Below, one piece after another: positions 1 to 55,298 of a DNA stretch of 55,298 nt. The notes below the pieces were generated by a model. The model saw nothing but the letters and a program-made list of their open reading frames with translations. It was not told the origin of the DNA and searched no databases. Every line of letters begins with the position of its first letter. Positions within the stretch are counted from its first letter, which is position 1. The stretch covers positions 1-55,298 of the forward strand of contig JAHISB010000046.1 of NCBI GenBank assembly GCA_018818425.1, read 5' to 3'. Made by a program: the position numbers and the translations under genes. The stretch is from Patescibacteria group bacterium. GTDB taxonomy: Bacteria; Patescibacteriota; Patescibacteriia; UBA1558; UBA10009.

Positions 1-128
1 CATTACATCTGAAATCTTCTTTTGCTAAATTATCACTTTGGTTGATAGACCAATAAATGCTTGTGTTTTTGAAGTAAAATACAATCTTAGAGGATAAATT
101 TTCAACATAATTAACCTAATCATCCCGA

Positions 129-176
129 ATATTAGACTATTAGACTATTTGATTATTAGACTATTTGATTATTTGA
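129..176. repeat. Six degenerate 8-mer tandem units (CTATTAGA/TTATTTGA) overlapping the rmlD stop
   Basis: atattaga ctattaga ctatttga ttattaga ctatttga ttatttga; same unit family as 20218-20322. Confidence 0.85.
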
Positions 177-1018
177 ATTGACTTTAAATAATCGGCCAAG
201 GCCTCTGGCCAGGGCCTAAGCTTTGGCAGTTTATTATTGTTTAAAGCGGAATATTTTGGCCGCCGGGCTTTCTGGAAAAAATCATGGCCGGAAATCTTTT
301 GAAGTTTGATTTTAATTTTACGCTGTTTAAATATTTCCTCTGCGTAGTCAAACCAGGAAACAGCCCCTTCATTAACCAGATGATAGATGCCGAACTCCCG
401 CTGATTATCAATAAAATTACTTTTAATTGATCGGGCTAAATCTTTGGCATAGGTCGGCTTGCTGAATTGGTCGCTAACCGCTTTAATGACTTTTTGAGTT
501 TGGCTCAATTCCAGCATCTTGTCAACAAAATTGGTCTTGTTTTTTTTGCCTCTGGCAACGGCTCGGCCAAATAGCCACGAGGTTCTGATAATATAATATT
601 TTTGACAATTATTGATGATATTCTTTTCTCCCTGTTCTTTGCTCCGACCATAAACGCTAATTGCCTGAGTTTTATCATCTTCATTATATCCGCTCCCCTT
701 TTCGCCGTCAAAAACATAATCGGTGCTGATTTGCATTAAAGGCAAGTTGAGTTCAGAGGATATCCTGGCTAAATTTAAAGAGCCTTGCGCATTGACTTTA
801 AAAACCGTTTCCGATTGTTCTTCGGCCGCTTCCACGTCGGTAAAGGCGGCGCAGTTGATAATTAATTCTGGCTGGCAGTTTTGAATTTTGACTTTTAGTT
901 CTTCATTCTTTGTGATATCCCACTCCGGCCGATCAGCCACGATCAAATCTTGTTCGCTTAAAACACTGGCTAAATCGCTGCCCAGCATTCCTCCGGCGCC
1001 TAGGATTAAAATTTTCAT
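161..1018 (-). CDS. rfbD: dTDP-4-dehydrorhamnose reductase
   Basis: GAGGMLG Rossmann motif, NCAAFTDVE, ISTDYVFDG, YGRSK, RTSWLFG. Confidence 0.95.
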   Translation of the reverse strand: MKILILGAGGMLGSDLASVLSEQDLIVADRPEWDITKNEELKVKIQNCQPELIINCAAFTDVEAAEEQSETVFKVNAQGSLNLARISSELNLPLMQISTDYVFDGEKGSGYNEDDKTQAISVYGRSKEQGEKNIINNCQKYYIIRTSWLFGRAVARGKKNKTNFVDKMLELSQTQKVIKAVSDQFSKPTYAKDLARSIKSNFIDNQREFGIYHLVNEGAVSWFDYAEEIFKQRKIKIKLQKISGHDFFQKARRPKYSALNNNKLPKLRPWPEALADYLKSIQIIK

Positions 1019-1022
1019 GGTG

Positions 1023-1141
1023 GATAAGTTTAATAAGTTTCGGCCATAGGCCGACCAGCCTTTGGCTGGGAATAAGTTGAATACGTTGAATAAGTTCGCG
1101 AACTGTTCGTGCAGGTTCGTGTCGTTCGTGATTGATTCATG
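1023..1141. repeat. Intergenic tract: 9-mer AATAAGTTG units followed by TTCGTG units, interrupted by a GC-rich double hairpin
   Basis: gataagttt aataagttt [insert] aataagttg aatacgttg aataagttc, then ttcgcg/ttcgtg x3/ttcatg at 9-10 nt spacing. Confidence 0.75.
1041..1070. repeat. REP-like double mini-hairpin, copy 1
   Basis: cggcc-ata-ggccg followed by ccagcc-ttt-ggctgg; second copy at 32812-32870. Confidence 0.8.
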
Positions 1142-1143
1142 AA

Positions 1144-2145
1144 TTAAGTTAAATACTGCTTTTTATAATACTCCAGATACTCGCCGGACTTCAGCGGTTT
1201 CCACCACCAGTCATTATTTTTGTACCAGCGGATGGTTTCTCTGACGGCCTCTTCAAATTTATATTCCGGCTGCCAGCCCAATTTTTTAATTTTAGAAGAA
1301 TCAAGGGCATAGCGTAAATCATGGCCGGGCCTGTCTTTAACTTGTTCAATCATTTTTGAACCAAGGCCCAGTTCGCTTAAAATCAACTTGGTGATTTGAA
1401 TATTCTGCTTTTCCACGCCGCTGCCGATATTATAGACCTGGCCCAACTTTCCTTTGTGAAGCAAAAAATCAATGGCATTGCAGTGGTCTAAAACATAAAT
1501 CCATTCTCTGATATTTTTACCTTCGCCGTATAAAGGCGCTTTTTTATCTTCCAGTAAATTAGTGATAAATAAAGGAATCAGCTTTTCTGGGTATTGGTAA
1601 GGTCCGTAAAAATTACAGGCGTGAGTAACGATAATCGGCAAATTATAAGTTTTAATATAAGAACGGCATAATAAATCGCCGCCGGCCTTAGAAGCGCTGT
1701 AAGGGCTGTTGGGCCGGAAGGGCGACTCTTCGGTAAATTTGCCTTTGGCAATACTGCCGTAAACTTCATCGGTAGAAATTTGAATATACTTGCCGACAGC
1801 AAACTCTTTAACGCCTTCAAGCAGATTATGAGTGCCTAAAACATCGGTTCTAACAAAAGCCGCGGGGTCTAAAATGGAACGGTCCACGTGAGTTTCGGCC
1901 GCATAGTTGATGACAACATCAATTTTTTTAAAGCGAAGCACTTTTTTTACGGTTCTTTCGTCGGCAATGTCCCCTTTGATAAATTCGTAACTGGCATTGC
2001 CTTCAATATCTTTTAAATTATCAAGGTTGCCGGCATAAGTTAACTTATCCAGATTAATTATTTTATAATCTGGATATTTTTTTAAAATATGTCTGATGAA
2101 GTTGGAGCCGGCAAAACCGGCCCCGCCGGTGATTAGTATGTTCAT
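1144..2145 (-). CDS. rfbB: dTDP-glucose 4,6-dehydratase
   Basis: GGAGFAG, DKLTYAGN, AAETHVDRSI, STDEVYG, PYSASK, DRPGHDLRY. Confidence 0.97.
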   Translation of the reverse strand: MNILITGGAGFAGSNFIRHILKKYPDYKIINLDKLTYAGNLDNLKDIEGNASYEFIKGDIADERTVKKVLRFKKIDVVINYAAETHVDRSILDPAAFVRTDVLGTHNLLEGVKEFAVGKYIQISTDEVYGSIAKGKFTEESPFRPNSPYSASKAGGDLLCRSYIKTYNLPIIVTHACNFYGPYQYPEKLIPLFITNLLEDKKAPLYGEGKNIREWIYVLDHCNAIDFLLHKGKLGQVYNIGSGVEKQNIQITKLILSELGLGSKMIEQVKDRPGHDLRYALDSSKIKKLGWQPEYKFEEAVRETIRWYKNNDWWWKPLKSGEYLEYYKKQYLT

Positions 2146-2151
2146 AATCTC

Positions 2152-2218
2152 TATTAATTTTGAATTTCGATTGAATTTTTAATGACTTAATTTCAAAATT
2201 AGGTTATTTCAAAATTCA
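2152..2218. repeat. Heptamer-periodic AT-rich intergenic tract (TTTTGAA / TTCAAAA)
   Basis: Forward units then reverse-complement units; 2192-2218 ttcaaaattaggttatttcaaaattca recurs with one mismatch at 5052-5078. Confidence 0.7.
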
Positions 2219-2267
2219 ACCGTTTGGAGCTATCGCTGATGGCGACTAGTTACGACATGGCGGTCAG

Positions 2268-3527
2268 CTACGTCCCGATCTCCCAGCTGTTTAAATACTT
2301 TACCTGCTCCGGTGTTAATTTGTCGATTTTAACGCCCAGTGACTTTAATTTAAGCTTAGCGATCCTGACATCGGTCTGTTCGGTAACGTCATAAACTTTA
2401 TTCTCCAGTTTTTTATGATTTTTTACCACAAATTCAACGGCCAAAGATTGATTGGCAAAGCTCATATCCATAACGGTTGAAGGGTGGCCTTCGGCCGCTG
2501 CTAAGTTGACCAGCCGGCCGCCGGCTAAAACAATTATTCTTTTATTGTTTCTTAAAGTATATTCTTCCACCAAAGGCCTGACCTCTGCCTTTTTTTTGCT
2601 GATTTTCTTTAAGGCCGGCAAATCTATTTCCACATCAAAATGGCCTGAGTTGCAGACAATGGCGCCGTCTTTCATTTTAAGAAAATGCTCTCGGCGGATA
2701 ACATGAATATCGCCGGTTAAAGTGCAAAAAATATCGCCAAGCAATGATGCTTCGGACATTGGCATTACCCTGAAGCCGTCCATAACTGCCTCTAAAGATT
2801 TTACATAATCTACTTCGGTCACAATTATTTTTGAGCCCAGGCCCCTGGCTTTAAAGGCAAAGCCGCGGCCGCACCAGCCATAGCCGGCCACCACCACTGT
2901 TTTGCCGGCTAAAAGAACATTGGTGGCCCTGATGATTCCGTCTAAAGTTGACTGGCCTGTGCCATAGCGATTGTCAAAAAAATGCTTGGTCTGGGCGTCG
3001 TTAACGGCCACAATGGGATAAAGCAATTTTTTTTGTTCGGCTAAAGCTTTTAATCTGATAACGCCGGTGGTTGTCTCCTCGCTGCCGCCCCATAAGCTCT
3101 TGACTAAGCCCGTGCGCTTTTTATGAATAGTGGAAACCAGATCGGCGCCGTCATCAACTGTGATATGTGGTTTATCGTCTAAAACTTGATTGATGTGCTT
3201 ATAATAAGTCTGATTATTTTCGTTATTAATGGCAAAAACCGGAATGCCAAAATCTTTGACAATAGAGGCGGCTACTTCATCTTGGGTGGATAAAGGATTA
3301 GAGGCGCATAAGCTGACTTTAGCGCCGCCGGCTTTTAAGGTCCTCATTAAATTAGCGGTTTCGGCTGTTACGTGCAAACAGGCGGCCACCCTGACGCCTT
3401 TTAATGGTTTTCTTTTAGAAAAATCATTTCTTATTTCTCTAAGAACAGCCATTTCTTTTTCTGCCCAAATGATTTTTCTTTTCCCCTGAGGGGCTAGCTT
3501 TAAATTTTTGACATCGTGTTTTATCAT
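2268..3527 (-). CDS. ahcY: Adenosylhomocysteinase (SAH hydrolase)
   Basis: [56 protein letters not shown]. Confidence 0.97.
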
Positions 3528-3561
3528 ATTTTTTTTATTGAACTTATTACAAAATTATTTC

Positions 3562-4539
3562 TCAAAAAGTTAAACTGGATTTATAATTTAATTGATATCT
3601 TTTTTTAAATTGATTATAAGTGTAGAAATGATTCTGGGTGCCATAATGCTCTATGGCATAAACAGCCGCTAAGCTGGCGGACTGGCCGATTTCTAACCAG
3701 GGAAATTTAAAATAGCTGTCGGTGATTAAATTCAACCGGCTGGCAACTAAGCCCTTAATCAAGCCTGCCCGATAAGCGTCGCCGCCGCCGGTGGGATCTT
3801 TAGCTAACGTTGTTTTGACCGCGCTGATATTTATTCTCTCCAATTTATTATGCTGATTAATCTCAATTAACGATCCCTGCTTGCCCAACGTGGTTATTAA
3901 AATACCGGCTGACTGCAAAACAACGGTTTTATCGTAATTGGTAATTTTTTGCGTTAAGGCCAGCTCGTAATCGTTGACTACGCAGATGCTGGCTAATTTT
4001 ATGACTTTCCTTAGTTGATTTTTGGTAAATTGAATTATCTGCTGTCCGGGGTCAAAAATAAAAGGTATCTGCCGGCTGTGATAAAAATCGGCCAAATCCA
4101 GCATTTCGTTGGGATTGCTGGGAGAAATAATGGCCAAATCGCCTTTAGCCACCTTGGGCTTTTTGGCATAAAAGCTCATGGCGCCGGGGAAAAAACCGGT
4201 AATCTGATTATCGTTTTTATCGGTGATAATATAGGCCGAAGCCGTCAGGGTCTGTGGATAAATTTTAATGCCGCTTATATCTATGCCCAGCTGGTTAAAT
4301 CTTTCCTGATATTTCTGGAAGTCTTTGCCGACCGCTGAATAAACCACGGGCTTCTCCTCTAGCAAAGATAAGCTGTAAGCAATATTGCCGGCGTTGCCGC
4401 CAAAGGTTTCACGGAATTCCTTAACCGTAAAACTAACGTTCAGCTGGCGAATTTCCGACGGGATAATGTGATCTTCGAACTTTCCCGGAAAATCCATTAT
4501 GCGGTCGTAAGCGATTGAGCCTGAAATTAATATCCTCAT
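3562..4539 (-). CDS. PfkB-family carbohydrate kinase, adenosine-kinase-like
   Basis: GSIAYD, FGGNAGNIAY, FDPGQQ, NDYE, DPTGGGDAYRAG; adjacent to ahcY. Confidence 0.85.
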   Translation of the reverse strand: MRILISGSIAYDRIMDFPGKFEDHIIPSEIRQLNVSFTVKEFRETFGGNAGNIAYSLSLLEEKPVVYSAVGKDFQKYQERFNQLGIDISGIKIYPQTLTASAYIITDKNDNQITGFFPGAMSFYAKKPKVAKGDLAIISPSNPNEMLDLADFYHSRQIPFIFDPGQQIIQFTKNQLRKVIKLASICVVNDYELALTQKITNYDKTVVLQSAGILITTLGKQGSLIEINQHNKLERINISAVKTTLAKDPTGGGDAYRAGLIKGLVASRLNLITDSYFKFPWLEIGQSASLAAVYAIEHYGTQNHFYTYNQFKKRYQLNYKSSLTF

Positions 4540-4544
4540 AAAAA

Positions 4545-4949
4545 TTAAATTAACTCTTTAATGCTGGCGGCAATCCTTTCCTTTTCGTTCTCCTGATAAG
4601 TTTTGCCTGGCCAGGGATGCAGATTATCGTTATTAAACCGAGGGATAATATGAAAATGAACATGATGCACCAATTGTCCGGCGGCTTGGCCGTTATTAAG
4701 AACTAAATTAAAACCATCGGCGCCTACCGCTTCCATAATGGGCTGTGATAGTTTTTGAACCACGACAATCAATTCTTTTAACAAATCGGGTGGAAGTTCA
4801 AGAAAATTATTATAATGTTCTTTAGGGATAACTAAAACATGGCCTTTATTAACGGGATTAATATCCAAAAAAGCTAAAATTCTTTTATCTTCATAAACTT
4901 TTGCCGAAGGCAGCTCGCCTTCAATAATTTTGCAAAATATACAGTCCAT
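4545..4949 (-). CDS. HIT (histidine triad) family protein, Hint-like
   Basis: DCIFCKI, FLDINP, GHVLVIPK, HVHFHIIPR; ATG at 4949 preferred because the longer start lies in a repeat tract. Confidence 0.92.
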   Translation of the reverse strand: MDCIFCKIIEGELPSAKVYEDKRILAFLDINPVNKGHVLVIPKEHYNNFLELPPDLLKELIVVVQKLSQPIMEAVGADGFNLVLNNGQAAGQLVHHVHFHIIPRFNNDNLHPWPGKTYQENEKERIAASIKELI

Positions 4950-4957
4950 AAAGTTAA

Positions 4958-5091
4958 TTACCAAATTCCAAACTCCAAATTACAAACAAATGTCAAATTC
5001 TAATTACCCAAATTCCAAACTTTTATTTGGAAATTTGAAATTCAAAATTGATTCAAAATTAGGTTATTTCATAATTCAAAATTAAATTCAA
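4958..5091. repeat. Heptamer-periodic intergenic tract (CCAAATT units, then TTTGGAA/TTCAAAA units)
   Basis: ccaaatt ccaaact ccaaatt acaa acaaatg tcaaatt ctaatta cccaaatt ccaaac, then tttggaaatttgaaattcaaaattgattcaaaatt. Confidence 0.8.
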
Positions 5092-5508
5092 TTATTTAAC
5101 AACCCCCGCTTCCAGCTCTGCCTCGGTGTATTCAACCTGTTCGTCTTTTAAATTCGGATTGTAGGGGGGCTCTGGATAATTAATCAGCCAGGCCTCTTCG
5201 TCGCCGATATTTTCTAAGCCGGTAGCAACATTATTGGGAATAAACAAACGGCCGGGCTTTTGGGCGTCTAAAACAAATTCCTGCCTTTTTTTATTTTGAT
5301 AAGTAATAATCTTCATTCTGCCTCTGATACAAACATATCTGGCCGCCCTGACCCGGTGCAGATGATAGCCCTTAAAAGCTCCTGGTTTGGCCGCGGTTAA
5401 ATAAACCGCTGTTTTATCGCCGTCTTTAAATAATTCTATTAAAAAACCGTTCTCTTTATTATTGGCATCGAAAGTTTTAACTTTTTTGACTGTTTCTGTT
5501 TTAATCAT
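5092..5508 (-). CDS. RmlC-like/FdtA-like cupin (nucleotide-sugar epimerase/isomerase)
   Basis: GFLIELF, KGYHLH, LFIPNNVATG cupin motifs; near rmlB/rmlD. Confidence 0.7.
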   Translation of the reverse strand: MIKTETVKKVKTFDANNKENGFLIELFKDGDKTAVYLTAAKPGAFKGYHLHRVRAARYVCIRGRMKIITYQNKKRQEFVLDAQKPGRLFIPNNVATGLENIGDEEAWLINYPEPPYNPNLKDEQVEYTEAELEAGVVK

Positions 5509-5905
5509 AGCTATTTAAGTTCAAGTTGAATATGGCATACAGCGCCAAAGCGCCCATAAACGAAATTAGCCAAGAAACAGTGCCCAGATAATTAAGATGC
5601 TGATAAATAAAAAATCCGGACAATATCGCTAAAATTAATGAATTTATTCCCCTGCTCACTCTTCTTTTTTTATCTTCTTCGCATTCTTGAGGAAACCAGA
5701 TAAATAAGAGCCCCGTTATTATAGCTAAAATCAAAAGGATATTCAAATCAAAATAATTGCTGATTAAGCCGGTCTTGAACTGCTCTAAAGAAAAATAAAC
5801 TACAAAGGTTATGGCCGACGCTTTAAATATCAAACCGCAGGATTTTATTAAATATAAACCCAGGCTGTCTGCAAATTTTCTTTTTTTTGATTTTAGAAAA
5901 AACAT
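5501..5905 (-). CDS. Hypothetical membrane protein (about 4 TM)
   Basis: Four hydrophobic segments; ATG at 5905 preferred since the extension to 5950 lies in a repeat tract. Confidence 0.7.
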   Translation of the reverse strand: MFFLKSKKRKFADSLGLYLIKSCGLIFKASAITFVVYFSLEQFKTGLISNYFDLNILLILAIITGLLFIWFPQECEEDKKRRVSRGINSLILAILSGFFIYQHLNYLGTVSWLISFMGALALYAIFNLNLNSYD

Positions 5906-5913
5906 ATCTATTA

Positions 5914-6080
5914 ACACTAATAAATCACTGACAGTCCACAGATGACGCACTGATTGCTCACAGATATCGGCGTGTTATCTAAGAACTATCGGTGCTTCTA
6001 TTTAATCATTGGTGAGTTATCCGCGCGTTATCAGTCGAGAGACCTCGAGTTTATCGAGAGGTGAACCATCCGTGCTTCTA
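5914..6080. repeat. Intergenic tract of CAC(A/T)GA(T/C) units followed by complementary ATC(G/C)GTG-type units, with a nested GC hairpin at 6042-6062
   Basis: cactaat, cactgac, cacagat, cactgat, cacagat at about 11-nt spacing, then atcggcg, atcggtg, attggtg, atccgcg, atccgtg; acctcga-gttta-tcgagaggt. Confidence 0.7.
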
Positions 6081-6083
6081 TTT

Positions 6084-7583
6084 TCAAAAACTGGCTTTCA
6101 GATAATTAAATATTTTACTCATTAATTCGTTAAAAGTCAAAGGCGGCTTATCTAAAGTAACGCTGATTTGCTTAAGCGGAATAATTTCCTTGCTGCCGCT
6201 GAGCTCCGGCGCCGAAATAACCAATCTTAACTTGCGATTTTCAATATCGGCATTATTTAAATTAAACCGGACTTCGCCCGCTTTCCAGCCGTTAATTTCT
6301 TGGGGCGAATGATATTCGGTTATCAGATAATCAACGCCCAAATCTCCGGAAAAATCCCTGAGCTGAAAAATTTCCGGATTAAAAAACTGATTCTGCGAAA
6401 AAGCCAATAAGCCCCTTCCAAAAACCTTAAGGTCATTTTCCGGAATAAAAATATAGTTGGGAACAATTTCGGAAGTGATAAAATAATTTTTATGAGTCTC
6501 GCTGATATCCAGAGTCTGATCGTTGATTTTAACGCTCTGCCGGCCGGCCTCATGGGCGGTTTCAAAACCAAGCCTGGGAATAGTGCTGTAAATTACCGTT
6601 GGTTTGTAAATTAAATCCACAAAGCCGCCTTCATATTCCCGGCTGTCAGCCAGATACAGGCGGTCGATAAAAGTTAAATACTGCTGTTTGGTTTTTATCT
6701 GCCTGGTAAAAATCTCGTCTTCGGCGACCAGTTGAATTTTATAAACGCCTTCGGCTAAATCGGCCAGCTGTAAATTTATATACCTGGGCGCCGAAGCCGG
6801 GTCCAGCTTGCTGATATAGCCGTCATCGTCAAATTCTTCTTCGTAAATTTTATCATTCTGGCCATTGTAAACTTTAAAAGTGAAAAAATCCGGCCCTTCG
6901 CTGCGGTTGATATCCTGAGTTTTAAAAGTAAAATCCAGAACTTCATTCTTAATATAAGTGTAAAACGCATAACCGCCTCTTAAAGTTTTATTCAATTCCT
7001 GATAGTTATTTTGGGGCTGGTAATCGGGAAGCATAAATTTTCTGTCTAAATCATAATAATACGCTCCCACTTTGTCTAAACTATCAAGCTGGTCAAAAAA
7101 CTGGTTGATGGTGATAAAATTTTTGCTTCTCTGCCACAAACTGGCTTCGGCGTTTTCAATAACCGGCCAGTCCAAATTATCCAGCAGCTGATTTTCTAGG
7201 GGCTTAAACTGGTAATGCCACTCGCCTTCCCCAATAGTCTTAAGGCCAAGCTGGATCAGCGGCTGGTTTTTATTCTGATAAATTATTTTAACTTTGGCGG
7301 CAGCAAACTTTTGCGGCAGACGAACATCAAAATAAACCGGGTCTTGTTTAACGGCCTGCCAGTAACTGCCAGAGCCGACGATTTTATTGATTTCCGTCAT
7401 TCTGTTGGCCGGAAACAGATTGGTGATAACCGGCGAATCCTGCGAAAAATCATAAGTAAACTCCAGATGCCCGGAAGGCACAAAATCCAGATAAACTAAA
7501 TAAAATAAACCGATAATCGGTAAAACAATAACGGCTATTTTAGTGATTTTAAATAATTGGCTGAAAAATAACTTGGAATTCAT
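6084..7583 (-). CDS. Hypothetical membrane-anchored exported protein
   Basis: 499-aa ORF, single N-terminal hydrophobic helix, beta-rich soluble remainder. Confidence 0.75.
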   Translation of the reverse strand: MNSKLFFSQLFKITKIAVIVLPIIGLFYLVYLDFVPSGHLEFTYDFSQDSPVITNLFPANRMTEINKIVGSGSYWQAVKQDPVYFDVRLPQKFAAAKVKIIYQNKNQPLIQLGLKTIGEGEWHYQFKPLENQLLDNLDWPVIENAEASLWQRSKNFITINQFFDQLDSLDKVGAYYYDLDRKFMLPDYQPQNNYQELNKTLRGGYAFYTYIKNEVLDFTFKTQDINRSEGPDFFTFKVYNGQNDKIYEEEFDDDGYISKLDPASAPRYINLQLADLAEGVYKIQLVAEDEIFTRQIKTKQQYLTFIDRLYLADSREYEGGFVDLIYKPTVIYSTIPRLGFETAHEAGRQSVKINDQTLDISETHKNYFITSEIVPNYIFIPENDLKVFGRGLLAFSQNQFFNPEIFQLRDFSGDLGVDYLITEYHSPQEINGWKAGEVRFNLNNADIENRKLRLVISAPELSGSKEIIPLKQISVTLDKPPLTFNELMSKIFNYLKASF

Positions 7584-7585
7584 AT

Positions 7586-7708
7586 TAATTTTAATTCTGA
7601 ATTTCGAATTTCGAATTTTGATTCAATTTTGAAATTTTTAATTTAGAAATAATTTCAAAATTCCATCATTAGAAATTCATTCAAAATTCAGAATTCAAAA
7701 TTCTAATT
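7586..7708. repeat. Heptamer-periodic imperfect palindrome (GAATTTT / AAAATTC); the right arm encodes the last residues (RILNSEF) of the upstream gene
   Basis: Left arm aattctgaatttcgaatttcgaattttgattcaattttgaaat aligns to reverse complement of right arm (aattagaattttgaattctgaattttgaatgaatttctaat). Confidence 0.85.
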
Positions 7709-9312
7709 GGATATAAGCTCTGCTCCTTAAAATCCACTATGCTCGGCTGAACCTCCAATTGATGTTGGAAAAAGTAACGTTCGTTGAACTCGGCCAGCAG
7801 CGCATCATGACGGGTAAAGTAAAAGTAATAAACAGGATAGCCGGCTGCGATTAACTGGTAAACTCTCTGATAGTCGTAATCCTTATTTAAGCGGAAAATC
7901 ACCGAGCGGCGCGGAAAAAAAACTTTGTCCATTATGTCTGCTACTATTATAGCATTATCTTCGATTTTAGCGCTGACTTGGCTCTGAATCTGTTCGTAGC
8001 TTTTCAAATTATTGTAGACTAAATAAATGCCTTCGTCCTGCCCAAAATAAACCTGTTGAAAAGAAAAATAGCCCAGCACAATAAATAAAACAGCGGTAAC
8101 AAAAGTTACGGCTAATTTTGACTTCTTTAAAAACTTAAACAGACTGTAGCCGATTAAAGGCAGAATAAACACATAAACAGGCAGCCAGTAGCGGACATAA
8201 GAATTGCCAATGGTTATGGCTTGGGGGTCTGGATTATCGTGGAAACTCCAGCTGCCGTAATAAATTACCAGATAACCGCTGATCAACAAGAACAATGCCA
8301 AATATAAAATTCTTTTTTTATCTTTTTTTAATAAAATGAAAAAACCGGCAATTAAAAATCCCAGCAGTGAGATAATAGACCAGACCGGGAACATCTTTAG
8401 GGTGTAATTATAAAAATTGATTAAAGCGGTTCTGGGCTGAAAGCCAAAAGGCAAAAATATCTTTTCAAATATATTCAAGCTTTGAGTGATGATATCTTTG
8501 CCCTGAAGCTCCAAATCCACGGCATAGCCGAAGGAAAAAATTGACTGATAGTTCTGAAAATTAAAATAAAAAACCGGCGCAAATGACAATAAACAAACAA
8601 TAAATGACAATGCTAAATTTGCCCAGTTGATTTTTTTTCTGTAAATGACTAGAAGAATTATAAATAAAGGCAGTAGCCAGGTTATTTCCGAGGTTCTGAC
8701 CATTAAAGCCAGTCCTATAAAAAATCCGAATAATAAATAAAAGGGAATCTTGGCTGACTTAATGGCTTTGATAAAAAGATACATGCTGATGATCAGCAGA
8801 GCAACAAACAGAACATTGGGCATTAAACTTTTGGTGGCATAATACCACCAGGCAGGGGCGATAAGTAGCAGCAAGGCCGATATAAAAGCAATCTGCTTAT
8901 TAAAAATTTCTTTGATTAATAAATAAAAAAAGAAGATGGCCAGACAAGCAAAAATTATTAAAACAAAAGGAATAACTTTTAAAGTAAAAATTTTAGCTAA
9001 GGTTCCGGCGATCAAGGGAAAACCAATGAAAGTGGCAGGCACAGTGTTATTATTAATTACCCTCATGCTCCGTGGCGCCGCTAAATCATCAGCTATCTGA
9101 TTGGCAGAATCCTTAAATTGCAACTCTGACTGTTTGGCAAAAGTATAGGCAAAATAATAATTGGCAGTTTCATCAGGCGAGTTAAAAATTAAATTATCAT
9201 TGATATTTTTCGGCAGCTGATAAATAGCCAAAAAAGAGTAAACAAAAAAGAAAACTATTATCAGAAATATTAAGCTGATTATCTGCCAGTCTAATTGAAC
9301 TTTGTTTTTCAT
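7681..9312 (-). CDS. GT-C fold glycosyltransferase (ArnT/PMT-like)
   Basis: Polytopic membrane protein with SPDE acidic motif after TM1, LMVRTSE, YVRYWLP and a C-terminal soluble domain. Confidence 0.75.
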   Translation of the reverse strand: MKNKVQLDWQIISLIFLIIVFFFVYSFLAIYQLPKNINDNLIFNSPDETANYYFAYTFAKQSELQFKDSANQIADDLAAPRSMRVINNNTVPATFIGFPLIAGTLAKIFTLKVIPFVLIIFACLAIFFFYLLIKEIFNKQIAFISALLLLIAPAWWYYATKSLMPNVLFVALLIISMYLFIKAIKSAKIPFYLLFGFFIGLALMVRTSEITWLLPLFIILLVIYRKKINWANLALSFIVCLLSFAPVFYFNFQNYQSIFSFGYAVDLELQGKDIITQSLNIFEKIFLPFGFQPRTALINFYNYTLKMFPVWSIISLLGFLIAGFFILLKKDKKRILYLALFLLISGYLVIYYGSWSFHDNPDPQAITIGNSYVRYWLPVYVFILPLIGYSLFKFLKKSKLAVTFVTAVLFIVLGYFSFQQVYFGQDEGIYLVYNNLKSYEQIQSQVSAKIEDNAIIVADIMDKVFFPRRSVIFRLNKDYDYQRVYQLIAAGYPVYYFYFTRHDALLAEFNERYFFQHQLEVQPSIVDFKEQSLYPIRILNSEF

Positions 9313-9321
9313 AGTTAGGTT

Positions 9322-9380
9322 ATTATAACAAATAATTTTACCTAAAACAACTTATAAATTTAAGATTTTTATGTTAGAAT
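9322..9380. promoter_or_regulatory. Divergent extended -10 promoters, near-leaderless
   Basis: Minus strand TG-T-TATAAT (9330-9322) 9 nt before ATG 9312; plus strand TG-T-TAGAAT (9372-9380) 6 nt before ATG 9387. Confidence 0.6.
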
Positions 9381-9386
9381 ATAGCT

Positions 9387-11495
9387 ATGATTTCTGTTAT
9401 TAAAACCCCGACCTATTTACTGGTTAGTTTAGTTTTGATTGTTCTTAATCTTTTGCCTTTCTTCGACGGCGGTTTAAGGATGATTTTTGGAGTTTTATAT
9501 CTGTTTTTTTACTCTTTAGTTTTAGGCAACTGGCTGTTTATTAAAAACTCAACTGTCTGCAAATTTGTTTTTGGCCTAATGTTTTTATTAATTCTGGCCA
9601 GTTTAATAGGCACGGCCAGCTTTTATCTGTGGCAATTGAATCTGTGGACTTTTTATTTAACCGTTATTATTATTCCCCTGCTGCTTTTACCGATAATTCA
9701 TAAATATCCCCTGATTTTTGAACCGGCCAGATTACAAATAAAACTGGACATCAATCAGCTGATTCTGCTTGTTAGCTACCTGATTCTGGCCATAACCATT
9801 TTTTATCTGCTGTTTGCCCATCAGACCTCTGAAGCCATCAGAACCCCGTGGCAGGTTTTACCCGGCCAGATCTTTTTACTATACTTTCTGGCCACTCTTT
9901 TTCTTTTTGTCTTTCTGATTATTTCCAAAAATTCTTTTAATCTTCTGCTGATTATTATTCATCTTTTTATGAGTTTTTCGGTAGCTTTAATTATCTACCA
10001 GATTGGCTTTGGCTACGATCCTTTTATCCACCGAAAAAACGTTGAGTTGATTCTGGCCAATGGCACTCTGCTACCCAAGCCCTTTTATTACCTTGGGCAA
10101 TACAGCTTGATTATTTTTTTAAAAAATCTTTTAGCAGTCTCGGCCGACTATCTGGATAAATTACTGGCGCCGGCAATGGCCGCAATTTATGCGCCAGTCA
10201 CTATTTATTATGCTTTCAAAGATAACTTCAAACTAAAAACCAGCTATCTTTATCTGATAATTTTAAGCTTATTGGCCTTCCCCTTCACCCATGTTATTAC
10301 CACCACCCCGCATGCTTTATCGGCTCTATTTTTTATCCTGACCATTTTATTTTCCATATATTATCTGGCTTACCCAAAAACTTCTTCATTGCCATTGTTG
10401 TTGATGGCTCTTTTTACTTTAGCTGTCCATCCTCTGGCCGGACTGCCGCTTTTGTTTGCCGTTATTCTGATTCTGTTATTTTTTAAGCATCAAAAAAATC
10501 TTGCCCTGCCCAAAATTTTGCGCCGCGGCATTTTGTGGGAAATATTTTTGCTAGGCTGTTTGGCTCTGCCGGCGGCTTTTATTATTAATTCCCAAACTTT
10601 ATCCCAGCTTAAAGTAAGTTTCAGCTTTAACTGGCTGATTAGCATCAGCAGCTCTGTTTTTAATAATCCCCTCTTTTTCTACCGCCCCTTTATCGCCATT
10701 TACGATTTAATCTACAACTATGCCAATAATCTGGCAGTTCTCTTTTTAATTGTGATAGCCGTGAGCGTCTATTTTTTAAAAACCAAAAAGCAGTTAAAAA
10801 ATTATGTTATCTATTTAATGATTTTTGCCATGGTTTTTATCAACTATTACCTGTTAAAAACCAGCGTTGATTTTTTCAGTCTGATGGATTACGAGCGACT
10901 TAATTATCCCTTAAGAGTTCTGCAACTTAGCTTATTTTCGCTGCTGCCTCTGCTGATCGTGGGCGGCTACTTGTTTTTCCAGAAAATTTTTAAGCAAAGC
11001 TCTTTAATAATTTTGCTGATGGTTATCCTGCTTTCGTTGGGTGCCACCGCTTCTTTTTACCTTTCTTACCCCAGGGTCGATACCATTGCCGAAAGCCATG
11101 GCTACTCCACTTCCATAACCGACTTAAAAACAGTCAATTTTATCGAACTAATTCAAAATAATGAACCTTACATAGTTTTAGCCAGCCAGCCGGTTTCGGC
11201 GGCCGCCTTAAAAGAACTTGGCTTTAAATATTACTATAACGACTATTTCTTTTACCCGGTGCCCACCGGCAATAAGCTGTATCAGCTTTACGAAGATTTA
11301 ATCTACAGCAAAGAAAAAACAGCCGATATTATTGCCACTGTCAGATATTTAACCGGCGTCAATGACATCTACTTAGTCATCAACTCCTACTGGTTCGACG
11401 CTCAAGATAAAATCAAGGAAGAGAAAGAAATCTGCGACAAGTGGTACGCCATAGACGGCAAAAATTTTATTTTCCAGTATGTGAACAACCGCTGA
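9387..11495 (+). CDS. Large polytopic membrane protein, possibly GT-C type
   Basis: More than 15 hydrophobic segments, GYDPFIH loop motif, C-terminal soluble domain. Confidence 0.6.
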   Translation: MISVIKTPTYLLVSLVLIVLNLLPFFDGGLRMIFGVLYLFFYSLVLGNWLFIKNSTVCKFVFGLMFLLILASLIGTASFYLWQLNLWTFYLTVIIIPLLLLPIIHKYPLIFEPARLQIKLDINQLILLVSYLILAITIFYLLFAHQTSEAIRTPWQVLPGQIFLLYFLATLFLFVFLIISKNSFNLLLIIIHLFMSFSVALIIYQIGFGYDPFIHRKNVELILANGTLLPKPFYYLGQYSLIIFLKNLLAVSADYLDKLLAPAMAAIYAPVTIYYAFKDNFKLKTSYLYLIILSLLAFPFTHVITTTPHALSALFFILTILFSIYYLAYPKTSSLPLLLMALFTLAVHPLAGLPLLFAVILILLFFKHQKNLALPKILRRGILWEIFLLGCLALPAAFIINSQTLSQLKVSFSFNWLISISSSVFNNPLFFYRPFIAIYDLIYNYANNLAVLFLIVIAVSVYFLKTKKQLKNYVIYLMIFAMVFINYYLLKTSVDFFSLMDYERLNYPLRVLQLSLFSLLPLLIVGGYLFFQKIFKQSSLIILLMVILLSLGATASFYLSYPRVDTIAESHGYSTSITDLKTVNFIELIQNNEPYIVLASQPVSAAALKELGFKYYYNDYFFYPVPTGNKLYQLYEDLIYSKEKTADIIATVRYLTGVNDIYLVINSYWFDAQDKIKEEKEICDKWYAIDGKNFIFQYVNNR

Positions 11496-11595
11496 CGACA
11501 CAAACCCTCGCTGACTTACCACAAACCGCTGACATCTTTTATTAGCGGTCAGCGGTCTGTCAGTGGTAAGTCAGTGTGGTCAGTGTTAGTCTGTG
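11451..11595 (+). repeat. Direct repeat copy 1 (3' end of membrane gene plus CACTGAC/GTCAGTG palindrome)
   Basis: Aligns with 12372-12509; last 37 nt identical. Confidence 0.92.
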
Positions 11596-11661
11596 CTTTT
11601 TATTTCCAACGCGCCTCGGCGCGCAGTGGCACGCAAGTTATGAATAACAAAAACTAACAAA

Positions 11662-12390
11662 ATGGATCGGATAACCTTAATTCAAAAAATTATTAAAGAG
11701 GCGAATTTTAGCGCTTATCTTGAGATAGGCACTCAAGCCGGCAAATCATTTTTACCGATTAAGTGTAAATACAAGATTGCCGTTGACCCTATGTTTTGCA
11801 TATCAAGCAAAAGAAAAATAAAATGGCTTTTAAAAAATCCCCTTAATATAAAAAATAAATATTTTGAAGAAACAAGCGATGATTTCTTTGCCAAAAAAAA
11901 ATCATTTCTGGATAAAAGGGGAAAAATAGATATAATATTAATTGACGGATCCCATACCTTTGAAGGGTCTCTAAAAGATGTTTTAAACTCGCTTAAATAC
12001 CTAAACGATAGGGGTGTGATTATACTGCACGACTGCTATCCGCCAAACGTTGCTTCTGCCACGCCTGCAAAATCTAAAAACGAGGCCGCGAAAAAAGAAG
12101 TTGAGGGCTGGACAGGAGAATGGTGCGGAGATGTTTGGAAAACGATTGTCTATTTAAGAAGGGCTTTTTCGGATTTACTCGACGTTTGTATAATAAATAC
12201 AGATTACGGATTGGGAATAGTCAGAATAAAAAATAAAATACAAAAACCCTTGAGCATTGATAACAAATTATTTGACGAGATGCATAAAATTCCATTTGAA
12301 GAAGTAAAGCAAAATGCAGAATCAATGATAGGGCTAAAAGATGAGAATTTTACCAAAGTTTTAATTAATGAATTGGCGGCAAAAATTTAA
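11662..12390 (+). CDS. Class I SAM-dependent methyltransferase (Methyltransf_24-like)
   Basis: YLEIG, AVDP, TSDDFF, DIILIDGSHTFE, GVIILHDC, WCGDVWK. Confidence 0.85.
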   Translation: MDRITLIQKIIKEANFSAYLEIGTQAGKSFLPIKCKYKIAVDPMFCISSKRKIKWLLKNPLNIKNKYFEETSDDFFAKKKSFLDKRGKIDIILIDGSHTFEGSLKDVLNSLKYLNDRGVIILHDCYPPNVASATPAKSKNEAAKKEVEGWTGEWCGDVWKTIVYLRRAFSDLLDVCIINTDYGLGIVRIKNKIQKPLSIDNKLFDEMHKIPFEEVKQNAESMIGLKDENFTKVLINELAAKI

Positions 12391-12509
12391 TTTTTAAGTA
12401 TGTGAATTAGCAACCACTGACGACACGAACCCTCACTGACTTACTACAAACCACTGACAAAAGATGTCAGCGGTCAGTGGTAAGTCAGTGTGGTCAGTGT
12501 TAGTCTGTG
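12372..12509 (+). repeat. Direct repeat copy 2
   Basis: Aligns with 11451-11595. Confidence 0.92.
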
Positions 12510-12532
12510 GCCAAATTTTACCATAAAACTTC

Positions 12533-12560
12533 TTGACAACAACCGCCTTAATGATAATCT
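12533..12560 (+). promoter_or_regulatory. Possible sigma70-type promoter with no ORF downstream
   Basis: TTGACA-N16-TAATCT with a TGn extension. Confidence 0.35.
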
Positions 12561-12574
12561 TAGCCATAAAAATT

Positions 12575-12603
12575 GAGCGAAGTAAAACTTCGCTCGTTTT
12601 TTT
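12575..12603. terminator. Intrinsic terminator, probably bidirectional
   Basis: 9-bp stem gagcgaagt-aaa-acttcgctc, T7 on + side, A-run on the other side; between convergent genes. Confidence 0.75.
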
Positions 12604-12678
12604 ATTTTAACAATATTTTTAAAAATAATTTCTCTATAACCAAAGCCCGCTGAAAAATCAACCATTCTTCTGATAATT

Positions 12679-12981
12679 TTAAGCAACAAGCTCCAATGTT
12701 TTCACCTCATTTTTTAAAACATAGGTTAATGCCTCTGCTTCTGTTTCTAAATCATAACGGGACTGCAAATTAAGCCAGAACTGCGGAGAAACATTAAAAT
12801 ACTTGCCCAAGCGCAAGGCGGTGCCTGCGGTAACCGACCTTGAGCCATGCACAATTTCGTTGATTCTTATGGGGGCCACGCCGATATCTTTGGCCAAACG
12901 GTATTGGCTGATTTCAAATGGAATCAAAAATTCTTCCATTAATATTTCGCCAGGGTGGATGGGTTTTATTTTTTTGGTCAT
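12679..12981 (-). CDS. higA: HigA/VapI-family HTH antitoxin (no cognate toxin adjacent)
   Basis: PIHPGEIL.EEFL, SQYRLAK, RINEIVHG, TALRLGKYF, FWLNLQSRYDL. Confidence 0.93.
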   Translation of the reverse strand: MTKKIKPIHPGEILMEEFLIPFEISQYRLAKDIGVAPIRINEIVHGSRSVTAGTALRLGKYFNVSPQFWLNLQSRYDLETEAEALTYVLKNEVKTLELVA

Positions 12982-13394
12982 AAACTTAACATAATTCGTT
13001 TTTTTATTTTATTGACTATGTTTTCAATTGCGGTTTTATTTTTAATTTGGTGTTCCCAAACTCTAAAAATTTTCCAACCTTTTTGTTTATAGCACTTCAA
13101 AACATCTTTGTCTCTTTTAGAATTTTTAGATATTTTATCAGACCAATATTTTTTATGCGTCACTGGCAAGCGACAATGTTTTTTACATCCATGCCAAAAA
13201 CAAGAATCAATGAAAATGACAGTTTTATATTTTTTTAAAACAATATCCGGCTTTCCAAAGTACTTGCCGGAGTTTTTTCTATAATGAAAACCTTGCTGCC
13301 AAAGCTTTTTGCGAAATAATAATTCAATTTTACTGTCTTTATTTTTAATACGGGACATTATCTCGCTCCGTTTTTTCTTTGAGACAGTATCCAT
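12978..13394 (-). CDS. vsr: Very short patch repair endonuclease
   Basis: RSEIMSRIK, GKPDIV, FIDSCFWHGC, YWSDKI..N..RD, VWEH. Confidence 0.95.
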   Translation of the reverse strand: MDTVSKKKRSEIMSRIKNKDSKIELLFRKKLWQQGFHYRKNSGKYFGKPDIVLKKYKTVIFIDSCFWHGCKKHCRLPVTHKKYWSDKISKNSKRDKDVLKCYKQKGWKIFRVWEHQIKNKTAIENIVNKIKKRIMLSL

Positions 13395-13401
13395 ATAAAA
13401 A

Positions 13402-14469
13402 TTAGCTTTCTATTTTCCATTCCGTCGGCATTGCGATTTTGTCATATCCCCGTTTTTTCATAAAAGGTACTATTTCCTTGCTGGATGGAAACTCCGCGTC
13501 AAATTCGCGTTGGATGTCTTTAATCAAATTCGCTCCAAGATTTCCTCTGTATTTTTTGCTCAAACAAAGTTGATACCAACCGTTTAGATCATTTATCGTG
13601 ATAATGCCTTGTATTCTGTCGCTCCAACCAACTTGTTTCAGCAAAAATTCAATAGACGTTTTTTCTTTATCTACGCAGACAATAACAATTTTATCGGCCA
13701 TTATTTCATCTACCATATTTTCTACAAGTTCAGGCGTGAGAGTTAAATGTTTAACTTGAATTGCGGGACCAAAATTCGACCATATATCTAAACCTCTGTC
13801 AGCCGCGTTTGTCACGCCGACACGAAACAGCGCGGCCGGCATGACAATCTTCATTTGGTTTGAATCAATGCCCAAAACCATTTTAATAAAACTTTCAAAA
13901 TCTTTTAAAATTGAACTGTCTTTATTTCCTATTTCCAAAGTGATTTGCGCTTTTAAATGGCGCACTATTGTCGCAAAAAGAGCATAAACCAAAATTTCAT
14001 ACATTTTGTCTATACTCCTGCGCAGCCCGGGAATTTTTTTAAAAAGCGAAACGATTTTCTTAATCGAAAAAACGTCTGGACTTGAAGTTTTTATATAATC
14101 CTCCACTTCACGAACCGAAGATAGGCGCTGTTCTAACGCTTTGTATATGTAAGCTTCAACATAACCCTTTCCTTTTTTATTGATCGTTCCGAGCTCTTTA
14201 AGAAGTTTCGGCGGTATCGCGTTTGCTTCAAAAACATTATCCTGATATTTTTGGCTTGATGTGCTGCGGCGACCGACTAAAAGCAAAGAGATTTCGTCTC
14301 GCCATTTTTTAGAAATGTTGCGATAAGACTCTAAGTCCATCAAATCCCATCCTCGTTTCGCGCGGTGTTGATGCAGTATCTCGGCTATTTGTATCGGTTT
14401 GTATAAATGAACTCGGGATATTTTTATTATTCTGTCTAATGCTTGTTTGGCGTTAATTTGTTTATGCAT
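13402..14469 (-). CDS. Type II restriction endonuclease, HaeII-like family
   Basis: N-terminal RVHLYKPIQIAEIL and TNAADRGLD..SNFGPAIQVKH recalled from the HaeII family; between a C5 methylase and vsr. Confidence 0.8.
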   Translation of the reverse strand: MHKQINAKQALDRIIKISRVHLYKPIQIAEILHQHRAKRGWDLMDLESYRNISKKWRDEISLLLVGRRSTSSQKYQDNVFEANAIPPKLLKELGTINKKGKGYVEAYIYKALEQRLSSVREVEDYIKTSSPDVFSIKKIVSLFKKIPGLRRSIDKMYEILVYALFATIVRHLKAQITLEIGNKDSSILKDFESFIKMVLGIDSNQMKIVMPAALFRVGVTNAADRGLDIWSNFGPAIQVKHLTLTPELVENMVDEIMADKIVIVCVDKEKTSIEFLLKQVGWSDRIQGIITINDLNGWYQLCLSKKYRGNLGANLIKDIQREFDAEFPSSKEIVPFMKKRGYDKIAMPTEWKIES

Positions 14470-15478
14470 ATATTAAAGAGTCATCTAAAACCTTATTGTT
14501 ATTTTTTGTTTTGGAAATAATTTTAAACATATTGACTTGCTCAAGAATGGGTTGAGGTTCTTGCGCCATGGCTTGGAGCATGGCCATTGCCACGGTTTGT
14601 ATTTTTGGAATAACCACGCTATTGCCGGCCTGTTTACGTACCTGCGTGTCCGATACAACAATTTTAAAAGAATTTGGGAAACCTTGCAACCGCAACATTT
14701 CTCTCGGAGTAAGTCGTCGTTTGCCGTTAACTATCAAATAATTATATGAGCCGTTCGCTCGCAAAGCGCATGAAAATGGATGGATTCCGATATTACCGGA
14801 TTTGTTTTCATGCCACACAGAGAGAAAATCGGGTTGTTTTTTACCCTGCTCTTTAATCCTGGCTTTTATTTTTTTTGCAAAGTATTCGCTAAGAAAATGT
14901 TTTTTGTCTATTTTATCGTCTGGTTCTAAAATATCTTTTAACTTTTTAGTTTTTTGACCGTTTGTCGGAAATTCAAAAGGATAGTTTTCTTTGAATCCAA
15001 CTATTATTATTCGCTCTCTTTTTTGCGGAACTCCAAAATCAAGCCCGTTCAATATTTTATAATGAACATAATATCCTAAACCTTGTAATGTTTGCAAAAT
15101 GACCTTGAAAGTGCGCCCTTTATCATGAGAAACTAGTCTCTTGACGTTTTCAAGCAGAAACGCTTTTGGCTGCTTTGCTTTTAATATGCGTTCAACGTCA
15201 AAGAATAATGTTCCTCTCGTGTCCGCAAAACCCAAGCCATTCCCTATTATGCTAAACGCTTGGCAAGGGAATCCGCCAGTCAAAATATCATGATCCGGTA
15301 TATCATCGGCATTTATTTTTGTAATATCGCCGAAGGGCTTCTCGCCAAAATTTGCCTCGTACATTTTTTGGCAAGGTTCGTCATATTCAGAAGTAAAAAC
15401 GCATTTTCCGCCATTTTGTTCAAATGCGATTCGTATGCCTCCTATGCCGGCAAATAAATCAATAAATGTGAATTTCAT
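14462..15478 (-). CDS. dcm: DNA (cytosine-5)-methyltransferase
   Basis: DLFAGIGG, GFPCQAFS, ENV, PQKRER, RLQGFP, GNSV. Confidence 0.96.
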   Translation of the reverse strand: MKFTFIDLFAGIGGIRIAFEQNGGKCVFTSEYDEPCQKMYEANFGEKPFGDITKINADDIPDHDILTGGFPCQAFSIIGNGLGFADTRGTLFFDVERILKAKQPKAFLLENVKRLVSHDKGRTFKVILQTLQGLGYYVHYKILNGLDFGVPQKRERIIIVGFKENYPFEFPTNGQKTKKLKDILEPDDKIDKKHFLSEYFAKKIKARIKEQGKKQPDFLSVWHENKSGNIGIHPFSCALRANGSYNYLIVNGKRRLTPREMLRLQGFPNSFKIVVSDTQVRKQAGNSVVIPKIQTVAMAMLQAMAQEPQPILEQVNMFKIISKTKNNNKVLDDSLIYA

Positions 15479-15502
15479 AGTTATTTCGCTTTTATTATAT
15501 TT

Positions 15503-15531
15503 ATTATCTCATTTTTTATACAGATATTCAA
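15503..15531 (-). promoter_or_regulatory. Putative sigma70 promoter of the RM operon
   Basis: Minus strand TTGAAT-N17-GATAAT, 24 nt upstream of the dcm ATG. Confidence 0.5.
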
Positions 15532-15554
15532 TAGATGTTTGAGTTTGCCAGCAT

Positions 15555-16445
15555 TTAGTCATCCTTCACAACCACAATCCAGTGCCAGTTTAGTTGGTTG
15601 ATGACGGGGATTTTTAACAGAATTTCATCAATAATCAATAATGTCCATTCAACTATTAGAGGAACTTTGATTCTCTTTTTTAGTTTGAAAATTCGGTAAA
15701 TAGCTTCCAAGCCGTAGTGGAGAAAACCTAAAAGTAACCAGACTCGCTTTAGTTTGAGGACTGAGGACTGAGGACTGAGGACTGATGGAAAATCTGATTT
15801 TATGTAGCCCTGATGGGTTTCGTCGGCTTCGGAATGGCCATGGTATATTCTTAAACTTTTTGACTGGCTAAATAACTTAGTGAACCGCATCATAAACTTG
15901 GAGGGCTCCATGGCTAAAATAATCAGGCCGTCTTTTTGAGTGACGCGTTTTATCTCGGCCAGCGCTTTTTGCTGATTTTCAAAATGGTGGAATGTAGCAA
16001 CCATAAATGTTGCTGTTACGGAGTTTTCTGATAACGGCAAATTTTGACCGTCAGCAACTAAGTAAATAATTTTATTATTACTTATTGAAGACTGATCATT
16101 GATCGCTGTTTTTATTGATTTTACTGACTCTTCGCTGATATCCGAAGCGATTACCTGATATCCTTTTTTGATGAGGGGCTTTAAATCGTAACCGCTGCCG
16201 GAGCCAATTTCCAAAATAACTGAATCTTGAGGCAGTTGATAAAGATATTTTTTAAAATAATTATGATAAAATTTATTTCTTAAAGTATTTAACTGATGGA
16301 CTTCTGCTTCGTCCTGATAAATTTTATTATGAAACTCAATTTCTTTTTTCTGAAAATCAGTAACTTTAGGCAGATAATAAAAAATCCCCTCTTGATCCTG
16401 GGTTTTAGATTTTAGTTCTTGAATTATTTCTTCAATTCTTGACAT
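15555..16445 (-). CDS. Class I SAM-dependent methyltransferase (Methyltransf_11-like)
   Basis: ILEIGSGSG, ASDIS, VADGQNLPL, FHHF, LAEIKRV..KDG. Confidence 0.88.
   Translation of the reverse strand: MSRIEEIIQELKSKTQDQEGIFYYLPKVTDFQKKEIEFHNKIYQDEAEVHQLNTLRNKFYHNYFKKYLYQLPQDSVILEIGSGSGYDLKPLIKKGYQVIASDISEESVKSIKTAINDQSSISNNKIIYLVADGQNLPLSENSVTATFMVATFHHFENQQKALAEIKRVTQKDGLIILAMEPSKFMMRFTKLFSQSKSLRIYHGHSEADETHQGYIKSDFPSVLSPQSSVLKLKRVWLLLGFLHYGLEAIYRIFKLKKRIKVPLIVEWTLLIIDEILLKIPVINQLNWHWIVVVKDD
15755..15789. repeat. Intragenic heptamer tandem (TGAGGAC)x4 plus one degenerate unit
   Basis: tgaggac x4 then tgatgga; encodes PSVLSPQSSVLK on the minus strand. Confidence 0.9.
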
Positions 16446-17608
16446 AAAGTTAATAGTTGCTGAACGTATTTATCCGCCGAAAACTGCTGGACAAACTCAT
16501 AGCCGTTTTGCCCGTAATCTTTCAAGTCTTCTTTAATAATTTTTAGATGGTCCCATTTTTTCAGCAAATCATTTTCATCTGCTGACTTAAAAATAAAACC
16601 TGTCTGACCCTCGATAACCAGTTCTTTAGAGCCGCCGCTGTCCGATACCAGTACCGGCACCTGATGGTTATAAGCTTCGTAGATGACGGTCGGCGAATTA
16701 TCCCACCAAATAGAAGGGACTATTAGAATATTTGATTGATAGAATATTTGATCAATTTGTTGATAATCAACTTTGCCTAAAATTTTAATACGGTTATCAA
16801 CCTTGATCAATTCTTTTATTGACTCTAACTGACTGCCCTGACCAACAATCAATAACTCGCTGTTAGGTTCTGGCCATTTCATAAAAGTTCTGACTAAAAA
16901 TTCAACCCCTTTATGTGATTCAACCTGCCCTAGAAATAACAATTTTAGACGCGTTGGATCTTGGGTCTTAGGTCTTAGGTCTTTGATAATACAAGGATTA
17001 GGCAAGACCGCTGTTTTTGACCCCTTAAAGAAACCATATTCCAGATGCTTATCCAAAACAAACTTTGAAGGCGAAATCACCATATCCGGCGATTTAAATA
17101 GAGCCCGGGTAATTCTGCTGTAGAGCCATAAAAACGGCCCGATTTGGGTCAAATTTTGGCCCTGGCGATACATTGAACCGTGCGGGTCTATCAGCTGGTA
17201 ATCGTGCAGAATATGAATATGGGGCATTTTTAATTTTCTGATAATTTTCGGTATCTGATAACTAAAGCCTTTCAGATTATGGGTGATGATTAATTCGGGC
17301 TGAAAATTATTTAATTCCGACTCAATCTTGGCGGCCGTGTTAAAATTAAACAAATCAAAAAAATGCCACCAGCACTTTTTCAGCCAAGACATTTTATAAT
17401 CGTCCAAAAGATAATAGATGTTTCGGGGATTAAAACGGCAGAGCTTTAAATTACCCTCCGCCAGACAATTCTTAATACCTTCCGGCTGAGTGGTGATAAC
17501 AAGAACCTGATGATTTTTGATTAATTCATTAACGGCCAGTTCAATAACTCTTTCCGTGCCTCCCCTCTGATAAGGTTTATATAAATTGTTAATTAAGCAA
17601 ATCTTCAT
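16424..17608 (-). CDS. Glycosyltransferase family 4
   Basis: RGGTE, HILHDY, FLGQVESHKG, PSIWWDNSPTVIYEA. Confidence 0.92.
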   Translation of the reverse strand: MKICLINNLYKPYQRGGTERVIELAVNELIKNHQVLVITTQPEGIKNCLAEGNLKLCRFNPRNIYYLLDDYKMSWLKKCWWHFFDLFNFNTAAKIESELNNFQPELIITHNLKGFSYQIPKIIRKLKMPHIHILHDYQLIDPHGSMYRQGQNLTQIGPFLWLYSRITRALFKSPDMVISPSKFVLDKHLEYGFFKGSKTAVLPNPCIIKDLRPKTQDPTRLKLLFLGQVESHKGVEFLVRTFMKWPEPNSELLIVGQGSQLESIKELIKVDNRIKILGKVDYQQIDQIFYQSNILIVPSIWWDNSPTVIYEAYNHQVPVLVSDSGGSKELVIEGQTGFIFKSADENDLLKKWDHLKIIKEDLKDYGQNGYEFVQQFSADKYVQQLLTLCQELKK

Positions 17609-17609
17609 T

Positions 17610-18755
17610 TTAGCTTTGGTATAAATCGATTATCTTTTTAACAATGATGGACCAGCCGTATTTTTCTAACACTTTCTGGCGGCCTGCCTTCCCGTATTCA
17701 ATTATCTCTTGGGGATGGTCTAAAAAATATTTCATCTGCTCGGCTAAATGCTCCGCATCTTTGGGGCGGGCCAGGCGGCCGTCCATTTTTTTATTGACGA
17801 CCTGGCGGACGCCGGGCAGATTAGTGGCAATCACCGGCTTGCCGCAGGCCATCGCCTCCAGCAAAACCATGCCAAAGGCCTCGCTTTTGTCGATTGAGGG
17901 CAAAACAAAAAAATCGCAGAGATTATAATATTTAATCAATTCCCCGTCGGGAATGTAGCCGGCAAAAATAACCTTGTCATAAATACCGAATGATTCAGCC
18001 AGATCGATATAAACCTGCTTTAAATCGCCGTCGCCGACCAAAATTAATTTCAGGTCATCCCTGTCCAGCAGTTGGACGGCCTTTAATAAATAATTGACTC
18101 CCTTAAAATAATGAGCGGAATCAAGACCGCCCACAAATAACACAACTTTTTTATTCATCAGCCCATACTTGTTTTTTAAATTGCCATTGGAAAAAGACGG
18201 TTTAAAAAAATCCGTATCCACGCCGTTAGGTATCTCCGCTATCTTATAGCCATATCTCTGTTGATATTTGGCTAACAACGATTCTGTCAAATAATCCCTG
18301 GAAGTGACAATAATCTTATCGGCCTGTTTAACTAAAATAGGCAAAAACAATAAATTATAAATTTTGAAAATACAGCTCCTCCAGCCCCGGCCCACTAAAT
18401 CCATATGATAATGAAGGATTAATTTATTCTTTTTGCCCTTAAAAAACTTCAACAGCACAATGGCCAGACAGGCGCCGATAAAAGGAAAATGAAAATGGAT
18501 AATCTGATAGCGCCATAACCGCCAGAACAGCTGAAAAACTTCAGCGGCATTGCCGTATCTAAAAGCAGTAGCTAATTTATCAATTTTAAAATAGCTTACC
18601 AAATCCCTGTCAAAAACGCCGCGGCGGGGAGTAAAAACTGTAACATTGTACTTTAAGCTGCTTAACTTATCGGCGATCTGATAGGCCACATTGCCCATGC
18701 CGCCGTGATAAGGCGGAAAGGTGGAAACAACTTGAGCTATTTTCATGTTAGTCAT
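17610..18755 (-). CDS. Glycosyltransferase family 4
   Basis: FPPYHGGM, IPNGVD, FVGGL....FKG, EAFGMVLLEAMACGKPV. Confidence 0.94.
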   Translation of the reverse strand: MTNMKIAQVVSTFPPYHGGMGNVAYQIADKLSSLKYNVTVFTPRRGVFDRDLVSYFKIDKLATAFRYGNAAEVFQLFWRLWRYQIIHFHFPFIGACLAIVLLKFFKGKKNKLILHYHMDLVGRGWRSCIFKIYNLLFLPILVKQADKIIVTSRDYLTESLLAKYQQRYGYKIAEIPNGVDTDFFKPSFSNGNLKNKYGLMNKKVVLFVGGLDSAHYFKGVNYLLKAVQLLDRDDLKLILVGDGDLKQVYIDLAESFGIYDKVIFAGYIPDGELIKYYNLCDFFVLPSIDKSEAFGMVLLEAMACGKPVIATNLPGVRQVVNKKMDGRLARPKDAEHLAEQMKYFLDHPQEIIEYGKAGRQKVLEKYGWSIIVKKIIDLYQS

Positions 18756-18798
18756 ATAAGCTTAAGAGTAAACTTAACATATTCAACTTAACAACATA

Positions 18799-19845
18799 TC
18801 ACCAAATAATCAACCTTTTAACAATCTGCCAATATAAATTGAAAAGTGGATTAATTAATCTTACTAATCGATTATCAATTTCCTGATGCTCAATCCGGCC
18901 GGAAAAATCCCCAACCACTTCTTTGTCTTTTTTAGTCCTCGAGCTTTGAATTTTTTTTCTCTGCTTTAAAATTTTCAACCAGCTGACGGGGTTTAAAAAA
19001 TAGAAATAAACTTTTATTTTTTCTTGCCGCCAGCCGTTGATAAACGACATCATAAATAATCCCAATTCCATAACTATTAAAGCCGGCAGGATTAATATTA
19101 TAGTGCCGCATTTATAATTTTGAAATAAAACTATATAGCGATTCCTTTCCATATAATAATATTTTTTAATGCTGCGGGAGAACTCGTATTGATGATAAAC
19201 AACTGCCTCTGGAACAATGATATTTTGAAATCCAGCCATCCTGATTCGCCAGCCCAGATCCAAATCTTCGTGATACATAAACAAATCGTCGTTGAATAAT
19301 CCAATCTTTTTTAATGCTTCCATTTTTATCAAACAGGCCGCACCGGAGCAATAGTTAACTTTTTGATTCTCATATCTTGTATCTTGTATCTTTTTTCGAT
19401 GACCGCAAGTATAGCCAAAGCCCAGATAATGAATTACATTGCCCAGACTGTTTATTAAATCCTTTTCAGGATAAAGCAGCAGCTTCGGCTGGACAGCGGC
19501 AATCCGGTTATCAGCTTCAATTTTAGAAACCAATTCATCCAAATATCCTTGAGTAATAATAGTGTCCTGGTTTAACAGCATAACATAATCAAAGCCCCGC
19601 TCGCCGGCATAATTAATGCCGATATTATTGCCCCGGGCAAAGCCGACATTTTTTGCCTGCGGCAACAGCCCGACTTGAGGATATTTTTTCTTGATAAAAT
19701 CAACTGAATCATCGGCAGAATTATTGTCAACTATGATAATTTGCTGATTCACAGTTTTCGGCCCATAGTCAAAAATACTCCCTAAAAGCTCCGGGAGGTA
19801 TTTTCTGCCATTGTAATTGACAATAATAATCGCAACTTTTTTCAT
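18799..19845 (-). CDS. Glycosyltransferase family 2 (rhamnosyltransferase-like)
   Basis: IIVNYN, VDNNSAD, GFARGNN, LLNQD, SGAACLI, FMYHEDLD. Confidence 0.92.
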   Translation of the reverse strand: MKKVAIIIVNYNGRKYLPELLGSIFDYGPKTVNQQIIIVDNNSADDSVDFIKKKYPQVGLLPQAKNVGFARGNNIGINYAGERGFDYVMLLNQDTIITQGYLDELVSKIEADNRIAAVQPKLLLYPEKDLINSLGNVIHYLGFGYTCGHRKKIQDTRYENQKVNYCSGAACLIKMEALKKIGLFNDDLFMYHEDLDLGWRIRMAGFQNIIVPEAVVYHQYEFSRSIKKYYYMERNRYIVLFQNYKCGTIILILPALIVMELGLFMMSFINGWRQEKIKVYFYFLNPVSWLKILKQRKKIQSSRTKKDKEVVGDFSGRIEHQEIDNRLVRLINPLFNLYWQIVKRLIIW

Positions 19846-19854
19846 AGAAACTTT

Positions 19855-20217
19855 TTAATCATCGCCATTTTTATTTTCGATGCTTTTTTCTTTCTTATCT
19901 AAAGCAAGGTGTCTGACTATTTTTGTGATTTCCCTCTGCTGTTTATCGATTTTTAAATATAATCTGAATATTAAATAGAAGATTATCAGAACGGCCACGT
20001 AAACCGCCAAATCCACTCCCCTGCCAATGCCAAAAAACAGAGCCAAATACGAAGTTGTCTGCGGCAGCCAAAAAACAACTAAAACAATTATCCAAATCAG
20101 CAGCCAGCCGATAAACTCCGACGGCTTTAAAATATTATCTTTGAATTTTTTGGTTAGCCGAAAAACAACAAAGGTAACAAATAAGCTGACGATGATTTGT
20201 AAAGGCAGATAGTTCAT
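19855..20217 (-). CDS. DUF2304-family small membrane protein
   Basis: Three TM, GIGRGVD, ITKIVRHLAL; directly downstream of a DPM-like GT2. Confidence 0.85.
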   Translation of the reverse strand: MNYLPLQIIVSLFVTFVVFRLTKKFKDNILKPSEFIGWLLIWIIVLVVFWLPQTTSYLALFFGIGRGVDLAVYVAVLIIFYLIFRLYLKIDKQQREITKIVRHLALDKKEKSIENKNGDD

Positions 20218-20322
20218 ATTATTTGAATATTAGATTATTTGATTATTAGTGAGTTCTATTATTCTAATACTCTAATAGTCTAATAATCTATCAATCAAAT
20301 ACTCTAATAGTCTAATAGTCTA
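20218..20322. repeat. 8-mer-periodic imperfect palindrome (TATTAGA(T/C) / TCTAATAG)
   Basis: atttgaat attagatt atttgatt attag, then tctaatac tctaatag tctaataa tcta tcaa tcaaatac tctaatag tctaatag. Confidence 0.85.
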
Positions 20323-20979
20323 TTTATTGATCTTCCCAAAAATGATATCCCGTAAAATCTTAAAGCCGCCCGTTAATCCTTGCCCAAATTCATAATACCT
20401 GATGGTTACAGGAACTTCAAGATATCTTAATTCGTTGTTAACTATCTGCTCTATTATCTCGGACGGATGAGCCATTCTGTCTTGAGTAATCCTGATTTTT
20501 TCCAAAGCTTTGTGGGAAAGCGCCCTAAAACCGTTATGGGCATCGGTGAGTTTGGCGCCGTACATTAAATTTTGAAAAAGCGCGGCCGGCTTAAGAATCA
20601 GCCATTTTTTAAAAAAGGGAGTTTGGCCTGTTTGGTTTAAAAACCTTGAACCCATAACAATGTCGGCCCTGCCTTCGGTTATCGGCTTAATTAATTTGGG
20701 AATCTCGCCGGCCTGGTGCTGGCCGTCGGCATCAAAATGAACAACAATGTCGGCGCCCTTATTTAGAGCATAGCTGTCGCCGGTTTCCAAAGCGGCGCCC
20801 TGTCCCCTGTTGATTAAGTGCTCTAAAACTGTCACGCCCAAATTTTGGGCCAGCTGACGGCTATTATCAGTTGAACCGTCGTCAACAACGATTACTTCGC
20901 CATATTCTTTGACATTATTAATAACCTCGGCTAAATGCGCAGACTCATTGTAACAAGGAATGATGATAAAGGTTTTCAT
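20320..20979 (-). CDS. GT2, polyprenol-phosphate glycosyltransferase (DPM1-like)
   Basis: IIPCYNE, VDDGSTD, NRGQGAA, FDADGQH, GSRF, TDAHNGFRA. Confidence 0.9.
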   Translation of the reverse strand: MKTFIIIPCYNESAHLAEVINNVKEYGEVIVVDDGSTDNSRQLAQNLGVTVLEHLINRGQGAALETGDSYALNKGADIVVHFDADGQHQAGEIPKLIKPITEGRADIVMGSRFLNQTGQTPFFKKWLILKPAALFQNLMYGAKLTDAHNGFRALSHKALEKIRITQDRMAHPSEIIEQIVNNELRYLEVPVTIRYYEFGQGLTGGFKILRDIIFGKINK

Positions 20980-20980
20980 A

Positions 20981-22267
20981 CTATCTTCCTACAGGATAAT
21001 ATTTAAATCCTAGTTTTCTTACTTTTTTATCATCCACAATATTCTTGCCGTCAAAAATCACCGGTTTTTTCATTAAAACTCTGACTCTGTTCCAGCTTAA
21101 ATCGGCAAAAATCGGCCATTCGGTGGCAATAATCATCGCTTGCGAACCTTCTAAAGCCGCGTAAGGCGATTCGCAGAAAACTGTTTTTTTATGAAGCAGG
21201 CACTTGGCGTTGACCATAGCTTCCGGGTCGTAGACTTTGACTTTGGCTCCGGCCTTCTGCAAAATTTTGACAATATCAATAGCCGCTGACTCGCGAATAT
21301 CGTCGGTATTGTCTTTAAAAGCCAGACCTAAAACAGTGATTGTTTTCTGGTTTAAACTGCCCATCACTCTTTTGATTTTTTCGATAAATAACTTTCTTTG
21401 CCTGCTATTAACTTCGATAACCGATTTTAATAATCTAAAATTATAGCCGCTGCCTCCCGCTAATTGACGCAGGGCTCTGACATCTTTAGGAAAACAGCTG
21501 CCGCCATAGCCAATCCCCGCTTTTAAAAAAGCCGGTCCGATTCGCTTATCATAACCCATGCCCTTGGCTACTTCTTCAACATCAGCGCCGACCCTTTCGC
21601 AAAGATTGGCAATTTCGTTAATAAAAGAGATTTTAGTCGCCAGAAAAGCGTTTGAGGCATATTTAATTAATTCAGCGGTCTCGCGCGCTGTAACAATTTT
21701 ATGAGTTTTGATTTTAGCAAAAAGATTCATGACTTTATAGCCGGTCGATTCTTTAACAGCGCCTACCACGATTCTGTCTGGATGAAAAAAATCATAAATG
21801 GCCTTGCCTTCCCGTAAAAATTCCGGACAGGAAACAGCAAAAAACCTGCGCCCGTTCTTTTGGTTAAGAATATCTTCGATCATCTGACCGGTACCGACCG
21901 GCACGGTGCTTTTAGTAATTACTACCTTGCCTGTTTTAGCGTATTTATTGATGTCTTGGGCCACTTGCTTGACATAAGTTAAGTCGGCGCTACCGTCTTT
22001 TTTAGGCGGGGTGCCAACGCAAATAAAAATCATCTCTGCTTTGTTAATCACTTCCGCCAGACTGGCGGTAAAAAACAGGCGGTGGCTTTTTAAATTCTTT
22101 TTTAATAAACGGCCCAGGTCCGGTTCATAAAACGGTTCTTGGCCTTTAAGTAAAGTGTTGATTTTATGGTGATCCTTATCAACGCCAAAAACAGTATGGC
22201 CCAGTTCTGCCAGTCCTATGGAACTGACCAAACCCACATAACCTGTGCCGATGACGATTATTTTCAT
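20981..22267 (-). CDS. ugd: UDP-glucose 6-dehydrogenase
   Basis: GTGYVGL, KSTVPVGT, PEFLREG, KYASNAFLA, GYGGSCFPKD. Confidence 0.95.
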   Translation of the reverse strand: MKIIVIGTGYVGLVSSIGLAELGHTVFGVDKDHHKINTLLKGQEPFYEPDLGRLLKKNLKSHRLFFTASLAEVINKAEMIFICVGTPPKKDGSADLTYVKQVAQDINKYAKTGKVVITKSTVPVGTGQMIEDILNQKNGRRFFAVSCPEFLREGKAIYDFFHPDRIVVGAVKESTGYKVMNLFAKIKTHKIVTARETAELIKYASNAFLATKISFINEIANLCERVGADVEEVAKGMGYDKRIGPAFLKAGIGYGGSCFPKDVRALRQLAGGSGYNFRLLKSVIEVNSRQRKLFIEKIKRVMGSLNQKTITVLGLAFKDNTDDIRESAAIDIVKILQKAGAKVKVYDPEAMVNAKCLLHKKTVFCESPYAALEGSQAMIIATEWPIFADLSWNRVRVLMKKPVIFDGKNIVDDKKVRKLGFKYYPVGR

Positions 22268-22271
22268 GTTA

Positions 22272-22374
22272 TTAAATGATTAAGGATTAAGGATTGATGA
22301 CTGATGATTAATGATTGAGGATTTATTTGAAAATTGTGTCATTGAAAATTCAATGAAAATTGAAAATTGATTAT
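22272..22374. repeat. Heptamer tandem tracts (GATTAAG/GATTGAT, then TTGAAAA)
   Basis: gattaag gattaag gattgat gactgat gattaat gattgag, then ttgaaaattgtgtcattgaaaattcaatgaaaattgaaaattga. Confidence 0.8.
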
Positions 22375-23313
22375 TTATTTCAATCTCTGCTTAAAATCCT
22401 CGATAGTTTCTAAAAGCCCTTTCTCTAAATCAACAACCGGCTGCCAATTAAGTTTTTCTTTGGCTAAGCTGATGTCCGGCTTTCTTTTGACCGGATCATC
22501 CTTGGGCAAATCATAATAAGTAATCCGGTTTTTAGAGCCGCACAGCTCAATCACTTTTTCAGCTAATTCTTTCATCGTGATCTCAAAGGCCGGATTGCCC
22601 AAATTAACCGGTCCAAAATAATTATTGAATTTCATCATTTTTACCATGCCTTGTATCAAATCATCAATATGCATCATGCTTCTGGTCTGGCTGCCATTGC
22701 CGGCTATCGTAACTTCTTTGTTAGAAAGAGATTGTTTAATAAAGTTTGGCAAAGCCCGGCCGTCATCAAATTGCATTCTGGGACCGTAAGTATTAAAAAT
22801 TCTGACTATTTTGACATCCATCTTATATCTTTTTTGATAATCGTAGCACAAGGTTTCGGCGCACCTTTTACCTTCATCATAACAGCTTCTGGGCCCGATG
22901 GGATTAACATTGCCCCAGTAATTTTCTGTTTGAGGATGAACTTGGGGATCGCCGTAAATTTCCGAAGTTGAGGCCTGAAGAATTTTAGCCTTAAACTTTC
23001 TGGCATACTTTAACATGTTGTCCATGCCAATCACGTTGGTTCTAATAGTTTCTATCGGGTCTTCAACATAATGAATCGGCGAAGCCGGACAGGCCAGATT
23101 ATAAATCTCATCAATTTCTCCATCATCATAGGGTTCGGTGATGTCGTGTTCAACTAATTGGAAATTCGGCTTGTCTAAAAGCTGTTTGATATTTTCTTTT
23201 GAACCGGTGAAAAAATTGTCCAGGCAGGTTACCTGATGTCCTTGAGCCATCAAAAAATCGCATAAGTGCGACCCTATGAATCCCGCTCCGCCGGTGACTA
23301 ATATTTTTTTCAT
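22375..23313 (-). CDS. UDP-glucuronate decarboxylase (UDP-xylose synthase)
   Basis: GGAGFIG, NLACPASP, ASTSEIYG, RSCYDEGKR, RIFNTYGP, DDP..RKPDI. Confidence 0.93.
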   Translation of the reverse strand: MKKILVTGGAGFIGSHLCDFLMAQGHQVTCLDNFFTGSKENIKQLLDKPNFQLVEHDITEPYDDGEIDEIYNLACPASPIHYVEDPIETIRTNVIGMDNMLKYARKFKAKILQASTSEIYGDPQVHPQTENYWGNVNPIGPRSCYDEGKRCAETLCYDYQKRYKMDVKIVRIFNTYGPRMQFDDGRALPNFIKQSLSNKEVTIAGNGSQTRSMMHIDDLIQGMVKMMKFNNYFGPVNLGNPAFEITMKELAEKVIELCGSKNRITYYDLPKDDPVKRKPDISLAKEKLNWQPVVDLEKGLLETIEDFKQRLK

Positions 23314-24224
23314 AATTCTTGAAAATATTTAGTAGTCCTCTTTATCCCTGACTTCAAATCGATTTTTGACTCCCAGCTTAATTCTCTTTTAGCTTTGTTT
23401 GATTTTAAAACGCTTCTAAAAACTTCTCCCGGAATTGCCTTACGATGCCTTGCCTTTTGATCGGCTATTAATTTGCTGATCATCTGATAGAGCTGATTGA
23501 TTGAAGTTTCTTGGCTGGTTCCAATATTATAAATTCCTTGTCCTTTATTGATTGACTTGATGCAGGAATCAACTACATCTCCCACATAAACAAAGTCTCT
23601 GGTTTGCTGGCCGGAACCGTTGATAAAACACTGTTTATTCTTTAATAAATTATTGATGAAAATAGCCACGACCCCTGCCTCGCCTGCCGGGTCTTGCCTG
23701 GGCCCGTAAACATTTGCCAATCTCAAAGAAACATAATTTAAATTTTTGACTCTTGAATAATAATTCTTCAGATATTTATCAACTGTCAATTTATTGAGGC
23801 CATAGGGCGAATCTGGATTTTCCGGAGTGCTTTCGGGCGAGGGAATTAATTTTGTTTGTCCATAAATTGCTCCGCCTGTCGAAGTAAAGATAAGTTTCTT
23901 TACTTTGGCTGACAGACTATTTTCAATCACATTAACTGAACCTAAAACATTGATGCTGGCGTCTTCTAAAGGATATTTTAATGAATATGGCACGCTCTTT
24001 TGGGCAGCTAGATGAAAAACTATCTCGGGCTTTTCTTTTTTGAATATTTTGTTGAGTCCCGGGTTAACAATATCAAGCTTATAAAACTTGGCTTTTTTAT
24101 TTAGGAATTCTTTTTTGCCGGCAGCAAGATTATCAACGATTACAACTCGGTGATTTTTAGCAATTAACTTGTCTACTAAATGAGAGCCAATAAACCCTGC
24201 TCCGCCTGTTACTAATATTTTCAT
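23310..24224 (-). CDS. NAD-dependent epimerase, UDP-glucose 4-epimerase-like
   Basis: GGAGFIG, HLAAQ, STGGAIYG, PYGLNK, NVYGPRQ, TRDFVYV; ATG at 24224 preferred. Confidence 0.88.
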   Translation of the reverse strand: MKILVTGGAGFIGSHLVDKLIAKNHRVVIVDNLAAGKKEFLNKKAKFYKLDIVNPGLNKIFKKEKPEIVFHLAAQKSVPYSLKYPLEDASINVLGSVNVIENSLSAKVKKLIFTSTGGAIYGQTKLIPSPESTPENPDSPYGLNKLTVDKYLKNYYSRVKNLNYVSLRLANVYGPRQDPAGEAGVVAIFINNLLKNKQCFINGSGQQTRDFVYVGDVVDSCIKSINKGQGIYNIGTSQETSINQLYQMISKLIADQKARHRKAIPGEVFRSVLKSNKAKRELSWESKIDLKSGIKRTTKYFQEL

Positions 24225-24236
24225 ACTGATAATAAA

Positions 24237-24368
24237 AAGTTTCAAGATTCAAGTTACCAAGTATCAAGGAAGTAATAAATTATAAGGTCAAAGTTATAAA
24301 AATTATTTACACCTTGAAATTTATCACTTTAATCTTCCTTGAAAATTGACTCCTGAAACTTGAAACTT
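24237..24368. repeat. Heptamer-periodic imperfect palindrome (TTTCAAG / CTTGAAA)
   Basis: Left arm aagtttcaagattcaagttaccaagtatcaaggaag vs reverse complement of right arm aagtttcaagtttcaggagtcaattttcaaggaag. Confidence 0.85.
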
Positions 24369-24376
24369 ATGAAACA

Positions 24377-25525
24377 TTATAGATATTTTTTTAAGATGTC
24401 GACCTTATCGGTTCTTTCCCAGCTAAATTCCGGTTCAGTCCTGCCAAAATGTCCGTAAGCGGCCGTAAGTTGATAAATCGGCCTCAACAGCTGAAGCTGC
24501 TCAATAATTTTGCCCGGGCGGAAATCAAATGCTTCTTTAATAATTTCTTCCAGTTTTTCATCAGTTACCTTGCCGGTTTGAAAGGTATCGACATGGACGC
24601 TGGTTGGTTCGGCCTTGCCGATAACATAAGCAATCTGCACTTCGCATCTTTCGGCTAAGCCGGCGGCCACCGCATTTTTAGCTACGTAGCGGGCCATATA
24701 AGCGCCGGAGCGGTCCACCTTGGAAGGATCCTTGCCCGAAAAACACCCGCCGCCGTGTCGTCCCATGCCTCCGTAGGTATCAACAATAATCTTTCTGCCG
24801 GTTAAGCCGGTATCGCCCTGCGGCCCGCCGATAACAAACCGGCCGGTCATATTAATATAAAATTGGGTTTTTTCGTCTAAGTAATCGCCGCAGACAGGCT
24901 TAATTACTTGTTCCAGTATGTCTTGGCGCAGCTGTTCTAAAGAAACCTTTTCGTCATGCTGGGCTGAAATAATAACATTCTGCAAACGCACCGGCTTATT
25001 ATTTTCGTACTCTACAGCCACTTGAGACTTGCCGTCGGGCCTTAAATAATCAAGAAGGTTATTTTTGCGCACTTCTGTCAGGCGCCTGCTTAACTTATGC
25101 GCCAGCATAATCGGCAAAGGCATAAGTTCTTCCGTTTCACGGCAGGCGAAGCCGAACATCAGCCCCTGATCGCCCGCTCCCTGCTCCTCTGTCGATGATT
25201 TATTTACTCCTTGGGCAATATCAGGCGACTGTTCGTGGATAGAAACTAAAATGCCGGCGTGTTCAGCATCGATGCCGTAAGCGGGATCAGTATAACCAAT
25301 GTTATGCAAAACCTCCCGCGTAATTTTTTGAACATCCACGTAGCCCTTAGTGGTTATTTCTCCTCCCACAATAACCAAGCCGGTCGTGGTAAAACTCTCT
25401 ACCGCTACATGGGAATTGGGGTCCTGGGCAATAAGAGCATCCAGAACCGCATCGGATATCTGGTCGCAAATTTTATCCGGGTGGCCTTCGGTAACTGATT
25501 CGGAAGTAAAAATATACTTGCTCAT
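24377..25525 (-). CDS. metK: S-adenosylmethionine synthetase
   Basis: [42 protein letters not shown]. Confidence 0.98.
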
Positions 25526-25545
25526 AATCTTTAAAGATTAAAAAA

Positions 25546-26565
25546 TTAATTATCAAATCTTAACAACTGTTTGTGGGCTTTGGTATAGTCCAAAGTTTTT
25601 TGCAAACCGCTCTCTAAGCTTATTAAAGGATACCAGCCCAGTTTATCTTTAGCTAAATTAACATCTGGCAAACATAAGGAGGTGATAAACTCTAAACGCT
25701 CGCGGTAAACAACTTGGGCAGATGAATTGGTTGTTTGGATAATTTTATCAGCCACTTCGCTTAACAAAACATCGCTATCACTGCCTAAATTAACCGGCTG
25801 GCTTAGATCGCTTTTCATTAATTTGATCAAGCCGTCAACAATGTCGCCGACGTAACAAAGCGTGGTGGAAAAATTTTTATCGCCGTAAATTACCAAATCT
25901 TTGCCGGCCAAAGCGCCCATGATAAAATCAGAAATCATCTGGCCGTCGTTAAGAGCCAGCCTGGGACCGTAAGTTCTAAAAATTCTGGCGATTTTATAAT
26001 CTTTTTTATAATAATTATTATGGGTCGTAATCATTGTTTCGGCGTAACGTTTGCCTTCGTCATAACAACCGCGAGGGCTGATAAAATTTACCACGCCGGC
26101 ATAATCCTCTTTAATTTTTTCCTGACTTTGTCTGTGGCCGTAAACCACCGCCGAAGAAGCGTGTACTAATTCAGCATCATATTTTAAAGCCCAGTCCAAA
26201 ACATTTTTAATGGCCTGGGAATTGGCCAGCAAAGTATCAATGACTAATTTATTAAAATTTTTAGCCGAAGTAGGGCAGGCCAGATTATAAATTTCTTGGA
26301 TGCCAAAAACTTTGATCTGAAATTTCTTCAATTCAGGCAGGTTTTCTAATTCCAATGGCTCCGCAATGTTGTGCTTGATAAATTCAAAGCTGGGATTCTG
26401 CAGTAAAAATTGAATATTTTCGACGCTGCTGGTAACAAAATTATCAAGGCAAATAACATTATTTTTTTTAATCAGCTCTTCGCATAAATGGCTGCCGATA
26501 AAACCGGCGCCGCCCGCGACTAAAATATTTTTTCTTTTTTGAACTGTTGAATTATTCTTTTTCAT
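25546..26565 (-). CDS. UXS-like NAD-dependent epimerase/dehydratase, divergent paralogue
   Basis: GGAGFIG, NLACPTS, CYDEGKR, RIFRTYGP; ASSAVVYG replaces ASTSEIYG. Confidence 0.85.
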   Translation of the reverse strand: MKKNNSTVQKRKNILVAGGAGFIGSHLCEELIKKNNVICLDNFVTSSVENIQFLLQNPSFEFIKHNIAEPLELENLPELKKFQIKVFGIQEIYNLACPTSAKNFNKLVIDTLLANSQAIKNVLDWALKYDAELVHASSAVVYGHRQSQEKIKEDYAGVVNFISPRGCYDEGKRYAETMITTHNNYYKKDYKIARIFRTYGPRLALNDGQMISDFIMGALAGKDLVIYGDKNFSTTLCYVGDIVDGLIKLMKSDLSQPVNLGSDSDVLLSEVADKIIQTTNSSAQVVYRERLEFITSLCLPDVNLAKDKLGWYPLISLESGLQKTLDYTKAHKQLLRFDN

Positions 26566-27265
26566 AAATTCCCCTTAAATAATTTATTCTTATTTTAATA
26601 AGCTCTAAAAAAGTTTTGGGATAATCAAGCAGTTTAACTCTGGAAGCCGGACGATTTTCCCAAGTTACCGGCAGTTCTAAAATTTTAAACTTCTCCTGTC
26701 TGGCTAAAAATAAAATCTCAAAATCAAAGCCCCAGCGGCTTAAAGTCTGTTTTTGGAAAAGAGGCAAACATTTTTTATTAAATAACTTAAAGCCGCATTG
26801 AGAATCTTTAACGGACGGAACGGCTAATAATTGGATGAGTTTATTCCCCGCTTTGCCCAAACAGACCTTAAACTTAGACTGTGGAATAACCACTTTTGAT
26901 TCTTTAAGGCCTCGCGAGCCAATAATAATGTCGCGCCCTTCTTGGAGCCGTGGCCAAAATTGGTCCAGCTCTTCAATAGCGGTTGAATAATCGGCATCTA
27001 TAAAAAGCAGCCATTCACCTTGCGCAGCCAGCATGCCTGCTTTAACTGCCGCTCCTTTGCCAAGGTTTTTGGCAAAGGAAATAACATGTAAATTCTCAAT
27101 ATTAGCCTGCTCAATCTCGGTTAAAGAATTATCGTTTGAACCATCGTTAACAACTATAATTTCGCTGTTCCATTCTTTATTTTTAAGATAATTGCTTATT
27201 TTACTTAAAGTTTCCCTAATATGCAAAACTTCATTATAAACCGGGACAATAACGCTTAAAAACAT
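26552..27265 (-). CDS. GT2, dolichyl-phosphate beta-glucosyltransferase-like
   Basis: VPVYNE, NDGSND, NLGKGAAV, FIDAD, DSQCGFKLF, WGFDFE. Confidence 0.9.
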   Translation of the reverse strand: MFLSVIVPVYNEVLHIRETLSKISNYLKNKEWNSEIIVVNDGSNDNSLTEIEQANIENLHVISFAKNLGKGAAVKAGMLAAQGEWLLFIDADYSTAIEELDQFWPRLQEGRDIIIGSRGLKESKVVIPQSKFKVCLGKAGNKLIQLLAVPSVKDSQCGFKLFNKKCLPLFQKQTLSRWGFDFEILFLARQEKFKILELPVTWENRPASRVKLLDYPKTFLELIKIRINYLRGIYEKE

Positions 27266-27282
27266 AGTTTAATCTTTTGCTA

Positions 27283-27312
27283 ATTATACAATATCTATTC
27301 TGATATTGACAA
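27283..27312 (-). promoter_or_regulatory. Putative sigma70 promoter
   Basis: Minus strand TTGTCA-N18-TATAAT, 17 nt upstream of ATG 27265. Confidence 0.55.
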
Positions 27313-27331
27313 GGTTGGGAAAAAAATTGCC

Positions 27332-27772
27332 TTATCTTTTAAAGACCCAGAATTTCACTAACGTAAAATTAATCATAACGCTGGAAATAACCAGTAAAAC
27401 TTTAGCATATAAATCATAAACTCCCAAAATATCTACCAGCCAATAAAGGATAAGCTGATTCACTCCCAAAGTGAAAATATTAACTAAAAAAAATTTTAAA
27501 TATTGAAAACGAGCGTTTCTGTTATCTAGATTTTGAAAGGTCCAGTATTTATTAATAAAAAAACTTTGAGTAACCGCCAAAGAAAAAGAAATGGCATTAG
27601 CCGCTAAATAATTATGTCCAAACCAGCTAAAAATTCTGGTTAAAGCAAAATAAACTCCAAAGTCAGTCAAAGTATTCAAAACGCCCGTAAAAGAATATTT
27701 AATAAACTGCTTTAAAGAAGGATATTTAGGCCAGATTCTGTTTTTTAAAAAATTTAGAACTAAAACTATCAT
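27332..27772 (-). CDS. GtrA-family lipid-linked sugar flippase
   Basis: QFIKYSFTG..NT..D, NKYWTF, KFWVF; four TM. Confidence 0.9.
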   Translation of the reverse strand: MIVLVLNFLKNRIWPKYPSLKQFIKYSFTGVLNTLTDFGVYFALTRIFSWFGHNYLAANAISFSLAVTQSFFINKYWTFQNLDNRNARFQYLKFFLVNIFTLGVNQLILYWLVDILGVYDLYAKVLLVISSVMINFTLVKFWVFKR

Positions 27773-29835
27773 TTAAGCGCCGCGTTAACCCCGCCCTTAA
27801 AATCGTCTGCAAAGGGGGTAAAGCTGTTTTCTAAATTACCATATTGATCAAATATTTTTACTGCTGTTTCGCTATTTTTAGCTGAACTGATTATTATTTC
27901 CGTTAATTCATCGTCATCTATATTGCCTACAGCTTGATTGCAGCCCAGTTGGCCATCAGCCGGCGCAGACCACCGCTGCTCAATATCGCCGGCCGGAGAA
28001 AAAATTTTAACTTGGCAGTCTTTGCCGCTCTGCGGAGTGGTTATAATTTCGGTTCTTAAATCGCTGTGCAAATCAGCCGCGCTGACTTTAACTCCCCCGC
28101 CAAACTCCGGCTCGTAAGCAAAGAACTGTTTTAATAAAAAGCCCTGTTGGTTAAAAATTTTGACCAAAGGACTGCCGCCAGGGCCGGCGGCCGCCACTAT
28201 TTCCTTAATGCCGTCGGCATTGACATCGCTTAAAGCTAAATTTACTCCGCCATTAAAATTTATATCAAAAGCTAAAAAATCTTTTTCTAAATTACCCTGC
28301 AGATCAAAAATTTTTACTTGTGGTTGAAGATTGCCCTGGGGCGCCGTGATAATTTCTGGCTGGCCGTCGCCGTCAACATCGCCGGCCGCCACATTAACGC
28401 CTCCTGTAAAATCAAAGTTGTAGGCGAAAAACTGTCCTACAAGCTGGCCGTTGGCATCAAAAAGTCTTATGTGCGGACCGCCGCCAGCGCCGGCAGCCGT
28501 AATAATTTCCTTTTGACCGTCGGCATCCCAATCAGCAGCAGCTAAGCTCACTCCGCCGAGAAAGTTTTCATTATAAGCTAAAAACTCAAAATTCTTCTGC
28601 CCTAAACGATTAACCACCTGAACGGCGGGCAAATGCTGGCTCGCCGGACTGATAACTAAATTAACCTGGTCAGCCAAGCCGGCCACGGCCTTAATAACCT
28701 TATAGATATTTAATCTGCCGCCGCCCAGCCCGCCTTCATAAAAAGGGTTTTGTCCGTCAATATTGTCGGAACTGCTGATTATTAAATCATATATCTCCTG
28801 ATTAGTTAAATCGGGCCTTAGGGCTTTGGCTAAGGCGGCAGTGGCCGAAACTTGAGGCGTAGCCAGCGAGGTGCCTGACCAGTAACCGCCAAAATATTGA
28901 TTAAACTCCGGCATCACCGGTGAAAAAAACAAAGCGCTGTAAAAACCCTCGGCCGGAGCAAAAAGGTCAAGGCACTTTAAACCATAATTGGAAAAATTTG
29001 ATTTAACATCCTGATCGTTGACCGAACCAACGCCTAAAATATAATTATGGCCTTGGCCGCCGTCATGGCAGACCGGGTATTGCGGCTGTTCAGCTAAATC
29101 CAAACTCAAATCCTCGCCGCTCTCCCCGCTCATCTCGTTGCCGGCCGAAGCCACAATAACTATGCCCTGCTGATAGGCCTCTTCAATAACTTGGCTTAAC
29201 AAAGGATCAAAGGCACCGCCGATAATGCTTAAATTAATAATGTCTGCTCCTTTATCAATAGCATATTTAATAGCCAGATAGGCTAGATTGGTAGAACCAA
29301 CGCCCTCGCCGTCCATAACCCTTAGCGGCATGATTTTGATTTTCCAGGAAACACCCGTGAGGCCAAAATTATTATTGCCCACAGCTCCTATTACTCCGGC
29401 CACTATAGTGCCGTGATTAATGCCCAATTTAGAATACTGCCCGGCAAACTTAGGCCGGGGATCGGCAATATTTAAAACAAAATCCCAGCCCGCCGTATCA
29501 TCAATATAACCGTTGTTGTCGTTATCAACTCCGTCTTTAGGTATTTCATCGGGGTTATGCCAGATATTTTCGTATAGATCAGGATGTTCGATATCAACCC
29601 CGCTGTCAATTACCGCTACCACAACCTCCGGGCTGTCATGGATTATTCCCCAGGCCTCCGGAGCCGCCACTTGATCTAAATAATCCTGGCTCTCTAAATA
29701 GGTGTCGCTGGGATATAGTGATATTTGATATAAAAAATCTTCGCCGCGGGCATAACCCGATTTAACGGCCAAAATAAAAATAACAATTATAACTAAATTA
29801 ATTAAGCCGAGTGTTTTTCGAAAGCAAAAACTCAT
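27769..29835 (-). CDS. Secreted S8 (subtilisin-like) peptidase with C-terminal FG-GAP repeats
   Basis: VAVIDSG, HGTIVAG, ASAGN, SGTSLATP; repeated AAGDVDGDG..EII motifs; N-terminal signal/TM. Confidence 0.92.
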   Translation of the reverse strand: MSFCFRKTLGLINLVIIVIFILAVKSGYARGEDFLYQISLYPSDTYLESQDYLDQVAAPEAWGIIHDSPEVVVAVIDSGVDIEHPDLYENIWHNPDEIPKDGVDNDNNGYIDDTAGWDFVLNIADPRPKFAGQYSKLGINHGTIVAGVIGAVGNNNFGLTGVSWKIKIMPLRVMDGEGVGSTNLAYLAIKYAIDKGADIINLSIIGGAFDPLLSQVIEEAYQQGIVIVASAGNEMSGESGEDLSLDLAEQPQYPVCHDGGQGHNYILGVGSVNDQDVKSNFSNYGLKCLDLFAPAEGFYSALFFSPVMPEFNQYFGGYWSGTSLATPQVSATAALAKALRPDLTNQEIYDLIISSSDNIDGQNPFYEGGLGGGRLNIYKVIKAVAGLADQVNLVISPASQHLPAVQVVNRLGQKNFEFLAYNENFLGGVSLAAADWDADGQKEIITAAGAGGGPHIRLFDANGQLVGQFFAYNFDFTGGVNVAAGDVDGDGQPEIITAPQGNLQPQVKIFDLQGNLEKDFLAFDINFNGGVNLALSDVNADGIKEIVAAAGPGGSPLVKIFNQQGFLLKQFFAYEPEFGGGVKVSAADLHSDLRTEIITTPQSGKDCQVKIFSPAGDIEQRWSAPADGQLGCNQAVGNIDDDELTEIIISSAKNSETAVKIFDQYGNLENSFTPFADDFKGGVNAALK

Positions 29836-30530
29836 TGAGTATTTTGATCAAGCAAACTTTCAACGTATTCCATTCTCTCTAAAACATCTTGCTTATTCTC
29901 AAGGGGAATTTTACCTAATAAAACTTGCAGATACTTCAGGGCCTCTGAATAATTGCCGGTTTCTATTAAATAATCGGTAAAGGGCTGGAGCAGCTGATAA
30001 TCGTTATTGGTATTTTTAAGCCCTTCTAAATAAACCGATTTTATTTTATCCGATTTTTCAGTTAAGTAATTCTGATAAAGCTTAGTTAGATTATAATAGG
30101 TAAAAAAATAAACGTTGTTTATATCAACGGCCTTTAAAAAAGCTTCTTCGGCGTCTTCGTATAAGCCCAATTTAATATAAATATTGCCGATATTTAACCA
30201 GGGCGAACTGTTGGCGGGAATTATTTCCCAGGCCTTGGCAAAGTACTCAATGGCTTTGGAAGCATTGCCTAACTCTCTTTCAATGTTGCCTAAATCCATA
30301 TAAACCTCGTATTGATTGGGAAATAACTCAAGCATTTCAAAATCTTTAGCTTTTCTTTCCTCCAGTTCCTGAATTTTTTCCGGCGGAAGATTAACCTCTA
30401 AAAAATATTCCGGCTCGTTGCTAAATTGCCGCTTATTAAAGCTGAAAAAAATCGCCGCTATAGCCAATAAAGCAATTAATAATAGAGACAGAATTAAATA
30501 AATTTTTTTATTTTTAATTAATAGCTTCAT
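29832..30530 (-). CDS. Membrane-anchored TPR protein
   Basis: N-terminal TM; LGNI...LG....AIEYF..A and LG.YEDAEEAF.KA repeats. Confidence 0.8.
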   Translation of the reverse strand: MKLLIKNKKIYLILSLLLIALLAIAAIFFSFNKRQFSNEPEYFLEVNLPPEKIQELEERKAKDFEMLELFPNQYEVYMDLGNIERELGNASKAIEYFAKAWEIIPANSSPWLNIGNIYIKLGLYEDAEEAFLKAVDINNVYFFTYYNLTKLYQNYLTEKSDKIKSVYLEGLKNTNNDYQLLQPFTDYLIETGNYSEALKYLQVLLGKIPLENKQDVLERMEYVESLLDQNTQ

Positions 30531-32790
30531 CTTTTTGCTTTAAGATTTCTTGATATCTTGTATAAGCATGGCTGCTGGCTGCCGGCATAATCTCGGCCCA
30601 CTTTTGCAAAGTTGCTAAAGCTTGGTCATATTGCCCATCGGCCGCTAAAAGATCGATTAGATCGTTCCAATAATTAAAATTTTGCGGCTCTATGCTGGTA
30701 AGCTGTTCAAACAGATAAATTAATTTTTTAACATCTTGCTTTTCTTCGCAATAAGCTATAATATCCTGCATCTGGCTCACCGCCATAAACTGATACCCCG
30801 AATCAATCAGCTTATCGTACTGTTCGTGCACTTTATCCAGATTACCCATATTTTTATAGACCACCGCTAAATAGTAATAAGTTTGAGACAATCTATCATT
30901 TATTTCAACGGCCTGGTTTAAATACTCTAAAGCCTTTTCGGGCTGATTGCCGAATAAATAAAGCTGGGCTAAAGTCCATACCGGCCTAAGCCTGCCCGGG
31001 CTTAATTCATTGGCCTTTTTAGCAAATTTTATTCCCTGATTAAGATACTCTATTTGGGGCGATAGTTCCAGTAATAAAGAGTAATTCCTGGACTGAATAT
31101 AATAAAGAAACATATTATTAGGATCTAGTTCAATAGCTTTATCCATCCACTCAATGGCTGTTTGCAAATCCTCGATCTCTTTCTCCTGCGGAGCAATTTC
31201 CATATTCATGCCTATCATTTCATTAAGAGAAGTGGAAAGAAGTATGGCCGGATCTATTTTATTGACGGTTATATTATAGACCAGGCGATAGCCGTCTACT
31301 GATTCAGTATACTTATTAAGTTTTCCATTAATAAAAGCATCGTAAACATAGATATTAGCTTTAACCTCCGGCAAGTTAACGGTGAAAAATAAAATACTAA
31401 ATCCTACAACAACCAGGGGGATAGATAAGTATGGTGAAATTTTTAAATTTTGAAAAACTCTTTTACCAGGCAACACTTCGGCGCTCTCTTGATTATTCGA
31501 ATAAATAAAGGCAATAAAGGCCAGTAGTAAATAAAAAGGTATTAAACTATTCAATGAATCAAAGACAAAAATATTTTGGAAGAAATAACTAAAAAATAAA
31601 AGAAATAAAACAATAAAGGTAGCTGAAGACATCCTGTTTCGGCCGTGCAAATCATAAAGGTAATAAAATATTATTCCAAAAATAGCTAAATACAGCAAGA
31701 GTCCAAAAATTCCCATAGTCGCTGCCATATCAACTAAAGTATTATGAGCGCGGTCGAACCACACTTCGTTGCCTGAATAGTCATAAAAATCTCCTTCAAA
31801 ATACTGGCTGAAAACTATCTGATAATTCTCCGGGCCAACGCCCAGCAATAAATTATCCCTAAAACCCTTTAAGCCCCAGTTCCAGGCATGGAGCCGCGTT
31901 TGCACAGTACTATCGTTTAAGGAATAGCTTGTTAATCGTCTTAACCAATAGTTTCCCTCAACAAAATTGGTTGATCTCAATGAATACAAAATACCGACTA
32001 AAATCAATAAAATTACGCTGCCGACAACTAAAATCTTTATGGCCTTCTGCTTCCAAACTTTTAGCCATAAAGCGATGATAATAAAAGCCGGCAAAGAAAA
32101 GAAAAGAGCTAACAAAGCGCCTCTGGTGCCGGTTAAAATAAGGACAATAAAATCTAAAATAAATATTGAAAGATAATAAAGCTTCCATTTTAAACCGGCT
32201 TTTTCCACTATAAACAATAAAGCAACAAACAAATGAAAGAGCATGTAAGAGGCCAGATAAGCGGCATTGCCAACAGTTCCGTTAACCCTTTCCAGGCCTG
32301 ATTGAAAAGTAAAGGATAAGCCCAGTCTTTGGCTCAAAGAATATAAGCCGATTAGTAAACTGACGAATAAAGTGGCATTCAAAATTATGTTCCAGACTTT
32401 TTTATTATTAAAAACAGAAGCTAAAACTATAAACCAGACAAAATAATGCAAATAATTAAAGGTGCCAAACATTCTCTCCCAATTGCCCCACCAGCTTCTG
32501 GCAAAGCCCTGGCCGGTAAAGGTGGTTAGCAGCATTACCGCAAAAAAGGCGGAAACGGCCCAAATTAGAACTGATTTTTTAGGACGATACTCCGGCTTAA
32601 ATAAAGCTAAAATAAGATAAGCGCCAAAAACTGCCTCTATCAATATTCTTAGAATTAATGTCTTCTGAATTATATAAGGAAAATATGAATGAGGAATAAC
32701 AATCAAGGGCGCTAAAACAACTAAAAGACTGCCGCCGATTATGATAAGCTTTAATATTTTCTCTAAAAGATTATTGTTAACTTGTGACAT
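30514..32790 (-). CDS. O-antigen ligase / O-oligosaccharyltransferase-like protein with C-terminal TPRs
   Basis: RVNGTVGNAAYLA, TGTRGA, R...W, LGVGPENY, DRAHN; ATG 32790 preferred since the extension is encoded by a repeat. Confidence 0.88.
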   Translation of the reverse strand: MSQVNNNLLEKILKLIIIGGSLLVVLAPLIVIPHSYFPYIIQKTLILRILIEAVFGAYLILALFKPEYRPKKSVLIWAVSAFFAVMLLTTFTGQGFARSWWGNWERMFGTFNYLHYFVWFIVLASVFNNKKVWNIILNATLFVSLLIGLYSLSQRLGLSFTFQSGLERVNGTVGNAAYLASYMLFHLFVALLFIVEKAGLKWKLYYLSIFILDFIVLILTGTRGALLALFFSLPAFIIIALWLKVWKQKAIKILVVGSVILLILVGILYSLRSTNFVEGNYWLRRLTSYSLNDSTVQTRLHAWNWGLKGFRDNLLLGVGPENYQIVFSQYFEGDFYDYSGNEVWFDRAHNTLVDMAATMGIFGLLLYLAIFGIIFYYLYDLHGRNRMSSATFIVLFLLFFSYFFQNIFVFDSLNSLIPFYLLLAFIAFIYSNNQESAEVLPGKRVFQNLKISPYLSIPLVVVGFSILFFTVNLPEVKANIYVYDAFINGKLNKYTESVDGYRLVYNITVNKIDPAILLSTSLNEMIGMNMEIAPQEKEIEDLQTAIEWMDKAIELDPNNMFLYYIQSRNYSLLLELSPQIEYLNQGIKFAKKANELSPGRLRPVWTLAQLYLFGNQPEKALEYLNQAVEINDRLSQTYYYLAVVYKNMGNLDKVHEQYDKLIDSGYQFMAVSQMQDIIAYCEEKQDVKKLIYLFEQLTSIEPQNFNYWNDLIDLLAADGQYDQALATLQKWAEIMPAASSHAYTRYQEILKQKDEAIN

Positions 32791-32796
32791 AATGTT

Positions 32797-32885
32797 AAGG
32801 ATTGAGGATTTCGGCCAAAGGCCGACCTGGGCCAAAGCCCATAGACCTATGGCTCGAAGCCTTTGGCTGGAAGGATTGAGGATTT
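32797..32885. repeat. REP-like hairpin copy 2 with a 30-nt nested insert, flanked by a 15-bp direct repeat
   Basis: aaggattgaggattt [cggccaaaggccgacc tgggccaaagcccatagacctatggctcga agcctttggctgg] aaggattgaggattt. Confidence 0.85.
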
Positions 32886-32893
32886 ATAATAAT

Positions 32894-32922
32894 ATACTAC
32901 TTCAATCTAAAATATTTTTCAA
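32894..32922 (-). promoter_or_regulatory. Putative sigma70 promoter of the ligase-TPR-S8 operon
   Basis: Minus strand TTGAAA-N17-TAGTAT. Confidence 0.4.
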
Positions 32923-32975
32923 CCCCTATTTAAGGGTTTACTTGATCTCTGATATTCGCCTATGATTAAGATGCC

Positions 32976-33003
32976 TTGAAAAATAATAGATTATCAGTAT
33001 AAT
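32976..33003 (+). promoter_or_regulatory. Putative promoter of the sugar transferase
   Basis: TTGAAA-N16-TATAAT; an in-frame ATG lies 7 nt downstream at 33011. Confidence 0.55.
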
Positions 33004-34378
33004 GAAGTATATGAATCAATTTTGGGCTAAAATAAACAAATTTATTCTGTTTTTCGGCGATATAGGGCTATTTTACCTTAGTCTTTGGCTGACCCTGGTT
33101 TTACGATACGGAATTAATTACCAGCCGGAGATTTGGATGATGCATTGGCCCGTTTTCACCCGGCTCTTTATTTTATGGTTTATTATATTTTATGCTTTTA
33201 ATCTCTATAATTTATCGGCCTGCAAAAATAACTGGTATTTTTATAACAATTACTTAAAGGCCTTAATCATAAATATTTCCTTGGGCGTCTTGTATTTTTA
33301 TCTCTTTTCTCCCGTTACTGCTATCAGCCCTAAAACTAATCTGATAATCTTAGGCCTGGTTTTTTCCCTGATCTTCTTTCTGTGGCGCAAATTAGTGTTG
33401 GAATTATTTAACTTAAAAAAACTATATCAAAATCTTTTATTTATCGGCTACGAACCTTTAATAAAAGAACTGCTGCCTAAAAACGGCAAACAGCAGCGCT
33501 TTGGCTTCAACTATAAAGGAATTGTCACCGACCAGGCCATGACTGACCCAGCCATAGATCTCGCTCAATACCGTTTTAATGAACTTGATGAGATTATTAA
33601 AAGAGAAAAGATAAATTTACTGGTTATCAATGAGCCGGAAAATGAAAAAATTACCAATCAACTTTTCCAGGTTCTGCCATTAAAAGTAAATTTTATCAGC
33701 TTATCTAACTTTTATGAAACAAACACTGACCGCGTTCCTTTAAAAATAATCAATCGCGGCTGGTTTTTAGATAACTTTTCGGAAGGAGACAGGTCTCTTT
33801 TTGAAACCGCCAAACGATTTTTTGACATCATCTTTTCTGTTATTTTCGGCCTATGGTCGCTTATTTTGATTCCTTTTATTGTTCTGTTTATAAATTTAGA
33901 CAGCAAGGGTAAAATTATCTTCAAACAAATACGTACCGGCAAAGACGGAAAGCCGTTCACCGCTCTAAAATTTAGAACTATGTATAAAAATGCCGAACAG
34001 AATGGCGCCGTCTGGGCCGAAGAAAACGACCCCCGCATAACCAAGGCTGGCAGATTCTTAAGAAATACCCGCTTAGATGAAATTCCCCAGCTTTGGAATA
34101 TTCTTAAAGGCGAAATGAGTTTTGTCGGCCCCAGGCCCGAACGGCCGGAATTTATTGATGAGCTAAAAGAAAAAATTCCTTTTTACAAAGAACGCCTATT
34201 GGTTAAGCCCGGACTAACCGGCTGGGCGCAGATTAACTTTCCTTACGCTTCAAGCGTAGAAGACAGCTTAAAAAAACTGCAATACGATTTATACTACATT
34301 AAACACCGCTCTCTGCTTTTAGATGCCGGTATTATTATCAAAACCATTGCGACGGTTTTAAGCAGTGGGGGGAGGTAA
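33002..34378 (+). CDS. Polyprenyl-phosphate phosphoglycosyl transferase (WcaJ/WbaP family); true start may be 33011
   Basis: KRFFDI, KFRTM, NDPRIT..G.FLR.TRLDEIPQLWN, GEMSFVGPRPE, KPGLTGWAQ. Confidence 0.94.
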   Translation: MKYMNQFWAKINKFILFFGDIGLFYLSLWLTLVLRYGINYQPEIWMMHWPVFTRLFILWFIIFYAFNLYNLSACKNNWYFYNNYLKALIINISLGVLYFYLFSPVTAISPKTNLIILGLVFSLIFFLWRKLVLELFNLKKLYQNLLFIGYEPLIKELLPKNGKQQRFGFNYKGIVTDQAMTDPAIDLAQYRFNELDEIIKREKINLLVINEPENEKITNQLFQVLPLKVNFISLSNFYETNTDRVPLKIINRGWFLDNFSEGDRSLFETAKRFFDIIFSVIFGLWSLILIPFIVLFINLDSKGKIIFKQIRTGKDGKPFTALKFRTMYKNAEQNGAVWAEENDPRITKAGRFLRNTRLDEIPQLWNILKGEMSFVGPRPERPEFIDELKEKIPFYKERLLVKPGLTGWAQINFPYASSVEDSLKKLQYDLYYIKHRSLLLDAGIIIKTIATVLSSGGR

Positions 34379-34408
34379 AACCCGCACCTTGAGAAGGCTC
34401 TGGATTTA
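34376..34408. repeat. Short inverted-repeat element of the TAAATCCAGCACCTT family, copy 1
   Basis: taaaacccgcacctt-gag-aaggctctggattta; each arm matches taaatccagcacctt at 13/15. Confidence 0.5.
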
Positions 34409-34609
34409 ATTACTGACCAGAGAGCCGCAATTTTTGCTTACGGTCCGGTAATGCTAACTGGAGCGGTCTTGACGGCTCAGTTATTGAAAAAGAAAAAAAT
34501 GGATTTGGCGGTGTTCAATTTGCTTTGGCTTAATACAATTGATGCCGACTGATTGCTTAATGTGACTAAACCTTTCAAAATCATTTTTACTTTAGATGAC
34601 CATTATTAA
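34409..34609 (+). pseudogene. Transketolase C-terminal domain fragment
   Basis: Translates ITDQRAAIFAYGPVMLTGAVLTAQLLKKKKMDLAVFNLLWLNTIDAD*LLNVTKPFKIIFTLDDHY*; internal TGA at 34550. Confidence 0.65.
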
Positions 34610-34624
34610 CTAACAGTTAAAGTC

Positions 34625-34796
34625 TTAAGGTATTTCCACTTTGAATGAATCTTCAATTTTTTTACTTTCAAAATGGTGCTAATATACTCCTGAATCATCT
34701 TGGTGGTTACATTGCCTGATGAAACCACAAAATAGCCCCACTGACCCAGAAGTGCTGACCCCAACATTTCTTTTTCAGTTTAGGAAACCCCAACAT
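34625..34796 (-). pseudogene. tnpA: IS200/IS605-family TnpA (Y1 HUH transposase) C-terminal remnant with two frameshifts
   Basis: FPKLKKKCWGQHFW / GYFVVSSGNVTTKMIQEYI / HHFESKKIEDSFKVEIP* across shifted frames. Confidence 0.85.
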
Positions 34797-34847
34797 ACTG
34801 AAGTTATCGCTTGAAGGCGAGAGAAATCACCATCACAAAGATGGGAC

Positions 34848-34876
34848 TTTATATTTTCAAACGCGTAACTTCTGTT
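34848..34876. repeat. 29-bp dispersed motif copy 1 (..GCGTAACTTCTGTT)
   Basis: 25/29 identical to 52425-52453, same orientation. Confidence 0.7.
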
Positions 34877-34881
34877 TATTA

Positions 34882-35604
34882 TTATAAATCATAGCCCTTT
34901 TGTCTTAATTTTTTAATCATCCATTCTGCCTTAAACCAATCAAATTCGCTGTCAATATCAATTGAACGTTCTTCAGGGACTAAATAAGGAACCATATAAT
35001 CTCCATACTCACGATTTTTTAAAATTAAATTATCACGTTTTAAGGCATAACAAGCGCCACTTCTTTTATAGGCTTTGGGGAAAAATTGGCGTGGTAAACC
35101 TTCTGGCTCTTGAAGGCTAAATGGAGTGACTCGTCCATCTTTAATTTTTTTCATCTTTAAGGGATGGTTATCACTAACTTCAACCATAGTCATTGAAGAA
35201 TCGGCGTCAGTATCAGTTAAAGCCTGAATACAGCCATCAATATCTTTGGGTAATCTAAGGGGGGAGGTTGGTTGTAATTTAATTACATAATCAAACTTGA
35301 TATTTAGACGTTTTTCCATCTCATTGACTGCGTGCTGTAAAACTGGCAAGTGTTTTGTATCATCTTGAGCAAGTTCTTTTGGCCTTACAAAAGGGATATC
35401 AATACCGTATTTTTTAGATACTTCAATAATCATTGCATCATCAGTTGATAAAATAAGGTGCGTTATTAATTTTGATTTTTTAGCAACTTCAATAGTATAA
35501 GCTATGAGCGGCTTACCTCCCAATAATTTAATATTTTTCCCTGGTATTCCCTTTGAACCGCCACGAGCAGTTATAACGCCTAAAATCAACTTTTTTTTAT
35601 TCAT
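34882..35604 (-). CDS. neuA: CMP-nonulosonic acid synthetase (acylneuraminate cytidylyltransferase)
   Basis: ARGGSKGIPGKN, RPKELAQD, LQPTSPLR, SIDIDSEFD. Confidence 0.93.
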   Translation of the reverse strand: MNKKKLILGVITARGGSKGIPGKNIKLLGGKPLIAYTIEVAKKSKLITHLILSTDDAMIIEVSKKYGIDIPFVRPKELAQDDTKHLPVLQHAVNEMEKRLNIKFDYVIKLQPTSPLRLPKDIDGCIQALTDTDADSSMTMVEVSDNHPLKMKKIKDGRVTPFSLQEPEGLPRQFFPKAYKRSGACYALKRDNLILKNREYGDYMVPYLVPEERSIDIDSEFDWFKAEWMIKKLRQKGYDL

Positions 35605-35622
35605 AATGCTGTTCTTAATAAT

Positions 35623-35703
35623 AAGTCAGATGCCCGCCCGTCAAAGGCGATGTCTTGATGAGTGGGATCGCCTCAAAGGCGATCCCACTCATCGTGGATA
35701 GTT
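35623..35703. mobile_element. About 80-bp palindromic mini-element copy 1, IS200/IS605-end-like
   Basis: Perfect 17-bp stem gatgagtgggatcgcct-caa-aggcgatcccactcatc (35657-35693); homologous to 55160-55238. Confidence 0.65.
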
Positions 35704-35710
35704 AATTGAA

Positions 35711-36685
35711 TTAATATTTCTTTAGTTCTCTCTCGTCCCAATTATTTATCCAATCTGCTCCCAACTTATAGGCAAATCTCCCACAATAATAATCTCGGTT
35801 AAGCATCTCTTGATAAGTTGGTTTGAGCTGATTAGTACCAATTATTTCCCCCCAGTCGGTAATTTCTTTTTCTAAAATTTGTCGTTGCTCTTCTATAGTT
35901 AAAGTAAAAAAATCCTTAAGTTCTCTTAAATGCTTGGGATTTATTGAAATAGGCCCATCCTTTGTTTCATTACTGGCAAGGATAGTAAAATGCCTTTCAA
36001 TTAAATCAGCTCCCAGTAAAGAAGCTACTTTTGCGGCTTTCAAACCATCCCCCTCAACATTAGTATGATCAGACCAGCCCACAAATTCAGATAATTTTTT
36101 TAACCAGGACATTCGAGCTAAATTACACATATCCAGAGAATTTGGATAACAAGTCACACAATGTAATAAAGTTATTTTCTTTCCTTTATTTTTTACTATT
36201 TGCACTGTTGTGGCAATTTCTTCATCATAAGTAGCTCCAACCGAAACTATCAGGTGATCAAAAACATCGCAAAGCTCTCTTATCATGGCATAGCTCGCGC
36301 AATCGTAACTAGCTACTTTTACGATTTTTTCAGGCCAAGGGAGTTTCGAAGCAAACTCTATTCTATTTCGAGAAAATATCGTTACCAGCGGCACTACATT
36401 ATTTTTCATCGACTCATCAACAAACCACTTATAATCATCCTCGGTTAAATCTAATCCCTTCAATCGGTCATATTCCGCCTGGTAGGGTCGTTTAATTGTT
36501 TTTATAACACCGTCGTTTGTTATGCAACCGTCTTCAAATCTTTCACGAAAAGTTAAATCTTCGGAAAAAATTATTTGCCCTTTAACATAATCCGCGCCAG
36601 CAGTTGCAGCTTCTTTTATCATTCGACCGAGGATTTCCCTTTTACCTAAATGATTTTGGCATAATTCAACAATTATTTTTGTCAT
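35711..36685 (-). CDS. NeuB-family nonulosonate synthase, divergent, apparently without a SAF domain
   Basis: ELCQNH.G, GADYVKGQ, KVASYD, LLHCVTCYP, GWSDHT, IERHFT. Confidence 0.85.
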   Translation of the reverse strand: MTKIIVELCQNHLGKREILGRMIKEAATAGADYVKGQIIFSEDLTFRERFEDGCITNDGVIKTIKRPYQAEYDRLKGLDLTEDDYKWFVDESMKNNVVPLVTIFSRNRIEFASKLPWPEKIVKVASYDCASYAMIRELCDVFDHLIVSVGATYDEEIATTVQIVKNKGKKITLLHCVTCYPNSLDMCNLARMSWLKKLSEFVGWSDHTNVEGDGLKAAKVASLLGADLIERHFTILASNETKDGPISINPKHLRELKDFFTLTIEEQRQILEKEITDWGEIIGTNQLKPTYQEMLNRDYYCGRFAYKLGADWINNWDERELKKY

Positions 36686-37856
36686 TATATAAAAAATGAT
36701 TAACTATTTTATCAGCAGTGTATTTAACTCCGTCTAAAGTGCCGTATTTATTTTTCAAACTCTTATTATGTTTTTCAACATTCTTTTTATATTCATTCGC
36801 ATATTTTAATAGTTTAAAAAGTGACTGGCCATTATAAATTTTTCCCAAACCAAGTTTTTCAATGCAAATATTATTAAAATAAATTTCTGGATCGTCAAAT
36901 TTATTAAAGGCAGGCGCAATAAACGGAACGCCAGTGAGTTGCGATAACCAAATTGAACTCCAGCCGCTACGGGCAAAGTGTAATAAAATTTTCTTACTGC
37001 CAATAATATTTGGCGGCGCCTTTTCGCTACCGCGAATTAATTCTGGCTTATTAGTATAAATAGGTAATCCAATCTGCCTAACTTCTTTAAAAAGCCGCTC
37101 AAGTCCCAAAATTCCGCTGATTGTCACATAGATTCCCTTTTTTATTTTAAGCCCATAGCCAACCTTTTTTGGCAAAATAATATTTGGCGGGGTAAAAATC
37201 TCTGTTTTAAATAATTTCGAACGATTTTTCAAATATGAAAATGTAGCAGGTTCAGCTATAAAGTGCAAAGTATGTTTTTTCTCAATCTTTCTATAAAGCG
37301 GGATCAGCATTTTTAAAATTTTCTTATTCACGATAATTTCGTCTACGGTAAGCGCCCGCTCTAAAATTTCTGATATAAAAGCAAAGCTACTATAATATGC
37401 CAACTTTATCGGAAAATTTATCCTAGGAGAACGCGTGATTGCAAAAACAATATCTTTTTTTGCTATAATGATTTTTTTCCCTCCAAAAGTTTCTGAAATC
37501 AGTCCGTTTGAAAAATATAGAACTATATCCTTTTCTATTTTTTTGTAATAATCTAAATAATATTTAAGCGACTCTTGATAATCTTTTTCTCCATAAAATA
37601 TAGACTCCAAATAACTACCGAGTTTTTTATCCAAAAATATTTCATTGGGATATTTTTTAATGATTTCTGCAAATTCCTCATGCATTATTTGGCTCTGTCG
37701 GTCGCCATACACCCAGGGCACAATAATGCCAAACCTTTGGCCAATTTGTTTTTCGAGTAAATCATTCACAGCTAATGCAAGCTCGGTGGTCCTCAAAAAT
37801 GGCCCATATCCATAGGCAAAATTAACAATGATATATTTCTTCATATTAGATGCCAC
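36666..37856 (-). CDS. Hypothetical protein, possible GT-B fold
   Basis: N-terminal AYGYGP..R; C-terminal RSGWSSI..SQLTGVPFI and E...N...IEKLGLG. Confidence 0.55.
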   Translation of the reverse strand: MASNMKKYIIVNFAYGYGPFLRTTELALAVNDLLEKQIGQRFGIIVPWVYGDRQSQIMHEEFAEIIKKYPNEIFLDKKLGSYLESIFYGEKDYQESLKYYLDYYKKIEKDIVLYFSNGLISETFGGKKIIIAKKDIVFAITRSPRINFPIKLAYYSSFAFISEILERALTVDEIIVNKKILKMLIPLYRKIEKKHTLHFIAEPATFSYLKNRSKLFKTEIFTPPNIILPKKVGYGLKIKKGIYVTISGILGLERLFKEVRQIGLPIYTNKPELIRGSEKAPPNIIGSKKILLHFARSGWSSIWLSQLTGVPFIAPAFNKFDDPEIYFNNICIEKLGLGKIYNGQSLFKLLKYANEYKKNVEKHNKSLKNKYGTLDGVKYTADKIVNHFLYNDKNNC

Positions 37857-39549
37857 GATAAACTACGCCTTCCACAGGATTACTCAAAACCTCATGAAAT
37901 AAGTGCCAGGCGTCAAAAAATAATCCTGGTTTTTTTACAGTATCTAATAGTGCAAAGATATCCAATTCTTGATAAGACCTATGATTGTTTAGGATTAAAA
38001 CGCAATCGGCATTACAGAATCCTTGCCTCAAAGAACTGAAACGCAAGCTGTTCTTCTCTATATCTTTTCTACTAACAACGGGATCGTAGGCAACAATATT
38101 TCCATACTGCTGTTCCAGTTTCATGGCAATTTCCAATGAGGTCGAATTCCTCATATCAGAAGTTTCTGGCTCACCCTTGAAAGCAAGTCCAATAACAAAT
38201 ATTTTTACGCTGGATTTGGCCTTTTTATTTTCTTTAATAAACTGATCAACTTTATTACAAACATAACCAATCATTTCTTCATTTATTTTTCTGGCAACCA
38301 AGGCCAACCTCGATTTATACCCCGCCTTTTTAGTCGAGTAAGCAAAAATAAGTGGATCTTTGGTTAAGCAATATCCTCCTACACCCGGGCTTGGCTTAGC
38401 TATAAAAGACCGTCCATATCCATAATTAGCGGCCTTAATAACTTTGTAGCTATTAAGATTAAGCTTGTCGCAAATTAAAGCAACCTCGTTAGCAAACGAA
38501 AAAGTTAAATCGCGATAAGTATTATTAAGCAACTTAACCATCTCGGCTGATTCCAAATCATCAACTAACACTATAAAATTTGTTATATTATTGAATAGCT
38601 TAACCGTTAAATCCGAGCTTTTCTTGTTAAACCCACCTATCACCTGGGGTAATTGCCTAAGTTCATTAATTGCCGCACCCTCTATTGTTCTTTCTGGTGC
38701 GAACGCGACAAAAAAATCTTCCCCAGCCTTCATTTTTGTTTCCCTCTCTATAAAGGGAATAACAAAATTACGACAAGTGCCAATTGGTATGGTTGAACGC
38801 AAAATAACCAAATCTTCTTTTTTTAACACTTTAGCAATGTATTTCAAGGCGTTTTCAAGAGGTTCTATTATAACTCGACCTTGATCGTTCACGGGCGTAC
38901 CTACACTAATAATATAAATATCGCTGTCGTTGCTCTGGAGATCGTGTTGCACAAAAAAATTTTTATCTAAATACTGCTTTAATAAGTTATTAATCCCTCT
39001 TTCATAAATATGACTTTTTTTACGATTCAAATCATTAACGACATTTCTATTATTATCGACTCCAACTACTTTAAAACCGACATCAGCCAAGACTAAGGCC
39101 AAAGTCAATCCTACATAACCAAGGCCTATAATCGATATAACCCTAGTTTTAACTTCAGTTTTTCGCCAAAGTTCAAAAAATGTGAAAATATCATGTGGTT
39201 GATTTTTTTCGTCAACCAAAACTATTACTTCCACATTTCTTTTTGATCTTTTTTTTATCTCTTCCGTGGCCTGTATTAAAATTTCTTCCGGGGTAAGATC
39301 CATGTTAAAAGTAACCGGATTCCGGTTAATAATTCCTTCAACACTATCGTTAATGTGCATGCCGCTTAAAAGCGCTCGCCGAATATCCCCATCTGTCAAA
39401 ATACCAATCAATCTATTTTTTTTATCCACCGCTAAAGCAATGTGGCCAGGAGCATCTGGCACGGCTCGCGTTCCGCTTTGAATGACTTCCATTGCTTTTT
39501 TAATAGAAATATCTTTTCTAATTAATACAGATTTAGCTCTTGATTTCAT
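37846..39549 (-). CDS. CBS-domain-fused UDP-HexNAc (WecC/WbpA-like) dehydrogenase
   Basis: N-terminal GILTDGDIRR CBS pair; GLGYVGL, PERTIEG, KLLNNTYRD, GVGGYCLTKD. Confidence 0.88.
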   Translation of the reverse strand: MKSRAKSVLIRKDISIKKAMEVIQSGTRAVPDAPGHIALAVDKKNRLIGILTDGDIRRALLSGMHINDSVEGIINRNPVTFNMDLTPEEILIQATEEIKKRSKRNVEVIVLVDEKNQPHDIFTFFELWRKTEVKTRVISIIGLGYVGLTLALVLADVGFKVVGVDNNRNVVNDLNRKKSHIYERGINNLLKQYLDKNFFVQHDLQSNDSDIYIISVGTPVNDQGRVIIEPLENALKYIAKVLKKEDLVILRSTIPIGTCRNFVIPFIERETKMKAGEDFFVAFAPERTIEGAAINELRQLPQVIGGFNKKSSDLTVKLFNNITNFIVLVDDLESAEMVKLLNNTYRDLTFSFANEVALICDKLNLNSYKVIKAANYGYGRSFIAKPSPGVGGYCLTKDPLIFAYSTKKAGYKSRLALVARKINEEMIGYVCNKVDQFIKENKKAKSSVKIFVIGLAFKGEPETSDMRNSTSLEIAMKLEQQYGNIVAYDPVVSRKDIEKNSLRFSSLRQGFCNADCVLILNNHRSYQELDIFALLDTVKKPGLFFDAWHLFHEVLSNPVEGVVYRGI

Positions 39550-39721
39550 ATTTCTTAAAGTATAAGCCCTTATATAAAAAAATTTATCACTAAGAATTAT
39601 TTAAGATTATTTCATAATGCTATAAATAAACTAACAGTATACTACGTCCAACGCTCCGCAACATAACTGTGAGAAAATCTGTTAAACTGATTGCGGCGGC
39701 GTAAATGAACTATTATTTATT

Positions 39722-40747
39722 TTATTTTGATATCTGGCGACAATTTTTTTTCTTCGCAATAAATGTTAATTTTAACCCAAGATTTAATTCACTCATCTTT
39801 TTTTCAAATTTCTTCCATCCCTTTTTGTCTGTAATAAATTTTCTAAATTTATCTGGTAAATATTTAACTTCTTCGTCTCCAAAAGGATCAAGGAACTGAA
39901 AATAATTTAGAAGCGAATCTTTGCCGGTATAGCATGTTCCAATTTCAATATTTTTATTTTGAAAACCCACCTTTGTAAATAAATATCTGATTGTCTGATT
40001 CGAAAAATATGATAAATGCATTCTACCGTCGAATGTCCTTGATGATTGATGTAGTACCATACAAACTAAACTATTTACATTCGGACAAAGCCCTATAAAA
40101 GCTCCTCCCGGCTTTAAAATTCTATACACGTCTTTTATTACTTCCACAGGATTAGGAAGGTGTTCGATTACTCCAAACATCGAAATGATATCAAAACTAT
40201 TATCGTCAAAGCTACATTCTTCTAATAACTTTCTTTCTACTGGGACCCCAAACTTTTTTTTGGCACGTTGAGCCGCCTCCTCATTTAATTCCAACCCTAG
40301 CACTTCGTAGCCTAGATCTTTGCCCATTTTCAAAAATTGACCCATGGAACAACCGATATCTAAAATATTACCACCGGGGATACCCTCCTTTAACTTACTA
40401 AAAAAATCTTTATATAACTTACTCCTAAGCTCCATTGACTTTTTAGAAGAAAGATAATTTTGACACAACTTTGTTGTCTTTGAATTATCATTGTAATGCG
40501 CTGTTATTGATTCTTCGCTCAACTGCGGGTTTACATAAATATGACCGCATTTATTGCAACGGACAAAATCAAAACCATTTTTGGTAAATAAAACCGTATA
40601 ATCCGGACTTTCACAAAGCATGCAATTTATTTTTTTTACTAAATGAGCATAAACTTTGCCTGTTGTGGAATCAATCAATTTGTCTAATTCTTTATCTCGT
40701 TGGGCAAAATAAATATCTCCTTTTGTTTTTTTATCAAATGTACTCAT
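39722..40747 (-). CDS. Class I SAM methyltransferase with N-terminal Zn ribbon
   Basis: CMLC...C.KCG; LDIGCSMG, VIEHLPNP, LKPGG. Confidence 0.88.
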   Translation of the reverse strand: MSTFDKKTKGDIYFAQRDKELDKLIDSTTGKVYAHLVKKINCMLCESPDYTVLFTKNGFDFVRCNKCGHIYVNPQLSEESITAHYNDNSKTTKLCQNYLSSKKSMELRSKLYKDFFSKLKEGIPGGNILDIGCSMGQFLKMGKDLGYEVLGLELNEEAAQRAKKKFGVPVERKLLEECSFDDNSFDIISMFGVIEHLPNPVEVIKDVYRILKPGGAFIGLCPNVNSLVCMVLHQSSRTFDGRMHLSYFSNQTIRYLFTKVGFQNKNIEIGTCYTGKDSLLNYFQFLDPFGDEEVKYLPDKFRKFITDKKGWKKFEKKMSELNLGLKLTFIAKKKNCRQISK

Positions 40748-40828
40748 AACTACAATAATTAAATAATTAATAAGGTATTATTTTATTGTTTTTAGATCCC
40801 CTCACTCGCTAATTGTCGAAAGATTATA

Positions 40829-42166
40829 TCAGTAATTTTGGCAAGAATCCGTAATTATGTCAAGAATTGCTTGTTCAGCCCGCAAACTAGCTCCACCTTT
40901 ACTGTCTGATAAATATTTTTCCAAAAAATTGTCTTTGATTTTTTTATCATAATTAAGATATCTGTCGGGATTTAAAATATAATTTTCTAAATCTTCGTAA
41001 GTCCTAACGTAATTGACCAGCTCCGGGTACTCTTTAAAAAAGTCCCAAACCGCTCCTTGAGGAAATATATCGCCAAAATATGGCGTAATAATTATTTTAC
41101 CAGCAATAAGAGCTTCAATTAAAGTAGTGGAACTAAAACCCATAACGGCAAATGAATTTTTTATCAGCTCGCCTGGGTCAATAATATTGGTGATAGTCAA
41201 ATTCTCCATATTCTCATTAAAATTCTCGCTTAAAATGTCTTTGACATATTGAATAAAGTAGTCGGCTCTTTTTGTTTTGATGACCACTTTAATATCTTTA
41301 TGCTTTGAAGCAAACTTCATAACAGAGCGATAAAATTCCAAAGATTTTGCCTCGACTCGCTCCAGTTGTTGCTGATTTAAATAAAACAATCTAAAACTTA
41401 CTTTTGGAAAAAAGGAAAAAAATACCACTTGTTTTTTGGTTTTATCTGAACCATTTTTATTATTTAAAAAGTAAAAATCTAAACGAGGCACACCTCTGAT
41501 GCAACCAACTTTTTCTTTAATCAAACCGGGGATACCCTTATTTAACAAGGCCTCGGCAATTTTATTACTGTAGGGAAAAAGTTTTGTACCGACAAAACTG
41601 TAATCATCGCATGGTTTCAGATAATTATTTAAAAATTCGTGACAAACCAAAGCTTCTTTATATAAAACAATAAATGGTATATTTTTCTCCACACAGACTT
41701 TGGCAAATTCTTGTTGAGAAACATAGCTAAAATTGCCCGACAAAACTCCATTAAAACCAAGCAGTTTTTGCAAAACAGGAATCATCCTATTAAGAAATAA
41801 ATAATACTGTTGTTTTCCTTGACGGCAATAATCGTGACTATGGTAACTGCCTTCGGTTAAATTCTGGCAATCTGTTTCTTTAGCAAAATACTTAAAAATC
41901 ATCTCAAAAATACTTAAATTAATGGCAAGATAATGGATCTTTTTGCTAAAAATGGTCATCGCCCTAACATCATCCATAAAAATACTCCTGGCTAAACATA
42001 AAACTTTATAATCGCCTTGATGATTGATTTTTCTAATTAATATCACTAAGATAATAGCAGTTAATTTAGGACAATTAATCAATAAACTAAACTTAAGCAA
42101 AAGAGGCGCTAAACGATACCGCCATAATGACTTTATTTTTTCCATTATTAGATTTTTTTTGCTCAT
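40829..42166 (-). CDS. Hypothetical capsule/LPS protein, GT-B-like
   Basis: GVPRLD, VVIKTK, SSTTLIEALIAGK, GGASLR resemble the CDP-glycerol transferase/KpsS-like clan. Confidence 0.55.
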   Translation of the reverse strand: MSKKNLIMEKIKSLWRYRLAPLLLKFSLLINCPKLTAIILVILIRKINHQGDYKVLCLARSIFMDDVRAMTIFSKKIHYLAINLSIFEMIFKYFAKETDCQNLTEGSYHSHDYCRQGKQQYYLFLNRMIPVLQKLLGFNGVLSGNFSYVSQQEFAKVCVEKNIPFIVLYKEALVCHEFLNNYLKPCDDYSFVGTKLFPYSNKIAEALLNKGIPGLIKEKVGCIRGVPRLDFYFLNNKNGSDKTKKQVVFFSFFPKVSFRLFYLNQQQLERVEAKSLEFYRSVMKFASKHKDIKVVIKTKRADYFIQYVKDILSENFNENMENLTITNIIDPGELIKNSFAVMGFSSTTLIEALIAGKIIITPYFGDIFPQGAVWDFFKEYPELVNYVRTYEDLENYILNPDRYLNYDKKIKDNFLEKYLSDSKGGASLRAEQAILDIITDSCQNY

Positions 42167-42861
42167 AATTTATAAATCCTGTTATCAATAAGGGATAATT
42201 TTGACAAATCAAATTTTTCTTTTCTCTTTACGTCTCTTTTATGACTACAAGCAATAAAGGCCGATTCATTGCCAAACGAAGTAAAGCAAGTTAAAAACTC
42301 CAAACGGCTGATCAGCCAAGCCAAAAGACGGAATGGCTTTAAACCGGCAATGGGGTGCGAGCCCAAAAAGCCGTTTTTTTCAAAAATTTTCTCATAGAAC
42401 CTGCAGAAAATATTTTTGTAATAAATAACTTTAACTTGGTCAAAATATTTATACAATAACTCTATTGCCTTTGATAAACATTCATCAATAGGCAATTCAA
42501 GTAAAAAACTATTATACGTCAACCTGCCCAAATTATTAATAGCTTTTAACCTGTCCTGGCAGGTTAACATATATAATGTATTTGTAGAAACTATAACATC
42601 AGCGCTGTTTTCTGGCAATAAATCAAGTTTGGTTAAATCTGCATAAAGAGCAAAAGTATTGGGGAAAATATTGCGACTAATGCCTTTCTTTAAAGCTTCC
42701 AAGTCAATATCTAAACCATAGTAGCTGTCAGTTTTAAACATTTTTCTATTTTTAAAATGAGCTGACGCCGCATCCAAACCGATTTCGCCTGGGAGCCGGC
42801 TTAATTTTTTTTCCAAAACATCAAATAAAAATGATTTTGACGGCCTGACCATGAAATTCAT
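42163..42861 (-). CDS. Methyltransferase-fold protein
   Basis: GLDAAS, YYGLDID, ADLT, ADVIVSTNTL. Confidence 0.6.
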   Translation of the reverse strand: MNFMVRPSKSFLFDVLEKKLSRLPGEIGLDAASAHFKNRKMFKTDSYYGLDIDLEALKKGISRNIFPNTFALYADLTKLDLLPENSADVIVSTNTLYMLTCQDRLKAINNLGRLTYNSFLLELPIDECLSKAIELLYKYFDQVKVIYYKNIFCRFYEKIFEKNGFLGSHPIAGLKPFRLLAWLISRLEFLTCFTSFGNESAFIACSHKRDVKRKEKFDLSKLSLIDNRIYKL

Positions 42862-42865
42862 ATAA

Positions 42866-43684
42866 TCACTTTGTCTTATTTTTTTTAAAATTATACATAA
42901 TCTTAACTAAACGGAAAATTACATATAAAAACACAAAGGGTACAAAGGCAGACTTTTTACCAGAATCATACCGATACTGGTAAATTTTAAACCAATTAGT
43001 TAGTAGTTGCCTTTTATTCATTAGATCTGAATACTTTCTAGTAAAATGAAATATGCCTTCTGCTATTTTTGCAGAATCTGTTAAACGTTCGTTATTATGA
43101 ACTCTGATAATTGCTTGGTTGTTGGGTAAAGTCATTATTTTCATATTATTTCTTAAAGCTTCCAAAATCAAAGTTTTATCTTCGGAGGGTGGCAGTTTCG
43201 GATCATAGCCGCCCAGCTTAAAGAAAGCATCTTTAGAAATCACTATATTTGTGCCAGTAATGCCTGGGTTCAACACTAAAATATAGTCAATGGATACTTT
43301 ACCGTGAGCATTTTTAAAAGGCAATATCTCCTTGTCAACCATTTGATCCAAGCGGCTGATAATGCACTCCGCACCCAAATCAATGGCTTTGGCAACATTT
43401 TTTAAATAGTTATCATTCCATAAATCATCATCATCTAAAAATGCCAAATACTCCCCCTTCGCTAAGCAAGCGCCAAAATTTCTGGCCTGAGCCACGCCGG
43501 CGTAAGGAATAATATTATAAACCGTAACTTTCTCTGCTAAATCATCAGGTAAAGTAACTTCTCCTTTGCCATTATTAATAATTAAAATTTCATCAGGTTT
43601 TAATGTTTGTTTTAAAATCGATCTAATGGTTATGGGCAAGAAATCAGGTCGGTCGCAAGTTGGGATAATACAACTAATTTTCAT
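42866..43684 (-). CDS. Glycosyltransferase family 2
   Basis: IIPTCDR, ARNFG, AFLDDDD, GGYD, SED. Confidence 0.9.
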   Translation of the reverse strand: MKISCIIPTCDRPDFLPITIRSILKQTLKPDEILIINNGKGEVTLPDDLAEKVTVYNIIPYAGVAQARNFGACLAKGEYLAFLDDDDLWNDNYLKNVAKAIDLGAECIISRLDQMVDKEILPFKNAHGKVSIDYILVLNPGITGTNIVISKDAFFKLGGYDPKLPPSEDKTLILEALRNNMKIMTLPNNQAIIRVHNNERLTDSAKIAEGIFHFTRKYSDLMNKRQLLTNWFKIYQYRYDSGKKSAFVPFVFLYVIFRLVKIMYNFKKNKTK

Positions 43685-43696
43685 AAATAATTTGCT

Positions 43697-44641
43697 TTAT
43701 AATTTATCAACATTCTTTTGGGCATATAATAAGCCATGTGAATTTTTAATCTCATTTGTTTTAATTGTAAAATTTTTATTTTTTAAGAAATACATTAAGT
43801 CAGTTACTGTATATCTATTTCCTAAATCAGAATGATACTCTAGGTAAATACAATTTATTTTAGCAAAGACAGTATCTGGTGTTGATAAAAGAACAGAATA
43901 TTCAGCGCCTTCAATATCAATCTTCAATAAATCACAAAAATCAAGATTATTTTGAGTAAAAATATCTTTAAGTGTTATAGTCTTAGCCTGAAATCCTTTC
44001 TGAGAAAACATTTTATTATTATTATTATTAGTATTGATTGTATATTCCCCTGTTTGTCCCTTGCTATCATTTGATATTTGAACTTCCTTGTCTGAAAACG
44101 ACCAAACAGCAAAATTATATGGGTTCACGTTTTCTGCTGCTCTACTTTCTATATTTTTTAATAACAAATCATAGTTTAGAGGATGTGCTTCATAAGCAAA
44201 AACTCTCTTACATTTAGGACTACAGTATAAACTGAATAAACCTATGTGAGCGCCAATATCAATTACTATGCTGTCTTTAGTTAATTGATCAACGGCCTCC
44301 TTATAACATTCATCAATAAATATTTCTTGATAAATAAAAGTGTCTGAAGTGCCTTGGCGCAAATAGATATTATCTTCTATAATATAATTTCTATTTTTTT
44401 TTGAATCAAAACAAACTGTCACCTTCTTATTATTCATAATTTTATTTATCAGCCAAAAATCACCGGATCTAGCTACAAAAAAAATATTACCTTTTCTGGG
44501 CTTAACTCTAATTGATTTTCCTTTAATAAAACTTCCATTATAAAACTTTATTAGGGTAAAGGGATTTTTAAAATAGTAAAAACATTTAATAGCTTTTACT
44601 AGTCTTTGTATTTTTTTTTTAATTGGAATTTTGAAAAACAT
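43697..44641 (-). CDS. FkbM-family methyltransferase
   Basis: IDIGAHIGLFS, AYEA, LLKIDIEGAEY, LEYH. Confidence 0.92.
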   Translation of the reverse strand: MFFKIPIKKKIQRLVKAIKCFYYFKNPFTLIKFYNGSFIKGKSIRVKPRKGNIFFVARSGDFWLINKIMNNKKVTVCFDSKKNRNYIIEDNIYLRQGTSDTFIYQEIFIDECYKEAVDQLTKDSIVIDIGAHIGLFSLYCSPKCKRVFAYEAHPLNYDLLLKNIESRAAENVNPYNFAVWSFSDKEVQISNDSKGQTGEYTINTNNNNNKMFSQKGFQAKTITLKDIFTQNNLDFCDLLKIDIEGAEYSVLLSTPDTVFAKINCIYLEYHSDLGNRYTVTDLMYFLKNKNFTIKTNEIKNSHGLLYAQKNVDKL

Positions 44642-44650
44642 ATCAGAAAC

Positions 44651-46186
44651 TTAAGTAAATAAAACCCTTTCTATCTCCTTCTTCCAAATTTGCCAAAGAT
44701 GATCCATATCTCCTTTCACACTCCCTTCCCAAGCGCCCCAATAATCAAATTTGAATCCAGTATCATAAACAGCGGCTACATAATTTTCTAATCTTCTTTC
44801 ATAATCTCCATTCCTTAAATCAATTTTGAGAACTTCTTTTATCTTAGCGGTTAAAGTTGTCATATCAGTATGTTTAAAAACATTAGGCAACTTTAATGTT
44901 AGACTCAGGTCACCAAGCTGAATAGCTGGTTTATAGTAAAATGCTGCTTCAGCAATGCTGGTACTATTAGGACTAATAATAAGATCAGTTTTTTTAAAAA
45001 TATCTTCTGTAGAAATTCTGTAGTCAATCAGCTTTACATTAGGCGTTTTGGCAATTTTCTCAAGATAAGAAGGTGTTCTTAAACCCAGCATTGCTGGGTG
45101 TTCCTTAACCACTAAAGTGTAGTCGTCGGGCAATGACATAGCTGTCAAACGAGCAATTTCAATCTGGTTGTTAAAATACGGCGCTGCACAATCAATCATG
45201 GATTCGGGCTGAACTTGTAAGGGGAAATAAACAAATTTCTTAATTTCATCAAATGGATAATAATTAAATTTATCCATAAACTTTTTATACTTTTTAAAAC
45301 AGTAATGGTCTCTTAAAATAATTTTGGGAGGTTTGTAATCTATTGATGCCCCAATATTTTTTAAAACATTAATTGACGGCCCTTTTATGTACCAACGTAA
45401 TATATGATAATATGGTGATAATTCATACCTGACTTTTTGTATTAATGACTTTTTTTTATTTAATCTAAATGTTTCGATCGGTTTTTTAAAGTTTTCCCTA
45501 AATTCCCTAATGTAATTTTTTGCTTTATTTCTATTTTCAGTTTCAATTTCACCACTATTAAGCTCATCAATGCGTTTATAAAAAAAACCACGATCACTAT
45601 TATAATTATGCGAAAAAATATTATAGCCGAATATTTTTGAATCTGTTACTGATATAACAGGTATATTATATTTATCTGCAAATAAACTTACAATAATATG
45701 CCCTTCATAAATAATAGATGCCATAATAACTGCATCAGGTTTAAAATTTTCAAATAAATCTCTGATGGCTTTATAATAAGATTTTAAATATAGGATAATA
45801 AATTCATCCGAAACATTCTGTCTAAAACTGTAATAAAATTTTTCTTTATAAGATTTAACGAAAAGTCTATTACTTTGAATCATCGGCCAAACTGAATCTA
45901 TGTTCAATTCCTTACAAATTTCTTTTAAAGAAATATTTTCCTTGTCTAAATTTTTTTCTGGATTCTCAAAAATCTCATCAATATTCACAATATATTCGTA
46001 TTTAACTTCTCTTTGCTCGGTAATAAACTTATGAGTTGATTTTTTTAAAGTTAAAGCGGCTAGTTTACAACCTTCTTCATAATACAATTTTTTCGCCAAA
46101 AAATGGCCAATGCGCATTCCCCAAGCTCTTTGCTGAAAAATTAGGATTTTTTTATTATTTAATTTTCCAAAATTTTTTTCCAACAT
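44651..46186 (-). CDS. Capsule polysaccharide biosynthesis protein (KpsS-like), candidate nonulosonate transferase
   Basis: YFPLQVQPE, VKEHP, NSTSIAEA; ATG 46186 preferred to avoid overlap. Confidence 0.75.
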   Translation of the reverse strand: MLEKNFGKLNNKKILIFQQRAWGMRIGHFLAKKLYYEEGCKLAALTLKKSTHKFITEQREVKYEYIVNIDEIFENPEKNLDKENISLKEICKELNIDSVWPMIQSNRLFVKSYKEKFYYSFRQNVSDEFIILYLKSYYKAIRDLFENFKPDAVIMASIIYEGHIIVSLFADKYNIPVISVTDSKIFGYNIFSHNYNSDRGFFYKRIDELNSGEIETENRNKAKNYIREFRENFKKPIETFRLNKKKSLIQKVRYELSPYYHILRWYIKGPSINVLKNIGASIDYKPPKIILRDHYCFKKYKKFMDKFNYYPFDEIKKFVYFPLQVQPESMIDCAAPYFNNQIEIARLTAMSLPDDYTLVVKEHPAMLGLRTPSYLEKIAKTPNVKLIDYRISTEDIFKKTDLIISPNSTSIAEAAFYYKPAIQLGDLSLTLKLPNVFKHTDMTTLTAKIKEVLKIDLRNGDYERRLENYVAAVYDTGFKFDYWGAWEGSVKGDMDHLWQIWKKEIERVLFT

Positions 46187-46193
46187 ATGACTA

Positions 46194-46646
46194 TCAATTA
46201 TATTTATAGAAATAATTTTTTTTATCCTTTTTAAATACATGAAAATTATTTTTTTGAAATAGTTTAGCTGAAGTAATATTATCTTTTTTTACTTCAGCTA
46301 AAACGGCTTTATCTGTTTTAAATTTTATCAATGACCCGCTCAAAAGTTTATGTCCAAGCCCCTTACCTTGACAATCAGGAGCAAGAGCAATGGAAGTAAT
46401 ATAATTATTATTTTTATCATCAAAATCAAAACGGCAATAACCAACAACTTTATTATCTTTTTCTAAAACAAAACAAATATTTTTATCACCTTTAAAATAT
46501 TTATTCTCAAACCAAAAATCATGCTGTGCAAAAGGAATTGCTGCGGAATTTTTTGAATACTCGCGCGTAGCAGGTTGATTCCTGATTTCCCAAATACGTT
46601 TGGAGTCTCCTCTGATGACTGTTCTGATATTGTAATTAACTTCCAT
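46194..46646 (-). CDS. GNAT acetyltransferase, PseH-like
   Basis: IWEIRN, H..WF, VGYCRFD, QGKGLG, N..S.KLF. Confidence 0.8.
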   Translation of the reverse strand: MEVNYNIRTVIRGDSKRIWEIRNQPATREYSKNSAAIPFAQHDFWFENKYFKGDKNICFVLEKDNKVVGYCRFDFDDKNNNYITSIALAPDCQGKGLGHKLLSGSLIKFKTDKAVLAEVKKDNITSAKLFQKNNFHVFKKDKKNYFYKYN

Positions 46647-46650
46647 AAAT

Positions 46651-47715
46651 TTATTTTTGAATTAAATCCCAGCTTAAGGGCGTGCCTCTTTCAATATCAA
46701 CGGCAGCTGCTTTGCCCATTACTTCGTCATAATATTTTGGCATTAGTCCATAGCCAGGACGAATTGACCTGATATTTTTTTCAGTTAACTTTTCGCCTGC
46801 CCTAATATCTTGAACGGCAAATAAAGACTTTCTAAAAATTACATTTTCTGATTCATTAATTCCGGCTCCGTATGACGGCTGACCCAAGGCCTTTTCCATT
46901 TCTCTGATTGATCTTACCAGATTTTTTAATTCATCTGGCTCAACAGAAAAAGCAGAGTCCGGGCCGCCTTCTGAACGAGACAAAATAAAATGTTTTTCTA
47001 TAATAGATGCGCCTAAAGCAACAGCGACTAGCGAAACGTCATTACTTAAAGAATGATCGGACAAACCAACAATAACCTCAAACTTTTCTGACATATCCGG
47101 AATAGTCTTCAAATTCATTTCTGCCGGCTTGGCCGGGTATGAACTGACGCAATGGAGCAAAGCTATTTGCGGACAGCCATTTTCTTTTAAAATTTTGATG
47201 GCCAGTTCAATTTCTTCAATCGAGGCCATGCCGCGCGACATGATTACTGGCTTTTTAGTTTGTCCGATTCTTTTTAGCAAGGGAATATCCACGACTTCAA
47301 AGGAAGCGACTTTGTATAATCCTATATCCATTTTTTCCAAAAAATCAACGGCCGTATTGTCAAACGGCGAAGAAAAAACAAAAAGTCCTTTTGATTCAGC
47401 ATACTCTTTCAATTTTGGCTGCCAGTCCCAGGGCGTATAAGCTTTCTGGTATAATTGATGCAAGGTCTGGCCTGACCATTGACTATTGCCTTTGATTTGA
47501 AAATAGTCTTTAGCCGAATTAATGGTTATGGTATCTGCGGTATAAGTTTGTAATTTTACAGCATCAACGCCTGCCTCTGCCGCCGCTTCAATGATTTTTA
47601 AAGCTTTTTCGTATGATTGATTATGGTTGGCGGACATTTCGGCCACGATAAAAACGGGCTGACCCTGGCCGATCTCCCTCTTTCCTTTTGGAGTTTGAAT
47701 AATAATGTTATTCAT
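46651..47715 (-). CDS. pseI: Pseudaminic acid synthase
   Basis: AEMSANH, KLQTYTADT, TPWDW, KVASFE, GLSDH, EKHF, C-terminal SAF domain (IRPGYGL). Confidence 0.92.
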   Translation of the reverse strand: MNNIIIQTPKGKREIGQGQPVFIVAEMSANHNQSYEKALKIIEAAAEAGVDAVKLQTYTADTITINSAKDYFQIKGNSQWSGQTLHQLYQKAYTPWDWQPKLKEYAESKGLFVFSSPFDNTAVDFLEKMDIGLYKVASFEVVDIPLLKRIGQTKKPVIMSRGMASIEEIELAIKILKENGCPQIALLHCVSSYPAKPAEMNLKTIPDMSEKFEVIVGLSDHSLSNDVSLVAVALGASIIEKHFILSRSEGGPDSAFSVEPDELKNLVRSIREMEKALGQPSYGAGINESENVIFRKSLFAVQDIRAGEKLTEKNIRSIRPGYGLMPKYYDEVMGKAAAVDIERGTPLSWDLIQK

Positions 47716-48331
47716 ATTTATAGGTTCCGTTTTTAATTTGTTTAAGACCCTGCTGTTCCATTTTTATTCTTTGTTTAAGCCAATCGCTTTGATAAACTGA
47801 ATCAATCTCTTTTTGCCATTTGCCTGGATTATCTTTTATAACTACTTCTTCAGCGGTAATAAATTTTATCTCAACTTGTTTTAATAAATCTTTTAATTCA
47901 TCCAAGTGCTCAAGCATAGCTTTAACTCTGTGAACATGCCATTGATTGGTGATAATTTTCAAATATTTTAAATTATAATTCTCTATTATTTTTTTTAGTT
48001 CTTTTAACTGCTGATAGGTGTTATTAGAATTATTCTCCTCTATAATAACTTCTCCTGGAATGCCTAAATCTGTCAGTTCAGCCTTTATAATTTTAGATAG
48101 GTCAGGACGGCCAGCTTTATCATTTTTAATGTCCCAACCCCGACCGCCACTGGCAATAATATATTGATCAGGATTTTGCTTATATAAAATACTGGCTGCT
48201 AAAACTCGTAAATTCCCGCCCGGCGCTCCATAACTGTTATCTTCTTGATTTAAATCGGTATTCTTCCACTCCCCTTGACTATCTTTTTTAATACCGGCGC
48301 TTAATACTACTATGGCTTCTTTTGATTTCAT
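47708..48331 (-). CDS. YdcF/DUF218-family protein
   Basis: IVVLSAG, R...A, IASGG, E..S.NT, ITNQWHVHR. Confidence 0.7.
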   Translation of the reverse strand: MKSKEAIVVLSAGIKKDSQGEWKNTDLNQEDNSYGAPGGNLRVLAASILYKQNPDQYIIASGGRGWDIKNDKAGRPDLSKIIKAELTDLGIPGEVIIEENNSNNTYQQLKELKKIIENYNLKYLKIITNQWHVHRVKAMLEHLDELKDLLKQVEIKFITAEEVVIKDNPGKWQKEIDSVYQSDWLKQRIKMEQQGLKQIKNGTYKYE

Positions 48332-48332
48332 C

Positions 48333-49622
48333 TTACCTGATTTTAAAAATATTAGAAATCGGCTGGCCTTTAAGGTGCTCTTTTAATTTATCCTGATCAA
48401 TTAACCGCCTCAGTTCGGGAAAAATTTTCTTATATACCAAAAGTAATTTATTGATATCACTTATAGTATGACTAAAGCTGATATTATGCTGCCCATACCA
48501 CAAAATGCCTGACTGTAGAATCTCCTGCTGAAGGTAGGTTTTAATCTCCAAACCGGAATATTTTTTAGTATCGGAAATAATAAATACCTGCCAGCAGGGT
48601 TTGCCTTGAACTTTGATAAGATCACCCAAACCATTCTGCTTTAATAGCTGATTGGTTTTATTTTGCAAATATCTGCCTTTTTTCCAAATATTTTGAATTA
48701 CCTTCTGCTTTTTTAGCTCCTGGATAGTGGCAATGGCTGCGGCCAATGATAAAGTTTCTCCGCCAAAAGTAAATGAATAAAAGATATCATTGACCTTTTT
48801 CATATATTTTTTTCTGCCGACTAAGGCGGCGATAGGCATGCCATTAGCCATTGATTTGCCAAAAGTTGCCAAATCTGGAATCACTTTAAAGTACTTTTGA
48901 GCGCTGCCCAATGGATATCTAAAGCCGGTAATGATTTCATCAAAAATCAGCAAAGCGCCATTTTGGTTAGTTAGTGATTTTACTTTCTGTAAAAAATTAT
49001 CTTTGGGCTCAACATAGCTCATTGGTTCCATAATAACGGCCGCGATCTTATTTTTATATCGCTTAAAGATATTTTTAAGAGAATTAATATCATTATAAGT
49101 AAAGCTGTGAGTCATGGCGCGCGTGCTTTTTGGCACCCCCAGTTTTCTGGCAGTTGACCCAATATACCAATCGTGCCAACCGTGATAGCCGCAAACACAG
49201 ACATGTTCTCGTTCAGTAACAGCTCTGGCTAATCTCACCGCCCCGGTAGTAACATCAGAACCATTTTTACCAAACCTAACCATTTCGGCGCAAGGAATAA
49301 GCTTAATTAACAATCTGGCTAATTCATATTCTAAAGGCGAAGGTAAAGAAAAATTAATACCTTTCTTTAGCTGCTTTTTTATGGCCAAATCAACTGCTTG
49401 ATATTGATAGCCCAAAATTACTGATAACAGGCCATTGATAAAATCAATATACTGATTGCCGTCAACATCCCAAACCTTTGAACCCTGACCGTGGGTTATA
49501 AAAAGCGGCGCCTGACCTTTAATGTACTGAAGGTAACTTTTACTAAAAGTCTGCGAAGCCAAAGGAATCATCTCGCTTACTTTTTTGAAAAGCTGATTGC
49601 TCTTCTTAAATTTTTCTTTCAT
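48333..49622 (-). CDS. Class III aminotransferase (GSA-aminomutase-like, glycan-associated)
   Basis: WDVDGNQYID, FGKNGSD, GYHGWHDW, FDEIITGFR, TFGKSMANG. Confidence 0.9.
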   Translation of the reverse strand: MKEKFKKSNQLFKKVSEMIPLASQTFSKSYLQYIKGQAPLFITHGQGSKVWDVDGNQYIDFINGLLSVILGYQYQAVDLAIKKQLKKGINFSLPSPLEYELARLLIKLIPCAEMVRFGKNGSDVTTGAVRLARAVTEREHVCVCGYHGWHDWYIGSTARKLGVPKSTRAMTHSFTYNDINSLKNIFKRYKNKIAAVIMEPMSYVEPKDNFLQKVKSLTNQNGALLIFDEIITGFRYPLGSAQKYFKVIPDLATFGKSMANGMPIAALVGRKKYMKKVNDIFYSFTFGGETLSLAAAIATIQELKKQKVIQNIWKKGRYLQNKTNQLLKQNGLGDLIKVQGKPCWQVFIISDTKKYSGLEIKTYLQQEILQSGILWYGQHNISFSHTISDINKLLLVYKKIFPELRRLIDQDKLKEHLKGQPISNIFKIR

Positions 49623-49680
49623 ACATATTCTATTATTTTAAATAATGTTGTAAAATTATAACTATAAATATTTTGTTAAT

Positions 49681-50556
49681 ATGCCTTGGCAATTGGTTAT
49701 TATTATTTACATCTTTACCTCAAATATTGTTACGGCGATTTTAATTAAAAAGATTGTTAGTTTGCCCTCTAAAACAATACGTCAGTACTGGCAATACTTT
49801 TTTTGTGTTTTGCTATCACTGGCTTTTTTGATTATTAAAGGAGGTTCTGTGGCAACGCCTGTAATTCTGATAATCGGCACTCTGGGCATTCTTAATAGCT
49901 TAGCTGTTTTTTGTGAATGGCGGGCTGTTAATATTAGCTTAAGCAAAACATCGCTCTTTGCCCAAGCCGATGATATTTTTGCCATACTGCTGGGCTTTGC
50001 TTTTTTAAACGAGCTAAAAATCCTTAACCCCTTGCTGATAGCAGGAATTATCCTTTGTTTTAGCGCGGCCATACTGCTGCTTAGCCGCCGGTCGATTAAC
50101 AATGGATTTAAAGATGGTAACAAAAGATTGTTATGGCTTATCTTAGGCTTTAGCTTTATCTGGGGCTTGACTGCTTTTTTGATGCGCTATTTTGCTTTGG
50201 AAGGCGTTACTTTCCCGGTATTTTTGCTGGGCTGGTACGGCGGTTCATTAATCGGCACGGCTTTTATTTATAAATTTAAGTACGGGAAGAGGCAGAGCCG
50301 TGCCCTCAAGCCAAAAGAAATTTTAAATGTTTTTCCCTTGTCTTTTTTTATCTGGGTTTCTCTGCTTTTGGCCTACTGGGTATATCATCTGGCGCCTATT
50401 GCCATTGTTCAGCCGATTTTTTTGGTTACCAAAATGATTTTCCCGACGCTTGTTGGTTTGTATTTTTTCAAAGAAAGGAAAGATTTAACCTCAATTGAAA
50501 TTTTGGCAATGATCATCGGCTTTATTGGAGGGCTGATTATTGCTTTAGGTTTTTAA
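49681..50556 (+). CDS. EamA/DMT-family transporter
   Basis: About 10 TM with two-fold repeat (FLNE, FFKE); lone plus-strand gene in the locus. Confidence 0.75.
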   Translation: MPWQLVIIIYIFTSNIVTAILIKKIVSLPSKTIRQYWQYFFCVLLSLAFLIIKGGSVATPVILIIGTLGILNSLAVFCEWRAVNISLSKTSLFAQADDIFAILLGFAFLNELKILNPLLIAGIILCFSAAILLLSRRSINNGFKDGNKRLLWLILGFSFIWGLTAFLMRYFALEGVTFPVFLLGWYGGSLIGTAFIYKFKYGKRQSRALKPKEILNVFPLSFFIWVSLLLAYWVYHLAPIAIVQPIFLVTKMIFPTLVGLYFFKERKDLTSIEILAMIIGFIGGLIIALGF

Positions 50557-50570
50557 AATTTAAAGAACGT

Positions 50571-50642
50571 TTTTATCCAGCACCTTCCAGACAGCCCCGC
50601 TATCCCGCACCAAAGTGGTGCTAGGAAGGTGATGGATTTATT
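50571..50642. repeat. Inverted-repeat element of the ATCCAGCACCT family, copy 2
   Basis: atccagcaccttcc...ggaaggtgatggat (13/14 stem) with inner gcacca-aag-tggtgc. Confidence 0.75.
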
Positions 50643-51414
50643 TATCGCCATCAACTATTCTATCCTCTCTTAATGACTTTAACAGCCCTTCATTCCTGAT
50701 AATATGCATATTCTTTTTCATAATTTGAGGATTTTTTTCTAAAAGTGAAATATAATCTAAATAGCCGGCGGTTTGACTGCTGTTTTTTATTAAAAACTCA
50801 ACCACTTCAAAATCCTCCTTATTATCTACTGTTAATCTGAAATTTGCATAGTTTTTTTTAGCCGCTAAATTGCCTTTTTTAAACTTTTTATTTTTTCTGA
50901 TGTACTGGGTAACGTGTTCACGCTCCGAAAGAAGCCAGGCGTTTTTTGCTGATTCAGCCAAAGCATCTTTAGCAAAAATCTCCACATCCAGGCCATCGGG
51001 AAAAGTTTCCTTTTCAATATTGCTGGCATAATCAAAGCTGTTTTCTTCAAAAAAATTGATAACATCGTCTACTACTTTAGGATCAATTAACGGGCAGTCG
51101 CCGGTTATTCTAATTATATTTTTGTATTCAGGATATTTTAATGAACATTGATAGTAACGATCTAAAACATCTTGCTCTGAACCGCGAAAACAGTTAATTT
51201 TGATTTGTTGACATAGCTCTGCAATTTTATCGTCCTGTTTATTAATGGTGGTGGCCACCACAATTCTATCTATCTTTTTTGCTTGCTGGACCCTTTTTAT
51301 TTCATATTCCAATAAAGTGATGTTATTTACTTTTAATAAGACCTTCCCCGGCAGTCTGGTGGCGCCCATCCGGGCTTGGATTATGCACAGGTTCTTGTTT
51401 ATCTTTTTAGACAT
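50638..51414 (-). CDS. SpsF-like cytidylyltransferase
   Basis: IIQARMGATRLPGKVL, RGSEQDVLDRY, RITGDCPLID, REHVT, RLTVD..ED. Confidence 0.92.
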   Translation of the reverse strand: MSKKINKNLCIIQARMGATRLPGKVLLKVNNITLLEYEIKRVQQAKKIDRIVVATTINKQDDKIAELCQQIKINCFRGSEQDVLDRYYQCSLKYPEYKNIIRITGDCPLIDPKVVDDVINFFEENSFDYASNIEKETFPDGLDVEIFAKDALAESAKNAWLLSEREHVTQYIRKNKKFKKGNLAAKKNYANFRLTVDNKEDFEVVEFLIKNSSQTAGYLDYISLLEKNPQIMKKNMHIIRNEGLLKSLREDRIVDGDK

Positions 51415-52379
51415 ATTTTTAAAACATCATCAGCAGTCTTTAAATCGTTGAAAGTTTTCTGTTTCTTTTTTAAACAGCTGAAAAAATATTTTACTTCATC
51501 AATAAAAACTTTATTAAAATCAAAATTCTTAATTGCAAATAATTTTTTACTGCTATCATGACTTTTTAACCAGACAATATTACGGTTGAAATCCCATTCT
51601 AAATTGCCTTTGGCGCCAATCACCTTACAGTTCCTGGTATAGTTTTGCTGAAGATAATCGCATTTGACTGAACCAACAACATTATTTTTGAATTTAAATG
51701 CAGCCAGGCAGATGTCCTCGGTTTCAATTTTTAAATTGCTGACTTGATCAAAAACAAATTTTGACTGTTTGATGTCTGCAAAATTATTCAGCCAAAACAA
51801 TAAATCAAATTCATGAATGTCATCTAAAATAATGCCGCCGCCCGTGGCTTTTTTAGCCGCGTAATTCTTTTTATAATCCTGTTTAGGTCGCCAGTAAGGA
51901 AGGTAATAACCAAATTCGTGGCTGATGCTGTAAACTTTTCCCAGCTTGCCCTGCTCTAAATAGTTCTTGATGAACTTTAAACAAGGATGAAATCTCATGT
52001 TGCAGCCAACCATAGTTATTAATTTCTTCTTCTGGCAAATTTCGATTAACTTATCAATATTATTGAAATTATGCGATAAGGGCTTTTCTATAAATAAGTG
52101 ACAACCGGCTTGGGCACATAAAAGAGCTGTTTTTATATGAACGTTATTAGGGTTACAAATAAAAATAACGTCAAATTTTTTTAATTCACTAACAGTTATT
52201 CTTCTTATAGTCTTATAGTCTTTTAATCTTTTTTCATCTTGAGCTTGTTGAAAGGTAATCTTCTTTTCATCAACATCAAAAACAGTTATATCTTTATAGC
52301 CAAGCTTAATTAGATTATTGTAATGACGTTGACCAATAGAGCCGAGTCCGACAATTAGAATTTTGCTTTTTTTATTCAT
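51399..52379 (-). CDS. Gfo/Idh/MocA-family oxidoreductase
   Basis: GLGSIGQRH, IEKP, GCNMRF, GGGIILDDIHEFD. Confidence 0.9.
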   Translation of the reverse strand: MNKKSKILIVGLGSIGQRHYNNLIKLGYKDITVFDVDEKKITFQQAQDEKRLKDYKTIRRITVSELKKFDVIFICNPNNVHIKTALLCAQAGCHLFIEKPLSHNFNNIDKLIEICQKKKLITMVGCNMRFHPCLKFIKNYLEQGKLGKVYSISHEFGYYLPYWRPKQDYKKNYAAKKATGGGIILDDIHEFDLLFWLNNFADIKQSKFVFDQVSNLKIETEDICLAAFKFKNNVVGSVKCDYLQQNYTRNCKVIGAKGNLEWDFNRNIVWLKSHDSSKKLFAIKNFDFNKVFIDEVKYFFSCLKKKQKTFNDLKTADDVLKICLKR

Positions 52380-52424
52380 TAAAAATTTAAGATGAATAGT
52401 GAAAAATTTGGCTAATCTTAGTAA

Positions 52425-52453
52425 TTTATATTGACAACTGCGTAACTTCTGTT
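52425..52453. repeat. 29-bp dispersed motif copy 2
   Basis: 25/29 identical to 34848-34876. Confidence 0.7.
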
Positions 52454-52454
52454 A

Positions 52455-53672
52455 TTAATTATTATTATTTATTTTTTTCTGACGTTCATTAAATAATTTA
52501 ATACTTTCGGCTGATAAATGAACTGGACCATAGGCCGAGGAACCGCCCCAGATATTATCTTTAACCCACTCATTATTCTCAATTCTCCAGACCCGCGGAT
52601 CTCTAAAGGTATCGGCAGTCTGCCAAAACTCGTTCTTAGTCATGCCAACATAATTTAGCCAATAATCTAAATCGCTGGAAACAACGTGGTCGTACTTTTT
52701 AACCATTTCTATGCCCTGCTCACGGGTTAAATATCCCGTCCGAATATCTTTAGAAGCATGATCAGAAGCCCGGCCATAGCCAAATTTAATGAATTTTAAC
52801 AAGTCATGAGCGCCGTTTTCGTACCTGTCATCCAAATTGGAAAATTGCCTATAGGTTCTTTCAAACGGCTCCTCCCTAGGTTTCCAGCCATATTTTTCTT
52901 GAACCATTTTTGCGTGCTTGTTGGGATTCCATTCAAAAAAATTCCCGATAAATATGCCCCTGACGCCGACTTTTAAAATTTCCTCATCGGACGGATATTT
53001 AGCCCATGATAAATCATTTTCCGTAAGTTTTTCTTTTTCATCATTAAGCATATCATACCATTCATAACCACGCAGATCGTGCTCATGCCTAACACGGGCG
53101 CTGAATTCTACAAAATCATCCGGGTCGTACATGCCGGAAATATCCCAATTAGTTTCACCCCAAATAATTAGTGGGATTTTATGCCTAACCGCAGTTTGAA
53201 TGGGATAGGTCATAATACCGCAATGGTTATGCCAGTTCATATCTCCCATTTTTTTAAAACAGATTCTGTTTAATTTTTTCAGCGCTTCTACACTGGGGCC
53301 AAATACCAGGTGATCTGCATCAAATACCTGGCGCATTCTATCCCTGTTATAATCACCCTCGGGTAAATAGTTATTGCCATGATAAGTAACCAAAAGCGGT
53401 TTTAAACCATATTCGCTGACAATTATATGAGTTTGGTAATAGCTATCTTTGCCACCGCTGACTGGAATAACGCAATCATAACCCGATTTATTATTCTTGA
53501 TAACTTCTTTCAGAATGCTTTCAAACTTCTTTTTGCGCTTTTCCCAAAACTCCGGGGTTAATTCCTTGAACTTTTCAAAAGTCCGGCAGCTGGAACAAGC
53601 TCCGTTACTGTCTATCTCCAGATTAACGGTTATTTGAGGATAAACGCATTTAGTACAGTATTTCATATACAC
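52455..53672 (-). CDS. N-acetyl sugar amidotransferase (PseA/WbuX-like)
   Basis: YCTKC, C..C, YDCVIPVSGGKDS PP-loop, KFGYGRA. Confidence 0.92.
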   Translation of the reverse strand: MYMKYCTKCVYPQITVNLEIDSNGACSSCRTFEKFKELTPEFWEKRKKKFESILKEVIKNNKSGYDCVIPVSGGKDSYYQTHIIVSEYGLKPLLVTYHGNNYLPEGDYNRDRMRQVFDADHLVFGPSVEALKKLNRICFKKMGDMNWHNHCGIMTYPIQTAVRHKIPLIIWGETNWDISGMYDPDDFVEFSARVRHEHDLRGYEWYDMLNDEKEKLTENDLSWAKYPSDEEILKVGVRGIFIGNFFEWNPNKHAKMVQEKYGWKPREEPFERTYRQFSNLDDRYENGAHDLLKFIKFGYGRASDHASKDIRTGYLTREQGIEMVKKYDHVVSSDLDYWLNYVGMTKNEFWQTADTFRDPRVWRIENNEWVKDNIWGGSSAYGPVHLSAESIKLFNERQKKINNNN

Positions 53673-53676
53673 TATT

Positions 53677-54486
53677 TCAAATATTGATTAATAAGTCCGG
53701 CGGTCTAACATTATAGCCATTATCGTAAAGATACTTTTTTGCCAGATAAACGCTTTGGTCAATGTATTGAAAAATGTTCGCTGCCGCCACAGCATCGGCT
53801 TTGGTTTTTCTAAAAACTTCTGCAAAATGGGACCACTCGCCGGCGCCGCCGCAGGCAATTACTGGAATTTTTACGCTTGCAGAAACTTTTTTTATAAGTT
53901 CAATGTCAAAACCTGTTTGCTGACCGTCGCGATTGATGGAATTTAGTAAAATCTCGCCGGCACCTTGTGTTTCAACAATTTTTGCCCATTCTTCCGGCTG
54001 ATACTGCGTTCTTTCTGTGCCGCCTTTAGACATCACGGCATATTGGCCATCAACAACTTTAACATCCATTGAAATTACTATACATTGGGAGCCAAACTCT
54101 TTAGCAGCCAGAGAAATAAACTCTTTATCTTCCAAGGCCTTGGTGTTTATTGACACTTTATCTGCTCCTAAAGTTAAGTACTCCCTGATATCTTCTTTAG
54201 TTCTAATTCTGCCTCCAACTGTTATGGGCATAAAAGTTACTTTAGAAACATCTTTGATTATTTCTTTAAATGAACTGCGGTTTGGATATCCTTGGTCGTC
54301 TCGGCGCAAATCGTGCCTCTCGGTTTTAGAAATATTTAAATAGATCAACTCATCTGACGCCCATTCGCTAAACCTTTTTACAGAAGTGATAGGATTGCCT
54401 AAGTTCTGGTAGCGCTTAAATTCCTTACTCTGAACCAGCCAGCCATCCCTTAATAACAATATTGGTATAAGACGATTTTTTTTCAT
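53677..54486 (-). CDS. HisF-like cyclase subunit of a glycan amidation module (WbuZ-like)
   Basis: RLIPILL, DELIYL, MPITVGG, GADKVSIN, GAGEILLNSI.RDG; flanked by amidotransferase and HisH-like genes. Confidence 0.88.
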   Translation of the reverse strand: MKKNRLIPILLLRDGWLVQSKEFKRYQNLGNPITSVKRFSEWASDELIYLNISKTERHDLRRDDQGYPNRSSFKEIIKDVSKVTFMPITVGGRIRTKEDIREYLTLGADKVSINTKALEDKEFISLAAKEFGSQCIVISMDVKVVDGQYAVMSKGGTERTQYQPEEWAKIVETQGAGEILLNSINRDGQQTGFDIELIKKVSASVKIPVIACGGAGEWSHFAEVFRKTKADAVAAANIFQYIDQSVYLAKKYLYDNGYNVRPPDLLINI

Positions 54487-54494
54487 TACATTTT

Positions 54495-54550
54495 AATAAA
54501 TCCAGCACCTTCTTTTCGAAGTTTACTTTACAGGCAGGTGCTGGATAAAA
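54495..54550. repeat. Inverted-repeat element of the ATCCAGCACCT family, copy 3 (opposite orientation to copy 2)
   Basis: aataaatccagcacct...aggtgctggataaaa, perfect 11-bp arms; supplies the HisH-like C-terminus FIQHLPVK*. Confidence 0.75.
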
Positions 54551-55155
54551 TTTTCTAGTAAAATCCTGCCGGCTTTCTGGCTTTTTTCTGGATGAAACTG
54601 AACGCCGAATATATTATCCTTGGATATTATAGAACAGAATTTCTCCCCATACTCTGTAGTAGCAATTACATTTGAAGCATCTTTTTCTTTAAAAGCATAA
54701 CTATGAACAAAATAGAAATCCTGATTATCATCAAATTTCTCTAATAATGGGGATTCTTTAATGATGTTGATATTATTCCAACCAATATGGGGCAAGGGGA
54801 GTTCGCCTGATTCCATTTTAATAACTTCTCCGGCAATCCAGCCCAAACCTTGATGCTCGCCAAATTCATAACCTTTATCAGCCAAAACCTGCATGCCAAC
54901 GCAAATCCCCAAAAAAGGTTTTTTATCTTTTAAGACGGCCTGGCTCAAGACGTCTAAAGGAATTTTCTTTTTTATTTTTTCCATAGCCGCACCAAAAGCA
55001 CCGACACCAGGCAATACTATATGGCTGGCTGACTCAATATCTGCGGTCTTATTAGAAACCACAACCTTTTCAAGAAGTAAAATTTTAAATATATTATAAA
55101 CCGATTGGACATTGCCAGAGCCATAATCTAAAATACAAACTCTTAAGTTATTCAT
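54523..55155 (-). CDS. HisH-like glutaminase subunit (WbuY-like)
   Basis: DYGSGN, LPGVGAF, LGICVGMQ, PHIGWN, FYFVHSY, QFHPEKS; ATG 55155 preferred since the extension is encoded by a repeat. Confidence 0.92.
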   Translation of the reverse strand: MNNLRVCILDYGSGNVQSVYNIFKILLLEKVVVSNKTADIESASHIVLPGVGAFGAAMEKIKKKIPLDVLSQAVLKDKKPFLGICVGMQVLADKGYEFGEHQGLGWIAGEVIKMESGELPLPHIGWNNINIIKESPLLEKFDDNQDFYFVHSYAFKEKDASNVIATTEYGEKFCSIISKDNIFGVQFHPEKSQKAGRILLENFIQHLPVK

Positions 55156-55159
55156 ATTA

Positions 55160-55238
55160 AAGTCAGACACCCCCGCCAAAGGCGGTGGCTTGATGAGTGG
55201 GGTCGCCTCAAAGGCGATCCAAATCATCGTGGGTAGTT
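55160..55238. mobile_element. About 80-bp palindromic mini-element copy 2, IS200/IS605-end-like
   Basis: gtcagacacccccgccaaaggcggtggcttg...cgtgggtagttt; homologous to 35623-35703. Confidence 0.65.
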
Positions 55239-55248
55239 TAATTATAAA

Positions 55249-55298
55249 TTAAAACGCTCCTTGCTCAAAACTTGTTTCTGTTGCTTCCTGTTCTTTGA
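55249..55298 (-). CDS. 3' end of an upstream gene truncated by the window edge
   Basis: Open frame KEQEATETSFEQGAF* on the operon strand. Confidence 0.35.
   Translation of the reverse strand, partial: KEQEATETSFEQGAF

Follow-up and report, generated by a model that had tools for sequence, protein, structure and literature searches.

Comparable insertions are known from rRNA genes. According to the cited account, RNase III cuts the 28-bp terminal inverted-repeat stem of the Coxiella 23S IVS, and the IVS ORF is preceded by two to three tandem heptamers (PMC4990558). For CPR rRNA genes, insertions coding for 23S_rRNA_IVP and GIY-YIG proteins have been reported, alongside many short ones that lack an ORF (PMC11270868). 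The cassettes analyzed here have the ORF family in common with the Coxiella IVS as described there but lie outside rRNA, whereas the Coxiella element is located in an rRNA gene (PMC4990558). Our starting point was a 55,298-nt stretch of DNA (the window), the contig of which is part of a 1.23-Mb Patescibacteria (CPR) genome. The host is a tiny groundwater bacterium. We propose, with a probability of about 0.6, that the periodic palindromes in the protein-gene spacers of this CPR lineage represent copies, devoid of the ORF, of a cassette family resembling the IVS.

A sequence-only reading of the window had described spacers filled with short-period repeats, and TRF arrays (score of at least 30) were indeed detected at most of the sites it named (Table 1). 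The units it quoted (CCAAATT, GAATTTC/T, TCAAG-type, GATTAAG, TCTAATAG, and CACTGAC) are all present; sites 2152, 5914, and 12411 fall under the TRF score, with repeat units visible in the sequence. The proposed inverted second arm was assessed at 12 sites by comparing arm complementarity with 40 shuffles per site. It was recovered at 2152, 5914, 7586, 11486, 12411, 20218, 24237, and 32797, where none of the shuffles scored as high, but not at 129, 1023, 4958, and 22272. RNAfold z-scores agreed with this test except at 1023. The idea that sites are sequence diverse, each with a unit of its own, did not hold, as 11 of the 12 have paralogues elsewhere in the genome (72 to 93% identity over 60 to 115 nt); 24237 is the only near-unique site. 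Likewise, heptamers followed by a 4-nt slip are not a general rule, although the arrangement is conserved (GAATTTC-GATT-nAATTTT) in one family that includes 2152, 7586, and their paralogues. The element at the contig end was recognized as multicopy from a 139-nt unitig with a depth of 285, versus approximately 38 in neighboring unitigs.

Table 1. Repeat features of the window. Numbers in parentheses after TRF coordinates are periods in nucleotides; C numbers are contigs; WC, Watson-Crick.
Site	Position	Feature	Arms, arrays, and context	Hairpin	Related copies
	1..128	Multicopy palindromic element, terminal 128 nt	Abuts array at site 129; contig breaks within element		Identical at ends of C54, C8, C11; related ends on C35, C29, C31, C38, C39, C50
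129	129..177	Octamer array (TATTAGAC / TATTTGAT)	Single arm; TRF 130-176 (8), 5.5 copies	Not significant, 3/40 shuffles as high	Unit family of 20218; 84% identity to 20271-20320, opposite strand
1023	1023..1096	GAATAAGTT array	Split at 1040-1069 by GC-rich double mini-hairpin module, REP-like; TRF 1070-1096 (9)	Arm complementarity not significant; z -3.3, from GC-rich mini-hairpins	92.6%/81 nt to C17:18544-18623; 90%/63 nt to in-ORF copy C31:2557-2619
2152	2168..2222	Imperfect palindrome, GAATTTC family	rmlB-ahcY junction; arms 2168-2192 and 2197-2222, 4-nt loop	25 pairs, 84% WC	
4958	4961..5091	CCAAATT-type array (4961-5030), then GAATTTC-family right-arm segment (5040-5091)	TRF 4961-4987 (7), 5040-5060 (11)	Overall not significant, 5/40 shuffles as high	5052-5079, 96% identity to 2192-2219
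5914	5919..6002	Imperfect palindrome, CACTGAC/CACAGAT-type units	Arms 5919-5954 and 5966-6002; related repeats on to 6083	36 pairs, 72% WC	C36, C23, C39, C19, C1
7586	7589..7700	Long AT-rich palindrome, GAATTTC family	Arms 7589-7639 and 7647-7700; TRF 7599-7703 (7/8/11); occupies entire spacer, extends into start of next ORF	48 pairs, 94% WC	
11486	11484..11601	CGCTGAC/CACTGAC palindrome	Downstream of ORF 9387-11495; TRF 11548-11576 (11)	49 pairs; z -7.2	12414-12510; palindrome beside GxxExxY gene C23:18915
12411	12414..12510	CACTGAC palindrome	Downstream of ORF 11662-12390	45 pairs; z -8.3	
20218	20218..20324	Octamer palindrome, ATTATTTG / TCTAATAG units	Arms 20220-20249 and 20272-20301; TRF (8/16/32)		24 genome loci match at 60 nt or more
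22272	22278..22370	GATTAAG heptamer array, then TGAAAAT/TCAATGAAAAT units	ugd-uxs junction; TRF (7/11); tandem arrays only	31/40 shuffles as high; z -0.6	
24237	24237..24368	132-nt imperfect palindrome, TCAAG-type units	Epimerase-metK junction; arms 24237-24300 and 24306-24368; TRF 24338-24380 (7/9)	62 pairs, 76% WC; z -5.5	One BLAST match elsewhere in genome
32797	32797..32884	Four GC-rich mini-hairpins, 60-nt module 32811-32870	Between exact 14-nt direct repeats AAGGATTGAGGATT at 32797-32810 and 32871-32884; TRF 32846-32873 (14)		End modules as at 1040-1069 and many other loci

Genome-wide, tandem arrays were far more frequent than in shuffled sequence. Among the 816 spacers of at least 40 nt, 378 contained a total of 551 arrays, compared to a mean of 78.4 arrays in 73.5 spacers for 10 dinucleotide shuffles. 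Most had periods of 7 (111 versus 8.1 shuffled) or 8 (101 versus 11.2), and the spacing of identical 5-mers peaked at 7 (4.7-fold), 8 (5.3-fold), and 11 nt (2.7-fold) and at harmonics, with the 11-nt spacing having its own at 22 and 33. Period-7 arrays were 7-fold denser in intergenic DNA (113 in 172 kb) than in coding DNA (98 in 1,054 kb). Neighboring arrays with reverse-complementary units have a bimodal distribution of gap sizes, with 38 pairs at less than 60 nt, 2 at 60 to 300 nt, and 16 at 300 to 1,500 nt; same-orientation pairs at gaps of less than 60 nt numbered 2. Two ordinary genes, encoding MgtC and a DsbA-like protein, are also flanked by inverted arrays, and chance may account for some of the 16 pairs with long gaps. 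Hairpin propensity is not specific to array-bearing spacers: for 468 of 553 spacers, the median fold z-score was −2.35 with arrays (n = 209) versus −2.01 without (n = 259). No period-7 or period-8 excess was observed in the region syntenic to the window in 9 relatives (1.1- to 1.3-fold in 8.2 kb of spacer).

The sequence-only reading had linked such tracts to TIGR02436 and GxxExxY genes. The genome encodes 7 four-helix-bundle (4HB; TIGR02436) and 4 GxxExxY genes, mostly lying between inverted arms of tandem units, and, as had been stated, none occurs in the window or elsewhere on its contig. Gene maps beyond the window are crude longest-ORF calls. The full element consists of two inverted arms, each a degenerate 7- to 8-nt tandem array, around a conserved 5′ leader and a small ORF of the 4HB (TIGR02436/23S_rRNA_IVP) or GxxExxY (PDDEXK_3) family. 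The leader, GAAA[A/G]GCGATT, is found at the ATG or just upstream. It has 25 matches in the genome, versus roughly 5 expected from base composition, and 16 of these directly precede cassette-family ORFs; in relatives, it was found at 11 of 26 4HB genes. Small GIY-YIG genes and one Y1 transposase gene also have the leader, with arms mostly absent. Inverted arms above the 95th percentile of 1,054 other genes were detected at 8 of 21 testable cassette-family genes (binomial P = 4e-6), namely 4/6 for 4HB and 2/4 for GxxExxY (together 6/10), 1/8 for GIY-YIG, and 1/3 for Y1. Among 25 4HB genes from 16 relatives, with mismatched flanks as the control, arms exceeded the 95th percentile in 17 cases and the 99th in 7, and the period-7 signal around relatives' 4HB genes was 8.1-fold.

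Related ORFs tend to have related arms, which were found in 50% of 22 4HB pairs with a protein similarity of at least 0.5 and in 2 to 4% of less similar pairs (Mantel test, 92/2,000). Two cassettes, on C35 and C50, have the leader, ORF, and right arm in common at 65 to 80% identity, the right arm having diverged about as far as the ORF. By these comparisons, the ORF and arms travel together. Paralogous cassettes are approximately 75% identical at the DNA level and hence old, so that recent movement is not demonstrated, and no transposase could be tied to the arms.

The empty form comprises two arms and a short loop, approximately 90 to 130 nt overall. Empty copies vastly outnumber filled ones, form dispersed families located at codirectional gene junctions, and have been both gained and lost between genera. 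Six of them, including 2152 and 7586, align with the 4HB cassette C29:10420, each half with the corresponding arm (left with left, right with right). Site 20218 shows the same kind of match to the arms of the 4HB cassette C35:23999 and also matches the right arm of another in a related genome (G009:C66). A search for leader remnants at the window sites was negative, and the leader pattern has no match on C18. Filled and empty alleles of a single junction were found outside the window, at rpsG-fusA. In 29 related genomes, this spacer measured 16 to 34 nt in 8 and 54 to 206 nt in 15 (12 with arrays), while the remaining alleles contained a 4HB gene between arms (3 genomes) or other ORFs (3 genomes). 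One allele (G021) has the AAAGTT/AACTTT arm type of the filled G022 and G018 alleles around an ORF-less loop of approximately 55 nt. Together with the half-by-half alignments of 2152, 7586, and 20218, this series supports the earlier suggestion that the palindromes are the joined flanks of absent cassettes. At the window junctions themselves, spacers in 9 relatives ranged from 4 nt to 1.5 kb with unrelated content, and no allele contained a 4HB or GxxExxY gene. Overall, the interpretation given in the sequence-only reading is partly supported.

An explanation that we consider unlikely is local growth of the spacers, in which slippage favoring 7- to 8-nt units in AT-rich spacers was followed by template-switch inverted duplication into palindromes. 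Small ORFs would then be late invaders that prefer hairpin or cruciform centers, which would make the empty sites targets rather than relics. Of the ORF families with the leader, two encode nucleases (GIY-YIG and PD-(D/E)XK), as might be expected of genes that home into cognate palindromes. Intergenic heptamer overrepresentation has been reported for many bacteria, in an account that also proposes polymerase slippage (PMC4692102). Distant CPR contigs also show a widespread period-7 excess (5.5-fold), which is not seen in other phyla (1.45-fold and flat across spacings), and units are diverse, with 62 distinct heptamers among 111 arrays. Perfect heptamer arrays within ORFs, such as that at 15755-15785 in the window, leave ORF length unchanged, suggesting that some local process can generate such arrays without any cassette. 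Matches to an arm of one of the 11 cassette genes (E ≤ 1e-6) were found in only 98 of the 816 spacers, compared to 378 with arrays, so most arrays are without demonstrated cassette ancestry. However, nonperiodic features (the GATT step and a TTAGG motif) occur in fixed order across dispersed families, which argues for copying rather than independent growth. The relatedness of arms around related ORFs across loci and genomes, and the parallel divergence of right arm and ORF in the C35/C50 pair, also speak against local growth.

Selected RNA elements, with hairpins that process or stabilize polycistronic mRNA segments as RNase III or exonuclease barriers and with incidental cassette genes, seem to us quite improbable. 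Hairpin scores of at least 30 occur at 22 to 27% of codirectional but 12.5% of divergent junctions, all six empty GAATTTC-family copies examined are co-oriented relative to transcription, and other genera have different hairpin families at the same junctions. RNase III is encoded in the genome, and the Coxiella rRNA IVS stem is described as its substrate (PMC4990558). Neither the wobble-pair test nor the covariation tests, however, supported selection on an RNA fold. In 103 strong hairpins at codirectional junctions, a sense-strand G:U excess was absent and the trend was the opposite (G:T, 131; A:C, 173). Arm-to-arm covariation was weak in the two families tested, with three double-sided pairs each (57/500 and 16/500 shuffles as high). 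Moreover, several relatives have no spacer whatever at the same junctions, which indicates that the hairpin is dispensable. Ordinary intrinsic terminators or promoters, to which the intergenic position and the T-rich sequence after some palindromes might point, are very improbable. A consensus scan of positions 1 to 13000 placed no terminator-like site in any palindrome and found few, weak promoter-like sites in spacers; a canonical GC-rich terminator (12574-12596) is separate, 64 nt past the palindrome at 12414-12510, and the palindromes lie within conserved codirectional gene strings. We give next to no credence to integron-like attC sites, structure defined and sequence free as the sequence-only reading had suggested, at which a tyrosine recombinase inserts promoterless cassettes. 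Imperfect hairpins of approximately 100 nt do lie beside small ORFs, and the genome has three Phage_integrase-family genes, but these recombinases may be XerC/D. Cassettes are solitary and scattered within operons rather than arrayed next to an integrase, the ORF lies between two arms instead of ahead of one site, and the arms are tandem periodic and fall into sequence families; the weak arm-to-arm covariation also speaks against a structure-defined site. The cassette layout largely refutes the attC reading.

If the palindromes are ORF-less cassette copies, the arms, once inserted, could lengthen, shorten, and drift through replication slippage. The arrays might then offer insertion sites to GC-rich REP-like mini-hairpins and to the larger palindromic repeat. 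If the analogy to the Coxiella 23S rRNA IVS with its ORF holds, the genome-encoded RNase III would cut the transcribed cassette hairpins. The excess of empty over filled copies resembles MITEs, which are commoner than their parent elements. The hairpin spacers of the window are probably, for the most part, empty versions of a selfish cassette that has received little description and resides here outside rRNA.

The spacers that the sequence-only reading had described as filled with short-period repeats do carry them, as judged from both the sequence and TRF, and the excess over dinucleotide shuffles proved to be a property of the whole host genome (1.23 Mb, 94.5% complete), whose 54 contigs are designated here by C and a number; the window is all of C18. 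On a gene map obtained by crude longest-ORF calling (1,116 ORFs, 86% coding), TRF detected 551 arrays totaling 18,345 nt in 378 of the 816 spacers that measure 40 nt or more, compared with 78.4 arrays, 1,844 nt, and 73.5 spacers over 10 dinucleotide shuffles. Short-period arrays make up ~11% of the intergenic DNA (18.3 of 169 kb) and are present in nearly half of the spacers. Observed and shuffled array numbers were 111 and 8.1 for period 7, 101 and 11.2 for period 8, and 66 and 8.8 for period 11, with further excess at multiples of 7 and 8 (periods 14, 16, 21, and 24). Likewise, the spacing of identical 5-mers peaked at 7, 8, and 11 nt and their harmonics. Period-7 arrays were ~7-fold denser in intergenic than in coding DNA, and their units were diverse (62 distinct heptamers in 111 arrays), as were the octamers (56 in 101 arrays).

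The genes of the left 33 kb are mostly co-directional and belong to sugar-nucleotide and methyl-cycle metabolism, including rmlD, rmlB, ahcY, a PfkB-type kinase, a HIT protein, glycosyltransferases, ugd, a UXS-like gene, an epimerase, metK, and an O-antigen-ligase/TPR protein. The closest MetK loci in named records were from Patescibacteria/Candidatus Magasanikiibacteriota MAGs (77 to 80% identity), followed by Bacillota (62 to 67%). A cyanobacterial origin, which the heptamers had suggested, was rejected on this basis. Neither Rfam (no match at the gathering score, no rRNA) nor ARAGORN returned matches within the window, and the elements have no Rfam membership. The positions of the repeat sites and of other features are collected in the table below.

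Positions of repeat sites, cassettes, and neighboring features (C18 is the window; L, loci in relatives)
Location	Feature	Observation
C18:1-128	Multi-copy palindromic element	Unitig depth ~285 vs ~38; assembly breaks within; also at ends of C8, C11, C54, C35, C29, C31, C38, C39, C50
C18:129	Repeat-filled spacer	Arm score not exceptional against shuffles
C18:1023	Repeat-filled spacer	Arm score not exceptional against shuffles
C18:2152	Repeat-filled spacer	Inverted second arm
C18:4958	Repeat-filled spacer	Arm score not exceptional against shuffles; RNAfold z -0.2
C18:5914	Repeat-filled spacer	Inverted second arm
C18:7586	Repeat-filled spacer	Inverted second arm
C18:11486	Repeat-filled spacer	Inverted second arm; RNAfold z -7.2
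C18:12411	Repeat-filled spacer	Inverted second arm; RNAfold z -8.3
C18:20218	Repeat-filled spacer	Inverted second arm
C18:22272	Repeat-filled spacer	Arm score not exceptional against shuffles
C18:24237	Repeat-filled spacer	Inverted second arm
C18:32797	Repeat-filled spacer	Inverted second arm
C18:1040-1069	GC-rich mini-hairpin module	
C18:32811-32870	GC-rich mini-hairpin module	Exact 14-nt direct repeat at 32797/32871
C43:53064	GC-rich mini-hairpin module	
C42:37456	GC-rich mini-hairpin module	
C17:18544	GC-rich mini-hairpin module	
C18:12574-12596	Canonical GC-rich terminator	Separate from, and after, palindrome 12414-12510
C18:12978-13394	Gene for the very-short-patch repair endonuclease Vsr	TIGR00632, E 1.8e-37
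C18:15755-15785	In-ORF array, TGAGGAC x4.4, perfect	Variable loop of ORF 15555-16445; protein length unchanged vs four homologues
C18:16959-16983	In-ORF heptamer or octamer array	Perfect or near-perfect
C18:19373-19392	In-ORF heptamer or octamer array	Perfect or near-perfect
C18:52203-52230	In-ORF heptamer or octamer array	Perfect or near-perfect
C18:34379-34881	503 nt without ORF of at least 90 aa	Not repeat-like; between sugar transferase gene and ORF 34882-35604
C18:35605-35710	Long GC-rich hairpin of another kind	Non-periodic; near-perfect stem ~17 bp; RNAfold z -6.5
C18:50557-50637	Long GC-rich hairpin of another kind	Non-periodic; RNAfold z -4.3
C42:23192	Armed cassette locus	
C29:10450	Armed cassette locus	
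C28:12031	Armed cassette locus	
C35:24023	Armed cassette locus	
C46:40022	Armed cassette locus	
C54:10986	Armed cassette locus	
C9:30646	Cassette gene	Complete palindrome on either side
C15:32741-33292	IS200-like Y1 transposase gene	Preceded by the leader common to 4HB, GxxExxY, and GIY-YIG genes; within the 160 nt upstream, a GC-rich hairpin (CCGACAGCC-AGG-CTGTCGG) in duplicate
C31:2557-2619	Element as at site 1023, with GC double hairpin and GAATAAGTT units	90% over 63 nt; read in frame within a putative pseudouridine-synthase-like ORF (named from translation)
L082:10570-12140	ahcY-rmlB junction (place of site 2152)	1.5 kb, several ORFs, including a putative small Cys-rich zinc-ribbon-like ORF (read from DNA by eye)
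L083:1025-1310	ahcY-rmlB junction	~270 nt with an apparently degraded copy of the L082 Cys-rich ORF (by eye)
L087, L088, L089	ahcY-rmlB junction in relatives G007, G008, G010	Another dispersed hairpin family, stem GGGCAAGAAAAATTT..., variable GC-rich center; in G007 also at rmlB-rmlD

Arm complementarity was scored with G:T and A:C weighted alike and with 40 shuffles per site. The inverted second arm noticed at many sites was confirmed at eight of them, where none of the 40 shuffles scored as high, but not at the other four. RNAfold z scores (200 shuffles) were concordant with the arm score at individual sites; across spacers, fold z scores failed to separate array-bearing from array-free ones (468/553 spacers). 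Genome-wide, the gaps between reverse-complementary array pairs were bimodal, with 38 pairs at less than 60 nt, 16 at 300 to 1,500 nt, and 2 between, which gave the first hint that an ORF-sized insert can occupy the loop. Same-orientation array pairs nearly never touch (2). The 16 long-gap pairs found with TRF are partly due to chance, and two of them enclose MgtC and a DsbA-like gene.

The sequence-only reading had linked such tracts in other genomes to two families of small genes, the four-helix-bundle (4HB; TIGR02436) and GxxExxY (PDDEXK_3) genes, while stating that neither family occurs in the window. Both points held: the host genome encodes seven TIGR02436 and four GxxExxY genes, none of which is on C18, and most such genes lie between inverted arms. 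As the window contains no 4HB ORF, its sites represent the ORF-less form. In the cassette flanks, forward units precede or follow the gene and their reverse complements occupy the opposite side, with the unit specific to the locus (examples in the table). Flank complementarity exceeded the 95th percentile of 1,054 other ORFs for 8 of the 21 testable genes (p 4e-6), comprising 4/6 4HB, 2/4 GxxExxY, 1/8 small GIY-YIG, and 1/3 Y1 transposase genes, which indicates that the arms belong chiefly to the 4HB and GxxExxY families. When 1,091 crude ORFs were scored, 21 exceeded the 99.5th control percentile versus 5.5 expected, a modest enrichment that includes several ordinary genes. Among 30 relatives of the same order, 17 had TIGR02436 matches (E <= 0.001). 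Against a mismatched-flank control, 17 of the 25 such genes with flanks of sufficient length lay above the 95th percentile and 7 above the 99th; here too the units were specific to each locus, and the period-7 signal around the relatives' 4HB genes was 8.1-fold.

Cassette genes also have a leader, GAAA[A/G]GCGATT, which is positioned at or just 5' of the ATG regardless of reading frame. It occurs 25 times in the genome, compared with ~5 expected from base composition by our own arithmetic, and 16 of the 25 directly precede cassette-type ORFs (five of seven 4HB genes, all four GxxExxY genes, six ORFs with a GIY-YIG-type start, and one Y1_Tnp gene). In the relatives, the leader was found at 11 of the 26 4HB genes, in several families of the order. 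This placement points to one 5' signal common to four unrelated ORF families. An Rfam search of seven cassette loci returned a tRNA and two sub-threshold sRNA matches and none for the leader. A diversity-generating retroelement, with the 4HB protein as Avd, was rejected for lack of any RVT_1 match in the 94.5%-complete genome.

Arms and ORFs tend to go together. Across 33 4HB loci, related arms were present in half of the 22 pairs with a protein similarity of at least 0.5, versus 2 to 4% of more distant pairs. A Mantel test of ORF against arm similarity (92 of 2,000, p ~0.05) is confounded where the 120-nt flanks take in conserved neighbor genes. The paralogous cassettes on C35 and C50 have leader, ORF, and right arm in common at 65 to 80% identity, and the left arm on C50 has been replaced by GC-rich hairpins. 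Judging from this divergence, the two copies are old; no recent movement was seen.

The window sites had been regarded as diverse in sequence from one to the next; however, 11 of the 12 have paralogues elsewhere, at 72 to 93% identity. The proposal that they are the joined flanks of absent cassettes fared better, as empty sites align half by half with the arms of filled cassettes. Six empty GAATTTC-family copies, sites 2152 and 7586 among them, align over their left half with the left arm of the 4HB cassette C29:10420 and over their right half with its right arm; in the cassette, leader and ORF fill the center. Relative to transcription, all six examined empty copies face one way and the filled copy the other. 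The 4-nt phase slip thought to be shared among sites is conserved within this family as a GATT step after the heptamers, but it is not a general rule across sites. Alignment of this kind also places site 20218, as well as the single arm at 129, on the arms of the 4HB cassette C35:23999 and on the right arms of those at C50:7856 and, in another genus, on C66 of the relative G009. Sites 11486 and 12411 carry copies of one palindrome, another of which adjoins the GxxExxY gene C23:18915. Among the 816 spacers, 98 matched a cassette arm from the 11 genes (E <= 1e-6); for most arrays, no tie to a cassette could be demonstrated. We consider the window palindromes to be probably ORF-less copies of a cassette family (probability of roughly 0.6).

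Synteny of the block rmlD-rmlB-ahcY-kinase-HIT and beyond extends over nine genomes of the family, and the spacers of this block have no sequence in common among them. The rmlB-ahcY junction ranges from 8 nt through unrelated hairpins of ~100 to 135 nt to 1.5 kb with other genes. The filled alleles sought at the window junctions did not appear, as none of the nine syntenic genomes has a 4HB or GxxExxY gene there; three relatives with a different hairpin family at ahcY-rmlB (G007, G008, and G010) had no TIGR02436 match over the family cutoff. A series of filled and empty alleles was found at another junction, rpsG-fusA, in 29 genomes. Here, 8 spacers are 16 to 34 nt long, 15 are 54 to 206 nt long (12 with TRF arrays, some of them clear palindromes), 3 contain a 4HB cassette between arms (G022, G018, and G004), and 3 contain other ORFs. 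In G021, the AAAGTT/AACTTT arm type of the filled G022 and G018 alleles is present, but it surrounds an ORF-less loop of ~55 nt. The 4HB genes of G022 and G018 are orthologous and that of G004 belongs to a different subfamily, so the junction has been occupied at least twice.

The runs containing window sequence are groundwater metagenomes, of which X1 may be the source sample. In Logan unitigs of the probable source run, breaks across positions 1 to 20000 fall at or beside repeat sites, and at several contig ends the multi-copy palindromic element stops exactly at tandem arrays. Runs X2 and X3 contain the window sequence at a depth of 1 to 3 in contigs of 280 to 570 nt, none of which bridges a repeat site, and run X4 contains a ~90% identical relative in short contigs, with no junction bridged. 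The joints listed for these runs stem from repeats located elsewhere. Near-identical strains for allele comparison were not found; the best metagenome match with the kinase query was 69% identical.

A role in RNA processing or stability had been offered as an alternative. Leptospira carries a 23S rRNA intervening sequence (IVS) with an S23p/23S_rRNA_IVP ORF. Two reports describe a Coxiella 23S IVS whose 28-bp inverted-repeat stem RNase III cleaves and whose ORF, of this same family, is preceded by two to three tandem heptamers (PMC4990558), and CPR rRNA insertions that encode 23S_rRNA_IVP and GIY-YIG proteins, many of them short and ORF-less (PMC11270868). An RNase III gene (C51:38752-39408) is present in the host genome, whose assembly does not include rRNA operons. 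In a sense-strand wobble test of 103 strong hairpins at co-directional junctions, G:T (131) was not above A:C (173). Arm-to-arm covariation in two paralogue families, suggested as a check, was weak and inside the range that the tool warns arises without structure, and at the same junctions several relatives lack a spacer altogether (rmlB-ahcY survey, rpsG-fusA). Together, these results count against a selected sense-strand RNA fold. No terminator-like site occurs in the palindromes of positions 1 to 13000, and a consensus scan of the same region gave no support for a promoter role.

The elements resemble rRNA IVSs in having terminal inverted repeats that form a long stem (8 of 12 window sites and the complementary cassette flanks) and may enclose a small ORF of the IVS protein family; such an ORF lies between the arms for 7 genes of this genome and 26 in relatives, all outside the window. 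Tandem heptamers adjoining the ORF and the coexistence of ORF-less and ORF-bearing forms are further likenesses (PMC4990558, PMC11270868), as are GIY-YIG genes as alternative cargo (PMC11270868). However, an rRNA IVS sits within an rRNA helix (helix 25 or 45 of the 23S), is excised from the pre-rRNA, and has its stem cleaved by RNase III, whereas all window sites and examined cassettes lie between protein-coding genes or beside tRNA genes and excision by RNase III is putative. The arms are here long tandem arrays, with GxxExxY as a second cargo family and a common leader, and a 1.2-Mb genome contains dozens to hundreds of copies.

Correia/NEMIS of Neisseria, ERIC, and the Rickettsia palindromic elements are palindromic repeats of intergenic DNA that are processed at the mRNA level. 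As in MITEs and such repeats, non-autonomous palindromes of ~100 nt, dispersed at gene junctions, outnumber the gene-bearing form; they have terminal inverted repeats and occur in multiple copies. Some copies lie in frame inside ORFs, as in Rickettsia, which the C31 copy recalls. Unlike in MITEs, the families are many and small (5 to 35 copies), the arms consist of 7- to 8-nt tandem units, and no transposase is linked to the same ends, the filled forms encoding 4HB or PD-(D/E)XK-like proteins. The elements work like rRNA IVSs and MITEs, yet fail one defining feature of each, because they are not in rRNA and their filled form has no known transposase.

Nested in the AT-rich arrays are GC-rich modules (TCGGCC-loop-GGCCGA and CAGCC-loop-GGCTG, in either order; 22 and 28 motif matches in the genome), usually with an identical array unit on both sides. 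The ends of the periodic elements are AT-rich repeats, and the direct repeats of ~8 to 14 nt flanking the GC-rich modules, candidates for a target-site duplication of fixed length, may be neighboring array units. REP/REPIN elements are short GC-rich palindromes, often arranged as inverted pairs, that flank a cognate Y1 (RAYT) transposase gene. The mini-hairpins look REP-like and three Y1_Tnp genes are present, but the AT-rich periodic palindromes are not REP-like; the hairpins beside the C15 Y1 gene are unlike the common module in sequence. The analogy to attC was not upheld: cassettes are solitary, between two arms, and spread over 10 contigs with no array beside an integrase, and the sites form sequence families. 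The host genome has three tyrosine recombinase genes. Being solitary, two-armed, and grouped in sequence families, the elements are not attC sites, and their AT-rich, periodic makeup sets them apart from REPs; nor are they intrinsic terminators, which have a short GC-rich stem before a U tract. In cyanobacterial STRR heptamers, small hairpin or dispersed repeats are nested, reportedly including small dispersed repeats in Nostoc STRRs (Elhai 2008). Heptamer arrays in the intergenic DNA of Nostoc and Xanthomonas are described in PMC4692102. Over-representation in intergenic DNA, some inverted pairs, and nested hairpin repeats are common to both systems; the arrays studied here differ in phylum, in having octamer and 11-mer periods, and in their tie to small-ORF cassettes, for which no description was found in the STRR literature searched.

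Arrays may also arise in place by slippage, with cassettes invading them later. The perfect heptamer array within ORF 15555-16445, which left protein length unchanged, the many arrays lacking a cassette tie, and the heptamer excess common in distant CPR contigs (5.5-fold; none in other phyla) are in line with this order of events, which we nevertheless regard as unlikely. The reading of the window palindromes as ORF-less cassette copies could be extended, tentatively, to an undescribed class of selfish CPR cassettes, in which unrelated small ORFs under one nucleotide-level 5' leader reside in or home into the centers of periodic palindromes dispersed over mRNA spacers; the rRNA IVS would then be a special case that landed in rRNA. 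Such ORFs might, speculatively, comprise Avd/S23p-like 4HB, PD-(D/E)XK GxxExxY, GIY-YIG, and even Y1 transposase genes. Given the association of ORF subfamily with arm unit type in different genomes, the cargo protein may recognize the arms.

No description of such elements in CPR was found in the full-text literature searched, nor, within the portions available, a treatment of the genomic context of GxxExxY and TIGR02436 genes. CPR genomes of ~1 Mb are usually thought to be streamlined, a view with which short-period arrays in ~11% of intergenic DNA contrast. If the reading proposed here is right, MAG assemblies of such organisms would break at these elements. The 4HB and GxxExxY families, which in CPR, Bacteroidota, and cyanobacteria rank with the most common small multi-copy genes that lack an explanation, would gain a concrete genomic context and testable biology. 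Likewise, rRNA intervening sequences have been known since 1990, and the 35-year-old question of their origin would gain a candidate source population outside rRNA.

Follow-up and report, generated by a model that had tools for sequence, protein, structure and literature searches.

Some integrative elements bring with them a replacement for the end of the gene that they target, well-known cases being e14 and phage 21 at icd and the islands found at tRNA genes. Such elements encode an integrase, and their crossover takes place within a short core at the duplication's upstream end. C-terminal displacement, reportedly described by Jackson et al. in 2009, is a further process by which orphan 3' ends of genes are produced. 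PMC5361080 appeals to homology-facilitated illegitimate recombination (HFIR) to explain how 3' gene ends are displaced in T6SS and Rhs loci, and PMC3240628 documents HFIR in the naturally transformable Streptococcus pneumoniae, Acinetobacter baylyi and Pseudomonas stutzeri.

Here we describe a locus from an ultra-small groundwater member of the Patescibacteria, whose nearest named proteins come from Candidatus Komeilibacteria. Positions refer to the window, i.e. the whole stretch of 55,298 nucleotides that was analysed. Like the elements at icd and at tRNA genes, the locus has imperfect direct repeats of a gene 3' end which flank an insert and leave the gene intact. It differs from them in having no integrase, an identical stretch at the downstream end of the repeats and a unit of one gene. 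The direct-repeat (attL/attR-like) feature of a Campbell-integrated element is present, while no recombinase was found inside or beside the unit in positions 1-26.5 kb.

Diverged repeats and a displaced gene end

The features considered in this section are as follows.

9387-11495, plus strand: conserved gene for a multi-pass membrane protein of 702 aa (open reading frame)
11456-11595 (11451-11595 in the initial annotation), plus strand: repeat copy 1, the live gene tail (GKNFIFQYVNNR, then stop) with hairpin 1
11486-11597, no strand: hairpin 1, an imperfect palindrome of ~110 nt made of C(G/A)CTGAC / GTCAG(T/C)G words, then a T-run (CTTTTTATTT) (fold)
11559-11595, plus strand: 37-nt stretch equal to 12473-12509, candidate crossover or conversion tract
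11596-11661, plus strand: spacer of 66 nt from hairpin 1 to the methyltransferase start (sequence)
12375-12410, plus strand: displaced relic of the 702-aa gene end, GGKNLIFKYVN and stop (translation and relatives' C-termini)
12411-12511, no strand: hairpin 2, a better-paired copy (fold and alignment)
12574-12606, plus strand: canonical hairpin with T-run resembling an intrinsic terminator, downstream of copy 2 and bidirectional by sequence

The initial annotation placed diverged direct repeats at 11451-11595 and 12372-12509, each with the end of the 702-aa gene and a palindromic tract, and was correct in both position and content; the palindrome measures ~100 nt. The two copies have a mean column identity of 86% over 177 columns (MAFFT) and form one hit of 149 columns in a whole-genome self-BLAST. 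A repeat search gave 86% identity for the gene-tail parts (11451-11485 and 12372-12406) and confirmed that the final 37 nt are the same in both copies (37/37), while the alignment bore out the absence from copy 1 of four nucleotides, TTAG, present in copy 2. Throughout the 1.23-Mb assembly, the gene-tail part matches only at these two places.

The 702-aa protein matched no Pfam or NCBIfam family. Its live gene ends in ...DGKNFIFQYVNNR and a TGA (11493-11495) situated within the first word of hairpin 1. Same-family relatives have the C-terminus ...GKN[YF]IF[KE]YVN and stop; the 44 database relatives mostly end in ...IF[KE]Y plus two residues, with ...IFKYIN in the closest of them (81%). Copy 2 was said to read GGKNLIFKYVN and stop in the same frame, which its translation bears out. 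The K of ...IFKY... is preserved, and the stop stands where the ancestral 702-aa gene had it, which makes copy 2 a displaced gene end. It carries non-conservative changes at the conserved D and at the conserved aromatic residue (Y/F), where copy 1 retains D and F; losses of this kind are as would be expected for a copy predicted to be dead.

A relic of this sort might also descend from a tandem paralogue, in which case two 702-aa genes with their hairpins would have flanked the methyltransferase and a deletion of ~2.1 kb would have left the last 12 codons of the second, fused to the methyltransferase 3' end. A deletion would likewise yield a sharp joint at a microhomology, copy 2 does resemble a once-functional gene end, and contig C43 still carries the last ~75 codons of another gene as a frameshifted relic, evidence that fragments of genes can survive in this genome. 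However, the 702-aa homologue is single-copy wherever it is found (57 of the 61 genomes searched, G000 included), the lone genome with two matches having its gene divided between two contigs. Of codons further upstream no trace was detected, and a duplication together with a precisely placed deletion would be needed where one recombination event might suffice. We therefore consider this origin unlikely.

The methyltransferase and its joint

11662-12390, plus strand: class I SAM-dependent methyltransferase, 242 aa, Pfam Methyltransf_24 (PF13578)
12377-12388 (= 11456-11467), plus strand: left junction, 12 nt, CGGCAAAAATTT (sequence and alignments)

The unit between the repeats holds one open reading frame, that of the methyltransferase. 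The protein matches PF13578 along the whole profile (positions 1-105 of 105; 43.4 bits, cut-off 26.3), retains every one of the 45 columns that are invariant among 17 aligned sequences and is full length, homologues among those listed measuring 229-262 aa. The best non-self matches among 1050 homologues reach 72% and 69%, and a single metagenome scan for closest protein relatives gave a best match of 58% identity. No NCBIfam family was matched, sequence comparison with solved structures returned nothing below E 0.1, and viral contigs contained one distant methyltransferase match (38%) and no exact match to 27 nt of the hairpin arm. The substrate is probably a sugar or glycan. Pfam assignments of the open reading frames in 1-26.5 kb place the gene within a glycan-biosynthesis cluster, in keeping with the glycan setting first proposed, and a glycosyltransferase or methyltransferase neighbours its homologues in 3 of 5 sampled Bacteroidota loci.

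Composition was tried as a mark of foreign origin and rejected, the difference not being significant: the GC content of the gene (33.6%) lies at the 10th percentile and its codon usage is ordinary. The spacer ahead of the gene contains a GC-rich mini-palindrome, CGCGCCTCGGCGCG (11610-11623), the core of which, CGCCTCGGCG, occurs in six copies in the genome and its reverse complement in four. A promoter scan returned eight weak sites against 4.6 expected, none of them in the spacer.

According to the initial annotation, the methyltransferase takes its C-terminus and stop from copy 2. This holds for the stop and the two codons before it (K, I), but not for 12372-12381, which are also codons of the gene's own. 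Homologues read ...LINEFAA-YNKN and ...LINEFAL-PNQGD where the protein considered here reads LINELAA-KI and stops; because they continue through LINEFAA or LINEFAL, the real junction falls within the identical run of 12 nt. The first 5 nt of this run are still native codons, A239-A240, which makes it a microhomology joint. Upstream of the run, the alignment found no similarity between the two copies.

An insertion at a variable site

12679-15478, minus strand: rest of the lineage-specific island (Pfam), comprising the next four genes
12679-12981, minus strand: orphan HigA-type antitoxin (Pfam; TIGR02607 HigA)
12978-13394, minus strand: Vsr (Pfam)
13402-14469, minus strand: HaeII-family restriction endonuclease (Pfam)
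14462-15478, minus strand: C5 cytosine methylase (Pfam)
15555-16445, minus strand: conserved, convergent Methyltransf_11 gene (Pfam and relatives' loci)

The methyltransferase gene is foreign to the lineage. It was found in 0 of 10 same-family genomes and gave one weak match only (E 1.7e-4) among 60 relatives; none of the genomes searched was a same-genus relative. The initial annotation had named the presence of the gene in all relatives, lacking the duplication, as the case that would speak against an integrated unit. Its view of the gene as an insertion is upheld, the site itself being variable. The homologue of the 702-aa gene abuts or overlaps that of the convergent gene at 15555-16445 in 5 of 9 same-family loci, and the stops of the two genes are 4059 nt apart here. 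Since the convergent gene abuts the 702-aa gene in relatives, it marks the far edge of an insertion zone of ~4.06 kb. The remaining island, of which the endonuclease and the C5 cytosine methylase form a HaeII-type restriction-modification system, has no counterpart at the same site in the nine same-family loci.

The locus is present in three DNA sequencing runs, with no RNA run listed. An assembly artefact was the other case raised against the duplication: the unit might be a separate circular or otherwise-located molecule that assembly had joined via the 37-nt repeat, which exceeds the reach of k=31 contigs and is the only place where three of them meet. Source-run contigs from an independent assembler (Logan) nonetheless give both diverged copies, breaking only inside the 37-nt identical stretch, and single contigs (8000-11588 and 11566-12502) link each copy to unique flanks. 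Depths are equal (38.3 for the unit; 39.4 and 39.8 for the flanks), the repeat bridged by the window's own assembly is much shorter than a read, and the same pieces of the same strain, methyltransferase included, recur in two further runs, from another study, at 2-3x. An artefact is, in our estimation, exceedingly improbable.

The hairpins and their genomic family

Hairpin 1 folds at -55.0 kcal/mol (z -7.2) and hairpin 2, which lacks one 11-nt word found in hairpin 1, at -56.9 kcal/mol (z -8.3), with 0 of 200 shuffles as good in either case. As the two strands of the palindrome fold equally well (for hairpin 1, top -55.0 and bottom -53.0), we regard it as a DNA palindrome with no strand-specific RNA signal. 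The window contains 12 copies of GTCAGTG, where 1.1 would be expected, and nine of the 12 are located in the two hairpins. The hairpin part has ~10 weaker relatives in the genome (69-79% identity), dispersed over loci where they abut gene ends. Rfam returned only generic hairpin matches below threshold (20-24 bits against gathering scores of 72-100), and the portions of the literature on palindromic intergenic repeats of Patescibacteria that we could draw upon contained no work about such elements.

These hairpins underlie the initial proposal of a filled cassette of a repeat system, excisable so as to toggle a glycan modification. The palindromes would serve as attC- or REP-like sites at which a distant Xer-like or RAYT enzyme moves the ~920-bp unit reversibly. 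Its appeal lies in the layout, ORF-hairpin-ORF-hairpin with an identical 37-nt arm, in the dispersed hairpin family and in the genome's own complement of enzymes, a RAYT (REP-associated tyrosine transposase; NF047646, 118 bits, cut-off 80) and three Xer-like tyrosine recombinases.

As initially reported, no integrase or transposase is nearby: Pfam detected none in 26 of the 27 open reading frames listed for 1-26.5 kb of the window, a scan that mostly omitted those below 110 aa. PF00589 had no match on contig C18, and the contig of the locus carries no recombinase. None of the three Xer-like enzymes reaches the cut-off for the integron integrase (TIGR02249; 133-201 bits against 265), and the palindromes beside the RAYT gene (CCGACAGCC...GCTGTCGG) are built of words other than CACTGAC. 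The duplication opens within coding sequence, ~30 nt ahead of the hairpin, and terminates in a microhomology shared with the cargo gene.

In integrons, the attC core GTTRRRY stands at the cassette boundaries; by eye, the hairpin ends here (GAACAAC... and ...GTTAGTC) do not match it. Integron cassettes with attC hairpins and this locus share a promoterless-looking ORF ahead of an imperfect palindrome of ~100 nt, the parts alternating as ORF-hairpin-ORF-hairpin, but here there is no integron integrase, the boundaries lie off the hairpin, the repeat includes a host gene tail and the unit is single. With REP/BIME sequences and their RAYT (NF047646) the genome has in common dispersed intergenic palindromes that abut gene ends and a RAYT gene, whereas its hairpins are ~100 nt long and composed of repeated 7-8-nt words, and the palindromes flanking the RAYT gene differ. 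To our knowledge, REPs do not carry cargo genes.

The comparative evidence also runs against a cassette. Ten other genes in the genome lie between local direct repeats, four of them coding for ribosomal proteins S13 and S11, methionine aminopeptidase and an M16 peptidase; around rpsM-rpsK and the two peptidase genes the repeats are similarly intergenic hairpin elements. Because such layouts are common and enclose ribosomal and other core genes, flanking by like repeats is no indicator of mobility and the layout alone no evidence of a cassette, a caution for repeat hunting in genomes of this kind. A second tail was found in 0 of 19 relatives' loci, and loci L031-L165, inspected for similar tracts around methyltransferase homologues as the initial annotation had advised, contain none. 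No joint skipping the unit appears in contigs of the three runs (at k=31, an empty site spanning the 37-nt repeat would escape such contigs), and the unit has the depth of its flanks, so that the excisable toggle finds no backing. A reversible cassette thus appears very unlikely. Loss of the unit by recombination within the 37-nt identity, the only substrate for its later deletion, is possible and would be one-way.

Origin of the duplication

We hold it to be somewhat probable that one homology-driven recombination event with foreign DNA, through HFIR or a Campbell single crossover, left the repeats as its scar. Incoming DNA from a related lineage would have carried its own 702-aa gene end with a REP-like palindrome, the 66-nt spacer and the methyltransferase. 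Its left side would have recombined by homology, while on the right the methyltransferase 3' end would have been joined illegitimately at the microhomology CGGCA(AAAATTT), 12 codons before the resident stop. The resident tail and palindrome would have been pushed downstream to become the dead copy 2, with the gene now ending in the imported tail, copy 1, and an accessory methyltransferase would have come to lie in a variable spot behind a conserved membrane-protein gene of a surface-glycan cluster. The repeats, the foreignness of the gene, the place of the joint and the relic character of copy 2 are shown by the data; how the donor DNA was arranged, which way it moved, the order of the steps and the route are what we infer from them, no genome among those searched having supplied a donor or an empty-site reference.

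Two routes may be envisaged. The one we favour would be HFIR involving a linear fragment acquired through transformation; the other, a Campbell single crossover of a circular molecule already carrying the joint. Neither would call for a dedicated recombinase or for any action by the palindrome itself. The initial annotation's Campbell-style integration at the palindrome is therefore retained as to the crossover, as one possible route, but not as to its location, since the duplication begins upstream of the hairpin. The palindrome is unneeded as a site, as this starting point and a palindrome-free scar on contig C41 (below) attest. Enzyme-mediated recombination at the hairpins may nevertheless have occurred, and the RAYT and Xer-like recombinases encoded elsewhere are counted against the scar reading.

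The 37-nt identity deserves separate consideration. By our own count, the copies differ by 11 substitutions in ~120 aligned nt with none in the 37, for which the chance is ~0.02. This counts against simple illegitimate recombination, which does not predict identity; perfect identity beside ~10% divergence needs either a later gene conversion or a crossover in this stretch, the latter being the Campbell version. Along the 702-aa protein, sliding identity to its seven closest relatives showed no clear mosaic break, a comparison that carries little information at 54-77% identity.

Identical right arms could also be accounted for within the genome, were the methyltransferase already resident and the tail and hairpin copied to its 3' end by a template switch or palindrome-seeded conversion, with later divergence from which conversion spared the right arm. 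Long palindromes are classic template-switch sites, the left-arm differences are all transitions preserving pairing as G-T (5/5), and the single 11-nt word by which the hairpins differ suggests slippage-type evolution. Yet copy 2 has ancestral states, the stop position and the K, that are missing from copy 1, and is therefore no recent copy of present copy 1. Two switches would moreover be required, and the arrival of the methyltransferase itself would be left unexplained. We find such an origin unlikely.

Recombination with foreign DNA, our preferred explanation, has parallels elsewhere in the genome. Contig C41 has a ComF-like gene whose last 38 codons are present twice, on either side of phosphoglycerate mutase and enolase at a spacing of 2991 nt, in a repeat with no palindrome; phosphoglycerate mutase adjoins comF in only 1 of 11 relatives. 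With the C43 relic counted in, a genome of 1.2 Mb contains several scars that duplicate or displace gene ends, a hint that recombination of this type is frequent in the organism. ComEC, DprA and RecA score above their cut-offs and a ComF-like protein is encoded too, a gene content which suggests that the host can take up and recombine DNA. One might go further and ascribe this locus, C41 and C43 to a recurrent process peculiar to ultra-small Patescibacteria, in which modules bounded by word-repeat palindromes and carrying a substitute gene end would insert into and displace resident gene ends, guided or catalysed by the palindromes through RAYT or Xer-like enzymes and not left to chance recombination; we think this distinctly unlikely.

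Gene gain in the reduced, uncultured Patescibacteria is poorly documented, and the locus offers a clean natural example whose joints can still be read. An accessory methyltransferase would here have entered a glycan cluster through homology to a conserved neighbour gene, not via a mobile element. Surface-glycan clusters are the kind of locus in which strain variation is expected.

Comparison with known systems

Displacement in Rhs, CDI and T6SS effector-immunity arrays, as treated in the relevant passages of PMC5361080, resembles the present case in that an old 3' end is left as a dead remnant behind a new end and its cargo; HFIR is proposed there too. The remnant here, in contrast, is only 12 codons long and stems from a membrane protein that is no toxin; a methyltransferase takes the place of an immunity gene as cargo, and there is a single event with no array.

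The correspondence with HFIR comprises foreign DNA, one presumed homologous side, one illegitimate joint, the lack of an element-encoded recombinase, and competence and RecA genes. The differences are that HFIR is here deduced from one natural product in an uncultured genome, with donor and homologous side out of sight, and that the product retains a 140-nt duplication including a palindrome.

The duplicated gene end and the enclosed methyltransferase

Features beside the 702-aa membrane protein gene (window coordinates)
9387..11495, + strand: conserved multi-pass membrane protein gene, 702 aa
11451-11595: copy 1 of the direct repeat, gene tail plus hairpin
11610-11623: GC-rich mini-palindrome CGCGCCTCGGCGCG, in the spacer ahead of the methyltransferase
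11662-12390, + strand: class I SAM-dependent methyltransferase, 242 aa
12372-12509: copy 2 of the direct repeat, gene tail plus hairpin
12574-12606: canonical terminator
12679-15478, - strand: compact restriction-modification island
15555-16445: gene convergent with the 702-aa gene

The direct repeats described in the initial annotation, each a gene end joined to a palindrome, were confirmed, although two details needed correcting. The copies align at 86% mean column identity; a repeat search found 86% identity over their first 35 nt and complete identity over the 37 nt at their right ends (11559-11595, 12473-12509), and whole-genome self-BLAST recovered the pair as a single match with 921-nt spacing. 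The 702-aa ORF terminates inside copy 1 as ...AIDGKNFIFQYVNNR and stop, the matching frame of copy 2 reads GGKNLIFKYVN and stop, and a 4-nt TTAG is present in copy 2 and absent from copy 1. Each copy also contains a long imperfect hairpin (copy 1, -55.0 kcal/mol, z -7.2; copy 2, -56.9 kcal/mol, z -8.3) built from CACTGAC/GTCAGTG-type words. The window contains 12 occurrences of GTCAGTG where 1.1 would be expected, nine of them within the two hairpins. Both strands fold about equally, which identifies the structure as a palindrome of the DNA, with no RNA signal specific to one strand. The core of the mini-palindrome has 6 + 4 occurrences in the genome, also within larger hairpin repeats (e.g. 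C43:40220-40387, on another contig of this assembly).

The enclosed ORF matches PF13578 at 43.4 bits (cut-off 26.3) and is one of a large family of proteins of ~240 aa, with 1050 matches at E <= 0.001 among 1450 candidates. Its top non-self matches (72% and 69% identity) lie on short contigs, named homologues are mostly from Bacteroidota at <=60% identity, and no close solved structure or NCBIfam family was found. The protein retains each of the 45 columns that are invariant in an alignment of 17 sequences, so the enzyme is probably active. At three of five sampled Bacteroidota loci the homologue adjoins glycosyltransferases, a hexapeptide transferase or a Methyltransf_11 gene; these neighbourhoods are compatible with a glycan substrate and no proof of one.

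The assembly comprises 1.23 Mb in 54 contigs at 39.5% GC, the window being contig C18, and named homologues of the 702-aa protein belong to Candidatus Komeilibacteria and other Patescibacteria. A surface-glycan cluster occupies the first 26.5 kb of the window; it contains RmlD, UDP-glucose dehydrogenase, several sugar dehydratases/epimerases, SAM synthetase, SAH hydrolase and glycosyltransferases (two GT4, two GT2, one PMT_2-type membrane glycosyltransferase). Of 27 ORFs considered in this region, 25 with 110 aa or more and two shorter, the family scans covered 26, all but the 71-aa ORF 12474-12689, and 22 of these matched a family. None matched an integrase or transposase family, in agreement with the claim that none lies nearby.

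Assembly support

Misassembly is one rival explanation of the repeat. Independently assembled contigs of what is probably the source run span 8000-11588, 11566-12502 and 12480-15784 with no differences, breaking only inside the 37-nt identity, at depths of 39.4, 38.3 and 39.8. Two runs from another study contain the same strain at 2-3x, in identical pieces of which some lie within the methyltransferase bins and the restriction-modification genes. No contig joined the flanks across the ~920-bp unit, as at an empty site; however, because the 37-nt repeat exceeds the contig word size, an empty allele creates no new word and the contigs are blind to it. The depth ratio of unit to flanks (~0.97) is the sole evidence against a sizeable empty-site population. 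The earlier suggestion of a toggle of glycan methylation, in the sense of a reversible switch, finds no support. The unit could be removed by RecA-dependent recombination within the 37-nt identity, as a one-way deletion, of which the present data give no sign.

In the window region 16748 to 18000, the source-run contigs also show an 'opposite strands' joint, at position 16748 and with a depth of 35.8; loose ends lie at 16720 and 16752. Next to it, the GT4 gene contains a word repeat of the TATTAGAC type (16713-16761). The joint may reflect either a graph feature induced by the repeat or an inversion variant.

A variable insertion site

The methyltransferase was not found in any of ten same-family genomes, and a search of all 60 relatives gave a single weak match (E 1.7e-4). 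The 702-aa gene is present in 57 of 61 genomes, this one included, and is single-copy except in one, where it is split over two contigs. At five of nine same-family loci (L014, L016, L017, L019, L020) its 3' end abuts or overlaps that of the convergent 15555-16445 homologue; two (L012, L015) have a single unmatched ORF in between, L013 has another neighbour, and the contig of L018 stops after 319 nt. Here the two stops lie 4059 nt apart, and the zone between them holds the methyltransferase, copy 2, the terminator, an orphan HigA-type antitoxin, Vsr, a HaeII-family endonuclease and a C5 cytosine methylase. The last four form the island at 12679-15478, which contains no HigB partner and is absent from the corresponding site in the nine loci. 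That the methyltransferase is an insertion is borne out by the failure to find it in the same-family genomes and by the variability of the site. Composition does not single the gene out: its GC content of 33.6% is at the 10th percentile and its codon usage is ordinary.

Joints and the status of copy 2

Homologues of the methyltransferase terminate as ...LINEFAA-YNKN, ...LINEFAL-PNQGD or ...LINRASYQI, and the present protein as ...LINELAA-KI. The match extends through A240, so native sequence reaches that codon (12379-12381); the duplicated tail contributes only K, I and the stop. Both copies share a 12-nt run, CGGCAAAAATTT (11456-11467, 12377-12388), upstream of which they do not align, so that the left side is joined sharply, at a short stretch of microhomology. 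This left joint lies ~30 nt upstream of the palindrome, within coding sequence, a position that speaks against the rival reading of the unit as a hairpin-specific cassette. The right boundary of the duplication coincides with the palindrome end.

Same-family homologues of the 702-aa protein terminate as ...AIDGKN[YF]IF[KE]YVN, and most of the 44 listed database relatives end two residues past the Y; the closest of those listed (700 aa, 81% over the C-terminal region) ends ...IFKYIN. Copy 2 keeps the relatives' stop position and the K, with G replacing a conserved D and L a conserved aromatic residue, whereas copy 1 keeps D and F, replaces K with Q and runs two extra codons into the hairpin. 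Copy 2 therefore cannot have been copied recently from copy 1 as it now stands, which counts against a rival origin by intragenomic template switch or conversion. It is a former gene end from a different or older allele, now decaying. A decayed tandem paralogue, an unlikely rival, would also leave a degenerate gene end, but the single-copy state of the gene in relatives speaks against it.

Hairpin repeats and the cassette reading

The unit had been proposed as a filled cassette of a palindromic repeat system. In a genome search the gene-tail part of the repeat was found only in copies 1 and 2, and the hairpin part belongs to a dispersed family with ~10 weaker matches (69-79% identity). CTGAC/GTCAG word clusters occur at ten genome loci, both copies counted, and the loci of this family are intergenic spacers hard against gene ends. 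Self-BLAST revealed many further local direct repeats of 60-190 nt around one to three genes. Four of ten bracketed genes encode ribosomal proteins S13 and S11, methionine aminopeptidase and an M16 peptidase; the remainder comprise genes for an acyltransferase and a transglutaminase-like protein, one weak DUF6677 match below cut-off and three without a family. As core genes are also bracketed, like hairpin repeats on both sides are common here and no sign of mobility. No second copy of the 702-aa gene tail was found in 19 relatives' loci. The cassette proposal is not supported.

Nor did the methyltransferase homologues of loci L031-L165 lie between similar tracts, a check proposed at the outset. 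When 400 nt upstream were compared with 450 nt downstream at these loci, direct repeats appeared in four only (14, 27, 42 and 54 nt), none with CACTGAC tracts. The 42-nt repeat is a duplicated terminator hairpin and the 54-nt repeat (L048) the duplicated 5' end of a tatC-like gene.

Three Xer-like tyrosine recombinases are encoded in the genome, all scoring below the integron-integrase cut-off, together with one clear and two weak REP-associated tyrosine transposases; every one of these genes is on a contig other than C18. Palindromes beside the transposase gene consist of words differing from those of the two hairpins. Searches of viral contigs and of Rfam returned nothing beyond one distant methyltransferase match (38%) in the former and sub-threshold hairpin hits in the latter.

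Several further repeats were observed. The clear transposase (C15 ~32741-33292; L169: 1258-1809, - strand; NF047646, 118 bits) has twin CCGACAGCC...GCTGTCGG palindromes in its upstream spacer (L169: 1806-1970); the two weaker RAYT-like ORFs are on C28, beside ComEC, and on C15. On C16, a 515-aa gene is followed by two CACTGAC/CGCTGA-family hairpins (12107-12209 and 12488-12638) at a spacing of 380 nt. The same GGTAATAAAAAACCGC terminator-like motif comes after both, and the only ORF between the hairpins is one of ~48 codons. In two genomes of another family (loci L023, L028), tandem 8-nt words (GGAGTACG..., GGATTAAG...) directly follow the 702-aa homologue's stop, in the first ~60 nt past it; word repeats at this gene end are thus not confined to this genome.

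Other duplicated gene ends

On contig C41 the final 38 codons of a ComF-like phosphoribosyltransferase gene recur 2991 nt downstream (7743-7896 and 10734-10890; L172: 1744-1897, 4735-4891; 157 columns, 85% identity). These repeats contain no palindrome and bracket phosphoglycerate mutase and enolase, the mutase being next to comF in only one of 11 relatives. Behind the downstream copy, which is a dead tail, come GAGGATT word repeats and a tRNA-like region. C43 carries a relic of the final ~75 codons of a 494-aa gene, frameshifted and just past the stop of a 528-aa gene; relic and intact copy are spaced 2767 nt (the pair at 79312-79470 and 82079-82236), with a 430-aa membrane protein gene between.

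L048, an unrelated metagenome contig of 1902 nt, carries a methyltransferase homologue (46% identity) between truncated and intact tatC-like 5' ends (~270-323 and 1706-1759, 54 nt, 91% identical). It is a second case of this family inside a duplicated host gene end.

A proposed mechanism

The simplest account of this pattern would be one homology-driven event, namely homology-facilitated illegitimate recombination. Incoming DNA from a related lineage, ordered as 702-gene end, palindrome, spacer and methyltransferase, would have recombined homologously within or upstream of the resident 702-aa gene end. An illegitimate joint at CGGCA(AAAATTT) with the resident gene, 12 codons ahead of its stop, would have completed the exchange, such that the imported tail ends the 702-aa gene and the resident tail and palindrome lie dead downstream. 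The genome encodes ComEC, DprA, RecA and a ComF-like protein.

A circular molecule already carrying the joint could yield the same product by Campbell single crossover. The 37-nt identity would then be the crossover tract; with a linear donor it would call for gene conversion afterwards. When the 702-aa protein was compared along its length with its seven closest relatives, no usable mosaic signal emerged. Of the Campbell-style integration proposed initially, the insertion is real and the Campbell-type origin possible.

The locus records, in a form that can still be read, how a gene was gained in Patescibacteria, and is a further example of an event type already known. PMC3240628 describes homology-facilitated illegitimate recombination for naturally transformable bacteria. 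The same mechanism as we favour here is proposed in PMC5361080 for displaced 3' ends at T6SS and Rhs loci.
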